Positions 1 to 64,000 of a DNA stretch of 64,000 nt are shown here, one piece after another. Both the position numbers and the translations under genes were made by a program. The notes under the pieces were generated by a model. It had not been told where the DNA came from. It did no database searches and was given only the letters and a program-made list of their open reading frames with translations. The first letter of the stretch is position 1. Each line of letters starts with the position of its first letter. The DNA is from Leptogorgia sarmentosa. Its lineage: Eukaryota. The stretch spans positions 2,728,001-2,792,000 of the forward strand of contig OZ210884.1 in the NCBI GenBank assembly GCA_964658305.1, read 5' to 3'.

Positions 1-745
1 TTGTGATAAACAACAAATGTTCGACGCGAAATGAAGCCATTTAAGTGCTGTGAAAACAATGTTCGCAACAGTTTTCGAACTGTTATTTTGTTCGCCGTTA
101 TTTTCACTTTAAAACTCAGCATTTTGGATCGTGTGTTTTTCTGGGACAGCAAAATTCAATCGGGGAGTGTTCTTCAACGTCACCGTACGGCATAATAAGA
201 TTTAGTTTCCTTAAAAATTTAATTTGTATAATAGTTTCACGAGCGGGCAAGATGACTTTCCTGAGCGGGCAGGGCAAGATGACTTTCCTGAGCGGGCAAG
301 ATGACTTTTTCCGGACCGCTAATCAACCAATCAGCGTGCGCCATTTATGTCAGCCATATAATAATAACCATTATTGAATGAGATCGGTTAGGATATGATG
401 AATTGTAAAGGCCGAGATTTGTGTCATCTCCCAAAGCCAAAGGTGAAGCAAATAACATAAACTGAGGCTTTAATAATTTAGCATATCCTACGAAAAATTT
501 GTCGAACATGAGTTTTGGCATGGCAATTTGCAAAGCAATTTGAAGTTGATTCCAAGGGCAACATGTATTCACCCTCTGGCATTCAGTCGTTAAAGCCATA
601 CACAATTTCTAAGGAAAGTGCTTTATTGGATTAATATATATATCATTAATTACCATGCAACATGTGAATATTGAATTCAGCTACAAATTTGTGTATACGA
701 AAGAAGCATAAGTTCGCTGCAATTTAACTGTTACGTACGTAAATT

Positions 746-3700
746 CTAAAACTTGCAGTCACATGCTAAGACGATTGGGAAAGATATGTTTTTGTCAGGT
801 CTTGGAGGAGGACAATCCATTGGCAGCTGGATTATTTTTACCAAACTTGGGGCACAATGACGTGTCATTTGTATACCGTTTATACCATCATATATGGAAG
901 TACACCATCCCACGCAATGACCTACTGTAATATTCTTGTATGCGATACAATCAAAGCCATCATTATGAACAGGTTTTCGGATTTGCACGTTTTTTTGTTT
1001 CACTAGATGACATTCTTCTTTACTGGTTATTACAATGAAGCGTGTTTTAGGAACTATAAAAAAAAAACAATTTCTCAGTTATCTATCGCAAATGATTATT
1101 GTAATTTACGTGTAGCTAATACTAATACATAATTAATATATACATATATTTTCCTTTATGCATCACAATTAATTTTTTGCATTTTCAACTAATTTTGAGA
1201 TTAATATCATTGTAGTCAATTTCCTGGACGCTGATTGGCTAAAAAGCTTCAACAACTGTGCGAATTAAACATTAGTAATTAATTTCTCAAATCCACACTT
1301 CGAGCCCGCGATACATTATAAAAACAAATAAATAAACGCTTATCAACGCTAAAATTCCTGTTTTTTTCACCAACCAGGCGTGCAATTTTTCATTAATGCT
1401 TCTCGAACCGTGTAATTTCCTATACAAATCCGTAAAAACACCAATAGTAGCACATTTTCGTAATAAGTTTTAAGCGTTCTGTTGGCAAGAGGTCCGGGCG
1501 AGCAAGCTAGTTAAAATGCAAATGTCCACGATTTCTGGCGATTATTTTCGCTTATAGCTATCAACTAATTATGAAAACTTTTTATTACATTTTAGTGCAG
1601 ATTTTCCCGAAATTTTGAGCGTTGAAGGAATTTTACCAATTCTTTATTTTATTCCCATTTTACCTCTAACAAATTAGACTGAAGGCCTTATTTTTATCTT
1701 ATAAACTCTATTTTAGAGTAAAGAAAATAGTACATGCGCGTTTTAATAATTTACGCAATTTAATAAGTTTAAGGGGAAGAGAAATTAGACTAAGCACAGC
1801 TTGCAAATTTGAATTATAAACTTACCACAATTAGGGCAGCAGCCCCAGCCACTTCCGTTGACTGGTCTCGTAAAATTCTATATCAATATTAATATTAAAC
1901 AATTATTGAATGAGGTCCAGTAGGAAAAGAAGAATAATTAGTAAGACCGAGAGTTGTACAGGGTGTATCAAAAAATAGGTAATCGAACTTTGGCATGCCA
2001 TTCAGCCATTGTGCGTTAATTACTGGGTGTACGAACGTGATTTTTGCATGGTCATAAAGATCAAGGTCTTAGCAGTTAAATGACATATTTCTTGTACGAT
2101 ATGGAAGAAAACCAGGCAAATGCGAGCGTGTTGAAAAATCTCGGTGAAAAACGCATTCTTTCACCTCTGTGCCTAATTAAAGCAGTGCATAACAAAAGAA
2201 AAATGCAATTCATCACGAATGTGTCATGGTAACAAAGATTTTATCAGGATTATTAATAATTATGCATAATCAGGTCGATCGTTGAAGGGAAGGTCGTCAT
2301 CTTCGAGTCCCAGAGGGAGTTAATTTTGAATAAGTTTAGCTGCAATTCTCAGAGGTGAAAGAATGCGTTTTTCACCGAGATTTTCCAACACGCTCGCATT
2401 TGCCTGATTTTCTTCCATATCGTACAACAAATATGTCATTCAACTGCTAAGACCTTGATCTTTATGACCATGCAAAAATCACGTTCGTACACCCAGTAAT
2501 TAACGCACAATGGCATGCCAAAGTTGGATTACCTTTTTTTTGAGACATCCTGTATTATTTGCCATAGCCGAAGGCTGAGGCAAACAGCACAAACTGAGGC
2601 CTTAATTATTCAACATATCCTACGAGAACCTAATTTAACGAGATTCCGACATAGTGTTGCATTGTAAACAAAGACTTGTATTTTTCGCCGCTTTTTACCA
2701 TAGCAGCATAAATTAGACGGCGTCATAATGTCATAAAATTTTCAATAATATACGAGATAATTATGTCATATTGTCGTATATGTGTTTTACCGAGCAGATA
2801 TGACGAATTCATCCACTGCTCTTAACCAATCAAAACTCTTGAATTATGTTAAATAAATATTATTTAAATAGACTTACATTTATTATATACATATACTTGC
2901 AACGTTGTAAATTTTGTGCAATGGTGGTCATTACGGGATTTTTACTTGGTTGCAAGGCCATGCAAACCTATTTTTTAATTCATTAAATGTTTTAAGATAA
3001 CAACCAACAGTCATTAATAAACGCATTTCAAGGCTATCAACTGAAACGCAAAGATTCCAGGATGGAGCACCATGCCAATAATTATTATTTGTATAATTAT
3101 ATCGTATATAAGAGCTAGAACCAATCATGTATTTCTTTCTTTTGCAATTTCACTAATAATTATAATTGCAAGAATACCTCGGGACAAGGATCGCACGTGG
3201 TGGTTTTTGTTTCAAGTTGTACGTTCTCACCGGACGATGAGCATTGGTTCGATAGATTTCGACACGTCATTTCAACACAAGGTCCATCCGTCCAGACGCT
3301 ATTAACCTAAATGAAATTTGAAACAGAATTGAGGGCGTCAGAAAACAATGTCCTATGCATGATTCCTGGTTTTAGTATACCGTCTTTTTAGACACTTACT
3401 GTTGCAAACGCAAGCACCAACTCTAAATTTCAGTAATAGCAACCAGCTATTAGTACAAGTAATAGTATGGTTTCGAGTGCAATTTGGAATTAACATGCAC
3501 GAGTGAGTTTTCCAAAGAACTCAAAATAGCACGAGTCCGAAGGACGAGTGCTATTTGAGGTCTTTGGAAAACTCACGAGTGTACATATATTAATTCCAAA
3601 ACGCACGAGAAACCATAGTATTACTTGTTAATAGCTTGCGTAAACATATTCGAGACAATTGTAGTGTTAACCGTTATAGCTACGTCTCAAAGCGAAAGTT

Positions 3701-5746
3701 CACATGCAGAGTTTTCTTGATTAATTTTTTTCACATTTTACAGCGATAACGGTTTCAAGAATTCACCCAAGCACGTAACTTTTGTTTGTCTTGTTTTAGA
3801 TGTAGAAGTTTTTTCCGCAATTACAACAGGATAAAAGCTATATTTTCGACTCGAAAACATGTTTACTTTGTTTAGCGCGGCCGCCATGTTTGTTTTGTTT
3901 TGACGAAATAATTATGTAGCTTGAGCTCTAATTTGATTGGTTCAAAGTGATAACGGAAAATCACACTGTGATAACACGAAATTGCACGGTGATACCACGA
4001 AATTGCACTGTGATTACAAAAAATTGCACTTGCATGTGAATACAAAAAATTACACCGTGATTACAGAAAATGGCACTGTGATTTGGGATTAGCAGCACTG
4101 AAATGAACCAATCACATTCGAGAAATACTTTTATGTATATTATTACATTGATAATTAGTATATGTAATCATTTGAAGTCACACAGTGTCACAGAAGGTTG
4201 CCATTTACATGCAAATTGCCGTCTTGGTATTGACAAACTTTGGTCTTTTTTGAACTACTCGTCATGAATGGTTTACATGTAAACTTACTGGATAGCACGT
4301 TCCATTGTATGAACAGCTGCCTAAGACAAGAAAACATAATAATAACGGCCTATCACATTTTATAAGTAATTTTACCCATGTATGTGGCGTTTAATGTATC
4401 TGTAAAAATGCGCCTTAAAATTGGATAAAAAGGCCAATGCGGGGGATAACGAGATCTTTCATTGTGGGCTGTGCTTGTGCACAGACTTGGACTGATTTCT
4501 GCACAGTCTTGGAAGTTACTTTTAACATCGAAATATTTTTCGAAATTCCGAACTGTAAAGATTAATTGTAAAGCAGCAATGTGAAATTTGTGCGAAAAAC
4601 ATTAAATTACCTCACGTGAAACACAAGAATGCTTATGAATTTAAATAAAATATGCACAAGATGAAGATGAACATTTATGTAATACTTGGAAAGTCATGCC
4701 AGAAGAGAAAAATAGTATAACCTGACGCTGTTATCGTACATTGCACTGCCCAAAGTGTTAATGATATTTTCCGCAAAATATTAGATCTCACTTCGTTTTA
4801 TTTAGCTAAACCATGATCAGGCAGTACATAAGCCGATAAGTATAACACTCAAAGTTTAACTAGTAGTTAAATAGTACAAAATATGGAAGAATTGTGCCGT
4901 CACCGAAGCGACCTGACGCTTTAGTGATGCTTAAAATGCTTCCTTCCATAGCATTATTCCCATGGCCAGAAATGCGCGACAGTCAGCGGCTCGGATAACG
5001 GGTGCGTAATTGACAACAGAGCATGCGCATTACGATGAAGGACTTTCAATGGTAATTTAAATTGCAAATCCCCTGTTTACCAGGCTTTGGACCTAAATTT
5101 TGTGCTAGAAATATGGACACGTTTGGGGCTAAAAGGAACCCCTTTCTGTTGACTTTTAAACATTACAAATGGTTTAAACTGTTAGCGGAACTTTCAAACT
5201 TTAAAATACGATGTTGGCAACATTGAAAACCTGAAGCGAAATCAGGGTAATTTTGCTACCAATTCGGGTATTACTGCATAAATTATGGATTTAATACAGC
5301 TTATATAAAGGCATAGTTGCTTCGATAATTATTTTATGAGGAACCAACTTCCCGAATCCTTTGTATTATATAATTTCGTACAGGTTCACGTTGGGTTGTT
5401 TTAATCATTTATAGATGTTGGCAAATAGGTTTATGCTCACAATATTAATGCTATTTGTGGAAAATGCATTTTACTGGTATAATCTACTAGTAATAAACGC
5501 CATTTTGAATAAATACGTATCAGGCTTTGCGCATGCTAAGTAGCTGACGCCTGACTGTCGTGCATTTCTGGCCATGTGTGCATGCCCATTCAATTCATGG
5601 CCAATTTTGTGTTAATTAAGATAACCCATAACCCATCCACAATTACATTTTTTTAATTAAATACCTTCCACAGCCGAGGTGCAATGAAATGCTATTAAAA
5701 CAAATGCCAAAGTAGACAACTGTCTTGATATCATTGCAAAAACCAT
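746..5746 (-). CDS. Gene A: secreted VWC + C-terminal cystine-knot protein, ~200 aa; coding exons 5746-5665, 4320-4289, 3306-3178, 1877-1826, 1053-746
   Basis: All junctions are GT-AG and in frame (82+32+129+52+308=603 nt). Translation: MVFAMISRQLSTLAFVLIAFHCTSAVEG/SCSYNGTCYP/VNSVWTDGPCVEMTC..TTTCDPCPE/NFTRPVNGSGWGCCPNC/VPK..EECHL..FDC..GHCVGWC..RHCAP..MDC..LACDCKF*. It has a signal peptide, a VWC signature (C-x-YNG..W..PC..CCPxC) and knot motifs CxGxC and CxC. There is a likely non-coding first exon with donor at 6090 and a minus-strand AATAAA near 622. Confidence 0.85.
1959..2552. mobile_element. Tc1/mariner-like MITE with ~220-bp inverted repeats
   Basis: TA|CAGGGTGTATCAAAAAA...TTTTTTGAGACATCCTG|TA; long near-perfect inverted arms; TA target duplication. 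Confidence 0.85.
3456..4146. repeat. Hairpin-terminated element with internal 20-bp tandem repeats; inverted partial copy at ~15250-15520
   Basis: Palindrome 3456-3630 is centred on TCCGAAGGA; repeats of AAATTGCACTGTGATAACAC lie at ~3958-4082. Confidence 0.8.
4961..5576. mobile_element. MITE with terminal inverted repeats in first coding intron of gene A
   Basis: CATGGCCAGAAATGCGCGACAGTCAG...CTGACTGTCGTGCATTTCTGGCCATG; no clear target duplication. Confidence 0.7.
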
Positions 5747-6490
5747 TGTTTTTCTGTGAATAGAACGAAACTTGTTTAGGTACTTGTGGTCATAAACAAA
5801 GAAGTTATAAATGTATTTAACGCTGTGCTATACAATACTAAATAACTCTAAAGATAATTCTAATATTTGTTATCAAAAATTCCAATAACTAATTGACGCG
5901 CAGCTTACGATCTATTATAGTATTATGAAATACTCGTTGACGATGTTTTAATTCTCATAAAATAATAACCCGAATAATTTTTTTCTTTATTTCTGCCAGG
6001 TATTTCTTTATCATTACCCTAATATTGTTACGTAGTACTGCATATGTTTGAAAGCTTCAAGCAACATGTACATGCACGGTGAATACTCACTTTTTCGACG
6101 TTCTTTCTGCTGTATAGCTATTTTGTTCTGGCGGTTGTATAGGATTTCTTTCCACTGACACTGGTTTGTCCGAATCGCTCAATATGTATCAAAATAATCT
6201 TGTGGGCGGAGCCAATTTGACTCCTGACAATGAGTTCCATTCGCTGTAAGAGCCTTTTTAATCATTGTTTTTAATCAGAGACTAATTTAAATATCGTTGG
6301 AAATTAAATAATTAAACTAATTTCCGGTTATTTGGGGGGTAAAATTTAGTGAGTTGCACTTATTATAAGATTTTTAAGACTAGATATGTAGTTTAAATAC
6401 CTTTCGAATTAATAACTTGAATTACTGGTTATTACCGCCATGATGCAGCAAAAATGTTACAGCTCGGTTAATATTTATTAATTCGTTATT

Positions 6491-6655
6491 ACTCATTTCG
6501 AATTAGCTCGCGTGCAAACGCGCATGGAACCTTAAAGACTGATTTTTTTTCAAAATTGTATAAAATATATACATGCACCTTATTCATTCCTTATCTTGAA
6601 GACAAAAACGGTACTCTCTGTATTGGCATTTCTCATTGAATATTTTGAAATTAGG
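6491..6655 (+). repeat. Dispersed repeat; second copy ~20999-21165
   Basis: Both begin CTCATTTCGAATTAGCTCGCGTGCAAACGCGCATGGAACCTT and stay alignable to GAATATTTTGAAATTAGG. Confidence 0.75.
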
Positions 6656-8441
6656 TGCAGGAAAAGAAACCCTTTATTGCGGATCATGATTGTGTATATG
6701 CCACAAACAAAAAACATCTTAATTACGGACAGAAATGTTAAGAATTAATGCCGAAAGTTGCATTGAAAATTTTCCTTCCGTTGCATGGCAGATAATTCAT
6801 TGTCAGAGGCAACTGCGTTAGTTCATATATAATTAATCCTAATATTCTAAATTTTTTTCTATATACGATATCTACACTGCATTAACGAAACTTTGAACCT
6901 ATATGATTAGATGTTGTATTTAATTCATTTAATAAACGCTTTAGCGTTTGGCCTCAATTGTATGTTAACAATTATAAAGCATGTTGTTCAACAAATGGAG
7001 CCCACAGAATTTGCATACATACTATTACCGGATGTTTTCAATAATTGAAGTGTTTTTAAGTATTGTGGAATTTATATTTTCTTTCATGTGAAAAGGCTGA
7101 AAGCAAAAAAATCTCATCAATTCTCAATTGAAGCAATGAAGAACTGAACAACACAGTTTGACACCCATTAAGCCCACGCCAATTAAACAATCGTCGAGAT
7201 TATCTTTCAATTTGGAACTTGGGTATGCCTATAAATTATAAGATATTTATCGACGTCAAGGATTTGAGAGTTTAAATAAAACATTTTATGCTGACTTACA
7301 GCAACCCTCATCAAAAAATTCGTAGCTGCTTTAAAGTTAATCATAAAGTGGAAATTTGGCTTAGAGCATCCAACTGGTGTAATTTCCAGAAGGAATTTGA
7401 AAATTGGTAAAGTGGCAGGTCACGATTTTGGCTTGATATTCGCTGCCGTAGGAGGAATTCATATCAAGTGAAATTAATTGGCACCTGTGAGTGTGGCTCA
7501 AACAAGTTGAGTTCTTAAGAATAAAGTAATTGTCTTCATTAGAAATTAAATATGCGTGTCCTCCTGCTATGAAATTTGGAAATATGCGCCTAGATAAATC
7601 CCCAATTTTGTGGGAACCCCCTTTTGATCTCCTTCGAGGTTCGATAATAGCTTTCTACTTGGAAACATGTCTACATTGCATGCTTCCATATTATAGTTAG
7701 TTCATCTCCGAGCAACGGCGCGAAGGGCCGGCGTTACCGTAGCGAAAGTATTAATTTGAAAATTAAAAGAAATGAATGCCAAACGAAATGTGAGTTAAAC
7801 ATTCCTTCACAAAGTTAGAGCAAAAATTTAGTCAGGAAAAAACCGAGGGTGGGGATTTCTCACCTTTACCCCACCCACTTTCCCCTTCCGGGGCCCATAG
7901 GGGAAACGACAATGGATTGAAATAGAAGACAAGCGAATGTCATTTTCCAGAAAGAGAGTGGTTTTATATTTCTTTGACATATGATTTTTTCGCTAAGTTA
8001 TATTATTATACGATTGGTGAGTGGTATGTTTTGAGGCTTAATACGGCAATTGCATTATATTCTCATTAAAGAGCTGCTTACGCTGCCGAAAAAGTGAAGA
8101 CGATCAAAAGTTGCAATTTATATGTGGCATCCTTTTACGAATTGTTATTTTTACCGTTGACACTGACTTTGAAACCACTTCAGTCGTTTTAATGGCAAAA
8201 TATAGACAATCATATCCTATTTGCAACCAGCAAAATTAATGTGGAATATTGTTATTGCCGTAAATTGAATTTCGGTTTACGGATGTATAATCCGACAACG
8301 ACCCCCCCCCCCGCCCCCCCCTCCCCCCACCCCTCCCCCCACCCCCCCCCAAATTCCAAAATGTCTAATTGTTTTAGAATACACTCTATGCCCAGAATTA
8401 TTTATATCTGAGGTTTCTGAAGACAATTCTTCATAAACCTC

Positions 8442-9803
8442 AGTTTTCCCTTTCTTTTTCGAAAACCGTGGTTTAACGCGGAACAGACAACGACTGATTA
8501 GCAAATCAGAATGTAGCATTTGTAATACACGATGGTAGGGTGTATACTAAATCTCAAAAGTTTATGACATTGTTTATTATTTCTATGGCCTTGGATATTT
8601 TATTCTCGTTGTCTTGAAATGCAAGAAATGAGTTAAACAGACCATTGAAAGTTTTAAATTTCCCTGGGGCGTATGTAGTGGCGTAGGAAGCGTGTGGGCT
8701 GTGGTGGCCCTTTTGTGCTAAAAGTGAATGCATTCATATTGAGAGTATTCACATGTATTCAAAATCGTGATTAGGATCACAAACAAAATATCATTCCTTA
8801 GTTATTAGGGAACTCTCAGCAATTAATAAATTGAATACAGCCCCTGAAATATGAAAATTACAGGATGTTTACAATAATTTAGATCTTTTTAAGTAAATTA
8901 ACGTCAAAAAAGGTCTTTTATCCGAAAAAGCTCTGTTAAAGCACTAAAATTTCTCTGTTCTTTGCCCCAGCAATAACGAACTACACGGTTTGATCGCACA
9001 TTAGAACTGCGAAACAAAGTTCGGGATTAATCTTTAATTTTTTGTGCTTTGATCGGTACAATAAAAACATTTCTCTCGCAGAAGAATTTGAGAAGTTTAA
9101 TAAAACATTTTTAAAACAAAAGTTTTCCCTTTCTTTTTCGAAAACCGTGGTTTAACGCGGAATAGACAACGGCTGATTAGCAAATCAGAATGTAGCATTT
9201 GTAATGCACGATGGTAGGGTGTATACTAAATCCCAAAAGTTTATGACATTGTTTATATTATTTCTATGGCCTTGGATATTTTATTCCTGTTGTCTTGAAA
9301 TGCAAGAAATGACTTAAACAGACCATTGAAAGTTTTAAATTTCCCAGGGGCGTATGTAGTGGCGTAGGAAGCGTGTGGGTTGTGGTGGCCCTTTTGTGCT
9401 GAAAGAAAATGCATTCATATTGAGAGTATTCACATGTATTAAAAATCGTGATTAGGATCACAAACAAAATATCATTCCTTAGTTATTATGGAACTCTCAG
9501 CAATTAATAAATTGAATACAGCCCCTGAAATATGAAAATTACAGGATGTTTACAATAATTTAGATCTTTTTAAGTAAATTAACGTCAAAAAAGGTCTTTT
9601 ATCCGAAAAAGCTCTGTTAATTAGCACTAAAATTTCTCTGTTCTTTGCCCCAGCAATAACGAACTACACGGTTTGATCGCACATTAGGACTGCGAAACAA
9701 AGTTCTGGATTAATCTTTAATTTTTTGTGCTTTGATCGGTACAATAAAAACATTTCTCTCGCAGAAGGATTTGAGAAGTTTAATAAAACATTTTTAAAAC
9801 AAA
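8442..9803 (+). repeat. Tandem duplication, 2 x ~680 bp (8442-9120, 9121-9803)
   Basis: Both copies start AGTTTTCCCTTTCTTTTTCGAAAACCG and end TTTTAAAACAAA; about 20 differences counted by eye. Confidence 0.95.
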
Positions 9804-11486
9804 AGTGGATGTATCATGCGTGTACACTTGCAGCAACAAAAGTGCTATATGCTAAACAGTAAAATGCAATAATCATTACAATAAGTGTATTTCGGGCAGC
9901 ATAGAAATCGTTTACAATCATCCATACATGTTTCATATTTCTCCATATTTCAACATAAGATTAATGAACAACTACATTGTTCTAGTTGGAAAAAAGGAGG
10001 TTACCGAAATCTAGCGGATAAATTTTCCCATAAATACTCTTTAATATCCTTCTAAGATTACGTCACATCCACTGTTGAAAGTGTTCCTGCATCCGTTAAT
10101 TCTTTAGCGCTTTTGGCGAAGTTATTGTATGTAATTCCTCCTGCCCCTCTCTAGCTCGTAGTTTCGTGAATATTATGGTGCGATTGAATGCGTGTGTATA
10201 ATTGTTTTTGTGAAAGGGATACTAGAATTTTGGTATTGATGCAAATAAAATGCGAAATATGTATCCTTACAATATGCTACTCGTAGCGCTATGGACGATC
10301 CTGATTTCGCGAGACTTCGATTATTATTCTTCCATTCCATACGTCTATCGCCAACCTGTTGTCAGACAGCCGTGCTACACGAAGCTTTCGCAACAGATTT
10401 ACATAATATTTTCGGTTATTCTTCTGGATCTTTCACTGGATCTTTCACGTACCAAGTGCATGTTGTTACACTCGCAGCAAGACGTGGGACTTTCCAAAAA
10501 CGCTCATTGTTTGGGTTTTTGATTGGGAACAGTAAGTCTAGTAATAATCATGAACGTACACTAGGGGCAATTGATCATGGTGTGGCAGGGAGGCAGTGTC
10601 ACAAACAAAATAACACACCTTAATTATAGGTGTGATAGCACTCAATATAATAGTATCATCAAAGAAATGCAGCCACCGAAATTGAAAAATTACATGATTC
10701 ATAAAATTTTTCACATTCTTTGAAGTAAAATATCGCGTGCTACAAATTTTCTTTGATCTGCATGTTGAACAACAACACAACAAAGTCCCTTTGTTACTAG
10801 ATACTGGATAATGAACTACACATTTTGATCATCAATTAAGCCCCCGTATCCATTAAAAGAATCTTCGAGATTATAATCTATTTCTTTGTGCTGGCGACTG
10901 AATAAAAGCACCCCTAACATCTTAATCACTGCAATAATTTCAGCGGCGAAGAACCAAAGGATCAGCAAACGAATCACAGGAATTGAGAGAGCAAGCAGCA
11001 GAAACATCTAAACGTAAGTAATGAAATCAACAAAGTCGTAATGAAGCCGTTTCTGCAAGCATTTATTCTAAATCATTACATGCAGTTGCAATGATTTAGG
11101 TTTGAATTGCCATATCAATATTTTGCTGCAACTATCACTCCACAAACGAATGCTACAAGGCCAGTCGAAAACTGGCCACAGTCGCGTAGTCTGACACTAG
11201 CCGAAAATCATTTAAGCAAAAACCTGTAACTTGAAGCATCTCAACCAAAATGTTCTTTCGCAGTGAGTCATGTTCATACGCCTTTGTCATTTCCTGAAAG
11301 AGTCACCAGTTTTTTGAAACCTCTAAATTTCGTCGCGTTAACAGAACCATATCTCTTATATACTTATATTTTTATATGAACAAAAATGTAACATCATTTC
11401 TAAATATTAATATAAATAAAATAATTTTACTGCCAATGAATCATAAAACTTTCAAGATATTCATTAAACTTTCCACTAATTATAGA

Positions 11487-14400
11487 ATGACATGTCAAAA
11501 TTATTGTTCTTTGTTGGGATTCATTTTCCTCGTTCATCATATCATTTGGAGGGTCGAAGGTATATTATAGTACTGGTTATTTAAAAGTTAAAAACCTCTT
11601 TTATTCAGTGCAAGAAATGCAAATTTCAACATTGCGACAAACAAGTTAAACTCGTGCATTCGACGTCAACCATTTGCCGGACAAAATACTTACCTTCATT
11701 TCTAACTGTAATATATGTCATTTATAATTTGCTTCATAACAAATATTATATTGCACTTATCACTAGAAGTTGTATAATTGAAGACAGTGATGGGTTCATT
11801 GATGGGCTTAAAGTATCTTTTAGCGTCGATCAGAGCGTGTAATGGGGCAGCGAACTCCATCACAAATCATTCACAAAAGCAACAAATGTTAGTTAAAGGA
11901 AAATCAGTAAAGTACGAAAATATCTCAGCTTTAAATCTGCACAGATTTTAGTGCATGCTCTGGTTACATCCCGACTTGATTTTGGAAATGCATTGTTACA
12001 CGGATTATCGAACACTGCTCTTGAGCGAATCCTGAATGTTCAGAATGCAGCAGCACGAATTGTCACATTAACGAGGAAAAGAGATCACATAACACCAGTG
12101 CTATTTAATCTATACATTGGCTGCCGATCAAGGAAAGGATTCAATAATTATAAGATACTATGTGAATCTATAGGATCTTTTAAATCAGAATTGAAAACAC
12201 ATTTGTTCCGAATTGCATAGAAGGATTTTATTTAGAGTAATTTTAACTATTTTTAGAACGATATTTATACTTATTAGTCTATTTTACAAACTTTAAATTA
12301 ATCAATTGTTGTAAAAATATCATAAGTTGTAAATTGTAATTTAAAAAGCGCATCTGGATATTTATGGAAGATGCGCTATATAAGAAACTCACTATTATTA
12401 TTATTATTATTATTAATTTTTGATGTTTCGATCTTTATACTTTTCAAAAAAATTAAATAAATGCATGAAGATCGAATGTTTAGTAAAAAAACTCACGTAG
12501 ATTTAGAAATTTATAATTAAACAATCAGTGTCAAGGAATATGCAAGAACGCATATTTAATATGTTTCGCACTGCCGTCACTGCCGTCACTGCCGTCACTG
12601 CCGTCACTGCCGTCAAATTCTTACCCTTCGTATCTAATTCAACCTTTAAATTTGTCAATAACTTGATAATGCAGCATAAATTATATAAGAGGCGCTTCAT
12701 GAATGGCTTCGTGGAAGTAAGAAAGTCATTTCTAGGATAGACTAGGATATATCACAAATGAATGAACGAGTGACTTGATCATGCGGAGAATGTAGAGAAA
12801 AATTTCATGATATTTCAAGAATCCATGTAGTTAGTACTCGACTACATTCCTGTATATTTAAAGTGCATTAATTAGTGCTGGGTCAGATATGATTGTCGTA
12901 TATCAAATTCCGTAAATAATATCAGATATGAAATAATCTTTTTTCTAAGTGGTAGAAAGCTCTATAAAGGTAGAAAGTTCTACTTTATACAATGAATAGT
13001 AATTATTTTAAGGACTTCAGGAATTTTTACAATATTAAATAGTTGTACTCGTGTAAGCTCGTAGTTTAACTATACGGCTTTGTTATATAGTTGGTGTCAA
13101 AGTTCAATTTTCCTGTTTGCTGATTGGACAAAACCGTATCACGTGCCGGTCCACAAAACGTCATGTTCGCCAACCGGTCAAAAATCAAAAAGTTATTGAC
13201 CGGGCAACAATTAAATGGGCACAATGCGCATGCGCGTCAACCGTGAAGTCCAAAGTTCATTCAATCGTTTTTACGATGTTTTAATGGCATAAGGCGTCCC
13301 ATTCAATGTCTGTTTTTTGGTTTCAAGGTTCACTCCAGTATTAAACCGGTGAATTCATTCATATTTTGACACTAAACTATATAACAAAACACTTATTTAC
13401 TGAAACCTCGAGAAACATTGTGTTTTGTGGCCCCTCGACCGCCATTGTTGCCCTCGGCTTCGCCTCGGACAACAACGGCGGTCTCGGGGCCACAAAACAC
13501 AATGTTTCCCTCGGTCTCAGTAAATAAGTGATAAATAGAGAGACTTGTTCTTACACTCCACGTATTGTTTCTTTAATAGGAAACCCTACTCCAACAACAG
13601 GAAATACGTCATCGACAGCAGCATCGCCGACACAATCAACATCTACGACAACAGAAGTTAGGTTCACGAATAAAAGGGAAACCAATCCATTCAAGTTCAC
13701 ATTCGATCCATCATTCTTCAAAGTCATAATGCTGCTAAAAATCTGTTTTTCTATTTTGTGTACCGGGTGGCGCAGAAAAAAGTTTACGCGTTTGATTTAG
13801 TAAAATGAAGAAAGCATAAAGGCTACATCGTTCGAATAAATGTAACCGTAGTCATGGAAGCCTAACTTAAATTTTGAGCTACAACATGTTTATTTACGTA
13901 CAAAAATGACTGAATTATGATCAAATGAAATTTGGAACGAGATTTGGTAAATGTAAAAATAGTGCTAAAAATGCTCTTTCATAAATTTTAGAATTTCTCA
14001 AACATAGTCGCTTGTATGAATTCAGTTTCAGTAGAAACGTTGTTACGAAGCTTTCTCTAAATATTTATTTGTTTTATTATTATTACAAAGCAACATAATT
14101 TCGAAAAAGGTAACTTTTGTCCCTTGGGAAAATGTCCTTTGGGAAATTGAATTTAACTCGCCCTTGCGAAGAAGAATTTCGAACGAATTTAAGTTTCTGC
14201 TTGTAACCAATCAACAACGAGTTTGGGTTTGCTTACAATATGCTACCGTAAATAATGCTGAAGAGGTTAATATACGACGTTGGCCAATTTAATGGGGTAA
14301 CGTTCCTTGTCCGAGTAAACCTAGGGTGATAAAAACTTTTAGCTAATTTTGGGACATTTTAAAAATGCAGTTGCAAATTGAAATGCTAATATCTTGAGTA

Positions 14401-17400
14401 ATACTTTTAATTACGAAAGTACATGTATTATACAAAAAAATTTAAGTAAGGCTTTTATGAATTCAGCTACATTTATTTGAACGATTTATTTGAGCGCTTT
14501 CTTCACTTTACTAAATCCAACGCGTAAACTTTTTTCTGCGCCACCCGGTATAATTTGGTGAACGAAATGCCAAAAGGATGCTCTTTACCATATAAACGAA
14601 TAATTGATAGCGGAAGCCATCTAATTTCCTCTCATGAGAGTGCGAGACGTGAAGTGTGATACCAGATTTCAAGCATTTAAAATATAATTATTATTATACT
14701 CAAAATGCAAATTGACATTTTCTATCATTTTTTTCAGCAAGCTGTTTTTACAATGGATTCTGCTACCCAGTAAGTACATACACACACATGAAGCATGACT
14801 AATATCCTCAATCAGATACAGATCGTGAATCTCCTTCACAACCTGTAACGAACTGTTACGGATTTATAAGAACACTTCACAATGGCAGAACGTGCAGTTG
14901 CTTTAGTTCTAGCAGTTCCTACGACTCGCGAAGAAGCTCATGCACAATTTGACAAACTATTTCGACCCGTAGCTATAAATAAGTGGGGCTTACGATCCAT
15001 GACAGGTCGTGAGTAATTTTATGAACCCATAAATTCCACAGAGATTAGGTATGAGCGCAAAATCGAACTTACTGACTTACTGACTGAAGTTTTTTCGAAC
15101 AACAATAATATTCAATACGATTTCTGGCAATATTTCGATTTCATTCTTCCTGGCTCACAATGTAGTTATATTTAGACCTTGCAGCTTTTCGGTGTAAAAT
15201 CTAAATACTTCTTTCAGCAGGATACATTATTACAAAATTATAACCGTGTTAATAATATGCATAAAAGTATTACTCGACTGTGATTGATTCATTTCAGTGC
15301 AGTTAATCCCAAATCACAGTGCAGTTTTGTGTTATCACAGTGCAATTTCGTATTATCACAGTGCAATATTGTGTTATCACGGTGCAATTTTCTCCTAGCA
15401 CTTTGAACCACGCTAAAAAAGTAAAAATTGTCTCCGAGTCGAAAACATAGCTTTTATCGTGAGTTGAAAATATAGCTTTAATCGTGAGTTTTCCAAAAAT
15501 CTCAAATAGCACTCGTCCTTGTTTCCTTTTACAACATGAAGTTTTAATACCAATGTTAATGTTTAAATCGATGTTTCCTTTTTTAAATCCAAAGTTACGC
15601 ATTCGATAACATAATGGCAATAGCCAGAATCGCATTGGATATAGTATACCAAAATTTGGACGATGATAATTTGGAAAGTATTTGGTGTAAACGTTCGCCT
15701 AACACATCAAACACACAGCTTGTAAGCAGTAGAATTCAGATCCCAAAGGACGCTGCCTGTAGAACTTTGGCACATCTTTCATCGAACTCAAGCTGAATAC
15801 GATCAGCGGACTTCACCTTCTGGGTATTTTAAAGCGCTAGACCGTACTAACTGGAATCACTGCTGACCGTTAACAGCGGGCACCGGGCTTACGATTTCTG
15901 GCCATGCTATACTAACACAAGTGGGAAATTATATTCTACAATATAAAATAAAATTCTGATTTTTTTACAACAGGATTTGAAGTGTTGATTTAGACCATGT
16001 TTCAGAGGGTTCTGTCAGTTCTTTTGTACAATGAACATGTGCAAAAGGACTTTCCATCTTATCAGAGGGTTCTGACAAGCACGATTTTTGTTCTACCACT
16101 ACAAAATGAATGAACTCAAAGCAATTATGTAAATTGAAACATCTTCAGATAAAGTAAAGTTATTTCGCGGATATATCTAAAGATATCGTGAATCGGAGGA
16201 CAATATATTTTGTGAAACGTCGTGATACACGTAGCACGTGTATACACATACACGTAGCTCTGGAATTTGATTAATAAAATTATGACAGTTTCCTTTCCAA
16301 ATAGCTAATACTACCTATATCGAGGAAATTGTTAGTAACGAATACCCATGAAATCATGACATATTAATTTCGTACAAGCAAATTGTTGACAAGGGTGCCG
16401 GAGAAACGGGGCAGGGAGGGCAACTGCCCCCTCTGCCCTAACATTGCGGGTGCCAGCGGTAGCAATTGACTATCCTTTATTCCCACAAAAAAGAATGATT
16501 AAATGTCAAAAATTTATAAAAGCATGAAGAGGCGTTTGTTTTTTCAGAAATGAAATGACATATGGAAGACTCGAGACTTGAATATTTTTCGGAGGGGGTT
16601 CCACAGATTCTCATTAGGTGCCTTTTCGTCCCGGCCCCCGCCGCTCTTCAGTCCCTGCGGCACCCATGATTGTTGATGAAATATAGAAATCTTTCAAATG
16701 TTTTAATATTTTCAAAAAAATCATGTATGAGAATATTGTTGAATAAGCTGCCAGCAACATACTGTTTTGTTTTGTTTTGTTTTAACAAAAACTATAAATT
16801 TGGAAATTTTTATAAAACCATAGCTACTGTTCATCTTTTGTAGTAAATTAAAAAGTCAGCAACCTTTGTTTCTCTGTCATGAAAAAAATTTCAATATTAT
16901 CCTTCAGGTAGATAGCGTCTGGAATGATGGACCTTTCAAAGAAATCACTTGTCAAAATATATCTAATCAATGCTCCTCTGGTGGTGAGAGCCTACAACTA
17001 GAAACAAGAACAATAACGCGAGAACCTTGTCCAGAGGTACTGTAGTATGATTGCTACAATAAATTCGTACATCATCGCAGACCCCCCACAACGTTAACTT
17101 GTTACTAATGAATAAATTTTACATCACCAAATAGTTCATAATTATGATCATGGTTTCAAACTAAATGTATAAAAAAGAAGGTTATCCGAATTTAAATTGC
17201 CATTGTGCGTACATATTACTAAAAGGAGCGGATAACAAGGAAAATATAATTAATCAGAATGTGTCATGTTAACAAAGAGATTACGACGAGTGTAATAATT
17301 TCACCCGAATTATATTAATAATAATTCTTACTATCTATTTTGTTAACTAAATTAAAATCCCATGGGGACTGAATTCCAATATGTTTAGTCTTAATAAACT

Positions 17401-18873
17401 TTTTCACTTTCAGTAGAAAATAATTATTAGCCCAACGGGAAGGACGATAACAATCGGAGGATAACAAATGTCTGATTGTTTGGGCGCTTAAAAAGGAAGA
17501 GTGACAGCGCACCCACCCCACCCCCGCCACCTCATAGACAAATTTCGCCATTTTTAACACAAAAATATTGGCGTAAATTGTTCACGTCATCGACATCTTA
17601 ACAAGTGAGGATATGGAAAATGGTGTCTCAGTTACGAATTTATAACAAAACTTTACACTTTTTTACTAAATATAGCTACTGCGAATACATACATGCAGCA
17701 ACCCCTCCTCGCCTTACTAACGTGGCAAGACTACACTCAACTCAATGCAACTATATTCTATGGCAACGTAAATGTAACATTGTTATAATAACATGGGAAT
17801 CAGGGACGGCGCTACAACGTTCATTTGGGGGGTACATAATTTATTCATAATTTGGCTTTCTGCCGACTGGTTGATTCTGTTGAAATCAGTTGTTCATTTA
17901 TTAATTTCAAAAGAATTCAGTCGGCAGGACGCCAAGAGATGAATATGCACCCCCCCCCCCCCCCCAAATTAAAGTTATAGCGCCAGTCTTGAAGGTAATT
18001 AATATTTTTCGGTATATTTTCGAAGATGAAGAAATACTTAAATTTGATGTAACGCATACGCCTAAAACGTTTTCTGAAACGTTTTACCTAAATACAAAGG
18101 TGTGATCACCTTTTCTTTAATAAGACCGTTTACAGGATAATACTGATTGGCAAATATGCACAAATTTAGCTAATCATAGAGAAATATTGCATAATTATGG
18201 ATAAACTACAATACTGGTTTTTATTATGCCATTATAAATTATTTAGCTACGCCTTATTAAATTTCAGAATTGTACAAGTTCAACAAACGCAAGTGGCTTT
18301 TACCATCCATGTTGTCGTGAATGCGGTAAGGTCAACAACGAATTATAGAAGGCAGTACGCGTCTCTTGTGGTCGTTGATCGTGCCCATGAGACTCTGCCC
18401 ATGCATGAGCAGGTATCCCGAATTGTACCACATGCGTTTCGTACATGATCACTCTTTACAGAACGCATTTCCAGTTTTGTACGCATACATGTGTTGACTG
18501 GTGATAAATCGCACCAAAGGCATGTGGGATATATAAATGGAGAGGTCTATATTAAAAACAATTGTGGCCACTGATTGGCCTTGAAATAAATTCTATAAAA
18601 TTCTTGCAATTTCCAGCCGCAAAGGAAGGAATTATCCTTGAAGATATAGATTGTACCTCCCATCCCGAAACTCTACGCGTCGTGGCAGTCCTGAATGGGG
18701 TTATTTGCACCTCAAAAGACTTAATCGCTATAAATAAATGTAGGGGAGATCACATTCCGTGGAAGTGTGTTCCCATTAAATCAAAAATTATCAAAGTAGC
18801 AATGATCTGTCCTGGTCAACCTGACGATACCATGGACTACGAAATCTACATAAAGTGCGGCTGGATTGACTGA
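11487..18873 (+). CDS. Gene B: paralog of A, secreted VWC + degenerate (6-Cys) cystine-knot protein; exons 11487-11559, [13580-13657, donor mutated], 14738-14769, 16908-17036, 18268-18325, 18617-18873; 182 aa without the bracketed exon
   Basis: The 32-nt and 129-nt exon sizes and the intron phases match gene A. Translation: MTCQNYCSLLGFIFLVHHIIWRVE/ASCFYNGFCYP/VDSVWNDGPFKEITCQNISNQCSSGGESLQLETRTITREPCPE/NCTSSTNASGFYHPCCREC/AAKEG..IDC..VIC..NKCRGDHIPWKCVP..MICP..IKCGWID*. Non-coding exon donor at 11014; AATAAA at 18961. Confidence 0.82.
11951..12415 (+). mobile_element. 5'-truncated LINE (L2/CR1 group) 3' end in intron of gene B
   Basis: VHALVTSRLDFGNALLHGL..VQNAAARIVT..RKRDHITPVL is a typical post-RT C-terminus. 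It is frameshifted at the LHWLP motif and ends in a (TAT)n tail at ~12393-12415. Confidence 0.85.
12568..12614. repeat. 9-bp tandem repeat (CACTGCCGT)x5
   Basis: Seen directly. Confidence 0.9.
13082..13532. repeat. Hairpin-terminated element
   Basis: Inverted GTTATATAGTTGGTGTCAAA / TTTGACACTAAACTATATAAC, followed by a ~140-bp palindrome at 13390-13530 centred on CGGCTTCGCCTCG. Confidence 0.8.
13763..14548. mobile_element. Tc1/mariner-like MITE
   Basis: TA|CCGGGTGGCGCAGAAAAAAGTTTACGCG...CGCGTAAACTTTTTTCTGCGCCACCCGG|TA. Confidence 0.9.
16390..16668. mobile_element. hAT-like MITE
   Basis: Perfect 8-bp TSD ATTGTTGA; termini CAAGGGTGCCG...CGGCACCCATG. Confidence 0.85.
17800..17991. mobile_element. 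hAT-like MITE (degenerate)
   Basis: CAGGGACGGCGCTA...TAGCGCCAGTCTTG with subterminal G and C runs; TSD matches at 6/8. Confidence 0.6.
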
Positions 18874-20060
18874 ATTGGGAGAGTCTAAGACCAAGACCAA
18901 AATTCCCATACCCTGGTACTGTATGAGCATTGAGATTTTAGTGCCATTGTAAAATTTATTAATAAAGGTGTGATAAAAAGAACTTTAGACTGTGGATGTT
19001 TTTTTTATTGCGAAGGAAATTGTTTATGGGAGATATTTTATTCTTTTCATCTTTTAATTCCAATTCTCCCAGAAGTGCGATTTCAACCTCATTGTCTATC
19101 ACCTCACAGTAATAGACAAATCTGATTGGTCGAAACAGAATCGATAAATCTCGTATCTTTTTGTGAGCGTGAGCTCCAGCAGGATACGGATTTCCCCCCC
19201 GGCAATTTATTCAAAATGGCGCCCAACAACAATGCAAATCCAATTTCTGACAAAGAATTAACGCAGAAAAGACAAGATTTGCATAACAAAAGCACTATAA
19301 AAAGTGAGAACGATGCAAATATAAAGTTGGGAGCGTTTTTGAAGGCTCGTCGGATTGAAAACTAATTACTTTCAGTGCCGACAAGGTGTATGACTTGTTT
19401 CGTGAAATTTAAATTTGCTTATAGCTCGGTGATAGACAAAATCCTTGTTCCGAAGGTCTGAGGGGTATACGAGATTTACCCCTCGAAGCCTGGAGCCAGA
19501 ATTTGCTGGCAAACATATATTATACTAAAAAGTTAACTTATGCATAGAGTAAAATGGAAGGTTCAATACTTACATAGTGCAACTCAATTATAAATATTAC
19601 ATAAAACTCGCTGAATGTTATTATTGTCAACTATACCTTAGTAAACAAGATTTAAACCTGTCATGCATGTTCGCGACCAACCAATCTCAAATCATTTTGG
19701 TGCGAATAAGCGAATCAACAACATGTAACTCTCCTGAATACTGAAAAGATAAATGTGCATGCACTATTGCGAATGAATAAAAAAGCATCTTGTAAAATTA
19801 ATAATGACTCTTGTTCTGCACTAAGTATAAGTTGAATATACCATTGGTTAATATACCGTTTTTAAATATCTTTGTTTCAAAAAAAAGAAATATATGTTAT
19901 TTACCAGTTGGGAGGTCCGTACTGGAAAATATTTTGTCGAGGTTTCAAAAACGGCCCGAGGCCGAAGGCCGAGTTACATTTTTGAAATATCCCGTGTAAA
20001 CGGAATATATTATAATATTCGCAGTATATTTACATACTACAACTGTCTATGAAAACTTAC

Positions 20061-20342
20061 CTGTTCCGCACTTTTTACCGCCGATATAGGATCTGGATAG
20101 TCAGATGTAGGACCATTCTCTCCGACAAAATGAAGACTACATATGTAGCTGTATTTAGTGCACACAAACCCATCGCCTCGGTGAGAAGCTTGTATCCATC
20201 GTTTTCGTTTCTCGCCATGGTATTTAGCCCCAGGAAAATGAAGAAAAAAAACTTCATCTCCGTTAGCGTTTTTCTTGAACAAACGAGGAAGCCTCGAGTC
20301 GTTAAAACACGTTCCCCAAGCGCACCTTTTTGTAGTAACCAT
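20061..20342 (-). mobile_element. THAP zinc-finger exon, probably a truncated PIF/Harbinger-ISL2EU-type DNA transposon remnant
   Basis: MVTTKRCAWGTC..FLHFP..RKRWI..YICSLHF is the C2CH THAP signature. It ends at a GTAAGT donor near 20060 with no recognisable downstream exon. Confidence 0.65.
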
Positions 20343-23276
20343 ACTATACTATATACCATAGAATTCTAGTGTTTGTCCTACTTTTCCAATTACCATAGCG
20401 CAATACCCCCCGCGGCGCTTGATGACAAAGATATCTATTGTCCTGACATATTCCAATACAAATGAACTATACAAAGATTCATTTTAAGATTTTTTAGGAA
20501 CTATTTGTAGTAACATAGCTATTCATTTCCTATGTCTTCTTCTGTCGCATTTTCAAATCATTTCTCAGGAAATAACATGTGCAATTTTCTAATGCCCCAT
20601 AGGCGAAACGAGATAATAAGAAATGATAATATTGTTATTGTTATCGTGCGCATCCCAATAGAATAATGGGGAAAATGCGAGACCATTGGACCAAACCTAA
20701 AGCTCGTGTCGGTAAGAGAACTGCAGAAAATTATTCAATTCATGCTCGATGTTGGTGACAAATTTCATTGATATTATTAAATATTTGTACGTGATATGCT
20801 ATATCTCAGATCCGGCAATTGTCAAAATTGATTTATCGTCATAGCCAGAATTTACCGATAGTGGTTGCATGTCTGGATGCAGTAAAAATATTTATTATAG
20901 CTCGGTTATAATGAATGGAAAATTCCGGTTCCGTTCATGCATTTTTATTATTCAACGTTTTGTATCTCATTCTGGTTAATCACATATCCACAACCACACT
21001 CATTTCGAATTAGCTCGCGTGCAAACGCGCATGGAACCTTGATGAGTTACTTTTTTCAGAATTAGATATAAAAATATACACGTTTTTCATACCGCAACCT
21101 CAACATGAAGAAAATAGCGGGACTCTGTTATGACATTTTTCATCTGAATATTTTGAAATTAGGAACTATTGACAACAAATTCATTAACACGAATGCACTT
21201 GAGAAAAAACCCTTCAATATTGATGCATTTGCTTCAATATTGACGTTTTTCCACTCAACACCTCTCCACTCAACGTTTTTCCACTGACGTTTTTCCACTT
21301 TTTCCACTTGTTAAAATTATTTATTTTCCCGTTCGTTTGAAGATACAAACATGGTTAAAATGCGCTTTAGACACTGAAATATTTCGCCGAGAATGTTTTG
21401 TTTTATTCATACTGATGAGACTTTGTTGATGTCTTTTTATCGCTGTAAATACCTCTAAAATATCCCTTAGCCTAATAAAATGAACTTTCCTGTGTTCTTT
21501 ATCGCCTAAAATCGTTTTGAATATTTTTAAAAACCGGCCATTGAATTTTAAGAAACGAAAACATTGGCTGTATTTGTATCTACGAGAATGCGAGCGGTCA
21601 GTACCGTAGGATACGGACCACTTGGCAACCAATCAGAAAGATCTATTTAGAAAAATATTTTGTTCAGGTCTGAAAAACGGCCCGAGGCCGAAGGCCGAGG
21701 GAAGTTTTCCAGACCGAGACAAAAAATTTAATATTTTTCTGTCCGGACCGACCTAAACGGTAAAGAATTTTTTTCATAAGAAATTCCAGTGTAGTGAACT
21801 AGATTTGAGATGAGTTGTGTTTGTTTACTTTGTTACTCCATCGCAAGTATCCATGGCTGCTAAACAGCAAAGGCGAAGTGAAAAATGCCTTCAGTTTTGG
21901 TACAATTGCTGCCTTTTCACGCAACATGACAATCAAAAAAGGTAAATCTATTTATCCTCCTTTCCATTCACGATAGAAATTGTTGAAATATGCTTTAATA
22001 CGGCAGCGAAATATTTCACCGAAAATGTTTGCTTCGCTCTAGAGATTATTTCTATCAAAATGGAACAAAATTTACTTTAAACTTATGTAAATCAACTGGT
22101 TTAAAAAAAGGATGAATTTAAGTTGGGATAAACTCCAAGTTTTCGATATTTATTGAAATTTTTTGCCATAAAATAAGCATACAAACATTTTTATATTTGC
22201 TTCGGCCATTACGTATTTAGGATTCCGGACCGTGGTCAAATATCGTAAAATTCCGCCCGCTACTGCAGCCAATCAGATTGCAGAAAACGTTAGATTCCAC
22301 CCGCTGCTGATTTGCAAAAAAATAGAAACTGTCTTTGTTGTAGATTTAATGTGCATGATCATTTCAATGGAATTTACATGCCTATATTGCTTTCTTTTAC
22401 TCAATCTAAGGTTGGCAATGACGAAACGCCTCGCCTGGGGGGTAGGATATTCTCTTGTGTTTAGTTGGGGTTTTTCATCCCACCTGGCGAGACGAAATTC
22501 CACAAGAGAGTTACTTATTGACGTTTTTTTCGCTAAACGTCTCACACCAAAATGGGAGAAAATCACGTGGTACGTTTCCCGCCGTTGTTTTCGTCTTGTT
22601 CCTTTACGTTTTGAATGCGTGGATACACCTCTAGAGGTAATCTGATTACCTCAAGATATATATTATGCACTAAATAATGAGTCAATGCACGTTCTAGGGA
22701 AAATTAATGGCATGAAGGAATAGTTCCTGTAAAAAATGTGATAGCACCCAGTATAGAGCAATCGCATTGCTCAGTATTATGAGATGTTCAAAGCGATCGC
22801 AGGCCTGATTTTACGTCATCGTTTTCGAAAACTTCCGTTTTCGCCTGGAGAGCGTTTTTGAAAACCTCCGCCTTCCGTTGCCAAAAATGCCGTTTACATG
22901 TGAACGCTACGCCTAAACGGAGAAAAAATATCCACGCATTCTCGAAAATATCCGGATACGTGTGGACGGGGCCTTAAAGTTTTTGCGATTGTTTTCCTGA
23001 TGGGGCAGTAAAAATTGCGTATTATTTCCGGAGGGTAATACGGGAAATCCTGTCTCCCCAACAGCCAAACAGGTTGCACTATTCGCCAAACAAATGCCTA
23101 CCATATAATACAAAATGAAATGATAGATAGCAAGGCTGAATAATAATACGAGCTTAATACAAATAAAATGCCACGTAGTCATCTAGCTACTGTAACTAAT
23201 CCCTATAGACATTCCGTTCACACTGGGGCTTTAAACAATGATATCGATATTAATATTTCGAATAACATTATTAATA

Positions 23277-25070
23277 TCGCAATAACCAACAGCAATTAAT
23301 TGCGGAACACAAAGAAGTATGAAAGCCTCATGATTGTTTCAACGCAAATAGCCTTCATTCCGTGCAAAAATAAATTCTTCATTATACATTTTCGAAAATG
23401 CTTGGGAAAATTTGAGACGGAATAGTGTGAATAAAAATGCAAAAATCGCTCAAAAACGATGATTGTCTAAACGTCATCGTCATCCATGCTTGTATAATTA
23501 CGATAATTGAGCTATCGCGGAGGCGTGCACGGGAACTATAGATCTTGTCGTGAGAGTCAATGCCCAGCAGTAATCTCTTTAGCAACCTAAAAAACAAACA
23601 ATAATTAATAACCGAACTCAGAACAACCGATATAGTAATTATAAATATCTAATGCAGCCCCCAAATTTAAGAAAATTCCGATCATTTTACAATAATTCAA
23701 GTGTTTCAAGCTAATTATCAATCGTACAAATGATGCCCTTCAATAATGGAGATGACAAAATTTCGTTACCTCATAGCGCTTGCAATACGATGCATCCGTT
23801 CCCTTTAATTAATATTTTTTTACAAAGCCCCCCTCGCCAATAATATTCTATGTTAAACATAATTACACTAATTCTATTAATTTTCTTAAATGATATTATT
23901 CTATGGCTTTTTAAAAATTCTCTATTCTGATTGGTTGACAAGCGGTTGGTAAAAATCGAAATCTTGACCGTGGTCCGTATTTTCCGTATCTGGACCTGTG
24001 TCGCGGATGTCGTTTATCTTGGGGGAAACTTCGCTTCGCCAACAGAAAAGAATTTTGCTTTTCAATTTTCCAATTTTCTGACTAAATCATTTTAGATTGA
24101 GGATGTATGTCTACCGTATACTGTTACCCAGAGAAACTGATGATAGCCGATGTTAATTCGCGCGAAAAGAATATGCTCAAATACTCAATTCAGCCATGTA
24201 ATAAACAGTTTATTGACCTCGCTTGTTCGGTCTGTATTGTGAAATATCAGACCTCAATCTTTTGCATTGACCTCGCTCCTTCGTCGCTTGGTCCATACTA
24301 AAAAAACCTCGGTCTGATATTATATAGTACAGACCTCACGCTCGGTCAATAACTCTTTATTATATACTTATGTAAATCTCAAGCCTGTCCATAAGCAGTT
24401 GGTGTCATTTCACGTGCCGCAAATTTTCAAAATATGACTGTAGGTATAGGCGTATAGCCTAGCTGATGTTTATAATTATTTATTTTATATTTTGAAGTAC
24501 TTTAAATTTTTGTCAGCGGTTTCATAAATGATCAGAATTTACTTTTATTTTGCAAAAAACTATGCAATCAAAATAATGGTTGATCAAAGGACAGTGAAAG
24601 AATCTTTCATTGATAGTAATAGTAGGTGTCGCAATAACAAACAGCAATTAATTGCGGAACTTTGGGCTATAAATATGACAGAAAGCAATGTGAAAGCGTT
24701 ATGATCGTGCAAAAATCCTTCATACCGTACAAAAATAGAATTCTCCATATTCAATTTCGAAAATGCTTGGGAAAATTTGGGAAGGAATAGTGTCAATAAA
24801 ATGCGAAAATCGCTCAAAAACGACCATGCATATGCTTGTGGATCATTGAGCCATCGCGGAGGCGTTCAAGGGAACTATGGATCTTGTCGTGAGAGCCAGT
24901 GCCCAGCAGTAATCTCTTTAGCAACCTAAAAAACAAACAATTAAACACGGAACTCTGAACAACCGATATAGTAATTATAAACATCTAATTCAGCCCCCTG
25001 AATTGCGAAAATTACGAGGATTTTATATTAATTGAAGTGTTTTAAGCTAATTATTAATAGCACAAATAAT
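23277..25070 (+). repeat. Older direct duplication of ~450 bp (23277-23730 and 24628-25070)
   Basis: Shared TCGCAATAAC..CAGCAATTAATTGCGGAAC..GCCCAGCAGTAATCTCTTTAGCAACCTAAAAAACAAACAAT..CAGCCCCC. Confidence 0.85.
23899..24360 (+). repeat. Dispersed hairpin-terminated element; second copy 31553-32022
   Basis: The two copies are clearly alignable (CTGATTGGTTGACAAGC..CGTGGTCCGTATTT..TATTGACCTCGCTTGTTCGGTCTG..CACGCTCGGTCAATAAC). Confidence 0.85.
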
Positions 25071-25383
25071 GTCTTTGTTCTAATAAACGTTGTAGCAACA
25101 AATTATAATCTCCCAGTCGACCCCAACATTGACCTTACATATCATTAACGTAGCGCCACGGATACTTTGGCTAATTCTCGAGTTCATTCGTCCAAAATTA
25201 ATAGACTTATTTGTATACCCTACGCTCCTTTCTCACCAGAAGCACGATATGTGGCTTAAGAACAAAAATTTTTTTTTAGGCGTGTGATTGAACACAAATA
25301 CAGAGTAAGCATTGCTCATTAGCTATGATGATTGAGCTATGGCTGGGCGTACCAGAGAAAATAATGAGATCGTGTGGGTTAAC

Positions 25384-25694
25384 CAGTGGCGTAGGCAGAC
25401 ATTCCTTTTTTTTTGGGGGGGGGGGGGGGCAAGCAAACGCGGAGGGCGCGATGCCATGTAGGGGGGTCCGGGGGAGAATCCGGGAAAATTTTGAAATCTG
25501 GAGTCCCTCAATGGCGATTTAGCGTGTTTCTGGGGTGAGATTTGTGAAAATGTTTGGATTGAGATTGGTAGTCACATGGGTAGTCATCGCCCTCCCTAAT
25601 TTCTACCCGGATTTCATCTTTTTACGGCGCAGTCCTTGGCCTATTTGGGGGGCTGAGCCCCCCCCCCCCGTGCTCTCCCTTGTCTACGCCACTG
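25384..25694. mobile_element. hAT-like MITE upstream of gene C
   Basis: CAGTGGCGTAG...CTACGCCACTG; TSD GGGTTAAC/GGTTTAAC (7/8). Confidence 0.8.
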
Positions 25695-26019
25695 GGTTTA
25701 ACGCACGAGAAGAAACTCTCTGGCAACCAGAAAAACAAAATAAACACTAGCTCTCGACAACCGAGAGAAAAATGTATCGAATCCACCCCCGAAGTTTCAC
25801 AAGTAGAGGATGTTTACAATAATTGAAATGTTTTTTTCAAGTAAATTATCACATATTACAAATAGTGTCTTTGTATGCAAAAAGTTGAAACAACAAAATC
25901 TTTCAGTTTCTAGCTGCTATGAAAAGGAACTATACACAGCTTGACTACCAATTATGCCCGCGCGTCAATTATTAAATAACCATCTGCAAGAACCTTTTAG
26001 TTCTTTCAATTCGCCACTG

Positions 26020-26026
26020 TATAAAA
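26020..26026 (+). promoter_or_regulatory. TATA box of gene C
   Basis: TATAAAA lies ~110 bp upstream of the GTAAGT donor at 26133. The homologous position in gene B (~10900) reads GAATAAAAGCA. Confidence 0.6.
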
Positions 26027-27157
26027 GCAGCACATCACAACCACTACAATACATTCAACTCAAAAGACTAAAGAGATCAGTAAAAGAAGCGAAGAAATCG
26101 TCATTTGAAAGCAGGAGAAACCGACCATCCATGTAAGTAATAAATAAATTGTCTATATAGCACGCACGTATAAGCTATAGTAAATGTACAAAAACAGATC
26201 TATAACCATACATAAAATATTTATAGTGAACATATTAATAGACATAATATTTTTATAACTGGCTTCTATCTCTATTTTGCGCAACTACTGATTGTAGCTA
26301 TTACTGCTAGATCTGTAAATATTTGTTTAAACTTTTCAAAGTTCGAACAGTCAAATTGATATTTCTATAAAAATATACAGTATATCAGACAAGAAACGAT
26401 CTTCTACAGAAAGTTTATCAAAAATAAGGCGCTAAACCTGCATTTTCCTGTTCAAAATTTAAATATAGTTGTTATAGTTACGATGATTTCTTTCATTTGT
26501 TAACGAAAAAAACTTTTTACTTGATCCGACCTAGAGTTCATAATCTAGTTCAACTTACCAACTGATTGCAAAACTGCTATCCTGGAGGGACCCGATCCTT
26601 GTAATCGAAAATTATAGAAAATATGGCAAATCACAAATGCCATGTAGCTATGGCCCAGTTCAAAACGAATATACGCACCCAAAAGGAATAATTTCCCGCA
26701 CATGCCTAGAAAATACCGCATGAAACAACGTAGCCTAAGAATTACAAAATATCTATATTCCACCTAAGTTAACGTTAATATATAAAAGTTTATCGAAATA
26801 CAATTTTTAACTTTGAATTGCCTTAAAAGTTAATTGATTTAAATTTGTTTTCAAAAGAACTTAGTAGCAAGAACATGAATATATAAATATTTAAATTTAA
26901 GAAAATTTCACGTCACAGTGAGACTCGGGGAATTACCAAAACTTTCAAATTACCTTAATAATTTTACGCAGTCCCATGTTTACCTATATAAACCTGTTAT
27001 GAGAATAATAGCTAAGGCAGAACAATAGTACTTGAAATAGGCTATCCTAACTTAACCAGGCCCACATAAATTAGAAATGGTAGCAGAACGACAGTTGGCC
27101 TTAATGCATTAACGATTTATGATTACAATATTTTTAATAGTATTTTTTCCGTATAGA

Positions 27158-30100
27158 ATGACTTCTAAACAATTGGTATCTTTGTTGGCATTCTTATTTC
27201 TTGCTCCACAAATCATTTGGAAGGTTGAAGGTAGTTATTCACAAATTTATATTATCGCATTAAAATTAACAAAAAAGCATATTCTAGCTATGTAGCAAAA
27301 CGGAGGAAGAACACGAGAGATGTAAATATTCATAGCTACCAACCGATAAATGCTTTTTCAGTGTTTTTTTTATACGTGTAACATTCGTATAATTAGAAAA
27401 TACAATAAAAAATACAGTCACGTATCTTTTGCAAAAAAATAAACTAGCTACGTTTAAAATATTAGAGTATAAATTCAATGCGGAAATTTAGGTACAGCTG
27501 TTAAACACCCGTTGTCGATCGCTTCTCGTACCTACTTGGGTCAAGTTTAATTCACTTGTATTTTTGCCTGCCAAGATTTTCTTATTTGGGTTGTTTCAGT
27601 TTTGTTAGAAAACCTAATGACCGTCTGTAGGCGTATACTTTATGTAAGCCTTCGTTCTTATTTCCAACGTCTTTCTCTTACTTCGGTTGCCAGCAGATAT
27701 TCATTGCGTCAACAGAACACAGTTGCAAAAAGTGTTCAACCTTCCTCCGTGTAAAATTTAGAGTTTTCAAATTTTCCTCAAAATGAATACGAATTCTGAA
27801 TTTCAAATTGCAAAATATATGAATTACGTCATTCAAAATTGGCTTCTTATTCCCATTTTCCACTGATTTAGCACTATTCTGCTGAAACCTGCCTCAATAT
27901 CACCTCACATATTGGAAACCTTCCTCACGGGTGGTACCCGCAAACCCACAGCTTTTTTGCAACTCTGCAACAGAAACTTTTAAATTGCAATATTTTTTAA
28001 ACAAGGTGCACGTGTAAAGTTATTCAAGTAATTATTCAATTATTCAAAAAATAGTCACAAGTAGTTAATTATATTCTTGGATTAATCGTGGATTGTTTAC
28101 TTAATAGGCTGTCCTACTACACCGTCGGGAAATACGACATCAACAGCGCCACCACAACCGCGTACAACAACTGACGAAGGTAAGCGCGATTGGATAAAAA
28201 AAACCAAGTGAAAACTAAGAAAAAAACTTTCTGGTACCATCTCCTTAACGATTTAAGGATTCCACAGTGAAACTCTCTGTAATAGTGAGATTCAGATCGT
28301 TCTTTGGTTGCAAGTGCTAGCAATGAATTTACCAGAGACGCTAAACCCTTTAGAGAAATATACGTTTAACAAAGTCACTACATTCAACACTATTATAGTC
28401 AATTATTCAATTAAAAAACTGGAAACTCATTATGCTATTACGCCATATATGCATTAGTAGTCGATATTTGGTAGCTATATAATATTAGTTTGAAGGTTAA
28501 AGTTTACAATATCATTATACCAGTTTTCAAAAGACCGAGAATAAGTACATATTACGAGCAATAATTCGTAAAAACAGAAGTAAAATTTTCCATAAATACT
28601 AATTGACAAGTATACATTTTTATGATATCACCTCTTTGTGCAAATTTCGTGAAAATTCTATACATTTCCAGTTCTTAAATTATCTATAAATTGGTCGAGG
28701 ACTCAGAATTGTGACTTAAAGCTCTAATTACACACCTGCATGTGTTATTCTAATTCTAACAGTTCTGAATCAATTAAAGAATGATTGTTAAACTATTATA
28801 TTTTCCAATGATTAATATAATATTATATTCATACGATTGTTTTCTAATTATTTTTTAGGATGTCGCTAAATTCGTCATGTATTATGAATTGACTCATTTG
28901 CTGTCCCATATAAAGATGTATTGTTCCATGCATTAATTCGCTGATTTTATTCTTAATAGGACCCACTACTTCACCAACAGGAAATCAAACATTAACCGCA
29001 AAACCAACGACAACACCATCGCATAAAACAACTGAAGGTAGGTAACCAAATAGGAACAAGGTCGATTGAACAACGCGTTTAAAAACTTTACAATACAACT
29101 GTCCTTTGCCTGCAAGTACTACTAAAGTTTGAAATGTTGCAAATTCTCCATCCCTAACTTAGCTATATGGGCTGCATAAAAAAAACTTACACAACTTTTG
29201 TATCTTAGTTAATGGCCCTTACAGATTTATTGCTGACATTTTCATAATGGCTTATGAAAATGTATGGCTTATAAATTCAAATTAAGCCTTTAGCTTCTTT
29301 CCAAATTATTGTAAAAATAAGACTTCATACGAATCGGTAAAAAAATGGCATTCAACGCCGCATTTTTCGAAAGGCGAAAGAGGATGGAATGAAAAAAATA
29401 GACGGTAGAAAAGTTAATTTTTTAACTAGCTTCTGTCCGGCCTTCCTGGCTAGAGCTTGACAATTGCATAATCACATATCCAACACAATTTTGTGGACCT
29501 GTGTCATTTCCAATTTATTTGCAACTTATTTAATATCGAATTATTCACCTCGATCCTTTGTAACAACGATGCTTCTATACTTTGTAAAAAAGGTTTTATA
29601 GACACATTGTAAGGTAGATAGAAATATATTCTGATATTTGTCTAATATCAACAGGCTCCAATATCGAGGATGAATGGGAGATTTCTTTCGTTGAACAAGG
29701 TACGTGCTTGATCCAAAGCGAATTTATTATTATCATTATATAGAATGGTTATTATAATCATGTTAAAATCGATTGGAAATTCCAGGAATTTACAATTCTT
29801 CCAAAGGAAGTAAAGCGCACACATTTTCATGCAGCCAATTAGATTCAGATAAGGAACCAAAATAGCCAATCAGCTTTTAGCGAGGATTGGACAAAAACGC
29901 AGGCATGAAAATAAATAATAATGTTTATAAACATGTTTTTGTTTATACACTTGATTATTTCAAACAAAATTTGGTGACAGGAAACAAAAACGGGAAATAC
30001 TGAATTAACCATCCAGCATTTCTAATTACTAATTCACAAAATTCTGCTGCTCTCTATTACGATTTGACAAAGTTCATGTGGCAATTACTGTCATACTACA

Positions 30101-33100
30101 ATTGCAGCTTTCAAAAGCAAGCAGGTGGATGTGGGTCTTTTGCAAACCAAAATGACTTCGGTTTTAAAATTGTTTATGTTTCCAAAATGAATATAATAAA
30201 ATGGTAATTACGCTTCGTTTCGTGCTATTTTGGTCGAAAATCACACTTTTGATCAGAAACTTCATTCTCGCTTCGAAGACGCACATTTTTTTCCCACTCG
30301 GCTTTGCATGAATTGAGACCATTGAACTATATAAAACTGGAAGGCTACTTCCGGTCGAAAACTTGAAGCCAAAATATGCAAAATTGGCCCTAGTCTTCTC
30401 ACGCAATGTAAACACGGCCAAAACAAATCATTCTGTGTTTTTCGGAAAAAACCTGGAAAAACCTTGCAAAAAATAACATTAAAAGATGGGAATCATTCAT
30501 GTTTAAATAAATTTGACGAAGATTTGGTCCTCTTAATAATGGCCAGTTTTTGTACCAGATTTTGTATGGTAACGTCTGATAAAACTAGCGCTTTTTGTAG
30601 AAAAAACCGATCAGCAGTGATAAGCATCGTGTTGAGGTTTGCTATAAAGCTGGGTTAAGCCGTGATTTTTGGTAAATTTTTTATATTTTTCCAACATCGT
30701 TTACCCACAGGCCATTTCCATTGATAGACAGTTTTCGAATCATTATGTCAAGCATTTGAGATCCGTTTTATTCCAGGCGCAATCGTTTTCCGCGTGTTTA
30801 CCTTACAGAAATTCATTTGATCGGCATAAAATTGAAATGTTCTGTATTCATAGCACAAGAAATGGCTTTGAAACAGTAAAAAAACAGCAAATTCATTTCT
30901 CTATCGCATCGCAAGTTCCTACGTTCTCTTTCGACAACATGTTGTTCACTTGTTCGCTACTTTCAACCACGCGAGAATGTCACGCAGCTGAACTCGCGTG
31001 AAATTACCTCCAGACACGCGTGCCTCCACGCAAAATTTTTAATTTATTTCCCGTTAATATTAAGGTAGCCTTCCATATATAGTTCAATGATTGAGACCAA
31101 ATTGCACTGCACTCAGTATATACCGACATATCTGTCCGTTTCAGCATGATCGTACTACATGCTGAATTGGGTGTCTTTTAGTGCACTGGGATTTAGGAAT
31201 TGACCATTATACAATGAAGACTTGTTGACAAATGTTGAAATTTTTCTTCCAGGAGCAGAAAATATTACATGTACACCAACACAATCAATGTCAGGAAAAG
31301 CTTCACCTTCACCAAAATCACCACCAGCTATACCAAAACCATTTAAAAAACCAAAAGGTACGAGCTCGAATGAAAAATAGGAACATTAGGCATGCGTAAT
31401 AATCACTTAGCTACTGACTAAGATTGAAAAATATCAAACTGAGGTCTTGCTGTATTAACCGTGCGATATGGAGGTTACTACAGCTAGACCGATGTTTGAT
31501 GTTTTCCCGTACAGAACGAACAGTCGAAGTCAGTAGTTTGTTATATTTTATTATATGGCTTTACGAAGCTCTCTACTGATTGGTTGACAAGCAGTCCGTA
31601 AAAACCCAATTCCGGACCGTGGTCCGTATTTTCTGTATCTGGACCGGTGTCCCGGATGTCGTTTATCTGGCGGGAAAATTCGCTTCGCAAACAGAAAAGA
31701 TTTTTTGCTTTTTAATTTTCCAATTTAAGATAAAAATTTCGGACAACCAAATTGTTTTAGATTGAGCATGTATGTCTACCGTATACTGTTACCTAGTGAA
31801 ACTGATGATAGCCGATTAAATTCGGGCGAAAAGCATATGCTAAAATACTCAATTCAGCCATATAATAAACAGTTTATTGACCTCGCTTGTTCGGTCTGTA
31901 CTGTGAAATATCAGACCTCAGTTTTTTGCATTGACCTCGCTCCTTCGTCGCTCGGTCTATACTAAAAAACCTTGGTCTGATATTTCACAGTACAGACCTC
32001 ACGCTCGGTCAATAACCCTTTAATATGGCATATGTGCGTTTTGAAATGAGCTTAGGCGATATACAGGAATAAACCAAATATTATCATACTGGGGCCGGTT
32101 GTATAAATCTCTTAACTACCCGTTTCGCAATTAAAATACGGGTTTCTGATTGGTCAATTTTTGTACTTAACTATATATAGTTAACTTCAACTTTATTTTT
32201 ATACAACACTGAACTTCGTTAAACTGACAAAAAACAGTTTCGCATCCTTCAATTTCAAACTCTAGTTATTAGAACTCGTTCTCACAACGCCTCTCGTCGT
32301 TCACTTTAGCACTTTCGTATTTCAATAAACAAAATTTCATTGAATTTCAATGTTTTTTGTGATTGTTTTCTTGATAGCGGAATAAAAATTGGGTATTGTC
32401 CGTGGGCAATACGGGAAAATCCTGCCATATATTACGGCATTCGCAAAAAAAAAGCATCTTGATTCCTGCATTTCCTTTGAAAATCGTCAGTCTAAATCAG
32501 AATAGATCAAAACTGGAGTTCATTATGCAGCAAAAAAATCTGTTTTGAAAACATGCCAAGGAAGCTCCAAAAACTTAAATACTCGTCTACATAATAGCCT
32601 GTATACTGATCTAAACTGCTGGGCTGCTTTTTTATGATTTGTAAATTGATTTTATCGGAAATTTAAAGAAACGTGGCTCATTTGAAAAAAATGGGCATGC
32701 AAAGAATAATTAAATTTCAGTTGAAATTCAGTGGAATTTCCAGCTTCTAAAATACACTGCAAAAAATATTGTGCAAGAAATAGTGAAATAGTGACACTTT
32801 GCCATAACAAAGACATTGATAAATCATAATCGCACATGTTAACTGGGATTACACAAAGTAAAGAAAGTATGCCTTCGTTACGTGCGTATCTACTATGCAG
32901 CGTTCTCGACAAAAAAACATCAATTATAATTGTATATTGGAATACTAATTTTTATCAACCTCTTACATTTTCCAGGTGCCGGTATAGATTGCACTTGCCA
33001 TCCAGTACTTGGGGTTTTTCAAATAATCCGTCGAAATCGATTGATATGCACGTCAAAGTTTGTCTATGCAAACAATGAATGTAAACCTAATCCACCCTGT

Positions 33101-33211
33101 GTTCCTATTGTCATAAAGCGGATCAATGTTCCAATGATATGTCTGAAACCACTTCCAAATGTAGTTGTAAAAGGCGTAGTGGTCATCAAGTGTGGTATAA
33201 TAAATGGATAA
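27158..33211 (+). CDS. Gene C: paralog of A/B, secreted Thr/Pro-rich mucin-like protein with degenerate cystine knot, 187 aa; exons 27158-27230, 28108-28179, 28960-29037, 31253-31357, 32976-33211
   Basis: All introns are phase 1 GT-AG and the total is 564 nt. The signal exon MTSKQLVSLLAFLFLAPQIIWKVEG is the same size (73 nt) as in B. Three T/P/S-rich exons follow. The last exon GIDCTC..LICTSK..NECKPNPPCVP..MICL..IKCGIING aligns with the last exon of B. TATA at 26020, non-coding exon donor at 26133, AATAAA near 33275. Confidence 0.82.
31553..32022 (+). repeat. Dispersed hairpin-terminated element, same family as 23899-24360
   Basis: Direct alignment by eye; the ORF-track peptides at 24107 and 31762 are near-identical. 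Confidence 0.85.
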
Positions 33212-34758
33212 GTAAAATCTGTTTTTTTTGTAAGGTATTATATCTCGGATCTTTTTTTTCTTTTATTTGTTCGAAATAAATTGCGAATAGGCTAAAAGGC
33301 GTTCTAGAAAATCGATTTTTGTATTCTTAATTCTTTTCAATAAATACTGATATAGTTTCAATCGTTATGCGTATTTTGTACCTGTCTTGTCTGATGTCAA
33401 CTTGACTTCTAAGATTGAATCGAAATTGATGGTTTGTAGCGTATGCTAGAGCAGAACAGAAGGTACCGATTTTGGCGGGCTTCACAAACTCACTTAGGGA
33501 ATAGGGATTTCTCGGCGGCAAATTTTCAAAATGCAATTCTGAGAGCAATTTCCACGGTGGAAAGGGAACCCCGTTTTGTTATTCTTTTGCGCCATTTTTA
33601 TTTTCGAATGATCCGAAAATGATGTGCAATCGTAGTTTAAAATACTACTCGCAGCTAGGTTCTTTAAAAACAAGCACGTTAAACTTGGCGCTCAAATTCA
33701 CAACAGGAAGAAAAACTTGTCATGTGATTAAAAGGAAATTTTTTCTCCATTTTATTGGTAATAGAATTGTTTATGAAGATTCCAGCAAAGTTAGCTACTT
33801 GATTTACATTTTAATAGTGTTAGGGTTTACATTATGTGATTTACACACAATTTATTAAAATATAAAAACCTGACTGTGGTCAACTGATATATCGTTTTCA
33901 TGCATGATTACATAATTGTATTTATATATAGTAAACACAAAAATAAAGTCAATTCAAAAGGTCAGCAAGTCGTGATACAGATCTACGTTACAGTGTAGCC
34001 ATACAGTAGAAAACGGTACAGTACAATACAATGCACTACAATACAATATAATACAGGGGCAAATTGGAGAGGGGGAGCTTTCTTTTCTTCTGTTTTGCAT
34101 ATTTAAAATTCAAAATGTCTAAATTTCATTTCATTAAATCTCTTTCCGTTAAAAGGAAATAACTCCGGTAGAGTAAAAAATGCCGTAATGACGGCAAAAA
34201 TAGCTGGCTTTTTGAGCTTATTACCACAAATTTCAGACATGGTTGCCTTAATTTTTGAAGAAATTAACTGCACAAGTCAATAATGATGATATGAAACCTA
34301 TTATAATTTACATGGCAATGCCAATACCTCGTGTTTGGTCAAATTTCATTCTCTAAGTTTATAACCTGTGTAAAACCGTACAACTCTATATACGGCCGAT
34401 AGACTTTAAGATAAACTTTTATAATGGCTTTTATGTCTCCATTATTGATCTGTCGCCCGTATATAGGGCTAATTTATTCAAGTTTTTGTGAAAAGCCATT
34501 CGTCACAAGGTTAATACTGCACTTGTACGTGTTTTCAATGGTTATTTGTATTTATACTCGATATATATGCCCGAAAGTTTGAACTTCTGACACACTGTCA
34601 AATTGTTCACTATAAAAATTACCGTCCTTCGTTAACAATTTGCCAAAAGCACCCCCTCTTCCCACCCGTTTGGTTTCTAGGACAACCCTGCGAAATACAA
34701 TACAATTACTCTATTTGTATCACGACTTGACTTAAATCAAATGACTTGCAAACAGTTT

Positions 34759-37700
34759 CTAGTTTTCTGCCATGTTTCCGTTGCCAAACGCCATCATTTT
34801 GTCAGAGGGATATTGCATGGGGATCACCTCAAGGGATTTTGTGGAATTTTTTGCGCGACGTTTTCTTACCAGAAATACCACGGTTGCGGTAAGCAAGAGA
34901 ACAATGAGCCCGGCACACACCAGTATGGCAATCATGATTGTATTTGGACTGGACTCAACTTCATCATCTACAAACAAAATGAAACAATTTCATGTACATC
35001 TTTTCTTGAAAAGTCGAATTGGGTAGAATCCAATTGTATCGTTTATGCCGAGTGGGTATATTGAGTTTTTGCGGCTTCTTCATGTTTTATTAATTACTTT
35101 TTGATGTTTTTTCCCCACTACCTGTGCCGTAACGCCGAAAAAGACGTTGTTCATAATTATATCTTTATCTCGGAATATTGAATATGAAAATTATCTAAAG
35201 CCAAAAATGAATTGAATTCTCCTCAAATTAGAATTTTAGCGGATAAATGTAACGGCGAATTTAACAAGAGAGTTTCGTGCCTTATGATTCCGGCTCTCAG
35301 CTAATCTTTCTGTGCAAAGACTCTCTATCTACTTATAATGATGGAGTGATTTTGTTTTTCGGGTCTGCAAGAAATTTTACACGAAAGTTGGAACTTGAAA
35401 CGGTGCATTCATGATACAATATAGCTGCAATCGATATTTTGAAAACATATTTTAAAAAAGAAAATTTAAATAAACTACAATACTGGAAGATTTTCGTTTT
35501 TTTAGATTATCTTAGATAATTTCGTTGTAATTGTGTTCTAAATTTAAAACTTAAACTGTTTCATGTTGATAAGTCTAGCCTTATTTTGATAACAAAAACC
35601 AAACAAATGAACAATTTCAGACTCCGCTGGTCAATTGAACCGTAATGTTAGCTTGGACGTCGGAATTAAGATTCAAGACAAGGAAATAGCATATCTCGAA
35701 ATGTCAACGCAAATCACCAAAAAGTTCCAAAAGTTATATAAATTGACAAAAAAAGATGCCTCATATAAAAGACGCCTCATTGTCTCAAACAAAATGCCAC
35801 AGACATTTTTATGACTGCTATACTAATGTCCACCTACTATCCCTTCATGCATTCTTTGCGATATTGATTAAAAGATGGCTAATTAATGGATCGTTATTAT
35901 TTAACAATTGGACAATGAGACCGAGTTGAAGCATAAATAAATAGTATAAATTTTATATATATTATTATTATATATATTTATATATATTAGTATAAATTTT
36001 CAAGTGACTATAACATTTCCTGCAATCTGATTCGTTAAAATTTGCTCTCTCTGGTGTTATAGTCACTGGGCAGTGACTATAAAGATTTTTCATAATTAAA
36101 ACTCAAAATGGCCGCTACGTTTGCTGAAGTTTCGCAGGAGGAAATTGACAAAATTAAACAAGAAAGCATCCCCAAGAAAGTTAAACAAGCGATAAAATAT
36201 GGTTTAAAAATCTTTCAAAGTAAAATTTTTATTTATTGTTATTTTTATGCAACAAAACTGGCTTTTTTCACTAGCAAAGTGGTGATATGAGCGTGAATTA
36301 TTTGATGTAAACAAACTATAGCAAAGTAAACAAAACTTGAATTTCTACTTAAAAGACAGTTTGAATCAAATCAGTTTGACTTGGGAATTTATACTAAAAC
36401 AATTAGTCGCCTCAGGCTTCGGTGATTACAAGCTCATAGTCACCTCGGCCCTTCGCGCCTTGGTGACTATGAGCTTGTAATCACCTCGCCTTCGGCGACT
36501 AATTGTTAAATAGACGACGGCTGAGTATAGCCAATCAGAATGTAGCATTTGTAATAGACGATGGTTGGGTGTATACTAAAAAGAAATAGCCAAACCGACA
36601 AACCTTGATCTTTGTTACTTTCCTCTTTAATTTTTTCTCGATACATGATGGGACCAATAGAGAGTTGGTAACTGCGTTCCGTAGCATCTGACGCATCACG
36701 ACGTTTTCTGTTGGAACAAGTTGTACTTCGGGCACAAACAGAATCCTGTGTATTGATGTTACAAAGTCGCAGATCACAGTGGATGTAAACGAACGTGTGA
36801 TTGGCAACAAATCTGAAAACTTGGATGCTAAATCGATGACTCTGCTGTAAGCCAGTCGTGTGATGGATGATAGTTGAGTCTTTGTCACAGCTATAAGCAA
36901 GCAAGTTGAGATTTTTAGTTTTGTTAGAAAATACTTGTCAAGTGTAAACATTTTGAGGAGTGGTAAATGATAATTCCGCGACTCATTCCCTGGGGCGGCG
37001 CCAATTTGTAGAGGCTGGGAGGGGGTACGGTGAACACAGAGGACGTGATATTTCCACGGAGATTTTGCAGCATACATACCTCCAAAAAAAATTGCTATTT
37101 CTGTGGTCTCTAAAAGCTATTTTTTACCAGATTAGACAGGTGTGTTGGAAATTCAAAAGCAACAAATCCGAGTGTTGCCCGAAAAGGTCGTGCAGGCAGC
37201 TAAACATGCACCCATTGTTAGATTATATAACTAGATGCACCTTTTACGTCATTCCAGTATTTCACAAAAGCTTTGTGTTCTTAGCTAATCGAATATCTCC
37301 AATGTTTATATGTTGATATGAACTAGCATTTTGAATAGTCGTACCCTCGCCAACCCCATTTTTCCGGCTTACGATTTAGATCAATCTGAAAGTTGGCTTC
37401 AGTCCAGGCGAAAAACCAGGCATTAATTGAAGGGGGGACAAAAACATTCGTATATTCGTGTTTTCTCCTTATGATTTCGTTTCCCTTGCAGTAAATAAAA
37501 AAACTGATTGCAAACATCACTTACGCTTCAGATATGAACTCGTATTGCGGTGTATCATAAGGCTTGCTACTTGGTGTTGCACGGCATGTTTCGGCTCGCA
37601 CAACGATGTCGGTGTTGCTGGTGTTTAAACCATACTGGATGTTAATACGATCCTCGAAACTTTTAAAAGCAGGATATTTCTCTGAAGTGCTAGAGAGGAA

Positions 37701-40700
37701 ACCGGCATCGGGATAGGTTCCCAAGTTGACTGTAAAGTTTCCCAGGTCGCCTGAAATAAAAAATATTGCGATAAACATAAAATTGCGGCAACATAAAAGG
37801 CAGTTTTATACTTCAAATCATTTGAAGATCCACTCTGTAATGTTTCTGTAGGGTAACTGTAAATGTAGGTCTAGTCCAGAGGCCGCGGAAGATCGATAAT
37901 TGGGGGGGGGGGGGGGGTGCACATATTCATATATTCGTGATGTGCATTACTGATTTCCTATGAAATCAATTGTTTTCAAGGTCTTTGAACACAAATATAT
38001 GAATATGTGCCCTCCCCAATTATCGATCTTCCGCGGCCCCTGCTCTAGTCATTTAAGTGCTAGCAGAATACTGTGTTTCGTGGAAGAATCATTGAAGTCT
38101 ATGGGTACTCTGGAATGATAGCTAACTTTATATAAACAAGCCGATACTTGCTCAAAGCCAAGATGGCCGCCTCCAAACTCAAGTGATTGGCACTTAAATC
38201 TTACTTTCTACTCAGTAACTTCTTAACTTTCTAGAAAGCCCAAAACCACTAAAAACCTAAAAATTTTCGCGAGATTTTTTGCTCGATTTTCGTGCATGAT
38301 TTGAAAGTACTAGCTGTTGTCCTACCATAATGCTTTTAGATAAACATTAATACTATACAATGAAGAAATAAACAGGGACGAAATTTATCCATTTTCAACG
38401 TGTATTTTTGGTCAAAATTTTGTAAACTGGACTGGGACGAAAATTGACTCCTGTTGTTGAAAATACAATTATCGCCCCAATAATTCCGTTCTTAATGTAT
38501 TTCGGTGGTTTATTGGATTTCACCGGGAAAACGCAACATTTTCCAAACCATATACATATAGAACCAATACTTACTTTCTTCAACTGTTATAACTGGGTTT
38601 GGAGGTTCAAATTTCAAACCGCTGACACTTAACAAACGGCTGTAGGTACATTTGAAGGCAAATGCTAACGACTGTTTTCTTGTAATAACAGACCCTGGCG
38701 AAATCGGAACAGCTGCAGTCAACGTGTTGTTGTAGAAAAATTCCCGTTCAGTTTGAGAATACGTATTTCCGCATCCATTCAACGGTGTGGTCACGTAAAC
38801 GTGGGTTTGGTTATAGCTTGCTTTACATGCACGATCCGCAAGGTACATGTTGTCAATGTCAAGTGATGTTACTTCATGCCTTCCAAACACCACGGTGATC
38901 GAATCTTCGCCACATAAGACACGATATGATCTTGCTGTGAAAAAAATGCAGGTAAAATGGCGATTGAATTTCTGACTGCACAATTAGGCAATACAATAAT
39001 TTTGTATTGCATGCTGCATACAGCTGATACAGCTGATCGAGAAAATGTTGTCCTTCCAAAATCTTAAACGATGAATTATGAGCGTGCTGGGGATACATGT
39101 TTGTCACTTATTCAAAGCTGTTATTGTCGACAAATAAGTGTAATAACTAACTAAAGGCTCATAGTTTTTTCTTTTTACTATTATGCTATTGCATTGTCGC
39201 CATGTGAAGTACCCTTATAGTTTGTGGCTCCAAATGGAAATTAACCACCATCTCTTGCACGCTTATAGTTCATTGTCCAAGGTTTCGAGGACAACCTTTT
39301 TGAATCAGCTCCATAAATTAGAAATAATGAGTTCGAGACTCGTCGCAAATAACGTTTAATTTGTCGCGCGATTGAGTTTTAATCGCGCGACAAATATGCA
39401 ATCAACCTCATTAATTATAACCCGAAACTATAATATTGGACCCTTGTTTTTTAGATGCTCTTTGTTTCCGGATTAAACTTTTATTTCGGTCCCAAATTTC
39501 TATGGTTTGCAACATTCGGTTAGTTATCAACTTGACTTATATCAATATTATATTTCAATTCTGAAGCTGGAGTGTTTAAAAGTTAACACCATGCATGCAT
39601 TATATGATGGGTGACATGCAGTAAAATAAATATCCTAATTCGATAAAGTTAATGATATACCATTGCAAGTTGACTGTGACATTTTCTCTGCCAAAGTCGA
39701 AAGCTTATTGAAATTTTCCAACAGATAAACGTGTTCACTGGCTGGGGAGGATGCCATTGTTTCCAACTCAGATACTCTGATAGCAGAACCAACTCCAATG
39801 GAAAATATAGTAACACCAATGCCTTTGAGCTGCTGTGCTGGTTGGTCGACACTTCCGACGCTCTCGCCATCGGTAAGCACTACTAAAACTTTTTTCGCAT
39901 CTTAAAGGAATTGTAACATTATAATCAGTGTAATAAGGTCGCTTGAAATTGAGAATTAAAAAAACGCGATGAAATTCCGAGTAAAACATCAAACGTAGTT
40001 ATTTTTAAGGGACCGGTTATGGCAGGGTTGGGGGCCGAAGACAAAATGGTGGGGTAGCTAAATAACTAGGCATGTCTGGGGTGGGGTAAAATATTATGTA
40101 AGAAGGCCGTACCACTAGCTACGCACGGCTTGCACAAATTTTGGAACTTTTTTCAGCTTGAATGATTACCCCAGTTATTTACCAAGTTGTCAGCCTTGTT
40201 TTAAAAGGTGGGATAAAGAAATTTTTTGTAAAAAGAAAGTGGGTAAGAAAAATGTTTGGCTTTAAAACATTTTCTCTTCAGGCCCACCTCAAGGATTCAA
40301 CAGGTTGTTCTCGTTCGACAACTAGCTGCCTGCAATAGGTTTGCCTCGTTGGAGTACTTGGTGCATACAATTTATTGGCCTCATTTCCCTTATGAAAAAT
40401 ACACATGTGTTTCACAAATGTTTCACATGTGGTTCACATGGAGAATTGGAACAATCACATGTAATTCACATGTAATTCACATATGATTCACATGTGAACC
40501 ACTTGTGAACTGAAACACATGTAAAAACCAACATGTTAAACACATGTGAATCATATGTGAATCACATGTGATTGTTCCAATTCCACATGTGAACCACATG
40601 TGTTTCACATGTGGGTTTTTACATGTGCATTTTTCGTAAGGGTTGTGACATTATTAGGCGCAACAGGTCAGCCTCGCTGCATGTATAATGTTGGATAATG

Positions 40701-43700
40701 GCGATTTAAGTTTAAATAAACTTTCATAACATTTTCGTGCAATATGGCGCTAAATAATTTAATTCTTGACTCATCAATTGCACGATGTTGGCTTCGTTTC
40801 AACGGACTTGTGAATTTGATCCGACCAATGAAATCATGCATCGACGCGATTGCATTCCTATAAAAACCTGTAGTTTTGTCAAAACTCTGCATGACCGAAA
40901 ATACTGCATGAGTGCACTATGTATAATTCTCCTTGTTCTCTTTCATTTTTGCACTTGTAAAAAAAAAAACTAACAAACCTGAAAGTCGAGCCCCGTTGTT
41001 GGAATTGAACATCTCCGAATACGCTTGGGCTAAAGCTTTGGCAGTGTTTGTGCCACCTCCGCTGTAGGGAATGTTGTCGATTGCGGAATGGAGCGCCTCT
41101 CGGTTCAGAAATTGTTGAGAGAATGGAAAATGTAGTGTAGAAAATGACGCGTATGAGATAACGGATACTCTCGTGTTTTCTTGGGATATCTCAAAATGAT
41201 CGGTAAGATCTTTTACGAAAGATTTCATTTTGTCAAAATCATCTGAGCTGATGCTGCCGGAGCTATCTAGAACGAACCCAAGATCAATTTTCTTTGTGCA
41301 AATTTCGTCTAAAAGAAAAAATATATATAAATTTAATCTTGAAAATGCTACCTTCTGGTTTGATCACGCACGCTTTTTAATTCTACAAACATATGCGAGG
41401 CTGAAATTATGTTACGTAGTGTATTCAGACCCGCTAACCAAAGCGTTGAATGACGTCACAAAAAAACATTTGAAGACCCCATTTACAGCAGAAATAAAGT
41501 TCTGGATTCATAAAAGAATCGGTCGTATACACTGCAGGAGCTTTCGTCTGTACGTATTGGAAACCAGCATAAACGGGTCGAGTATTTTTGTAACATATTC
41601 GACAAAACAATAATGTCCTGCTTCTTGTCTGCCATCTTCAATGCAAGGGCCGCGGAACACGGGGGGCACTGGGGCACGGTGCCCCCCCCCCCACTTTTTG
41701 AAAACGAGAAAATGTGCCTTTTTTCGATTAGATTTGTGCCCTTTTTGTGTTATATAAGGCCTTTTGTGTCATATAGTGTGCGCTTGATATAATAATGTAA
41801 TTAATCATTAATGTCAGTATTTTACGGCATTGGGGGCAAGTGCCTCCCAATTTTGGACAAAGGGTAAATGTGCCCTTTTTTTGAAAGGAAAGTGTCCTTT
41901 TTCATCCGTGCCCTTTTTTGATTGTGCCCCCCCCCCCACTTTTCAGGTGCTTCCGCGCCCCCTGCTTCAATGTTTGGTATTCGGATAATAGCAGCCTTCT
42001 AGATCCAGACAAGGTTGTCCTCTACTAAAAATTTTTTTTCTCTTCTTTTCATAATATCAATCTGATCTTTTAATATGTTGTTAGGCTATACTTACTGACA
42101 TAAAAAATGTATGATTGCAAAGTTTTGTTTCCATGGCTACCAAAAAAAGCCACGCCCAATGGTGAAATTGACCCCATTTTGTAAACATATTTACTACAGA
42201 ACCACTCATGATAGAATGATGAAATAACTTTTATTTACACAAAAACAACTAGATCTAGGACTTAGACTAAAAGCTTTGGGATTGAAGCATTTTTCACAGT
42301 TCCACAGAAGAAATAATGGAAAGTCATGCGACCATTCTCAAGAATGTAGACATTGCTCAAAAACTATTGAACCAAATCTATTTTCCATAGTCTAAGTCCT
42401 AGAGATAGTTATGCGGACTCTATCCTGAAAATTTCATCAAGATAGCTTCAATACTTCTTGAGATATCCTGCACGCAATTGGATTTTCGGTATTTTGAGAA
42501 AAAGGCATTTAAAATTTTGACAAAGTTGAACGTTTAATAAATGCCTCATGCTAACATGTTTGCATACAAAAATTATCCGTACACAAATGGTAATGATTTG
42601 GTAAGACAAATGAGATCATTTAGTACAAGTAGTATTTACCAGACGGTACATTCATGTATATTTCACTTAAAGGTGCCCTCCACTCATAATGTAAACAAAT
42701 GCTTTGTTGACATTTTGAACAGCTATATTTGTAAAATATGATAATACTAACAGCATATCTAACGCTGTTTTGGTTTGCTATGGTCATAAATGGATATAAA
42801 TCAGAGTTTTGATTCAAAAAAAATTCGGAACATTACAAAATTTTTGCAATGTTATATCTGCGGGTCCCGATTTGTTATGAGCAGAACCGATGCGCAGAAC
42901 GGAGTGGACATCACCTTTAATGTACATGATATCATGTATTAATTCGGCTTTCAAATATCATGAATACTTTTGCCGCTGAAGTCCATGAGAGCATGTTTTT
43001 CATGAATTTTGCCTTCTCAAAGCTATTTCACTTCCTTCATTACACTGTAGCAACGAATTCCCCTGAAAATCACCGGTAAATATTGGTCAAAAACGTCGAA
43101 GCGTATGCGGAAATTGAGCAATATATTCAGTCTAGACACCGCCATTACAAAACCGTTGAAAAACCGTTGAAAAACCGTTGAAAAACGGTTGAATTCGGAA
43201 TATTAAGTATATTTAAATTCAAACAACGACCGTAGTGTGACCGTAGTGCATTATGGGTAGATGTAGAAAATTTGGCGAGCCGATGTGGCCGGTGGGCAGA
43301 AAGAGGGAATTGCACTCTTGAAGCACTACGTCTGCCAAACATACCCGAACGCCAGAGCCTACTTAGACACATACAACCTAAAGAAGTAAAATTGCAAATA
43401 TTTTTCGTGCTTCAAGACGATTTAACAATCAGCCTCCCAAACCACACAAGCACGACCAATTGTCGCACTTTTACGTGGCATTATATCACGACGATTCTTT
43501 GCGAGACAGGGATCGTGATCATGAGACTTTATGATGTCCTCACACAACTGATTGAGGTTAAATCTTGGCGGTTTAGAGGTTCGTCCACGCTAGACATGCT
43601 TCGCGCACAAAACGAACTCCTTTCCAACCGCCATCTTGGCTCTGGCAGCGAGAATGGCAACTAGTCACCAGTACTATCCCGCGCGGTCACGACCAAAGGA

Positions 43701-45175
43701 CCACGAAAAATGTGAATAACTCGTTATTATGCACAATTATTACAATAAAACATTTTGGAAAAGATGAAGGTTGGTTCAAAGATAATAATGCGGTTCATTT
43801 AGAAATTTGGACAATTTGATGAAAATTTAGTAGAGGACCCCCTTAAAAGTGATATGCCGCTTTGTCTAAGTCGGAAATGACGATAGCAAAATACTATGAT
43901 AAGTCCAATAAGATTAATGACAGGTATAGAAAGGGGCCGATGCCTACATAAAATTTGCTTCACCGGAAAGAAATGCACTACACCGTATAATTTGCGAATT
44001 GGCTATCTGAAGAAATGAGTAGCCCACTGTATTAAAAACAAAGCACTTTCATTACCTGGTTGTCCACTCTCTGCACTTCCAGACGTCGTCGGTGTTTCTC
44101 TTTTCACAACAGATTTCCTAATTGGTTGTTCACGAAGAGCCACCAACTGATTGTTTGATCCATCTTCTTCAACGTTAAGGTCACCTTTTAGCTCTATTTC
44201 ATACCAAAGTTCAAAAAATGTGACGTTATTCCATTATTCCGACGTCTTCCATTAAGACGAAAATTTGCTCAAAACTCAAATTGGTCGGAACATATATTTC
44301 AAATGTCGAGGTTTCTCAGTCGGCAGACTCACTTAAAAAGCTTTATAGGTTCATAATTAATGATATAAAACGAAAATAAAAAGATTTTGGATGGTACGCC
44401 TCCATATAGTTTGTTTACATAAAATAATTCACGCTTAAATCACCACTTTGCTAGTGAAAAAAGCCAGTTTTGTGGCATAAAAATAATGCTAAATAAAATA
44501 TTTTACTTTGAAAGATTTTGAAACCATATTTTGTCGCTTGTTTGGTTTTCTTGGGGATGCTTTCCTGTTTTATTTTCTCAATTTCTTCCTGTGTAACTTC
44601 AGCAAACGGAATTATAAATTGCAATCAGCAAACTGAATTTTAAAAAATGAAAGTAACTATAACTTCAGAGACTGTCACTCTCACACCAATCAGATTGCAG
44701 GAAATGTTATAGTTACTTGGAAATCTATACTAAAACTCTATAGAAACACGGAATTATTTTTGTATTTCCTAAATATTTCAAAACGAAGTCCGGTGTACAA
44801 AAAACGTCCGAAACAATGTCATATAATCAAGTTATAAAATTATAGTACAATATTCAGAATCTTACTTAAAATATTCTGATTTTCCCAAGATTGTTCCAAC
44901 GAGAATTCGTCTTGCCAGTCGGCACTATTGGCCGTAATTTGATAAATTCCTAGTAAACATAGAAGGAAAATGCGAAAAATCAATATCCCATATTCAGTAG
45001 TCATTACCTATACATTTATAAGCCTGAATTGTTATTGCTTCACCCCCCAAGACAAAACAAAATTCTACGCCTATAGTATATCTGCTTGTTTCGGTCGTAT
45101 TTTGTGCGTGTATTACTTACCCAAAGTGAAAAGTAGGAAACAAAACAGTCGATTGGACTGCAAAAGTACCATCAT
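34759..45175 (-). CDS. Gene D: vWA + ZP domain type I membrane protein, ~642 aa; exons 45175-45121, 44949-44866, 44193-44056, 41308-40979, 39900-39661, 38934-38575, 37750-37525, 36890-36604, 34967-34759
   Basis: GT-AG junctions are in frame (1929 nt). It has a signal peptide MMVLLQSNRLFCFLLFTLG and a vWA domain (DLGFVLDSSGS..GGTNT..VLVVLTDG). ZP-N runs VLCGED..C..TPLNGCG..FKCTY and ZP-C runs ETCRATPS..RFSIQVFRF..VYIHCDLRLC. Then come the furin site RKRR, a TM helix IMIAILVCAGLIVLLLTATVVFLV and a short tail. Confidence 0.88.
35987..36508 (+). mobile_element. Crypton-like non-autonomous element (short ORF + terminal hairpin); inverted partial copy at ~44400-44735
   Basis: ORF MAATFAEVSQEEIDKIKQESIPKKVKQAIKYGLKIF resembles the N-terminus of Crypton/DUF3504 tyrosine-recombinase proteins. 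A ~110-bp hairpin lies at 36397-36507. There are no TIRs. Confidence 0.6.
37877..38042. mobile_element. hAT-like MITE; second copy at ~57168-57327
   Basis: CAGAGGCCGCGGAAGATCGATAATTGGGG...CCCCAATTATCGATCTTCCGCGGCCCCTG; TSD GTCTAGTC/CTCTAGTC. Confidence 0.85.
40387..40642. mobile_element. CMC/Mirage-like MITE with subterminal TTCACATG repeats
   Basis: TT|CCCTTATGAAAA...TTTTCGTAAGGG|TT; many TTCACATG/CATGTGAA units in inverted arrangement. Confidence 0.7.
41644..41964. mobile_element. hAT-like MITE
   Basis: Perfect 8-bp TSD CTTCAATG; termini CAAGGGCCGCGGAA...TTCCGCGCCCCCTG; internal TGTGCCCTTTT repeats. Confidence 0.88.
42671..42916. mobile_element. Kolobok-like MITE
   Basis: TTAA|AGGTGCCCTCCACTC...GAGTGGACATCACCT|TTAA. 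It is probably nested in a larger element with termini GTCCTCTACTAAA (~42018) and TTTAGTAGAGGACCCCCTTAA (~43826-43846). Confidence 0.7.
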
Positions 45176-45227
45176 TTCTGAAAATATCCAAACGACAAAG
45201 TATTAAATTGAGCGAAAAACAGGAAGA

Positions 45228-45770
45228 TTTTATTTTATTTTATTTTTTATTTTACAAACTTTGCCGTTTCCGGCAGGCAATAACCCCACAGGGATGAACT
45301 CCAATTATGGTGTGCCCTTTTTACCTATAGTTACATATTGGACAAATATTACAGTATATACGACACAGTACAATTACAGTACAGTTATTTCAACAGCAAA
45401 ACTTTACACTAAGACTAGTTAATGGACGACCCGAGTGAAACTTTACACACACAGTTTTAAAGGTTTGCGGAATGTCAACTTGGTATACATGCTCAGTTAA
45501 ATTATGGTAATAATCGAGAAGTCCAGTTTTAAATTGCGAAATAGAAAGTTTATTATTGCGTAGTTGACCTGGTAGAGAGTTGAATATTCTGGGAGCCCTG
45601 CAGTGGAAGCTGTTTTGAAAAGTTAATGTATTGGCTTTTGGGATGTTTAAAGTGATCTGGTGATTTCCATTTGGGTTGTTGAGTCTCGTAGGGCGACCAT
45701 GCAGATTGTTTAGTGGAGATCTGTGGATCGGAAGAGTTGCGAAGTTGTTTATAAGTTGATTATTTTATGG
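45228..45770 (-). mobile_element. CR1-like LINE 3' end fragment
   Basis: Minus-strand translation LNIPKANTLTFQNSFHCRAPRIFNSLP..SQFKTGLLDYY resembles a CR1 ORF2 C-terminus. It is followed by a short UTR and an (AAAAT)n-type tail at 45228-45255. Confidence 0.7.
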
Positions 45771-48700
45771 TAGAAAATTCAATGGACCTTTAACCTTTAA
45801 CCTTTAACCTTGGAGACCAAATTTGAAGAAATTGAAATAAGAAATGATATTATAGCAGCTTGAAAGAGCATCTTGAGTTTGGTAAAACGTAATGTTTGGT
45901 CGCAAAGTGAAAAAAATATGACCTTGGGAAGTTGACAATTATTGTATATTTTAGTACTACGCGCGGAGGAGCGTTACCCCATTCGAATAGTTACCCCCGT
46001 TTCTCTTTTTGATAGATGTTAACGAGTGGACAAATGACCACCAAAAAATGTTCATAAAGTTCGCATGCTCCTACTTCGATTGACGTGTTGTTTTTATTTA
46101 AGTTTCCTTGATGTTTTTGATGTCCGAATTCCGAACTTCCTTTGCTATATTTTCTTTAAAGGTTTCGCGTTGTTTTAGCACACATAGAGCATCTATTTAT
46201 GGTTAAAAATGCTTACAACCATGCAGTACAATCATGCACTAGACAATTATGCCTCTAGCTAGACTATGCAGGTGATATCAATGGACTTATTTACATGCAA
46301 CTACTTCGCAGAAGTGGACCCGTTAGGACGGGAGGAGAGAAAGGGAGAGGGTAATTATCTCCGTCCGGCATTATCATGGTAACTGGTGTGAAAAAAGAGA
46401 GGTTTTTTCCCCTGAATTACAACCAGTATTCTTTTGTCGATGGGACAGTATCGTCTGTCTGCGAACGTATTGCCTAATGTTTGACTGAAACCAAACGGCA
46501 ATTAAAATTCCAGAATGGAAGCAAATGGGGGGAGTATTAATTTCATATAATTATAATAATAACCAGTGGTTGATTGTAACTAATTTTGTTTACTGCAGCG
46601 AGTCCACTTGCCTATTACTTCAAAGGGCCAAGATTTTCGGCATACGAAATAATAAAATATTTGTTCACCAGTCGGCAGCTCTACTGAGATATTATTGCAA
46701 TTCAATGGCCTACCACGGGATACATTCCTGCCACCGTATGAAAATTGCCTTATTAAGAATACGTCTTGAAGTACACCAAAACTAAGTTGAGCTAAATTTT
46801 TTTGGTTCAGTTATGTTCTGACAAAGTACTCGTTACTGTTTTGGAAGGAATTCTCTTTGAATACACAATAGAGTAGGTTACTCTAGGTTAATTTGAGCGC
46901 ATTTTATATAACCCAAACAAGAAATTTATCCCATAGGAAATCCAATTAGGCAAATTAGGATTAGAAAATAAGAATTTTTACCTGGAAAAGGAATACCGGG
47001 AATTACGGGCGGCATCATAATGATTTTTAGATGGGAGACAGAAACGGAAGTCTATTTTAAGCCAGTAAAACAATATCGGAGAGCACATAATAGACATATA
47101 GGCTGCTGAAACGATGGCGGGTTGTCGAGGAACGTTTGCTAAAATAATTTTGAAGGACTTGAAAACAGTTTTCGATACAAATTTTAAATAAAACCAGTGT
47201 TTCATTAAGGTTGTGTGATGATTAAATGCTGCTTGACTTACAGAACCTGAAAACGAAACGCAACTTTCAGAACGTCAAACTCTGATTGTTGTTTCATCCC
47301 ATGCATGCGCTTATCAACAATTTTGATTTATGTTCGCATCACTATATACAAGCATCAAGCATATCAGCTGCACTAAACATCAAATTGATTCGTCAAAATA
47401 ATGCCGGTATATAATCCTCCGTTTTTAAATCATGGCGATTTTTATCAATTAGTCGGTAGATTATTTATTTATATCAATCTATAATATATCAATTTTATAG
47501 TTATTATATAGTTATAATTTTTGCATTGAAACTTAATACAAATCGTAATGACCCATTAGCTCGTATCATCTTAAATTTGCATTGAGATTTAATTCATATC
47601 TAATCATTGTATATAATTATATTGGTCACTTTTATCTCTTACTGCTCTCTATTAGCTATTTGTAGAGATTTTCAACACGCAAATACAAGATAATAAACCG
47701 AAATATCTGATGAGAAGCCGGCATCTTTTAAGGTACCACCACTTCGATTTAATTGCCCACCATCCCCCCAACCGTGCTTAAAATTAAACTGCTTTATCAA
47801 AATACATTTCTTTAGTAGCCACACCCGACTCGCAAATTTTTTTCTTCGATCTAAGATCTTCGAGTTTTTGTTAGGTTTTGACAAAGTGTAGTTTTTGAGG
47901 TGGAAAGAACTTCAGTAGAACATACATACATACAGTTTGATCAAATTCTAAGCTTGTTTCATCAAATGCCACCTCTGCATTGTCTCTATTTTAATAAGTC
48001 GAAATTTACGAGCATAATTGGATCACATTATAAGCCAATTAGAGAGAAAAAAATCAAGGTATATTGCATGCTGATTATTCGTTTTACCGGGAAAGGAAAA
48101 TACCAGGAACTGGGTGGGCCATTGTCATTTTTTGTTTGCAGACAGAAAGCGAAACCATATTTTCAACCAATGTAACAAGAACAGCAACATGCATAGCATG
48201 CGTAGAGCATCGCATATAGGTCGGTTGAATCATGGCGTACCTGGTGTTTTGATAAATTAATGATCAAAGACCTTCAGTATAATATATAACTACACATATA
48301 TATATATTTTCAATTGTATAATAAATTCTGAAACTGCAATCATTAATAAATGTTATGTAATGAATGTATACTAGTTTAGGTACGGGCCTTCTTTTCAAGC
48401 GGTCAGTAAGCGAACGTGAAATTGAAATCCAACGGTTTTCATTCATCCAACGGGTTTACCAATGATTTCGGTCTGTTCTCCCAGCTATAGATGTATAGCT
48501 ATACAGCTACTTTAACTGGGTACCAATTAATTTAGAGTATATAAGGTATATAATCATGCGGAATTGTATCAAGTTATCGGCCCATTATTCATGCTGAAGT
48601 ATGAACGATATAAATGAGCAACAATTTGAATGTGATGAATTAAATTCCTTAATCTAATATTTTACTTTCGAGACTTTGGAACGATTCATTCATTAATGAA

Positions 48701-51700
48701 TACAATTGCTAGAGCTTATTATGTTATTTTCGAGACAGTCGAACGAGCTTCGCTTATCTTCGTTGTCTGCTACAAACTTTGCAAATTTAGCAAATTTAGC
48801 TCTCAATTATCTTCCTGCATTTTTTATATGAAGACATGAAACTGTTCGGTAGACGTTTGAAAACTGGGCAAAATATTCTCGGCTGATAGAGAAAGGAATT
48901 TGACGTTTACGTTCGTCCAATTGTGGTTTAGACCAAGATGGTAAAAAAAAATGTGGAACCGGCTATCTCAATTATAAAGTGAATAATCTGTTTTTCAAAA
49001 TAGCTTTTCTTCAAAATTGGTTAGTGTTCATTGCAAAATCATTTCCAAGCGTTGAAAACGCACATTTTAAAAAGTTACTTTCGTAACTTTTCCTTCATTA
49101 AATATTATGTCAAAATGCTAATGAAAAAAACCATTGATGGAAAGTCAATGAAAGCAAGTTTACCTGTTAAACAGCCACTGAAACAACCACAGTTTTGAAG
49201 CTCGGTATGATCTCTGCACCTTTCCTCTTTGCGACTCGGAACACAAATAATGCAATGAGGAAATATGAAGACACTTTATTGGTTGAAGACACCCTGTTGT
49301 TACATTACCTTCCGTTTATACACAATTAATCTACATATATCCATAGCAACATTTGCATTATTTAAATTACTGTGTGTTTATAACCACAATGACGATAGCT
49401 TAATATTATACTCTAAAATGATGATGACAAGTATTATCCATCCAGTCCCAGAAAACATTTTATTTGCGAGGTTTGTAGTTTTTTTATTATTAATTTTGCA
49501 ATTTCCGGTCGCACTAACGTCGAAGCTCTATGGGGGTGCAATTTTCTATGCTATACATATAGCCAAACACGTAGTAATTACAATGTTTCAAGTGCACCCG
49601 AGGACAATACACAATTTCGCAAATATTAACTTAATAATCCTTTTCAGGAAAAATGCCTAGTTCTGTATATATGGAAATCTTAACTCCAATTGCTAATTGT
49701 GCCCTAGTTTCGCATCCGCACAACTTTTTACATCGAAAGAATCTTAAATATGTTGCAAATCAATGCATAATTCCATGGCCATTCAGTCGAAATGTTGCAT
49801 TTAATTTTGCAGCGTAGGGGGTTTCAAATCAACTCTGCATGCATGTTGCGCCATGGAAAATGTTTCAGTTAGCCTGTGGGCGTTGCGATTTTAACAAATT
49901 CCGTATAGCGGAATATTATTCGAATATGTTTGAATAATAGTGGACCGCTTGGCCCAAATCTATACCTGTAAAACTAGGAATATTTTTTTATGCAACCGTT
50001 TCACGTAAACACGAATAAAGGCTGACTGCGGGTTTGCTGGAAACCAATTGTGTTGGAATTATGGCAATGTCGACATAAAGAGCAAATGTACTGAAACATG
50101 CATGCTGGCTATTCTTGGCCCAGATGTGCTAAATTCCAAAAAGGTTGAAATTGAAAACAATTACCGTTTACTCGTGGTCGCCATCATTTTTGGAAAAAAA
50201 ATGTTCACATTACTGTGAATCGATTATTATCAAACAAATTGTCCCCCAAAATAATCAAAACCACATTTAAATAACTGATATCACATTCTCAAAATTAAGT
50301 GATTTTGTTAACCAATCACGAGATTTTCAGTTACCACTATAACCATCTTGTTTTTTTAGTCATATATTAGAATTCCAAATATAAAACCTTGACATGATAA
50401 GACATTCTATCGTCATCTCTGGTTAGTACGATAATATAAAATCTTCAGGACGATACATAGAATTAACGATATAATTATAGTGAATGTGTTTTGCCATGCA
50501 TGGAGAAAAATGCTAGGAATTAACCGCGATGATTGTTTTTTTATCTGCACACAGGGAATCGAAACTAACATATCTTATCATTAAAATAAAATATTTTGCA
50601 ATCATTGTCTCCTCACCTTTACAACGGGAATCGAAAGAAACTTTCGTATGTATCTTTAAAATTCAGAAATCCACATGCATTATAGGGAAATTTTAATAGC
50701 ATATGGCAATCAATTTGCCGAAGACCGCTGAATGTCAATTTAACTAAAAAGTACACTCTATGTTTCTAGTCTCTGTCAAGCTATAAAAATATATTTACTC
50801 TATTATAATAAGTTAGTCTACTGTCTCATCAGGGAGATCTGAAAAGAAAACAAAGATGAATAGGCCATACAAAAATACTAAAGGCAACTGACCAATCGAT
50901 ATTTGATTATCCTTGGTAAGCTTGGAAGAGTATTAGATCGGAGTAGCTAGAGACTCATAAATAATTTCCGATTTGAAATTATTGAACGATCCTTTTGGAA
51001 AACTATACTGAAATTAATTTTATTACCAGAAAGGTGATAGTCATTTTGAGGGTTTGCAAATTTGCACCGTTTGTTTCGCAAATCATAATCAAGAACATCA
51101 CATATTTCTACGTGTATTTTACATAATGAGTGCAGTAAACTGATGTTTATAGGGCGTATATATTTTCACTAGCTATAGCTTAGAAAAAATCCAATTGTTA
51201 TTTCACAATTAACCTTCCGTAAAAATTTTTTGTCGCACTAATACTTGAAAAAAAATTAACTTAAATATCTTATAGAAGCTATCTTAAATAAGTGAATATC
51301 CAACTTCGGCAAACTGGTTCATTTTACAAAGCGTCTCAACTCCTTATCTTTTCAGGCTATATTTGGACACTTTTGACAGACAGTTTCACTTTAATTTGAC
51401 CTGCGGATTGTTCGCCTACACTGAGAACGATTAATGAAATGAGGAAATGCATGTGCTGTGTATACCGAAAATTTTCACCACAGAGAGAAACCCTGCAATT
51501 ATTTCTATATATTATTTACTTCCCTGTTTATTAGTATCCATGGCAAACTATCATCTCGACTTCCGCAATCAATCCCCATTGTGTGATTTTCAATAGGACG
51601 ATGTCTTTGATCAATTTTCGTTATGCGAGTTCAATAACTGTGACGACGTAAAAACGAGTGCGATTTTGGCTGGGATGCAAGGTTATAAATAGCAACATAT

Positions 51701-52590
51701 AAAAAAAGAATACTACCGCTTACTGTCTTGAATTTTCGTGCAACCTTTCGCAAGATTTTTTATTTAGGCTATTAAGAGGAAAAAACTAATGCCTGAGGTG
51801 GTAAAATGTCATATCATTGCCATAGTTACTTCTCAACTCCCACATGGCGCTTTACTTCGACCTTTGCTCTCTATCCTTTGTGCTCACATATCATTGGTCG
51901 GTCAATATATTTGAAATATTTGAACTTCGAACGACTGGCAAAGGTGTAGTTGCAGTATATTATAATTTACATATATTTTTAGATCCTAAAAATGTGTTCC
52001 TATATAAGTCCTATCATAGAATCACAAAACTTGTTTATACTATAAAATAAACAGCATATGACTAATTTATTTTGGTTACGTATTTACTGTCAGTGTGCGA
52101 ATGCGTTCACAGTCATATACTTGAATAAATTTTTAACATGGATTATATAAGGTCATAAAATATTGAACAGCGTATAAATATAGGACATATGTATGGAAAC
52201 AGTCTAAAAAATGTACATATTTGATCTATAGGGTAAGCCACAATTTTACAAAACGCTCCCGCCATTTTCATGCAAAACTTAACATAAGAGTAATCTAATT
52301 TCATGTAGAAACCAAGTCCAAGTGTCTTCTGTAAGCGGTTGCCGCTTAGCAGTTGTCCTTAATAAACAAAAGTTCTGTTGACACTATTAATACTAAAGCA
52401 GATGATAGCATTAGTCTAACCAAACATCGCCCGGGCAAGCCATTATATAGTAATGCAAACACGCCATAAAAGTGTCGCACTACAAACCACAAAAAATTAA
52501 GAATTAATTTGCGATTATGGGTTCTGCTTTCATAACTAAAAATACGTTAATGCCACAAGGGAAATATTGACGCAAATTTCGGGCGGGTAT

Positions 52591-55500
52591 ATGAAGACTA
52601 GAGTGATTATGTCGCTCCTAATGAAGAGATGGAAGAAGCGGAAAACAAATTTTCGTTCCATTTTTCACCAGGAAGATTTCTTACGCGAAAGCGACAGTTC
52701 CATTGAGAAAGCTGTGTTTTGGTCATCGAATTTCCTCTCCATTCCAACATCTGGAAAAAGCTTGCTCAACCTAAAATCCACTCAAGAAAGATGTCTCAAA
52801 GAGAAACTCAGCAAAATGAAGATCGTTATAAATGTTGGCGGGGAAAGATTTGTCGTAGCTTACAAAACAATAAGCCTGTACCCCGACACTTTACTCGCGA
52901 CGCCAGAGATCGACAGATATTACGATAAAAGGAAGAAGGAATACTTTTTTGATCGCGACCCGGACATGTTCAGGTAATTTCGGATTTAATTGAATGTGAT
53001 CGAGCAATAAGCATGGATGAAATAACTCGCTCGGAACTTATTAGCAACATTATAATCTAATTTACAGACATCTTTCATGATTATTTAATTGGGCGTGACG
53101 CGGCTACTTCATGTACGCGAAAAATTGATGTTTAAAGGAAAGGAGCAGAAATTAATTTTAAAATCCTTTTCAATTCTCTTGTTATAGTTTAGAACACGTA
53201 TTTTTATTTTTACAACTTTCTCTAGACGAGATTTTATGGCACAGATTGCTACCTATGATAAGCAAACCAATCATAACGTAAAATGCCTGCATGTTGACAT
53301 ATTTTTAGTTCGGCAACCTTCTGACGTATATCGAAATTTGTTGTCGCCAAAGTCTTAATTTATTCATAAACTTTAGAGGATCAGGTTCGAAACTGCTCTT
53401 AATTAAAGATACTCCTAGCTCGCTGTTTCAGTCGAAATGATTATCATCGCTGCGTTTTCTAATAGAGATTCTGGATACAAAGTTCGCTGGAATTAAACGA
53501 ACGCCGCTATAGAATTTTGAAAATCAATCCACTGTGATGCGCTCCAAAGTTTATTTACAACAAAATTTCAAAACAGGAATATAAATGTGCAATACACATT
53601 TCCTATGCATACTGACATTTTCCCCCCATCTTTTTAGTTTTCAGAAGCAAACATAATTGTCACCTGATGCAATTTTTCCCAAATTTCATAGCCGCAAAAA
53701 CATATCTTGACTCACCAGGTTCACATGGCTTCCAAAATTTACTTTTTCGGACTCTTTCATGCGCTTTCGACGAAAAATCGCGTCCTGTCGGTGTGGACCT
53801 TAATAGTCGTGTTGTTCGACAGTCTTGCAGGACTGCAATGCGTTTATTACTTTTGTTTTCCGTATTTCGATGACCTTATCCTTATACTTATAATATACAA
53901 TTTATTCTTTGCCAACGCCCAAGTAAAGCTATCACTGAACTGCTTCCTCCAATAGGTATGTCTTCAAATTTTACACCCAAGATAAAATTCATTTTCCGAT
54001 GGACGAATGCATCCAAGCGTTGATCGACGAGTTCAAGTTTTTTCGCATACCGTTGGACATCATAAAGGATTGCTGCTACGCGGAGTTCCATCTAGAATAC
54101 GAGAACAACTCGAATTCGACGAAGTTGGCCAAACAAAATCGACCTGCGCGTCCATCGACCACGTCAGCGACCAAAGACACACCGACTACAACATCGCCAA
54201 ATTATGTGAATCGGTTTCGAGATTTGCTGCTTGGCCCCTCCACAGGTGAATGGAAAGCAGCGACTCGTGCAGTACTACTTTGTGTTATATTCAATATAGC
54301 GGGCATGGTACTTGAGACGTTACCCTGCAGCAGCAAATCCGAAAATTGTGGCGAGTTATACGCGAGGACATTCTTCATATCCGACGCCATTTGCGTCTGT
54401 ATTTTAACCACGGAATTTGCTGTGACACTGGCAAGAGCGCCGAGAAAAAGGGAATATTTTTGTCAAGTACCGAACATGGCGTATTTTGTTTCGCTCGTGC
54501 CAGCTTACCTGACGTGGTTGCTCTATATCGTCCTTGGATTTGGGAACATTCCTGGACCACTAGATGATATGTTCAAAGCGCTCAGGGTGTTTCGCGTTGT
54601 GAAGATTGCCAATTCGTCCTCTCATTTGCGCGAGACAGTTGGGCAAATCGTGTCAGCCGCGCGAGGCCTAGCACTGGTTTTGCTCACCTGCACCATTGCT
54701 GTGATAGTCCTGTCAGTGTTGCTATATCATCTTGATGACTCATGTCCGCATGTTCCCATGGGAATGTGGTATTTCGTGGTCACTATGACGTCATTAGGGT
54801 AAGTTGAATTATCGCTAAAATAATTTTTCTTCACATATATAACTAACAAATGGCGCTCAAATTTCGGAACAGCACCAAAATAGTCGACTGTTGTAAATTC
54901 ATGTCGCCAGGACCACGATCGAAGGTTTGTTCAACAGCGAATACTTTAAAAGTGAGATACAGAAAATGTCTTACATTGCCATGACAACCACGTACGAATC
55001 TCATTAGCACACGAACATTCAAAAATGGCGGAAACTGTAGATATCAATATTACGAGCGCGTATTCTCGTATTGATGTATTCTTGGCTCGGTAATTTCTAT
55101 TTTCCGTATAATGTATCGTTTATATACCCTCCGCTCGGGTGATTCGACGAAATATTACCCGAAGATCATGGTATTTCCTTCTGGAAATACCTAGCCCGCG
55201 CGTGCACGCAGTCTCAACGGGGGAGGGGAAACTATAGCTACGGGTTCAAATTATCGGATCAAATTAAAGAAAATGTTTACGTATTCCCCCAACAGTGATT
55301 TTGAGCTCGTAATTATCTAGGTGTTGATTGTTGTACTGGCCTGCATGGTAAAACAATCCATTCGTTTTTTCTAGTCGTCCTAGATCTCCAAACGTATTTG
55401 TTAATATTTGCAAATATTTTCCTTTCTTTAGGTATGGCGACTACGTTCCATCTGGGACTATGGGAAAACTTCTCGGAGCTGTAGGAGTTCTATTGGGAAT

Positions 55501-56115
55501 ACTCGTAGTTTCCTTACCCGTCCCAATTATACAAAATAAGGTATAGTAAGTGAAATATTTTTGAAAGAAACCTCCATTTCTCCGTCGCACATTTTAGGTT
55601 CCTGCGGCAGATTTTCATGTATTGTGAGGTTTTCACAAATGCCATGTCAGAGGGCTTGCTGCACGTTTTAGGAGGCACATTATAGTTGGCCGTATTGATT
55701 GGTTCACTCATTCCTCCATTTGTTCAATGATTCGAAACTGGGTCAAAAATGACCGAATTTTGTCACAATTGGGAATGAAATGGGGATCGACTTTCTCCAA
55801 TATTCTCATATTGGTAAAATTGGGTACCATGTTGTCCCCGCCCTTTTTCACGACCGTGTCGCATATTGTCTAAAGAAATTTTTCATTTTGAAAACGTACA
55901 GTATTGGCGAATTAGCAGAGAGCAGTTCTGAAATTCTAACTTCTGCTTAGATTGGAGCAAGCCTAGATGATGACCCCGAACCTGAAACGGACGAAATAGT
56001 CCTGGACAGTTTGTATCCACCTGATTTTAAGTACAGACAGCGTCGATTGTCCCGTATGTTCAGCTTGGAACATAGAGTGTTATCAATGAAGAAATCCATG
56101 GAAGATCTGATTTGA
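52591..56115 (+). CDS. Shal: Gene E: voltage-gated K+ channel, Shal/Kv4 family, divergent; exons 52591(or 52816)-52973, 53956-54798, 55432-55540, 55951-56115
   Basis: T1 domain INVGGERF..EYFFDRDPDMFR with the HX5CX20CC Zn motif (HFPMDEC..DCC); S1-S2 linker ETLPC..CGE typical of Kv4; S4 KALRVFRVVK; pore TMTSLG/YGD split by an intron; S6 LPVPII. The start codon and last exon are less certain, since read-through at 55541 gives an immediate GTA TAG. Confidence 0.88.
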
Positions 56116-57167
56116 CGTTGCAGTACATCTTTTCAGACAGACGGCTACCAGAGGCCGACTGGCCCATAGTGATACCAGGAAGTTGCCCGGTGCTCCCCCC
56201 TATATATTTAATGTTTTTGTGCCCCCCCCCCCCACTCATATGTTTTGGCATATCAATAATGTATTAATTGTTTACATTAAGTAACATCGAATCTAAATAC
56301 GCCTGATTTGACAGGAGTCTGAAAACGCCATATCCGGCGAACTAAGGCTGCAAATTTTCAAAAATTTTCCCGCTCGACGGCAACTATAGTGATGCCTCCC
56401 GAGGGGCAGGATCTCACACATGGTTTCGAGGTGTCCCCATTCTAAGGATTTCAAAAATAGCTTTCACTCCCCAAATCCTTGTACAAAGTTATGCCCCTGC
56501 AGAGGGTACTAAACCACGTCATTCAGTTTGAAAAAAGCATATACAGTACGGAGCCCATTTCCTAAGTTTCCCGGTCGAATTAGCACCTGTCCGCCCCTGA
56601 CGTCGGCTACAGTGGGTAAAAATGCTTGATTACCATCTCGAACATGAATTTCCACTCGTCCTTTATAGAAGATTAGAACGTGCATGAAAATATGCATAAA
56701 TATAATATTCCATTAAAGTGTGTTCAGAATCGCAAGAAACAATGACCATGGTGCCATAAAATGCTTATATTTTCATGTTACGCAGTCACGAAAACGGTTC
56801 GGGTTAGATGGGGATGGAGTTAGGCATTACCTTGAAGTTAATGTTACATTTGTGGGGATAGGATATGATAGAAATGAATTAGTGGGCGTAACATGGAAAT
56901 ATAACCCATGAAATACTCGTGCCATCCCCTCTTAGCGCGCACGCAATGGTCACGAATTTATATAAGGAAAACATGTACAAGATCTGTTCTTATTTCAAAA
57001 TTTAAAACGTAAGATAGAATGTAAAGTTCATTTGGGAAAAAAAATAACGCTAAAAGGCGACAGGAATGTACGACGTAGTGAACTATGTTTAAAATTCCTC
57101 TTTCCCTTTTTGATCTGAATATTCCTCACTCTAACGCAAGTCAATGCTAGGCAGCAAATGAAAATTG

Positions 57168-57327
57168 CAGAGGCCGCGGAAGATCGATAATCGAAGGGTT
57201 GGGGCATATATTCATATTCTTGTTCACGGCAGACCGTGGAAATATTTGATTTCAAAAGAAAATAAATAATGCAAACCACGAATACATGAATATGTGACCC
57301 CCAATTATCGACCTTCCACGGCCGTTC
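57168..57327. mobile_element. hAT-like MITE, same family as 37877-38042, upstream of alpha-galactosidase
   Basis: Shares the left terminus CAGAGGCCGCGGAAGATCGATAAT; the right terminus is degenerate. Confidence 0.75.
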
Positions 57328-57584
57328 GAATTGTGAAGTTTGTGTGGTACATAAAAACAACATTAAATGGGGGTGGTGGGGAGGGGAGAGAAACTATTAA
57401 ATATTAATGTTTGTAAATATTAACACTGTCGTCCTAAAATTGAACCATTGGAGTCGCAACCACTTCAGAAAATGATTGAAGCTTGATCGCTTACTGATCC
57501 AGTTTTATTTTGAGATCAGTTAGTTTTGGGGACACACAACATCAAGTACTTCCGAAAATAAACATTTGCCTTCGAAATTGCAAC

Positions 57585-60500
57585 ATGGAGGGTAAAAAAT
57601 CGGCTGTTGTTTTCCTCTGCTTTTTGACTTTTTCCCTGATCGACGCTCTCGACAATGGTCTAGGATTGACTCCGCAAATGGGCTGGAACTCGTGGAATCA
57701 TTTCGCGTGTAACATCAACGAAGAAATCATCTCAGAAACGATACAAGCGTTGTCAACTTCGCCACTTCGCAAAGCTGGTTACGAATATGTCAACATCGAC
57801 GACTGTTGGGCGGTGAACCGGACCGCCGATGGCAAGATACTCGTCGATTCTAAGACCTTTTCCAAAGGCATAGGCTCCCTGGCCGATCTGGCACATTCTA
57901 AAGGGTTGAAGTTCGGCGTATACAGCGACGCGGGTCTCAAAACATGTGCTGGTCGCCCTGGCTCGTTGAATCACGAGACTTCAGACGCTAATACTTACGC
58001 AAGCTGGAATGTCGACTACCTCAAGTACGATAATTGTTTTACCGACGGATCTAAACCTGAACACAGATATCCGATCATGAGGGACGCATTAAATAAGGTA
58101 TAAATACAGTATATGTATACATAGCATAGTTTTGCCTCAAAACGTTGCCCTTTGCCACCACTAACAGCGTGTTTCGTCCAAGGGGAATCGTCAGGTCCAA
58201 AAATGGCCTTTTATAGCTAAATAACTTGGGGCTGAGTCATACATATATACTAGCTTTTACAGGCTAAATAACTTGCAGCTAAAGACTGGGATCTAGTCTG
58301 GGAACTGTGATATCTTATATTATATCTTATATACCCCTATCCTACAGTTATATTTGAACCATAGGCGTTCTATAATTGTACCATGGACTGGATTCCCTTA
58401 GGCAATTGGGTAAATCATCATGTGATAAAGCCAACTTCAATATGTGGCTAATGTAGTTAGTGCATCAGGTACGTAGTAACATCAACAGGGCCGCAAAAGT
58501 TCCACTAACTACCTGAATAGTACCATAGGTAGCCCAAATATACACTTATTTTTGTGATATTTAACTTAAAAGTCATTAAAATAATGACAGTGTATCTTTG
58601 AATGTCGTAGTCTGTCATTCCAGGCATTATTTACAAAAAACAAGTGTATATTTGGGCTACCTACGATAGTACAGGCAGATTTAACATTTGAGATAAAATC
58701 AGGTTTAATGTTTGGACGTCTTTACTAGTGTATGTATTAGTGAGCGATAGAGCCTAGAGTTGCGGAAAAAACGCAATTGAATTAAGTACTTGGCTTTGTT
58801 TGCAAAATATCTGTGTGCAAAACAACTTAAGTGGGTGAATCTGCCAGCTTCTCCCTCAACCCACTTGCAGGCCTTCTCACACTAAATAGACATTAATTAC
58901 ACTTGCTCCCATCAACTATCTCTATAGCTCAGTGGTCAGAGCATATCTTTGATTTCTACAGCAGGATATTTTAGTTGATGAATTTTTCAACATTATTTCC
59001 AGTGTTGGAATTGCCACAATTGTACATATAGTTTGCACTCAATACTAATATTAACCCACCAGTGAGTGTTTACAGGGCTTAAAGTCTGGGTTGTTCCATT
59101 TAAAGTAAAATCCTAGTCATTCCCAGGAAACTTCAAAGTGCTGAGTAAACAATCACTATCCAAAATAATTGAATACTAGAAATACATACATGCAGCAACC
59201 CCTCACTCTCAGTCCAACTATATTTTAGCAACATGAAGTAGTTGGACATTGTTATTGTTATAATAACTACATGGTAATTCATGTATTTCGGTTTATTTTT
59301 TAAAACTGAAGAAATAATTGCTAAAATAACAGTTTTTAATTAACCTGGTTTTTACAGTACTGTGCAAAAGTTATAGGCACCTCGTGAAAAAGCATTTGAC
59401 GCCATCTTATTGTAAACTTATAATCGTATAAGTTATGATTGCCATTTAGTCTTTTTTTCTCGTTCACGGTCTTTTTTCTCGTTCACGGTCTTTTTTCTCG
59501 TTCACGGTCTATACTAAGTTATAATTAACTTATAATCGTATAAGTTTACAATAAGATGGCGTCAAATGCTTTTTCACGAGGTGCCTATAACTTTTGCACA
59601 GTACTGTATGTCAAACTAATGTCACGTTAAATTTGATCTAAAATATCCGCATAGGACGTTTTCAAATGTTTTTAAAAGAACCTATAATTATAGTCTATAC
59701 CTAGTTTCCCAAGAGATGTTGGTATTCCTTTGTATCTGTCTTAGCTTGAGAAATATATAAATGAAAACATCCATCCAGTTTCCTATATGCAGCTCACGCA
59801 CGCGTGTGACGTACGCAATGTATGTATGATATTATGATAAGGTTTAAACTAAATCTATAATTTCGAAAATTTACGGATACACTGCCACATAAGTATCGGC
59901 AAAACATCGAAACTTAATGAATAAATGCAAAATAAACATTGATAGTAAATGTATAGTTTGATGTTTTTACTAGCCTCCACGTAATTTTTTTTTGTCACAA
60001 ACAACCCGCGAAATAACAGAAAATGCGTAAAGTCTTTCTTGTTTTGATGAATTTTTCATCAGCAAATAATTTTAAAACAACTGCGAAAAACGTTTCGTGA
60101 AAAACGTTTCGCCAAATTTCATAAGTCCGTCTTACGATAAGTACATGTACAGTATATACAAAGCATTTACACTATCGATATTTGAATACGCCACAAATGA
60201 GTATAGACTTGGACCAAATTCGTATTTTATTTTTATGTGCCGTTCTACCATGGGTTCTACCATCTTTGTATTAGGATTTTTCAACCAATGTAAAAGATTG
60301 AAATGAGAAAAGTATAAATTCATTGATCCTGCATGCATGGTGCCCCCCTGTTCAGGAAAGATCTTCATGAAAATGAAAGTGTCCAATAATTTGTGCGCAC
60401 CTGTAGGTTGTGACTCAATTCATTTTCAGTGTCAATAAACATAGCGTACTAGAAATACATACATGCAGCAACCCCTCGCCTTACTAACCAATGCAACTAT

Positions 60501-63500
60501 ATTTTTATATTTAATGCAACTATATTTTTGGAACATGAAGTACTACAAAGGCTGCCTGAGGTTGTTGTCATGGCAACACGATCGGAAATTCATATTTCTG
60601 TAATTTTTTGAAGCTGTCAAATATCAGCTTTTATCTTTGTTTTATTGGCATTTTTTTAAAATTTCGAGAACCATTTGCTTTCCGTACGCTATTAGGACTA
60701 ATATAAACTTGAATTTGGTGCGAAATACTACATTTATTTGCATAAAACGGTTTAATTAAGTCAGTCTTTGATATGAAAAAATTTCCAGGCAGTGTTCGCT
60801 CGCGTTCTTTTGGAGTAAAGTTTGTAAATATTTTGTGAAGTCTTGCCTTTAAAATGATAAAATTATACTCTGGATTTGAGCCGTGAATAGATTAAATGCA
60901 GCTACGGCGACCTTTCATACATACAAATAGTAGACTGTAGATAGTAAATACGCAAAACAAAAGTTCACTGCCGGCAACCTATTGACGAACTTATCTTGTG
61001 TTTCAATCCGTAGTCGTTTGTTCCCTTTCTCAGCGTTTTATATCTTCTGAGAAGGCTTTCCAAGTCTTACAGCGTAGGTCTTGTCTTTGTTTTCGCCTTT
61101 CCAAAGGCCCAAAAGCTTTAAAAAGCTTTGGCTCTTCATGATAGTCCAGTAGTCCGCCATATTTTTGAGATCAGTGGTGACCACCCTTCGACGATGACCC
61201 AAAATGGCCGCCAAATCGAGCAACTTTGAACTCGCTATGCGGAATTATTACCCTCGCCCCGGGCTAACGCCCGGATGGCGCTTCGCGCCGTGGCTCGGGG
61301 ATTACCCTGACCACTCTCCCCCTTTTAATGCACCGCTCCTTATTTCCCTTTCGCAAACGGTCTTTGCCATCCCTACTCTCGTTTTAAATGTTGCCTAAGG
61401 CATTTCCACTATAAATATTTTTGTTTTCGATGATTTTCAGACGGTTAGACAAGCAGTGTGCATGCGTCGTAGTTGACACTTTTCTCGAACTCGAAACGTT
61501 AACACTTTTTCTCGTTGCTTTTCCAATTGTTATGGTTAGGGTTAAAATTTTAGGGTTTCGTTTGGGATTAAGCGTAGTTTATATTTTGAAATTTGTCATA
61601 AACCAGGCGAAACGCGAGCAGGCATAGCAATTACCGTTTAAGAAAGAGAAAATTTCGGCGCCACTAGCTTTGCCATTTTCCCACCTATACATTCCTAAAT
61701 ATTCCTTGTAAAATTTAAACCCCTGCTTAATATTTTATATCGTTGCAGACTGGTCGACCGATATTCTTTTCCATGTGTGAATGGGGTGTTGATGACCCAG
61801 CAACATGGGCTGGAGATGTTGGGAATAGCTGGAGGACTACGGGGGATATTAACGACAGCTGGGAGAAGATGATCTCTATTGCTGATCAAAACAACAAGTG
61901 GTGGAAATACGCAAAACCTGGTGGTTGGAACGATCCCGATATGCTGGAGGTATTACTGTTTAATATGCATGTAATATAATTTAATACCAGTTGAATTCCT
62001 CGATTACGTACACGTTTTGAAGTAGGAAAATTAATTATTTAACTTCACTCGGATAGAAATGAAGGTAATAACTCCGCACGGCTATAGACACCCGGATAAA
62101 ATACGGCATAGCAGAGTTCGGCGCCATCTTTGGTCATGATAGGGTGGGTGGTCATCACCGCTCTCAAAAATATGGCGGACTATCATGAAAGGCGAACACT
62201 AAGGATTTCGAAAAGACAAAAAGAAAGGCGAAAACTATTGCTGCAAGACTATAAAAGACTATTTCAAAATACTAACGAACTTTGGATATAAAAGAATACA
62301 TATATGTTATTTACCGGCTTCGCTCGGTCCGGATAAGGGAAAACCGGACCGAGGTCATGCAATGGCTCGAGGCCGAAGGCCGAGAGCCATTGCATGACCG
62401 AGGTCCGGTTTTTCCTTATCCGGACCGAGCGAAGCCGGTAAATAACGTTTTTATTTTTTTGGTCCGGTATACAATCATCAAATTTTAAGAAATTTTGGTA
62501 AAGCAAGCGTGTATATTCAAGAGTTTGGCGGAATCTTTACCGTTTTATTGTAAAATTATATTTGTGCGCGTGATTTGCACACGTCTTACATTATCAATTC
62601 GAAATTTTATAACAACATTTTCCCATTTATGGTAGAAAGCAAGCCATATTTGGCAAGTCAGTTAAATAATCAAAATTATTATTCACTTTATAGTATTCTC
62701 AATTTTGATTGGTCAATTTACCTGCAAATAACTGCGTGCAAATAATAGTCTGAGCATGCGCATTTGTTAAAAAGGTTGCTCACCTGCAAATAATAGTCTG
62801 ACCATGCGCATTGCGTCACTTTTTTGTAAACAATGGCGGCTCGTTTTCCTGAACTATCAGAAGACGAGCTGTCTTGTTTACTAGAGGAAAAAAATTCAGA
62901 TGGTACAAAAAAAGCCACCAAAACGGCCGTCAGTGTCTTCCCGGCAATATTTAAAAGAAAGAAAAATTTAAAAGAAGAAGGTTTTTTCTGTAAACCAGTA
63001 TTATTTTTTTATGAAATAAAATTTGTATGTAAAGCTCGTTGTATACGTCTACCTTGTAAGTATGCTTTGTAAGTGAATAATAAAACAATTATTGGACGAG
63101 ATCTCGCAAAATATCGCGATTTTGTCGATGGCTCGCAGATCAATTATTTGCCTCTGCCTTCGGCATCGGCAAATAATTGATCTGCTCGCCACCGACAAAT
63201 CGCGATATTTTGCTCGACCTCGTCCAATAATTGATAACTATTCGTCAGATTAGTTTAAAAAACCGTTAGCGGTCCGGTTGTGCGGTCCGTATCGTGAAAA
63301 ACCGGACCGCAAACGAAGCAATCTGATTGGCTAAAAGGCATGGATACCGGACCGGAAAAAAATAAAAACGAATCTTGGCTTAAAGTGGTTATATTTCAAA
63401 CATGAAATTTGGGTAAAATGAAAATATAGTTTCTTAAAGTTAAAACATTCCAAAACGTCTTATGCGAATATTTTACATGAAAGTTAAGCTTAATGACATT

Positions 63501-64000
63501 GGCACTAACACTTCCAATTTTGCTTTTACTTTAATTATAATACTAAATCCATAATAAATCAATTCGTTCGCATCTATCAGAGAAAAAGAGAAAAAGACAC
63601 CGGAAAATCACAGCCACTATTGCACGTGTAAACGAGCCTTTAGAGACGTCTAGTTCTATTCATTTTTTTCAGGTTGGCAATGGGAAGATGTCAAATACGG
63701 AGTACATCACACATTTCAGTTTGTGGTGCCTTATGAAAGCACCGCTTCTGGTTGGCTGTGACATACGAAACATACCTGAGGCAACGATGGACATACTAAC
63801 CAACCCTGACGCCATAGCCGTGAATCAAGATGCAGCCGGTGTCCAAGGTCACAAGGTTCGCACCGACGAAGACTTAGAAATTTGGGCTGGACCTTTGAAG
63901 GATGGTAGTATGGCCGCCATCTTGTTAAACCGTGGTACAGTGAAAGATGAGGTTACAATAACAAGTGCAGATTTGGGTTGGGAAGATAGCGACGAATTTA
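57585..64000 (+). CDS. Gene F: alpha-galactosidase (GH27), secreted or lysosomal, 3' end outside window; exons 57585-58097, 61749-61949, 63673->64000
   Basis: Signal peptide followed by [33 protein letters not shown] (nucleophile), [15 protein letters not shown] (acid/base), [12 protein letters not shown] and [17 protein letters not shown]. Introns are phase 0 GT-AG. Confidence 0.95.
59355..59606. mobile_element. Tc1-like MITE, almost entirely palindromic, with three central 19-bp repeats
   Basis: TA|CAGTACTGTGCAAAAGTTATAGGCAC...GTGCCTATAACTTTTGCACAGTACTG|TA; the centre is (TCTTTTTTCTCGTTCACGG)x3. Confidence 0.9.
62305..62447. repeat. Near-perfect ~140-bp palindrome
   Basis: GTTATTTACCGGCTTCGCTCGGTCCGG...GGCCGAAGGCC...CCGGACCGAGCGAAGCCGGTAAATAAC. 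Confidence 0.9.
62685..63235 (+). mobile_element. Crypton-like non-autonomous element nested in another hairpin element (62305-63360)
   Basis: [39 protein letters not shown]; terminal hairpin at ~63085-63234 centred on GCCTTCGGC. Confidence 0.6.

What the first reader, a model, noticed from the sequence alone, without database searches (positions are those of the whole stretch)
746..33211. Hidden three-gene cluster of small secreted VWC/cystine-knot proteins: a stand-alone vWF/mucin C-terminal module diversifying in situ
Seen: three spliced genes share homologous signal exons ending VEG in phase 1. A and B share the 32-nt and 129-nt VWC exons, and all three share a homologous last exon. The architectures form a series: A = SP-VWC-CK; B = SP-(PTS)-VWC-broken CK; C = SP-PTSx3-broken CK. 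Known: VWC directly followed by CK is the C-terminal end of von Willebrand factor and gel-forming mucins, and both domains also occur in BMP-binding proteins (chordin VWC, DAN family, CCN). Inference: a ~200-aa protein made only of VWC+CK is not a family I recognise. It could be a lineage-specific family of BMP/Wnt modulators, hormone-like ligands or mucus components.
Basis: partly seen in the sequence, partly recalled or inferred. Interest (0 to 1): 0.88.

Follow-up and report, generated by a model that had tools for sequence, protein, structure and literature searches.

The report
VWC-fused sclerostin-like secreted protein cluster
Three related animal genes sit side by side: one encodes a small, likely secreted protein that joins a von Willebrand C-like domain to a sclerostin-type cystine knot and likely dampens Wnt or BMP signals, one is transcribed but likely disabled by a splice-site mutation, and one carries a mucin-like stalk in place of that domain and is predicted to have lost one bond of the knot.

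Summary
The three genes are real paralogues, and spliced contigs from three runs of one study cover all three.

Gene A (200 aa) is signal peptide, VWC-like domain and a cystine knot that passes Pfam DAN (27.3 bits, cut-off 22). The knot has the eight-cysteine sclerostin pattern, without the extra cysteines that mucin and vWF knots use to dimerise. Its only NxI motif lies in loop 2, where sclerostin binds LRP6.

Gene B has a GT-to-TT donor mutation. Its transcripts retain that intron and stop at 97 aa, before the VWC, so it is likely a recent transcribed pseudogene.

The 'broken' knot of B and C is best read as paired loss of one disulfide plus loop 2.

No homologue was found, but the searches were insensitive single-exon queries. 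The best reading is a lineage-specific, sclerostin-like Wnt/BMP modulator family in birth-and-death turnover. Function is inferred, and origin (mucin tail or DAN gene with a captured VWC) is unresolved. Verdict: new variant of a known kind.

The parts
746..1053 (-). Gene A last exon: 8-Cys cystine knot (DAN type), stop at 746-748; transcribed 3' UTR to about 606
   Evidence: Pfam DAN 27.3 bits, cut-off 22; contig pieces end at the 1053 acceptor in X4, X5, X6
872..880 (-). Only NxI motif of protein A (N157-G-I159), in loop 2, eight residues after the fourth knot cysteine
   Evidence: motif role in sclerostin from PMC7585440
1826..1877 (-). Gene A 52-nt exon, end of the VWC-like domain (CC-x2-C)
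3178..3306 (-). Gene A 129-nt exon, core of the VWC-like domain
4289..4320 (-). Gene A 32-nt exon, start of the VWC-like domain
4961..5576 (.). 616-nt element with 26-nt terminal inverted repeats in intron 1 of A (MITE-like); an X4 contig begins inside it at 5506 and runs unspliced into the 32-nt exon
5665..5752 (-). Gene A signal-peptide exon (ATG at 5746), ends V-E-G, phase 1
   Evidence: hydrophobic core; covered in X5 and X6 by depth-bin arithmetic
6091..6179 (-). Candidate non-coding first exon of A (strong donor at 6090); inferred, alternative is a contiguous 5' UTR to about 5841
   Evidence: 177 nt unexplained in X6 contig = 88 + 89
10920..11013 (+). Gene B non-coding first exon (5' end approximate), homologous to the first exon of C
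   Evidence: joint 11013-13580 in 3 of 3 RNA-like runs; loose ends before 11486 match it in X4, X5
11486..11559 (+). Gene B signal-peptide exon (ATG 11487), in-frame stop just upstream; included in some transcripts and skipped in others
   Evidence: (joint 11559-13580 in 3 of 3 runs)
13580..13657 (+). Gene B PTS exon; donor +1 is T where the paralogous C exon has G
13658..14737 (+). Retained intron of B: stop codon at 13798-13800; inverted repeat 13761-13875 / 14437-14550 carrying A-to-G differences
   Evidence: (X6 contig continuous 13580-14769)
14738..14769 (+). Gene B 32-nt exon
   Evidence: joint 14769-16908 in 3 of 3 runs
16908..17036 (+). Gene B 129-nt VWC-like exon; two cysteines of A are replaced (F, R)
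18268..18325 (+). Gene B 58-nt exon (CC-x2-C)
   Evidence: joints on both sides in 3 of 3 runs
18617..18873 (+). Gene B last exon: six-cysteine knot derivative, open frame
26020..26132 (+). Gene C TATA-like box (26020-26027) and non-coding first exon ending 26132
   Evidence: joint 26132-27157 in X4 and X6
27157..27230 (+). Gene C signal-peptide exon (ATG 27158)
   Evidence: joints in X4 and X6
28108..28179 (+). Gene C PTS exon 1 (72 nt, phase 1-1)
28960..29037 (+). Gene C PTS exon 2 (78 nt, phase 1-1), paralogue of the B PTS exon
29655..29699 (+).
   Evidence: joints on both sides in X5 only
31253..31357 (+). Gene C Pro/Ser/Lys-rich exon (105 nt, phase 1-1)
   Evidence: joint 29699-31253 in X5
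32976..33211 (+). Gene C last exon: knot derivative lacking loop 2 and one cysteine pair
   Evidence: splice into it not tested

Best explanation
Gene A encodes a 200-residue protein, predicted to be secreted, in which a VWC-like domain is joined to a sclerostin-type cystine knot, and it likely acts as an extracellular brake on Wnt and possibly BMP signalling; B and C are diverged duplicates, B likely disabled and C rebuilt. Shown: the exons, their homology, the DAN-type knot with eight cysteines, one NxI motif in loop 2, spliced transcripts of B and C, intron retention in B. Inferred steps: (1) the signal peptide is cleaved near residue 28, giving about 19 kDa with six N-glycan sequons; (2) with an even 18 cysteines and none of the extra mucin/vWF dimer cysteines, A folds as a monomer or non-covalent dimer, not a mucin polymer; (3) the loop-2 NxI docks in the first propeller of LRP5/6 as in sclerostin and DKK1, while the basic knot surface (pI 8.8) binds heparan sulfate; (4) the acidic VWC-like arm may bind BMP or matrix; (5) after duplication the B/C ancestor lost loop 2 with knot cysteines 4 and 8, a bonded pair, and so lost the NxI arm; C also lacks the phase 1-1 VWC cassette and has phase 1-1 PTS exons, giving a three-disulfide two-finger head on an O-glycosylated stalk; (6) B was recently silenced by a donor mutation.
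For: Pfam DAN above its cut-off and Cys_knot below. Cysteine spacing in the A knot 20-10-3-15-13-16-1 with C-x-G-x-C and C-x-C; PMC4079206 states that SOSD proteins lack the 6th and 7th conserved cysteines and that anemone and coral have SOSD orthologues. NxI of sclerostin (N117, I119) in loop 2 binds LRP6 E1 and sclerostin may act as a monomer (PMC7585440); A has one NxI in 200 residues, in loop 2, chance 0.088 anywhere in the loop and 0.007 at that offset (post hoc; the sclerostin offset uses C109, which is recalled). VWC domains bind BMP in chordin, BMPER and CCN2. dN/dS of A against B over the VWC exons is 0.19/0.74 = 0.26, and B against C last exons have saturated dS with dN 0.50, so both domains were long under protein constraint. 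B and C keep the spacings C2-x10-C3 and C5-x13-C6; hhalign B/C against A 82% probability over 35 columns; the C model has two hairpins and 7 of its top 10 Foldseek rows are cystine-knot entries with sclerostin first (none significant). B retention and stop.
Against: No binding or activity was tested. A lacks the basic residue that follows NxI in sclerostin and DKK1, and its loop 2 is short (15 residues). phmmer of the A knot hit no sclerostin or DAN chain in the PDB; its best hit was lutropin beta at E 0.35, and it found no true relative among 1.84 billion representatives, so it is not a plain sclerostin orthologue. VWC directly before a knot is the mucin/vWF arrangement, and the C-x4-C spacing matches vWF C4, which lacks the 3-5 bond, not the chordin BMP-binding type, so BMP binding is doubtful. 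The VWC has no Pfam or PDB hit from single exons. MAFFT chose another register for the N-half of the knot; the paired-loss register scores 23 against -18 for B but -3 against -1 for C, and two random losses among eight cysteines form a pair 1 time in 7. The C model is low confidence (pLDDT 50.5). One sampled run (X4) holds a form of A that starts in intron 1 and has 3 of 4 coding differences non-synonymous, which fits relaxed constraint. RNA evidence is contigs from one study.
Confidence: 0.42

Rival explanations
1. The cluster is a set of mini-mucins: the freed C-terminal VWC-CK module of a gel-forming mucin or vWF-like gene, secreted into mucus or matrix, where it binds or caps mucin chains; the NxI is chance.
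For: VWC followed by a knot ends gel-forming mucins; the VWC spacing matches vWF C4; B and C carry PTS exons (49% P, T, S over C residues 25-125); gel-forming mucins exist in early-branching animals; NxI in the loop has a chance of 0.088.
Against: A lacks the extra cysteines used for covalent dimers in vWF and mucin knots (pattern; their role, their positions recalled); no VWD domain; the PTS part is at most about 100 residues and absent from A; Pfam prefers DAN.
Confidence: 0.23
2. A (alone or paired with C) is a hormone-like ligand of the glycoprotein-hormone/bursicon kind that activates an LGR receptor.
For: The best PDB sequence hit is lutropin beta, with a similar finger-2 end (E 0.35); cnidarians and sponges have cystine-knot hormones and LGRs, and such genes can lie close together.
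Against: The hit is not significant; Burs/GPH peptides have a short N-terminus and keep the 6th and 7th cysteines, whereas A has a 70-residue domain in front and eight cysteines.
Confidence: 0.12
3. The genes are fast-turnover secreted defence, recognition or venom-type proteins that reuse the stable disulfide scaffold, with no link to Wnt or BMP.
For: Tandem and inverted duplication, a likely recent pseudogene, domain loss, no detectable homologues, non-synonymous differences between samples in A (3 of 4) and C (2 of 3).
Against: dN/dS between paralogues is well below 1; the octocoral venom paper that I checked mentions a cystine knot once, for an unrelated protein.
Confidence: 0.15
4. The whole cluster is decaying: transcribed, but no longer making functional protein.
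For: B retains an intron; one X4 contig of A starts inside an intronic element and its longest frame has no signal peptide.
Against: A and C frames and splice sites are intact; an X6 contig has the exact length of a full A mRNA; C is spliced through six exons.
Confidence: 0.08

Closest known systems
Sclerostin / SOSD (SOSTDC1, Wise) branch of the DAN (CAN) family
   Same: Pfam DAN domain; eight-cysteine knot without the 6th and 7th conserved cysteines; NxI in loop 2; basic knot; signal peptide; about 200 residues.
   Different: A has a folded ten-cysteine VWC-like domain before the knot, a shorter loop 2, no basic residue after NxI, no C-terminal tail, and no significant sequence hit to sclerostin.
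C-terminal module of von Willebrand factor and gel-forming mucins (last VWC plus CTCK; MUC19/BSM tail)
   Same: VWC directly followed by a knot; VWC with C-x4-C and no 3-5 bond as in vWF C4; PTS segments in front in B and C.
   Different: No VWD, C8 or TIL domains; stand-alone gene with its own signal exon; knot lacks the inter-chain cysteines; one extra cysteine pair in the VWC.
CCN proteins
   Same: Small secreted proteins with both VWC and a C-terminal knot that touch BMP and LRP6/Wnt signalling.
   Different: CCN has IGFBP and TSP1 domains as well, with TSP1 between VWC and knot; A has neither.
Cystine-knot hormones (GPA2/GPB5, bursicon, cnidarian Burs/GPH, sponge CKH)
   Same: Same knot superfamily; weak likeness to lutropin beta in finger 2.
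   Different: Single-domain with short N-terminus and more cysteines; A is two-domain.
Chordate IL-17 (precedent for an incomplete knot, for B and C)
   Same: A knot fold that survives paired loss of one disulfide (PMC4517768).
   Different: No sequence relation shown; B and C also delete loop 2 and keep the finger-tip bond.

Membership tests
DAN/CAN family | DAN domain (PF03045) above the curated cut-off | tested here: met
   A last exon 27.3 bits against 22; B and C last exons: no Pfam family
DAN/CAN family | Eight-membered ring motifs C-x-G-x-C and C-x-C | tested here: met
   A C145/C149 and C196/C198; not met in B and C
DAN/CAN family | Small single-domain protein (PMC8377005) | tested here: not met
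   A has a 70-residue, ten-cysteine domain before the knot
DAN/CAN family | Antagonises BMP or Wnt | not testable with these tools
   needs binding and reporter assays
Sclerostin/SOSD | Knot lacking the 6th and 7th conserved cysteines | tested here: met
   single cysteine at the start of finger 2, eight in all (definition)
Sclerostin/SOSD | NxI motif in loop 2 followed by a basic residue | tested here: inconclusive
   NxI present at 157-159, basic residue absent
Sclerostin/SOSD | Orthology by sequence or tree | tested here: inconclusive
   no sclerostin hit in PDB or representative searches; no family sequences were available for a tree
Gel-forming mucin / vWF | VWD-C8-TIL assemblies | tested here: not met
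   signal exon adjoins the VWC or PTS exons; upstream in-frame stops in A and B
Gel-forming mucin / vWF | VWC directly before a C-terminal knot | tested here: inconclusive
   cysteine spacing fits vWF C4 but no profile hit from single exons
Gel-forming mucin / vWF | Extra knot cysteines for covalent dimers | tested here: not met
   A knot has only the eight paired cysteines; positions of the vWF inter-chain cysteines are recalled
CCN | IGFBP-VWC-TSP1-CK order | tested here: not met
   no room for IGFBP or TSP1 in the 200-aa model
Glycoprotein hormone / bursicon | Short N-terminus and full CKH cysteine set | tested here: not met
   Pfam Cys_knot 20.4 bits, below cut-off 24
Cystine-knot fold (B/C last exon) | Two-finger fold with three knotted disulfides | tested here: inconclusive
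   two hairpins in a pLDDT 50.5 model; weak knot matches; one ring pair absent by sequence

The most novel reading that the evidence does not exclude
A is a two-armed Wnt/BMP antagonist of a new architecture, a sclerostin-type knot with an LRP5/6-binding NxI loop fused to a vWF-type C domain, and so a link between mucin/vWF tails and DAN-family antagonists; C shows the same fold shedding a ring disulfide and loop 2 to become a knot-less three-disulfide head on a mucin stalk with a new function.
Probability: 0.25. Interest if true: 0.76.

Novelty: new variant of a known kind. Interest (0 to 1): 0.56.

Why it matters
Single-domain knot hormones and antagonists and multi-domain mucin/vWF knots are usually studied apart; the main survey of early-branching animals left the multi-domain ones out (PMC4079206). 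A two-domain protein with a mucin-like layout and a sclerostin-like knot would show how one can turn into the other. It also gives a sharp test: one motif (N157, I159) predicts LRP5/6 binding. The locus further catches three stages of gene turnover side by side: intact, recently silenced, and rebuilt by symmetric exon exchange with loss of a disulfide pair.

Tried and rejected
Homologue searches found nothing usable: A knot exon, longer proteins, 0 of 24 candidates; near length, no candidate; VWC exon alignment, 0 of 6; 1.84 billion representatives, 1 hit, a bacterial repeat protein rejected as spurious; metagenome contigs, 0 of 142 and 0 of 418 pattern matches. These used single exons, and even known DAN proteins did not score, so the blank is weak evidence of novelty; how well these collections cover animals is not known to me. 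No whole genome is held, so paralogues elsewhere are untested; none further in the window. The protein Atlas gave no answer. NCBIfam and Rfam: nothing relevant. Earlier findings: none in three look-ups. No listed run is on record as RNA. AlphaFold2 of the A knot alone failed (pLDDT 33.5) and was not searched. Fold searches of the C model gave no significant match (best E 2.0; best Z 2.7, 8 chains at Z 2 or more). The A-knot with C-domain complex gave no verdict (score 0.00). The bin holding the A signal exon had no cover in X4; I draw nothing from it. No joint leaving the B PTS exon or using the in-frame cryptic GT donors at 13744, 13759 or 13789 was listed, but contigs cannot show absence. 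The alternative donor one base earlier gives a frameshift. Editing of the B stop codon cannot rescue B: a second stop follows at once (sequence at 13801-13803). No VWC-exon remnant in C introns and no PTS remnant in A intron 1. 'Tail of a longer mucin' rejected. The organism was not identified; spliceosomal introns and the neighbouring genes show an animal, and 'cnidarian' is only my impression. Two vWF structure papers were not held (one search returned an unrelated paper). The alignment supplement of PMC4079206 is an unreadable .doc and may bear on the cysteine comparison.


Full report
Observation. The window holds three spliced genes built from homologous exons. A lies on the minus strand (ATG 5746, stop 746), B and C on the plus strand (ATG 11487 and 27158). 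All modelled introns have GT-AG ends and matching phases, except the donor of the PTS exon of B. Signal exons, the 32-nt and 129-nt exons, and the last exons are homologous beyond shuffle controls. No fourth paralogue lies in the window, and no genome is held to look further.

Transcripts. Six runs of two studies hold the locus, none on record as RNA. I laid 4 of the 6. X1 shows no exon joints among the rows listed, while X4, X5 and X6 (one study) show GT..AG joints at the predicted sites, so I treat them as RNA. All are contigs, which show presence only.

Gene A. Its joints were not among the 15 rows shown of 101. The contig pieces give them indirectly. X6 has an 845-nt contig with 606-1053 at one end and 390 further letters. 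The three VWC exons take 213, leaving 177, and the depth in the bin with the signal exon corresponds to 178 covered bases. An X4 contig jumps from 4287 to 1053 over 179 letters, the size of the 129-nt and 52-nt exons less shared letters. In-frame stops precede the ATG under both possible 5' structures, so A is not the tail of a mucin.

Gene B. The joints 11559-13580, 14769-16908, 17036-18268 and 18325-18617 are in 3 of 3 runs, and so is a form that skips the signal exon. The donor after the PTS exon has T at +1 where the paralogous exon of C has G. An X6 contig runs unbroken from 13580 to 14769, and X4 and X5 contigs run through the intron into the 32-nt exon. This form stops after 97 residues, and no ATG precedes the VWC in frame. 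The VWC and knot exons of B are still open, with dN/dS 0.26 against A, so the lesion is likely recent. A rare spliced form cannot be excluded.

Gene C. Joints link a non-coding first exon, the signal exon and two PTS exons (X4, X6), then a 45-nt exon and the 105-nt exon (X5). The product is 202 residues if the last intron is spliced as modelled, which was not tested. No VWC remnant was found in its introns. The VWC cassette of A and B and every stalk exon of C begin and end in phase 1, so they can be lost or gained without a frameshift.

The knot of A. The last exon passes Pfam DAN (27.3 bits, cut-off 22) and falls short of Cys_knot. It has eight cysteines spaced 20-10-3-15-13-16-1. Roch and Sherwood (PMC4079206; I read parts 2 and 3 of 7 and found passages) describe SOSD proteins as lacking the 6th and 7th conserved cysteines, which is the pattern here. 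The pairing 1-5, 2-6, 3-7, 4-8 is recalled from sclerostin. Kim et al. [quoted passage not shown] A has one NxI, at 157-159 in loop 2, eight residues after the fourth cysteine. By my recall of C109 this is the sclerostin offset. Shuffles give 0.088 for the loop and 0.007 for the offset. I noticed the motif after the fact, and the basic residue is missing, so this is a lead.

The VWC-like domain. Residues 29-98 hold ten cysteines ending in CC-x2-C. The C-x4-C spacing matches vWF C4, whose bonds are 1-4, 2-8, 6-9, 7-c and b-10, with no 3-5 bond (bioRxiv 2022.08.20.504523, passages). VWC before a terminal knot is the mucin layout (PMC4948705, PMC3056801, passages). Single exons gave no Pfam or PDB hit, and the spliced protein could not be submitted, so the assignment rests on pattern.

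The B/C domain. B and C are 47% identical there and share six cysteines. They keep two spacings of A exactly (x10, x13) and match its second finger by hhalign (82%, 35 columns). In the register that keeps those spacings they lack cysteines 4 and 8 and the loop between 4 and 5. That register is favoured for B and undecided for C, and MAFFT chose another. A two-sequence model of C (pLDDT 50.5) has two hairpins. Its fold search is not significant, but 7 of the top 10 rows are cystine-knot entries, sclerostin first; gremlin-1, PDGF-B and sclerostin are among 8 weak VIA matches. Chordate IL-17 is a precedent for losing one knot bond (PMC4517768, passages).

Mechanism. I favour a secreted, sclerostin-like modulator: the loop-2 NxI binds LRP5/6 and damps Wnt signalling, with the VWC arm as a second contact to BMP or matrix (0.42). 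VWC and knot domains have these roles in chordin, BMPER and CCN proteins (PMC8377005, PMC8487547, passages). Rivals are a mini-mucin (0.23), a defence or recognition protein (0.15), an LGR hormone (0.12) and decay (0.08). Origin from a mucin tail or from a DAN gene that captured a VWC cassette is open; the VWC type points to the first, the knot to the second.

Novelty. No homologue was found, but these were weak single-exon searches. Ten literature searches (listings only, except the papers named) showed no SP-VWC-CK-only family. The anemone mucin survey PMC9080433 (part 2 of 5 and one passage) lists only transmembrane types in what I read; PMC11226491 and PMC11896702 (passages) add nothing on it. 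The library lacks most subscription papers. Both domains and their adjacency are known, so this is a new variant of a known kind.

Noticed in passing
window 13761-13875 and 14437-14550: In the retained intron of B, all 8 differences of the X6 contig are A-to-G on the sense strand and all lie in the arms of an inverted repeat; likely A-to-I editing, unproven without DNA of the same individual.
   Followed up: partly
window 4961-5576: MITE-like element in intron 1 of A; an X4 contig starts inside it (5506) and that sample differs from the window at 12 places in 500-1053. Possibly a null or alternative allele.
   Followed up: partly
window about 36500-45000, minus strand: Spliced gene with a VWA domain and a ZP domain (Pfam VWA, ZP-N, Zona_pellucida), a likely matrix protein.
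   Followed up: partly
window about 52600-55600, plus strand: Voltage-gated potassium channel gene (BTB_2 plus Ion_trans).
   Followed up: partly
window from about 57580, plus strand: Alpha-galactosidase gene (Melibiase_2), with a further exon near 61730-61980.
   Followed up: partly
window 8442-9806: Recent 680-nt tandem duplication (97% identical) between the divergently transcribed A and B.
   Followed up: no
window 45390-45764, minus strand: Open frame that looks like the end of a LINE reverse-transcriptase element (likeness recalled, not tested).
   Followed up: no

Follow-up and report, generated by a model that had tools for sequence, protein, structure and literature searches.

Has a cystine knot been un-knotted here, and has the rest of its fold been kept by selection? 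The window, by which we mean the whole 64-kb stretch of Leptogorgia sarmentosa DNA analysed, contains three duplicate genes (A, B and C) that likely encode secreted sclerostin-like proteins. An earlier note proposed that B and C have lost knot Cys III and VI as a pair. We find that the DAN/sclerostin-type domain encoded by their last exons is a genuine variant without a knot, that it has been under selection, and that its function is putative. No fourth copy was found within the window by tblastn and blastn.

Gene A has a complete knot

The features of gene A are as follows.

746..1053, minus strand: last exon, complete eight-Cys DAN/sclerostin-type cystine knot (Pfam DAN and Cys spacing)
1012, 949, 916, 904, 856, 814, 763 and 757, minus strand: codon starts of the knot Cys
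916-902 and 763-755, minus strand: CVGWC and CDC
872..880, minus strand: N-G-I of loop 2, with the Asn eight residues past knot Cys III
1826..5746, minus strand: upstream exons, modelled on open frame and GT-AG
5746-5665, minus strand: signal-peptide exon, modelled
4320-4289, 3306-3178 and 1877-1826, minus strand: vWC-like module with 10 Cys, modelled

The CVGWC and CDC motifs lie outside 18617..33211, the interval that the earlier note had given. The last exon matches Pfam DAN (E 3.3e-6, 27.5 bits against a gathering cutoff of 22), which Pfam calls instead of its Sclerostin family, for which there was no match. The upstream module has 10 Cys and the CC-xx-C ending of the vWC pattern, and Pfam found no vWC match on its single 43-aa middle exon. 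A and B, whose upstream module we take to be vWC-like from its Cys pattern, are unlike CCN proteins in being about 200 aa long and in having no IGFBP or TSP1 domain. A vWC-type module ahead of a knot domain in a secreted protein, as A and B putatively have, occurs in the CCN proteins and in vWF/mucin C-termini (available text of PMC2683937).

Sclerostin and SOSTDC1, of the DAN family, resemble A in their eight-Cys pattern and spacing, the absence of a dimer Cys, and an NxI at Cys III+8. The Cys spacing of A (20,10,3,15,13,16,1) equals that of sclerostin (13,10,3,24,13,16,1, from the accessible part of PMC9136615) in five of seven intervals. A differs from sclerostin in its loop 2, which has 15 residues rather than 24, and in its N-terminal vWC-like module. 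The N-G-I stands at the offset of the LRP6-binding NxI of sclerostin, as given by Cys85 and Asn93 in the same part of PMC9136615; it is one short motif spotted post hoc, with a chance of 0.008 at the fixed place and 0.10 anywhere in the loop. SOSD orthologs are reported in a sea anemone and a coral (PMC4079206, available portion).

Paired loss of knot cysteines in genes B and C

The last exons of B and C contain the following features.

18617..18873, plus strand: B last exon, six-Cys knot-less domain, joined to exon 5 in 3/3 RNA runs
18652, 18706, 18739, 18766, 18808 and 18856, plus strand: Cys of the B last exon
18739-18753 and 18856-18864, plus strand: CRGDH and CGW of B
18751 and 18862, plus strand: His (CAC) at the III offset and Trp (TGG) replacing VI in B
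32976..33211, plus strand: C last exon, knot-less domain, with one low-depth RNA contig (33013-33361)
32990, 33047, 33080, 33098, 33140 and 33191, plus strand: Cys of the C last exon, with an extra Cys at 32996-32998
33080-33094 and 33191-33199, plus strand: CKPNP and CGI of C
33197, plus strand: Ile (ATA) replacing VI in C

All six motifs on which the earlier proposal drew, in A, B and C, occur where it placed them. The Cys spacing is 17,10,8,13,15 in B and 1,16,10,5,13,16 in C, which keeps the flanking intervals shared by A and sclerostin. Of the six knot Cys required of a growth-factor cystine knot, III and VI are absent from both. Loop 2 is shorter by 11-14 residues, as had been claimed, with 8 residues in B and 5 in C between knot Cys II and IV against 19 in A, and neither has an NxI at the place of the N-G-I of A. 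B and C are thus unlike sclerostin in having no Cys III, Cys VI or loop 2. The finger-tip Cys pair, which in the DAN family forms a disulfide between loops 1 and 3, is found at the 10/13 spacings in all three genes. The claim that the other six Cys were kept holds for B, with exactly six, but not strictly for C, which has seven in this exon.

The register was set by the common 10, 13 and 15-16 spacings, the published spacing of sclerostin, and structural alignment ranges, and these agree with the assignment of the lost pair to III and VI. Untrimmed A gave a shifted MAFFT register that we rejected on spacing and structure; trimmed A gave the six-Cys register. Two Cys lost at random would be disulfide partners in 1/7 of cases (4 partner pairs among 28 pairs), and therefore the paired loss is not by itself strong evidence.

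Similarity to A is above shuffled sequences for B (z 4.6, 2/3000 shuffles reaching the score) and for C (z 6.4, 0/3000). This is weak homology, and with sclerostin as the closest fold it upholds the proposal that the B and C last exons derive from the same domain as the knot of A. A phase-1 intron precedes the last exon in A, B and C alike. Pfam gave B and C no DAN or Cys_knot match at E<=1 or E<=10 and no IL17 match.

Predicted fold

AlphaFold2 (AF2) models of both domains are all-beta, with mean pLDDT of 85.9 (B) and 82.3 (C). Of the 958 chains aligned to the B model, 11 reach Z>=8, and sclerostin (6l6r) is the best structural match (VIA Z 9.1, rmsd 1.8, 71 aligned residues). Sclerostin is also the best match for the C model, with Z 8.2 and rmsd 2.3 over 70 residues; here 316 chains were aligned and 2 reach Z>=8. 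AF2 and the match to sclerostin together predict a two-finger antiparallel beta fold, in keeping with the scaffold that had been proposed. The alignment end ranges place the Trp of B and the Ile of C on sclerostin Cys167 (Cys VI). In Foldseek, the rank 4 match for the B model is VEGF-A C61A/C104A (PDB 1mkk). Foldseek had no match at E<=0.001 (best 1.6e-3 and 1.4e-2). Both folds were built from alignments of 3-4 rows that include A, a possible bias, and are predicted models without disulfide geometry. They suggest that the domain would keep its two-finger scaffold on three disulfides (I-IV, II-V and the finger tip) with no knot.

Selection and relatives

Purifying selection was at work while B and C diverged. 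Their codon identity at positions 1/2/3 is 42/49/25 of 72 (58/68/35%; Fisher p=1e-4), and 10/12 four-fold sites differ, which places silent sites near saturation. Neutral simulation at the observed B-C identity left both frames open in 6/3000 cases and kept all six Cys in 0/3000. The earlier suggestion of selection is therefore sustained, with a B-C pN/pS of 0.50 (bootstrap 0.36-0.68) that speaks against neutral evolution; for A compared with B or C the ratio is 0.91-0.92 (0.66-1.34). This second ratio agrees in part with the counter-evidence named in the earlier note, a value near 1, although the alignment behind it is distant and gapped.

Protein searches recovered few relatives, and no named homolog from which a tree could place A as a sclerostin/SOSTDC1 ortholog. 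A library of 1.84 billion proteins gave 2 matches, and a near-length search matched 3/30 candidates. Having the same sequence as B, P0001 carries no new information. Along 51 aa, the C-like fragments P0002 and P0003 each share 78% identity with C, and they retain CKPNPPC, KCGII and all four Cys spanned; the differences among C, P0002 and P0003 lie outside the Cys and loop motifs. Longer relatives were sought with the A exon (0/24 candidates at E<=0.01) and with a B+C profile (0/103 at E<=1), both weak negatives. A metagenome scan matched 0/418 stretches, and in a second scan the 2/132 hits lay opposite bacterial or phage-like ORFs and were rejected as matches by chance. In the ESM Atlas the top match for B was a CTCK cluster at 0.91, a weak match with low recognition, and C had no usable match. 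PDB sequence searches gave nothing better than E>0.4.

Transcription of genes B and C

The RNA evidence consists of contigs from three runs of one study (X1, X4 and X5), and the findings hold among the joints and loose ends listed. We treat these runs as RNA because GT..AG joints are present in them and absent from a fourth run, X2. The remaining features of B and C are as follows.

Ends at ~11013, plus strand: B 5' untranslated exon (RNA)
11487..11559, plus strand: B exon 1, ATG and predicted signal peptide, with RNA joint 11557-13578 in 3/3 RNA runs (loose ends)
13580..13657, plus strand: B exon 2, Ser/Thr-rich spacer
13658..14737, plus strand: B intron 2, retained in RNA contigs
13761-13875 and 14437-14550: inverted repeat in B intron 2, with clustered A>G changes that may reflect A-to-I editing
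13798-13800, plus strand: in-frame stop in B intron 2, at codon 98, ahead of the domain
14738-14769, 16908-17036 and 18268-18325, plus strand: B exons 3-5, vWC-like module, with GT..AG joints in 3/3 RNA runs
Ends at 26132, plus strand: C 5' untranslated exon (RNA)
27158-27230, plus strand: C exon 1, signal peptide
28108-28179, 28960-29037, 29655-29699 and 31253-31357, plus strand: C exons 2-5, Ser/Thr/Pro-rich stalk

The donor of B exon 2 reads AAG|TTAGGT, against AAG|GTAGGT in the paralogous C exon, and is the sole non-GT donor among the 14 modelled coding introns of A, B and C. In 3/3 RNA runs, contigs run unbroken from intron 2 into exon 3, and in one run a B contig spans exon 2 through the retained intron to the spliced exon 4. 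Depth over the retained intron is 81, 46-54 and 33 in the three runs, compared with 12, 10 and 4 over intron 3. The frames had been described as intact, which is true of the last exons and fails for B in the RNA sampled, where the TT donor, the retained intron and the stop at codon 98 intervene.

Because its RNA keeps intron 2 with this stop, B likely no longer makes the domain, and the loss is likely recent. In the animals sampled, C is therefore likely the copy that still makes it. A minor, in-frame B isoform of 182 aa that skips exon 2 may occur beside the RNA joints listed. Downstream re-initiation in B was rejected, as the first in-frame Met past the last stop of the intron lies beyond Cys IV. 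The vWC-like module of B has 9 Cys (compared with A, two are gone and one is new), an odd count also compatible with decay.

Gene C has no vWC-like exons among its exons 1-5 (27158..31357). Its joints from the untranslated exon through exons 1, 2 and 3 are present in 2/3 RNA runs; joints 3-4-5-6 are not among the RNA joints listed, and cover of C is low.

Comparison with known proteins

The III-VI bond missing from B and C has been removed by design in sclerostin and in VEGF-A, and these engineered proteins can still be produced. According to the available text of PMC3843708, the single sclerostin mutant C142R shows poor secretion, Cys84 is glutathionylated in C142A, the double C84A/C142R mutant can be obtained with weaker LRP6 binding, and deletion of the loop abolishes LRP6 binding. 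VEGF-A C61A/C104A is described as ring-less yet wild-type-like (PMC2759523, in the part available). These variants are laboratory products, whereas B and C are natural and selected and combine the bond and loop changes.

Nor is natural un-knotting, which the earlier note called rare, without precedent. Invertebrate IL-17 type T1C has a natural paired loss of knot Cys 3/6, the same pair as in B and C, with the fold kept on the remaining bonds; it belongs to another superfamily branch, and the accessible text makes no mention of a loop deletion (PMC11087794). B and C differ from it in their DAN-type finger-tip disulfide and in the DAN-type paralog that adjoins them. In the literature searched, mostly papers outside subscription, we found no DAN/sclerostin-type protein in which III-VI had been lost naturally.

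Alternative explanations

It is unlikely, in our estimate, that B and C are decaying duplicates whose knot was lost under relaxed selection on the way to pseudogenes. The dead donor, retained intron and early stop of B agree with decay, as do the pN/pS of about 0.9 against A, the unpaired Cys changes in the B vWC-like exons, and in C the missing vWC-like exons and low RNA cover. Decay is at odds with frames and six Cys that were kept while B-C silent sites neared saturation, with a pattern that persists in three divergent C-type sequences, and with the confident predicted folds of both domains. We also regard as quite unlikely a rewiring in which the extra Cys of C beside Cys I, or a stalk Cys, makes a new intra- or interchain bond in place of III-VI, for example in a covalent dimer. 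The odd count in C (7 Cys in the last exon, 9 overall) and the 15 Cys that mature B would carry if the domain were made would suit such a bond. Dimers are common among the relatives in the fold lists, as in vWF CK, Norrin and PRDC. However, B has an equally good predicted fold without the extra Cys, sclerostin, the closest fold, is described as a monomer, and none of A, B and C has a Cys directly ahead of Cys IV, the site of the interchain Cys of vWF and Norrin.

A third alternative is that the B/C last exon was captured from a different knot family, for instance IL-17 type T1C, in which the 3/6 bond was missing already. Capture would explain the much greater divergence of the last exons (third-position identity 35-46%) compared with the common upstream exons (58-62%), and IL-17A chains do occur in the C fold list, at Z no higher than 6.3. 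We judge it highly improbable. Sclerostin, NBL1 and PRDC stand ahead of IL-17 in that list by >1 Z, and the B list has no IL-17 chain among the 50 matches listed. The shared phase-1 intron, the finger-tip pair with 10/13/16 spacings that match A and sclerostin, and the similarity of B and C to A above shuffles also argue against capture.

Proposed origin and function

Our preferred reading, which we consider probable as a whole, joins a knot-less fold, one ancestral loss, selection, a new binding role and the recent loss of B. An A-like ancestor with signal peptide, vWC-like module and eight-Cys knot would have duplicated, and a single deletion in the ancestor of B and C may have taken out Cys III along with loop 2. 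Cys VI, left without its partner, would later have been replaced, since an unpaired thiol impairs secretion, and the trimmed domain would have been held under purifying selection as B and C diverged. Two separate losses are not supported; B and C are sisters with a common deletion, and therefore the knot was likely lost once, in their ancestor.

By analogy with sclerostin, whose loop-2 NxI contacts the LRP5/6 propellers, B and C may be secreted binding modules that gave up this contact and bind a partner by their finger surfaces, a proposal we offer tentatively. In C, a glycosylated Ser/Thr/Pro stalk would carry the binding domain at its end. In a more far-reaching and rather doubtful version, A would be a vWC-sclerostin-like hybrid of a kind not described before, with an NxI loop that binds LRP-type propellers. 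Its duplicates would have founded a lineage-specific family of three-disulfide minis that have neither knot nor loop and stand on mucin-like stalks, with a finger surface diversifying for a new partner (from Wnt co-receptor antagonist to new binding scaffold) and B switched off through a single donor change.

Implications

The principle of paired knot-bond loss in nature is already published for IL-17 (available text of PMC11087794). Domain searches overlook such knot-less derivatives. The 76-residue three-disulfide scaffold could give a simpler frame for engineering. B and C would show, in a form that arose in nature and was selected, the removal of both the III-VI bond and loop 2, which in sclerostin were engineered one at a time, and they have an intact parent alongside. 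They would make it easy to test whether the role of the knot lies in folding and receptor contact and not in stability.

Gene content of the window

The DNA is animal (36% G+C, spliceosomal introns). Three related genes lie within 746-33211, with A and B oriented head to head, and three other genes follow.

A, minus strand, modelled: 200 aa; signal peptide, 10-Cys vWC-like module (three exons), 8-Cys knot exon
B, plus strand, modelled: 208 aa, provided splicing follows the model; signal peptide, Ser/Thr spacer, 9-Cys vWC-like module, 6-Cys last exon
C, plus strand, modelled: 202 aa; signal peptide followed by four Ser/Thr/Pro-rich exons and a 7-Cys last exon
36506-41363, minus strand, neighbour: vWA plus ZP-N/ZP-C protein gene
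52540-54802, plus strand, neighbour: BTB/ion-transport potassium channel gene
57498-61979, plus strand, neighbour: alpha-galactosidase gene

The signal peptides and the vWC label of A, B and C are our reading of the sequence, not tool predictions. GT-AG borders occur in 13 of the 14 modelled coding introns. At the DNA level the three genes are clearly paralogs: A and B have a vWC-like exon in common (76%), and B and C match in the signal exon (77%) and spacer exons (69-76%). Third-position identity is 58-62% in shared upstream exons (3178-3306 and 16908-17036) versus 35-46% in last exons. A and B, which lie head to head, may have undergone gene conversion or exon shuffling with each other. The B vWC-like module (14738-18325) has lost two of A's cysteines and gained one, leaving nine, so cysteine loss there is unpaired.

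The region also contains a ~686-base tandem duplication between A and B (8442-9806, 97% identity), local duplications (23277-25071, 77%; 23893-24363 and 31545-32026, 86%) and several inverted-repeat elements, e.g., 1957-2554. Between B and C is a THAP domain remnant (20040-20348, Pfam E 8e-7), whose RNA cover stems from diverged copies.

Loss of cysteines III and VI

The knot motifs of all three last exons are placed as the earlier note gave them. The cysteine spacing is 20,10,3,15,13,16,1 in A and 13,10,3,24,13,16,1 in sclerostin (our arithmetic from PMC9136615). It is 17,10,8,13,15 in B and 18,10,5,13,16 in C, with the extra cysteine of C set aside. By this comparison, cysteines III and VI, whose bond closes the ring, are missing from both B and C, and the II-to-IV stretch is shortened from 19 residues in A to 8 in B and 5 in C, which bears out the paired loss and the trimmed loop described earlier. 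The further claim that the other six cysteines were kept is right for B; C keeps the six and has one more, seven in total. Position VI is Trp (TGG, one base off a Cys codon) in B and ATA in C. The chance that two lost cysteines are partners is 1 in 7 by itself.

A matches Pfam DAN above the cutoff, and a Pfam search found no knot family in B or C. Shuffles reached the alignment score in 2 of 3000 cases for B-A and 0 of 3000 for C-A. Since B and C are closer to each other (45% identity) than to A (25-27%) and have the deletion and a K-C-G ending in common, one ancestral loss of III and VI would be the simpler reading. B and C would act as DAN/sclerostin domains in trimmed form; because they fail the defining six-cysteine test, they are derivatives and not members.

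Predicted fold

AlphaFold2, with input alignments of 3 and 4 rows (A included in both), predicts all-beta structures for B (mean pLDDT 85.9; five models, 85.9-60.1) and C (82.3; models, 82.3-40.7). Foldseek returned no match at E<=0.001 for either model. The top match for both was sclerostin 6l6r (1.6e-3 for B, 1.4e-2 for C), and the matches listed are knot growth factors. VIA-align, a re-examination of the Foldseek candidates, gave Z 9.1 for B against sclerostin (rmsd 1.8, 71 aligned), with PRDC, NBL1, vWF CK and Gremlins tied within 1 Z, and Z 8.2 for C (rmsd 2.3, 70 aligned). If the ends are gap-free, the first and last cysteines of B and C fall on sclerostin Cys80 and Cys165, and the B Trp and C Ile fall on Cys167, knot Cys VI. 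In this comparison, of the kind proposed in the earlier note, both last exons are predicted to form a two-finger scaffold.

Selection and relatives

Across 72 aligned codons of B and C, 42 first, 49 second and 25 third positions are identical (Fisher p=1e-4), and 10 of 12 four-fold sites differ. In neutral simulations (substitutions only, from B to the observed identity of 0.53), both frames stayed open in 6/3000 and all six cysteines were kept in 0/3000. The pN/pS of B versus C is 0.50 (0.36-0.68), with pS saturated. Neutrality, raised earlier as a possible objection, is contradicted by B versus C but not by A versus B or C (0.91-0.92, intervals spanning 1), where such values can arise from misalignment or, on the B/C stem, from selection that was either relaxed or positive. 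The knot-less domain is real and selected, and what remains of it is constrained.

Database relatives are few: 2 matches among 1.84 billion representatives and 3 of 30 candidates in another search. P0001 is identical to B. P0002 and P0003, 51-aa fragments from other assemblies, are each 78% identical to C and retain CKPNPPC, KCGII and all four cysteines covered; differences among the three are mostly on finger 2.

Transcripts of B and C

The RNA comparison used four runs over 11000-19200 and three of these over 13450-33420. X1, X4 and X5, taken as RNA, are three samples from one study. In these three, B introns 1, 3, 4 and 5 are bridged by GT..AG joints; X2 has none. No joint at B intron 2 (13658-14737) is among those listed for the three RNA runs. 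Its donor is AAG/TTAGGT versus AAG/GTAGGT in the paralogous C exon, and the donor T recurs in an X2 contig (13508-13788) and an X5 contig. Unbroken contigs lead from the intron 2 interior into exon 3 in all three RNA runs (13841-14772; 14529-14772; 13580-14769 joined to 16908). Depth, a poor measure in contigs that drop rare forms, is 81, 46-54 and 33 in intron 2 versus 12, 10 and 4 in intron 3, and 90, 44 and 29 at the exon 1-2 joint; in X1, joints downstream of intron 2 are deeper (172-207) than the intron. Intron 2 is retained, and the frame ends at codon 98, ahead of the vWC-like and knot exons, so the intact reading frame once claimed for B does not hold in this RNA. A restart ahead of the domain is ruled out by the lack of an in-frame Met there. 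A B transcript lacking exon 2, which may occur as a minor form, would encode an in-frame 182-aa protein. Loose ends in two of three RNA runs join the 5' untranslated exon directly to exon 2 (11013 to 13580), leaving out the ATG/signal exon.

The nine A>G differences listed for RNA contigs in intron 2 are all inside inverted-repeat arms (21% of the intron), seven of them opposite U in the duplex. A persistent RNA undergoing A-to-I editing would show this pattern; editing is a candidate explanation, but the arms are a repeated element. At 13799, A>G changes an early TAG to TGG; a TAA directly after still ends the frame. The retained-intron product has 47 intron-coded C-terminal residues (13658-13800), among them a hydrophobic segment, with a hydropathy of 1.8 in its best 19 residues, and then RRKK. 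The product could be a small Ser/Thr-rich peptide anchored in the membrane, or the feature could be due to chance.

For C, two of three RNA runs contain joints UTR-1-2-3, at depths of 4.2 and 8.7. A single RNA contig (depth 2.9) spans part of the last exon, and no joint for exons 3-4-5-6 is among those listed for the three runs.

Precedents and a possible route to knot loss

B and C look odd beside a basal-metazoan survey that describes the six knot cysteines as invariant (PMC4079206). Among IL-17s, every knot bond has been lost naturally: losses are reported for the 1/4 bond in chordate IL-17s (PMC4517768) and for the 2/5, 3/6 (type T1C) and 5/6 bonds in invertebrate IL-17s (PMC11087794); as T1C already lacks 3/6, natural III-VI loss is not without precedent. 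We found no such loss in a DAN/sclerostin-type protein in the open literature, which is weak evidence of absence. The ring-less VEGF C61A/C104A (1mkk) has a wild-type-like structure, with thermodynamic stability not lost (cited in PMC2759523). A vWC module and a C-terminal knot occur together in CCN proteins (PMC2683937).

A has N-G-I, with Asn at Cys III+8, the same offset as sclerostin Asn93 from Cys85; an NxI-type motif at Asn93 is described as the main LRP6 contact of sclerostin (PMC7585440). Sclerostin lacking Cys VI alone is reported to be poorly secreted or glutathionylated at the partner cysteine, the double cysteine mutant to be producible with weak LRP6 binding, and loop deletion to abolish LRP6 binding (PMC3843708). 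B and C combine both changes, bond loss and loop loss. For the order of events and function in this lineage, we infer an economical account: the B/C ancestor would have given up using the surface formed by loop 2 (the stretch after Cys III) and III-VI, which would then have been removed by deletion and the orphan cysteine discarded, while the fingers may have been retained for another, putative partner.
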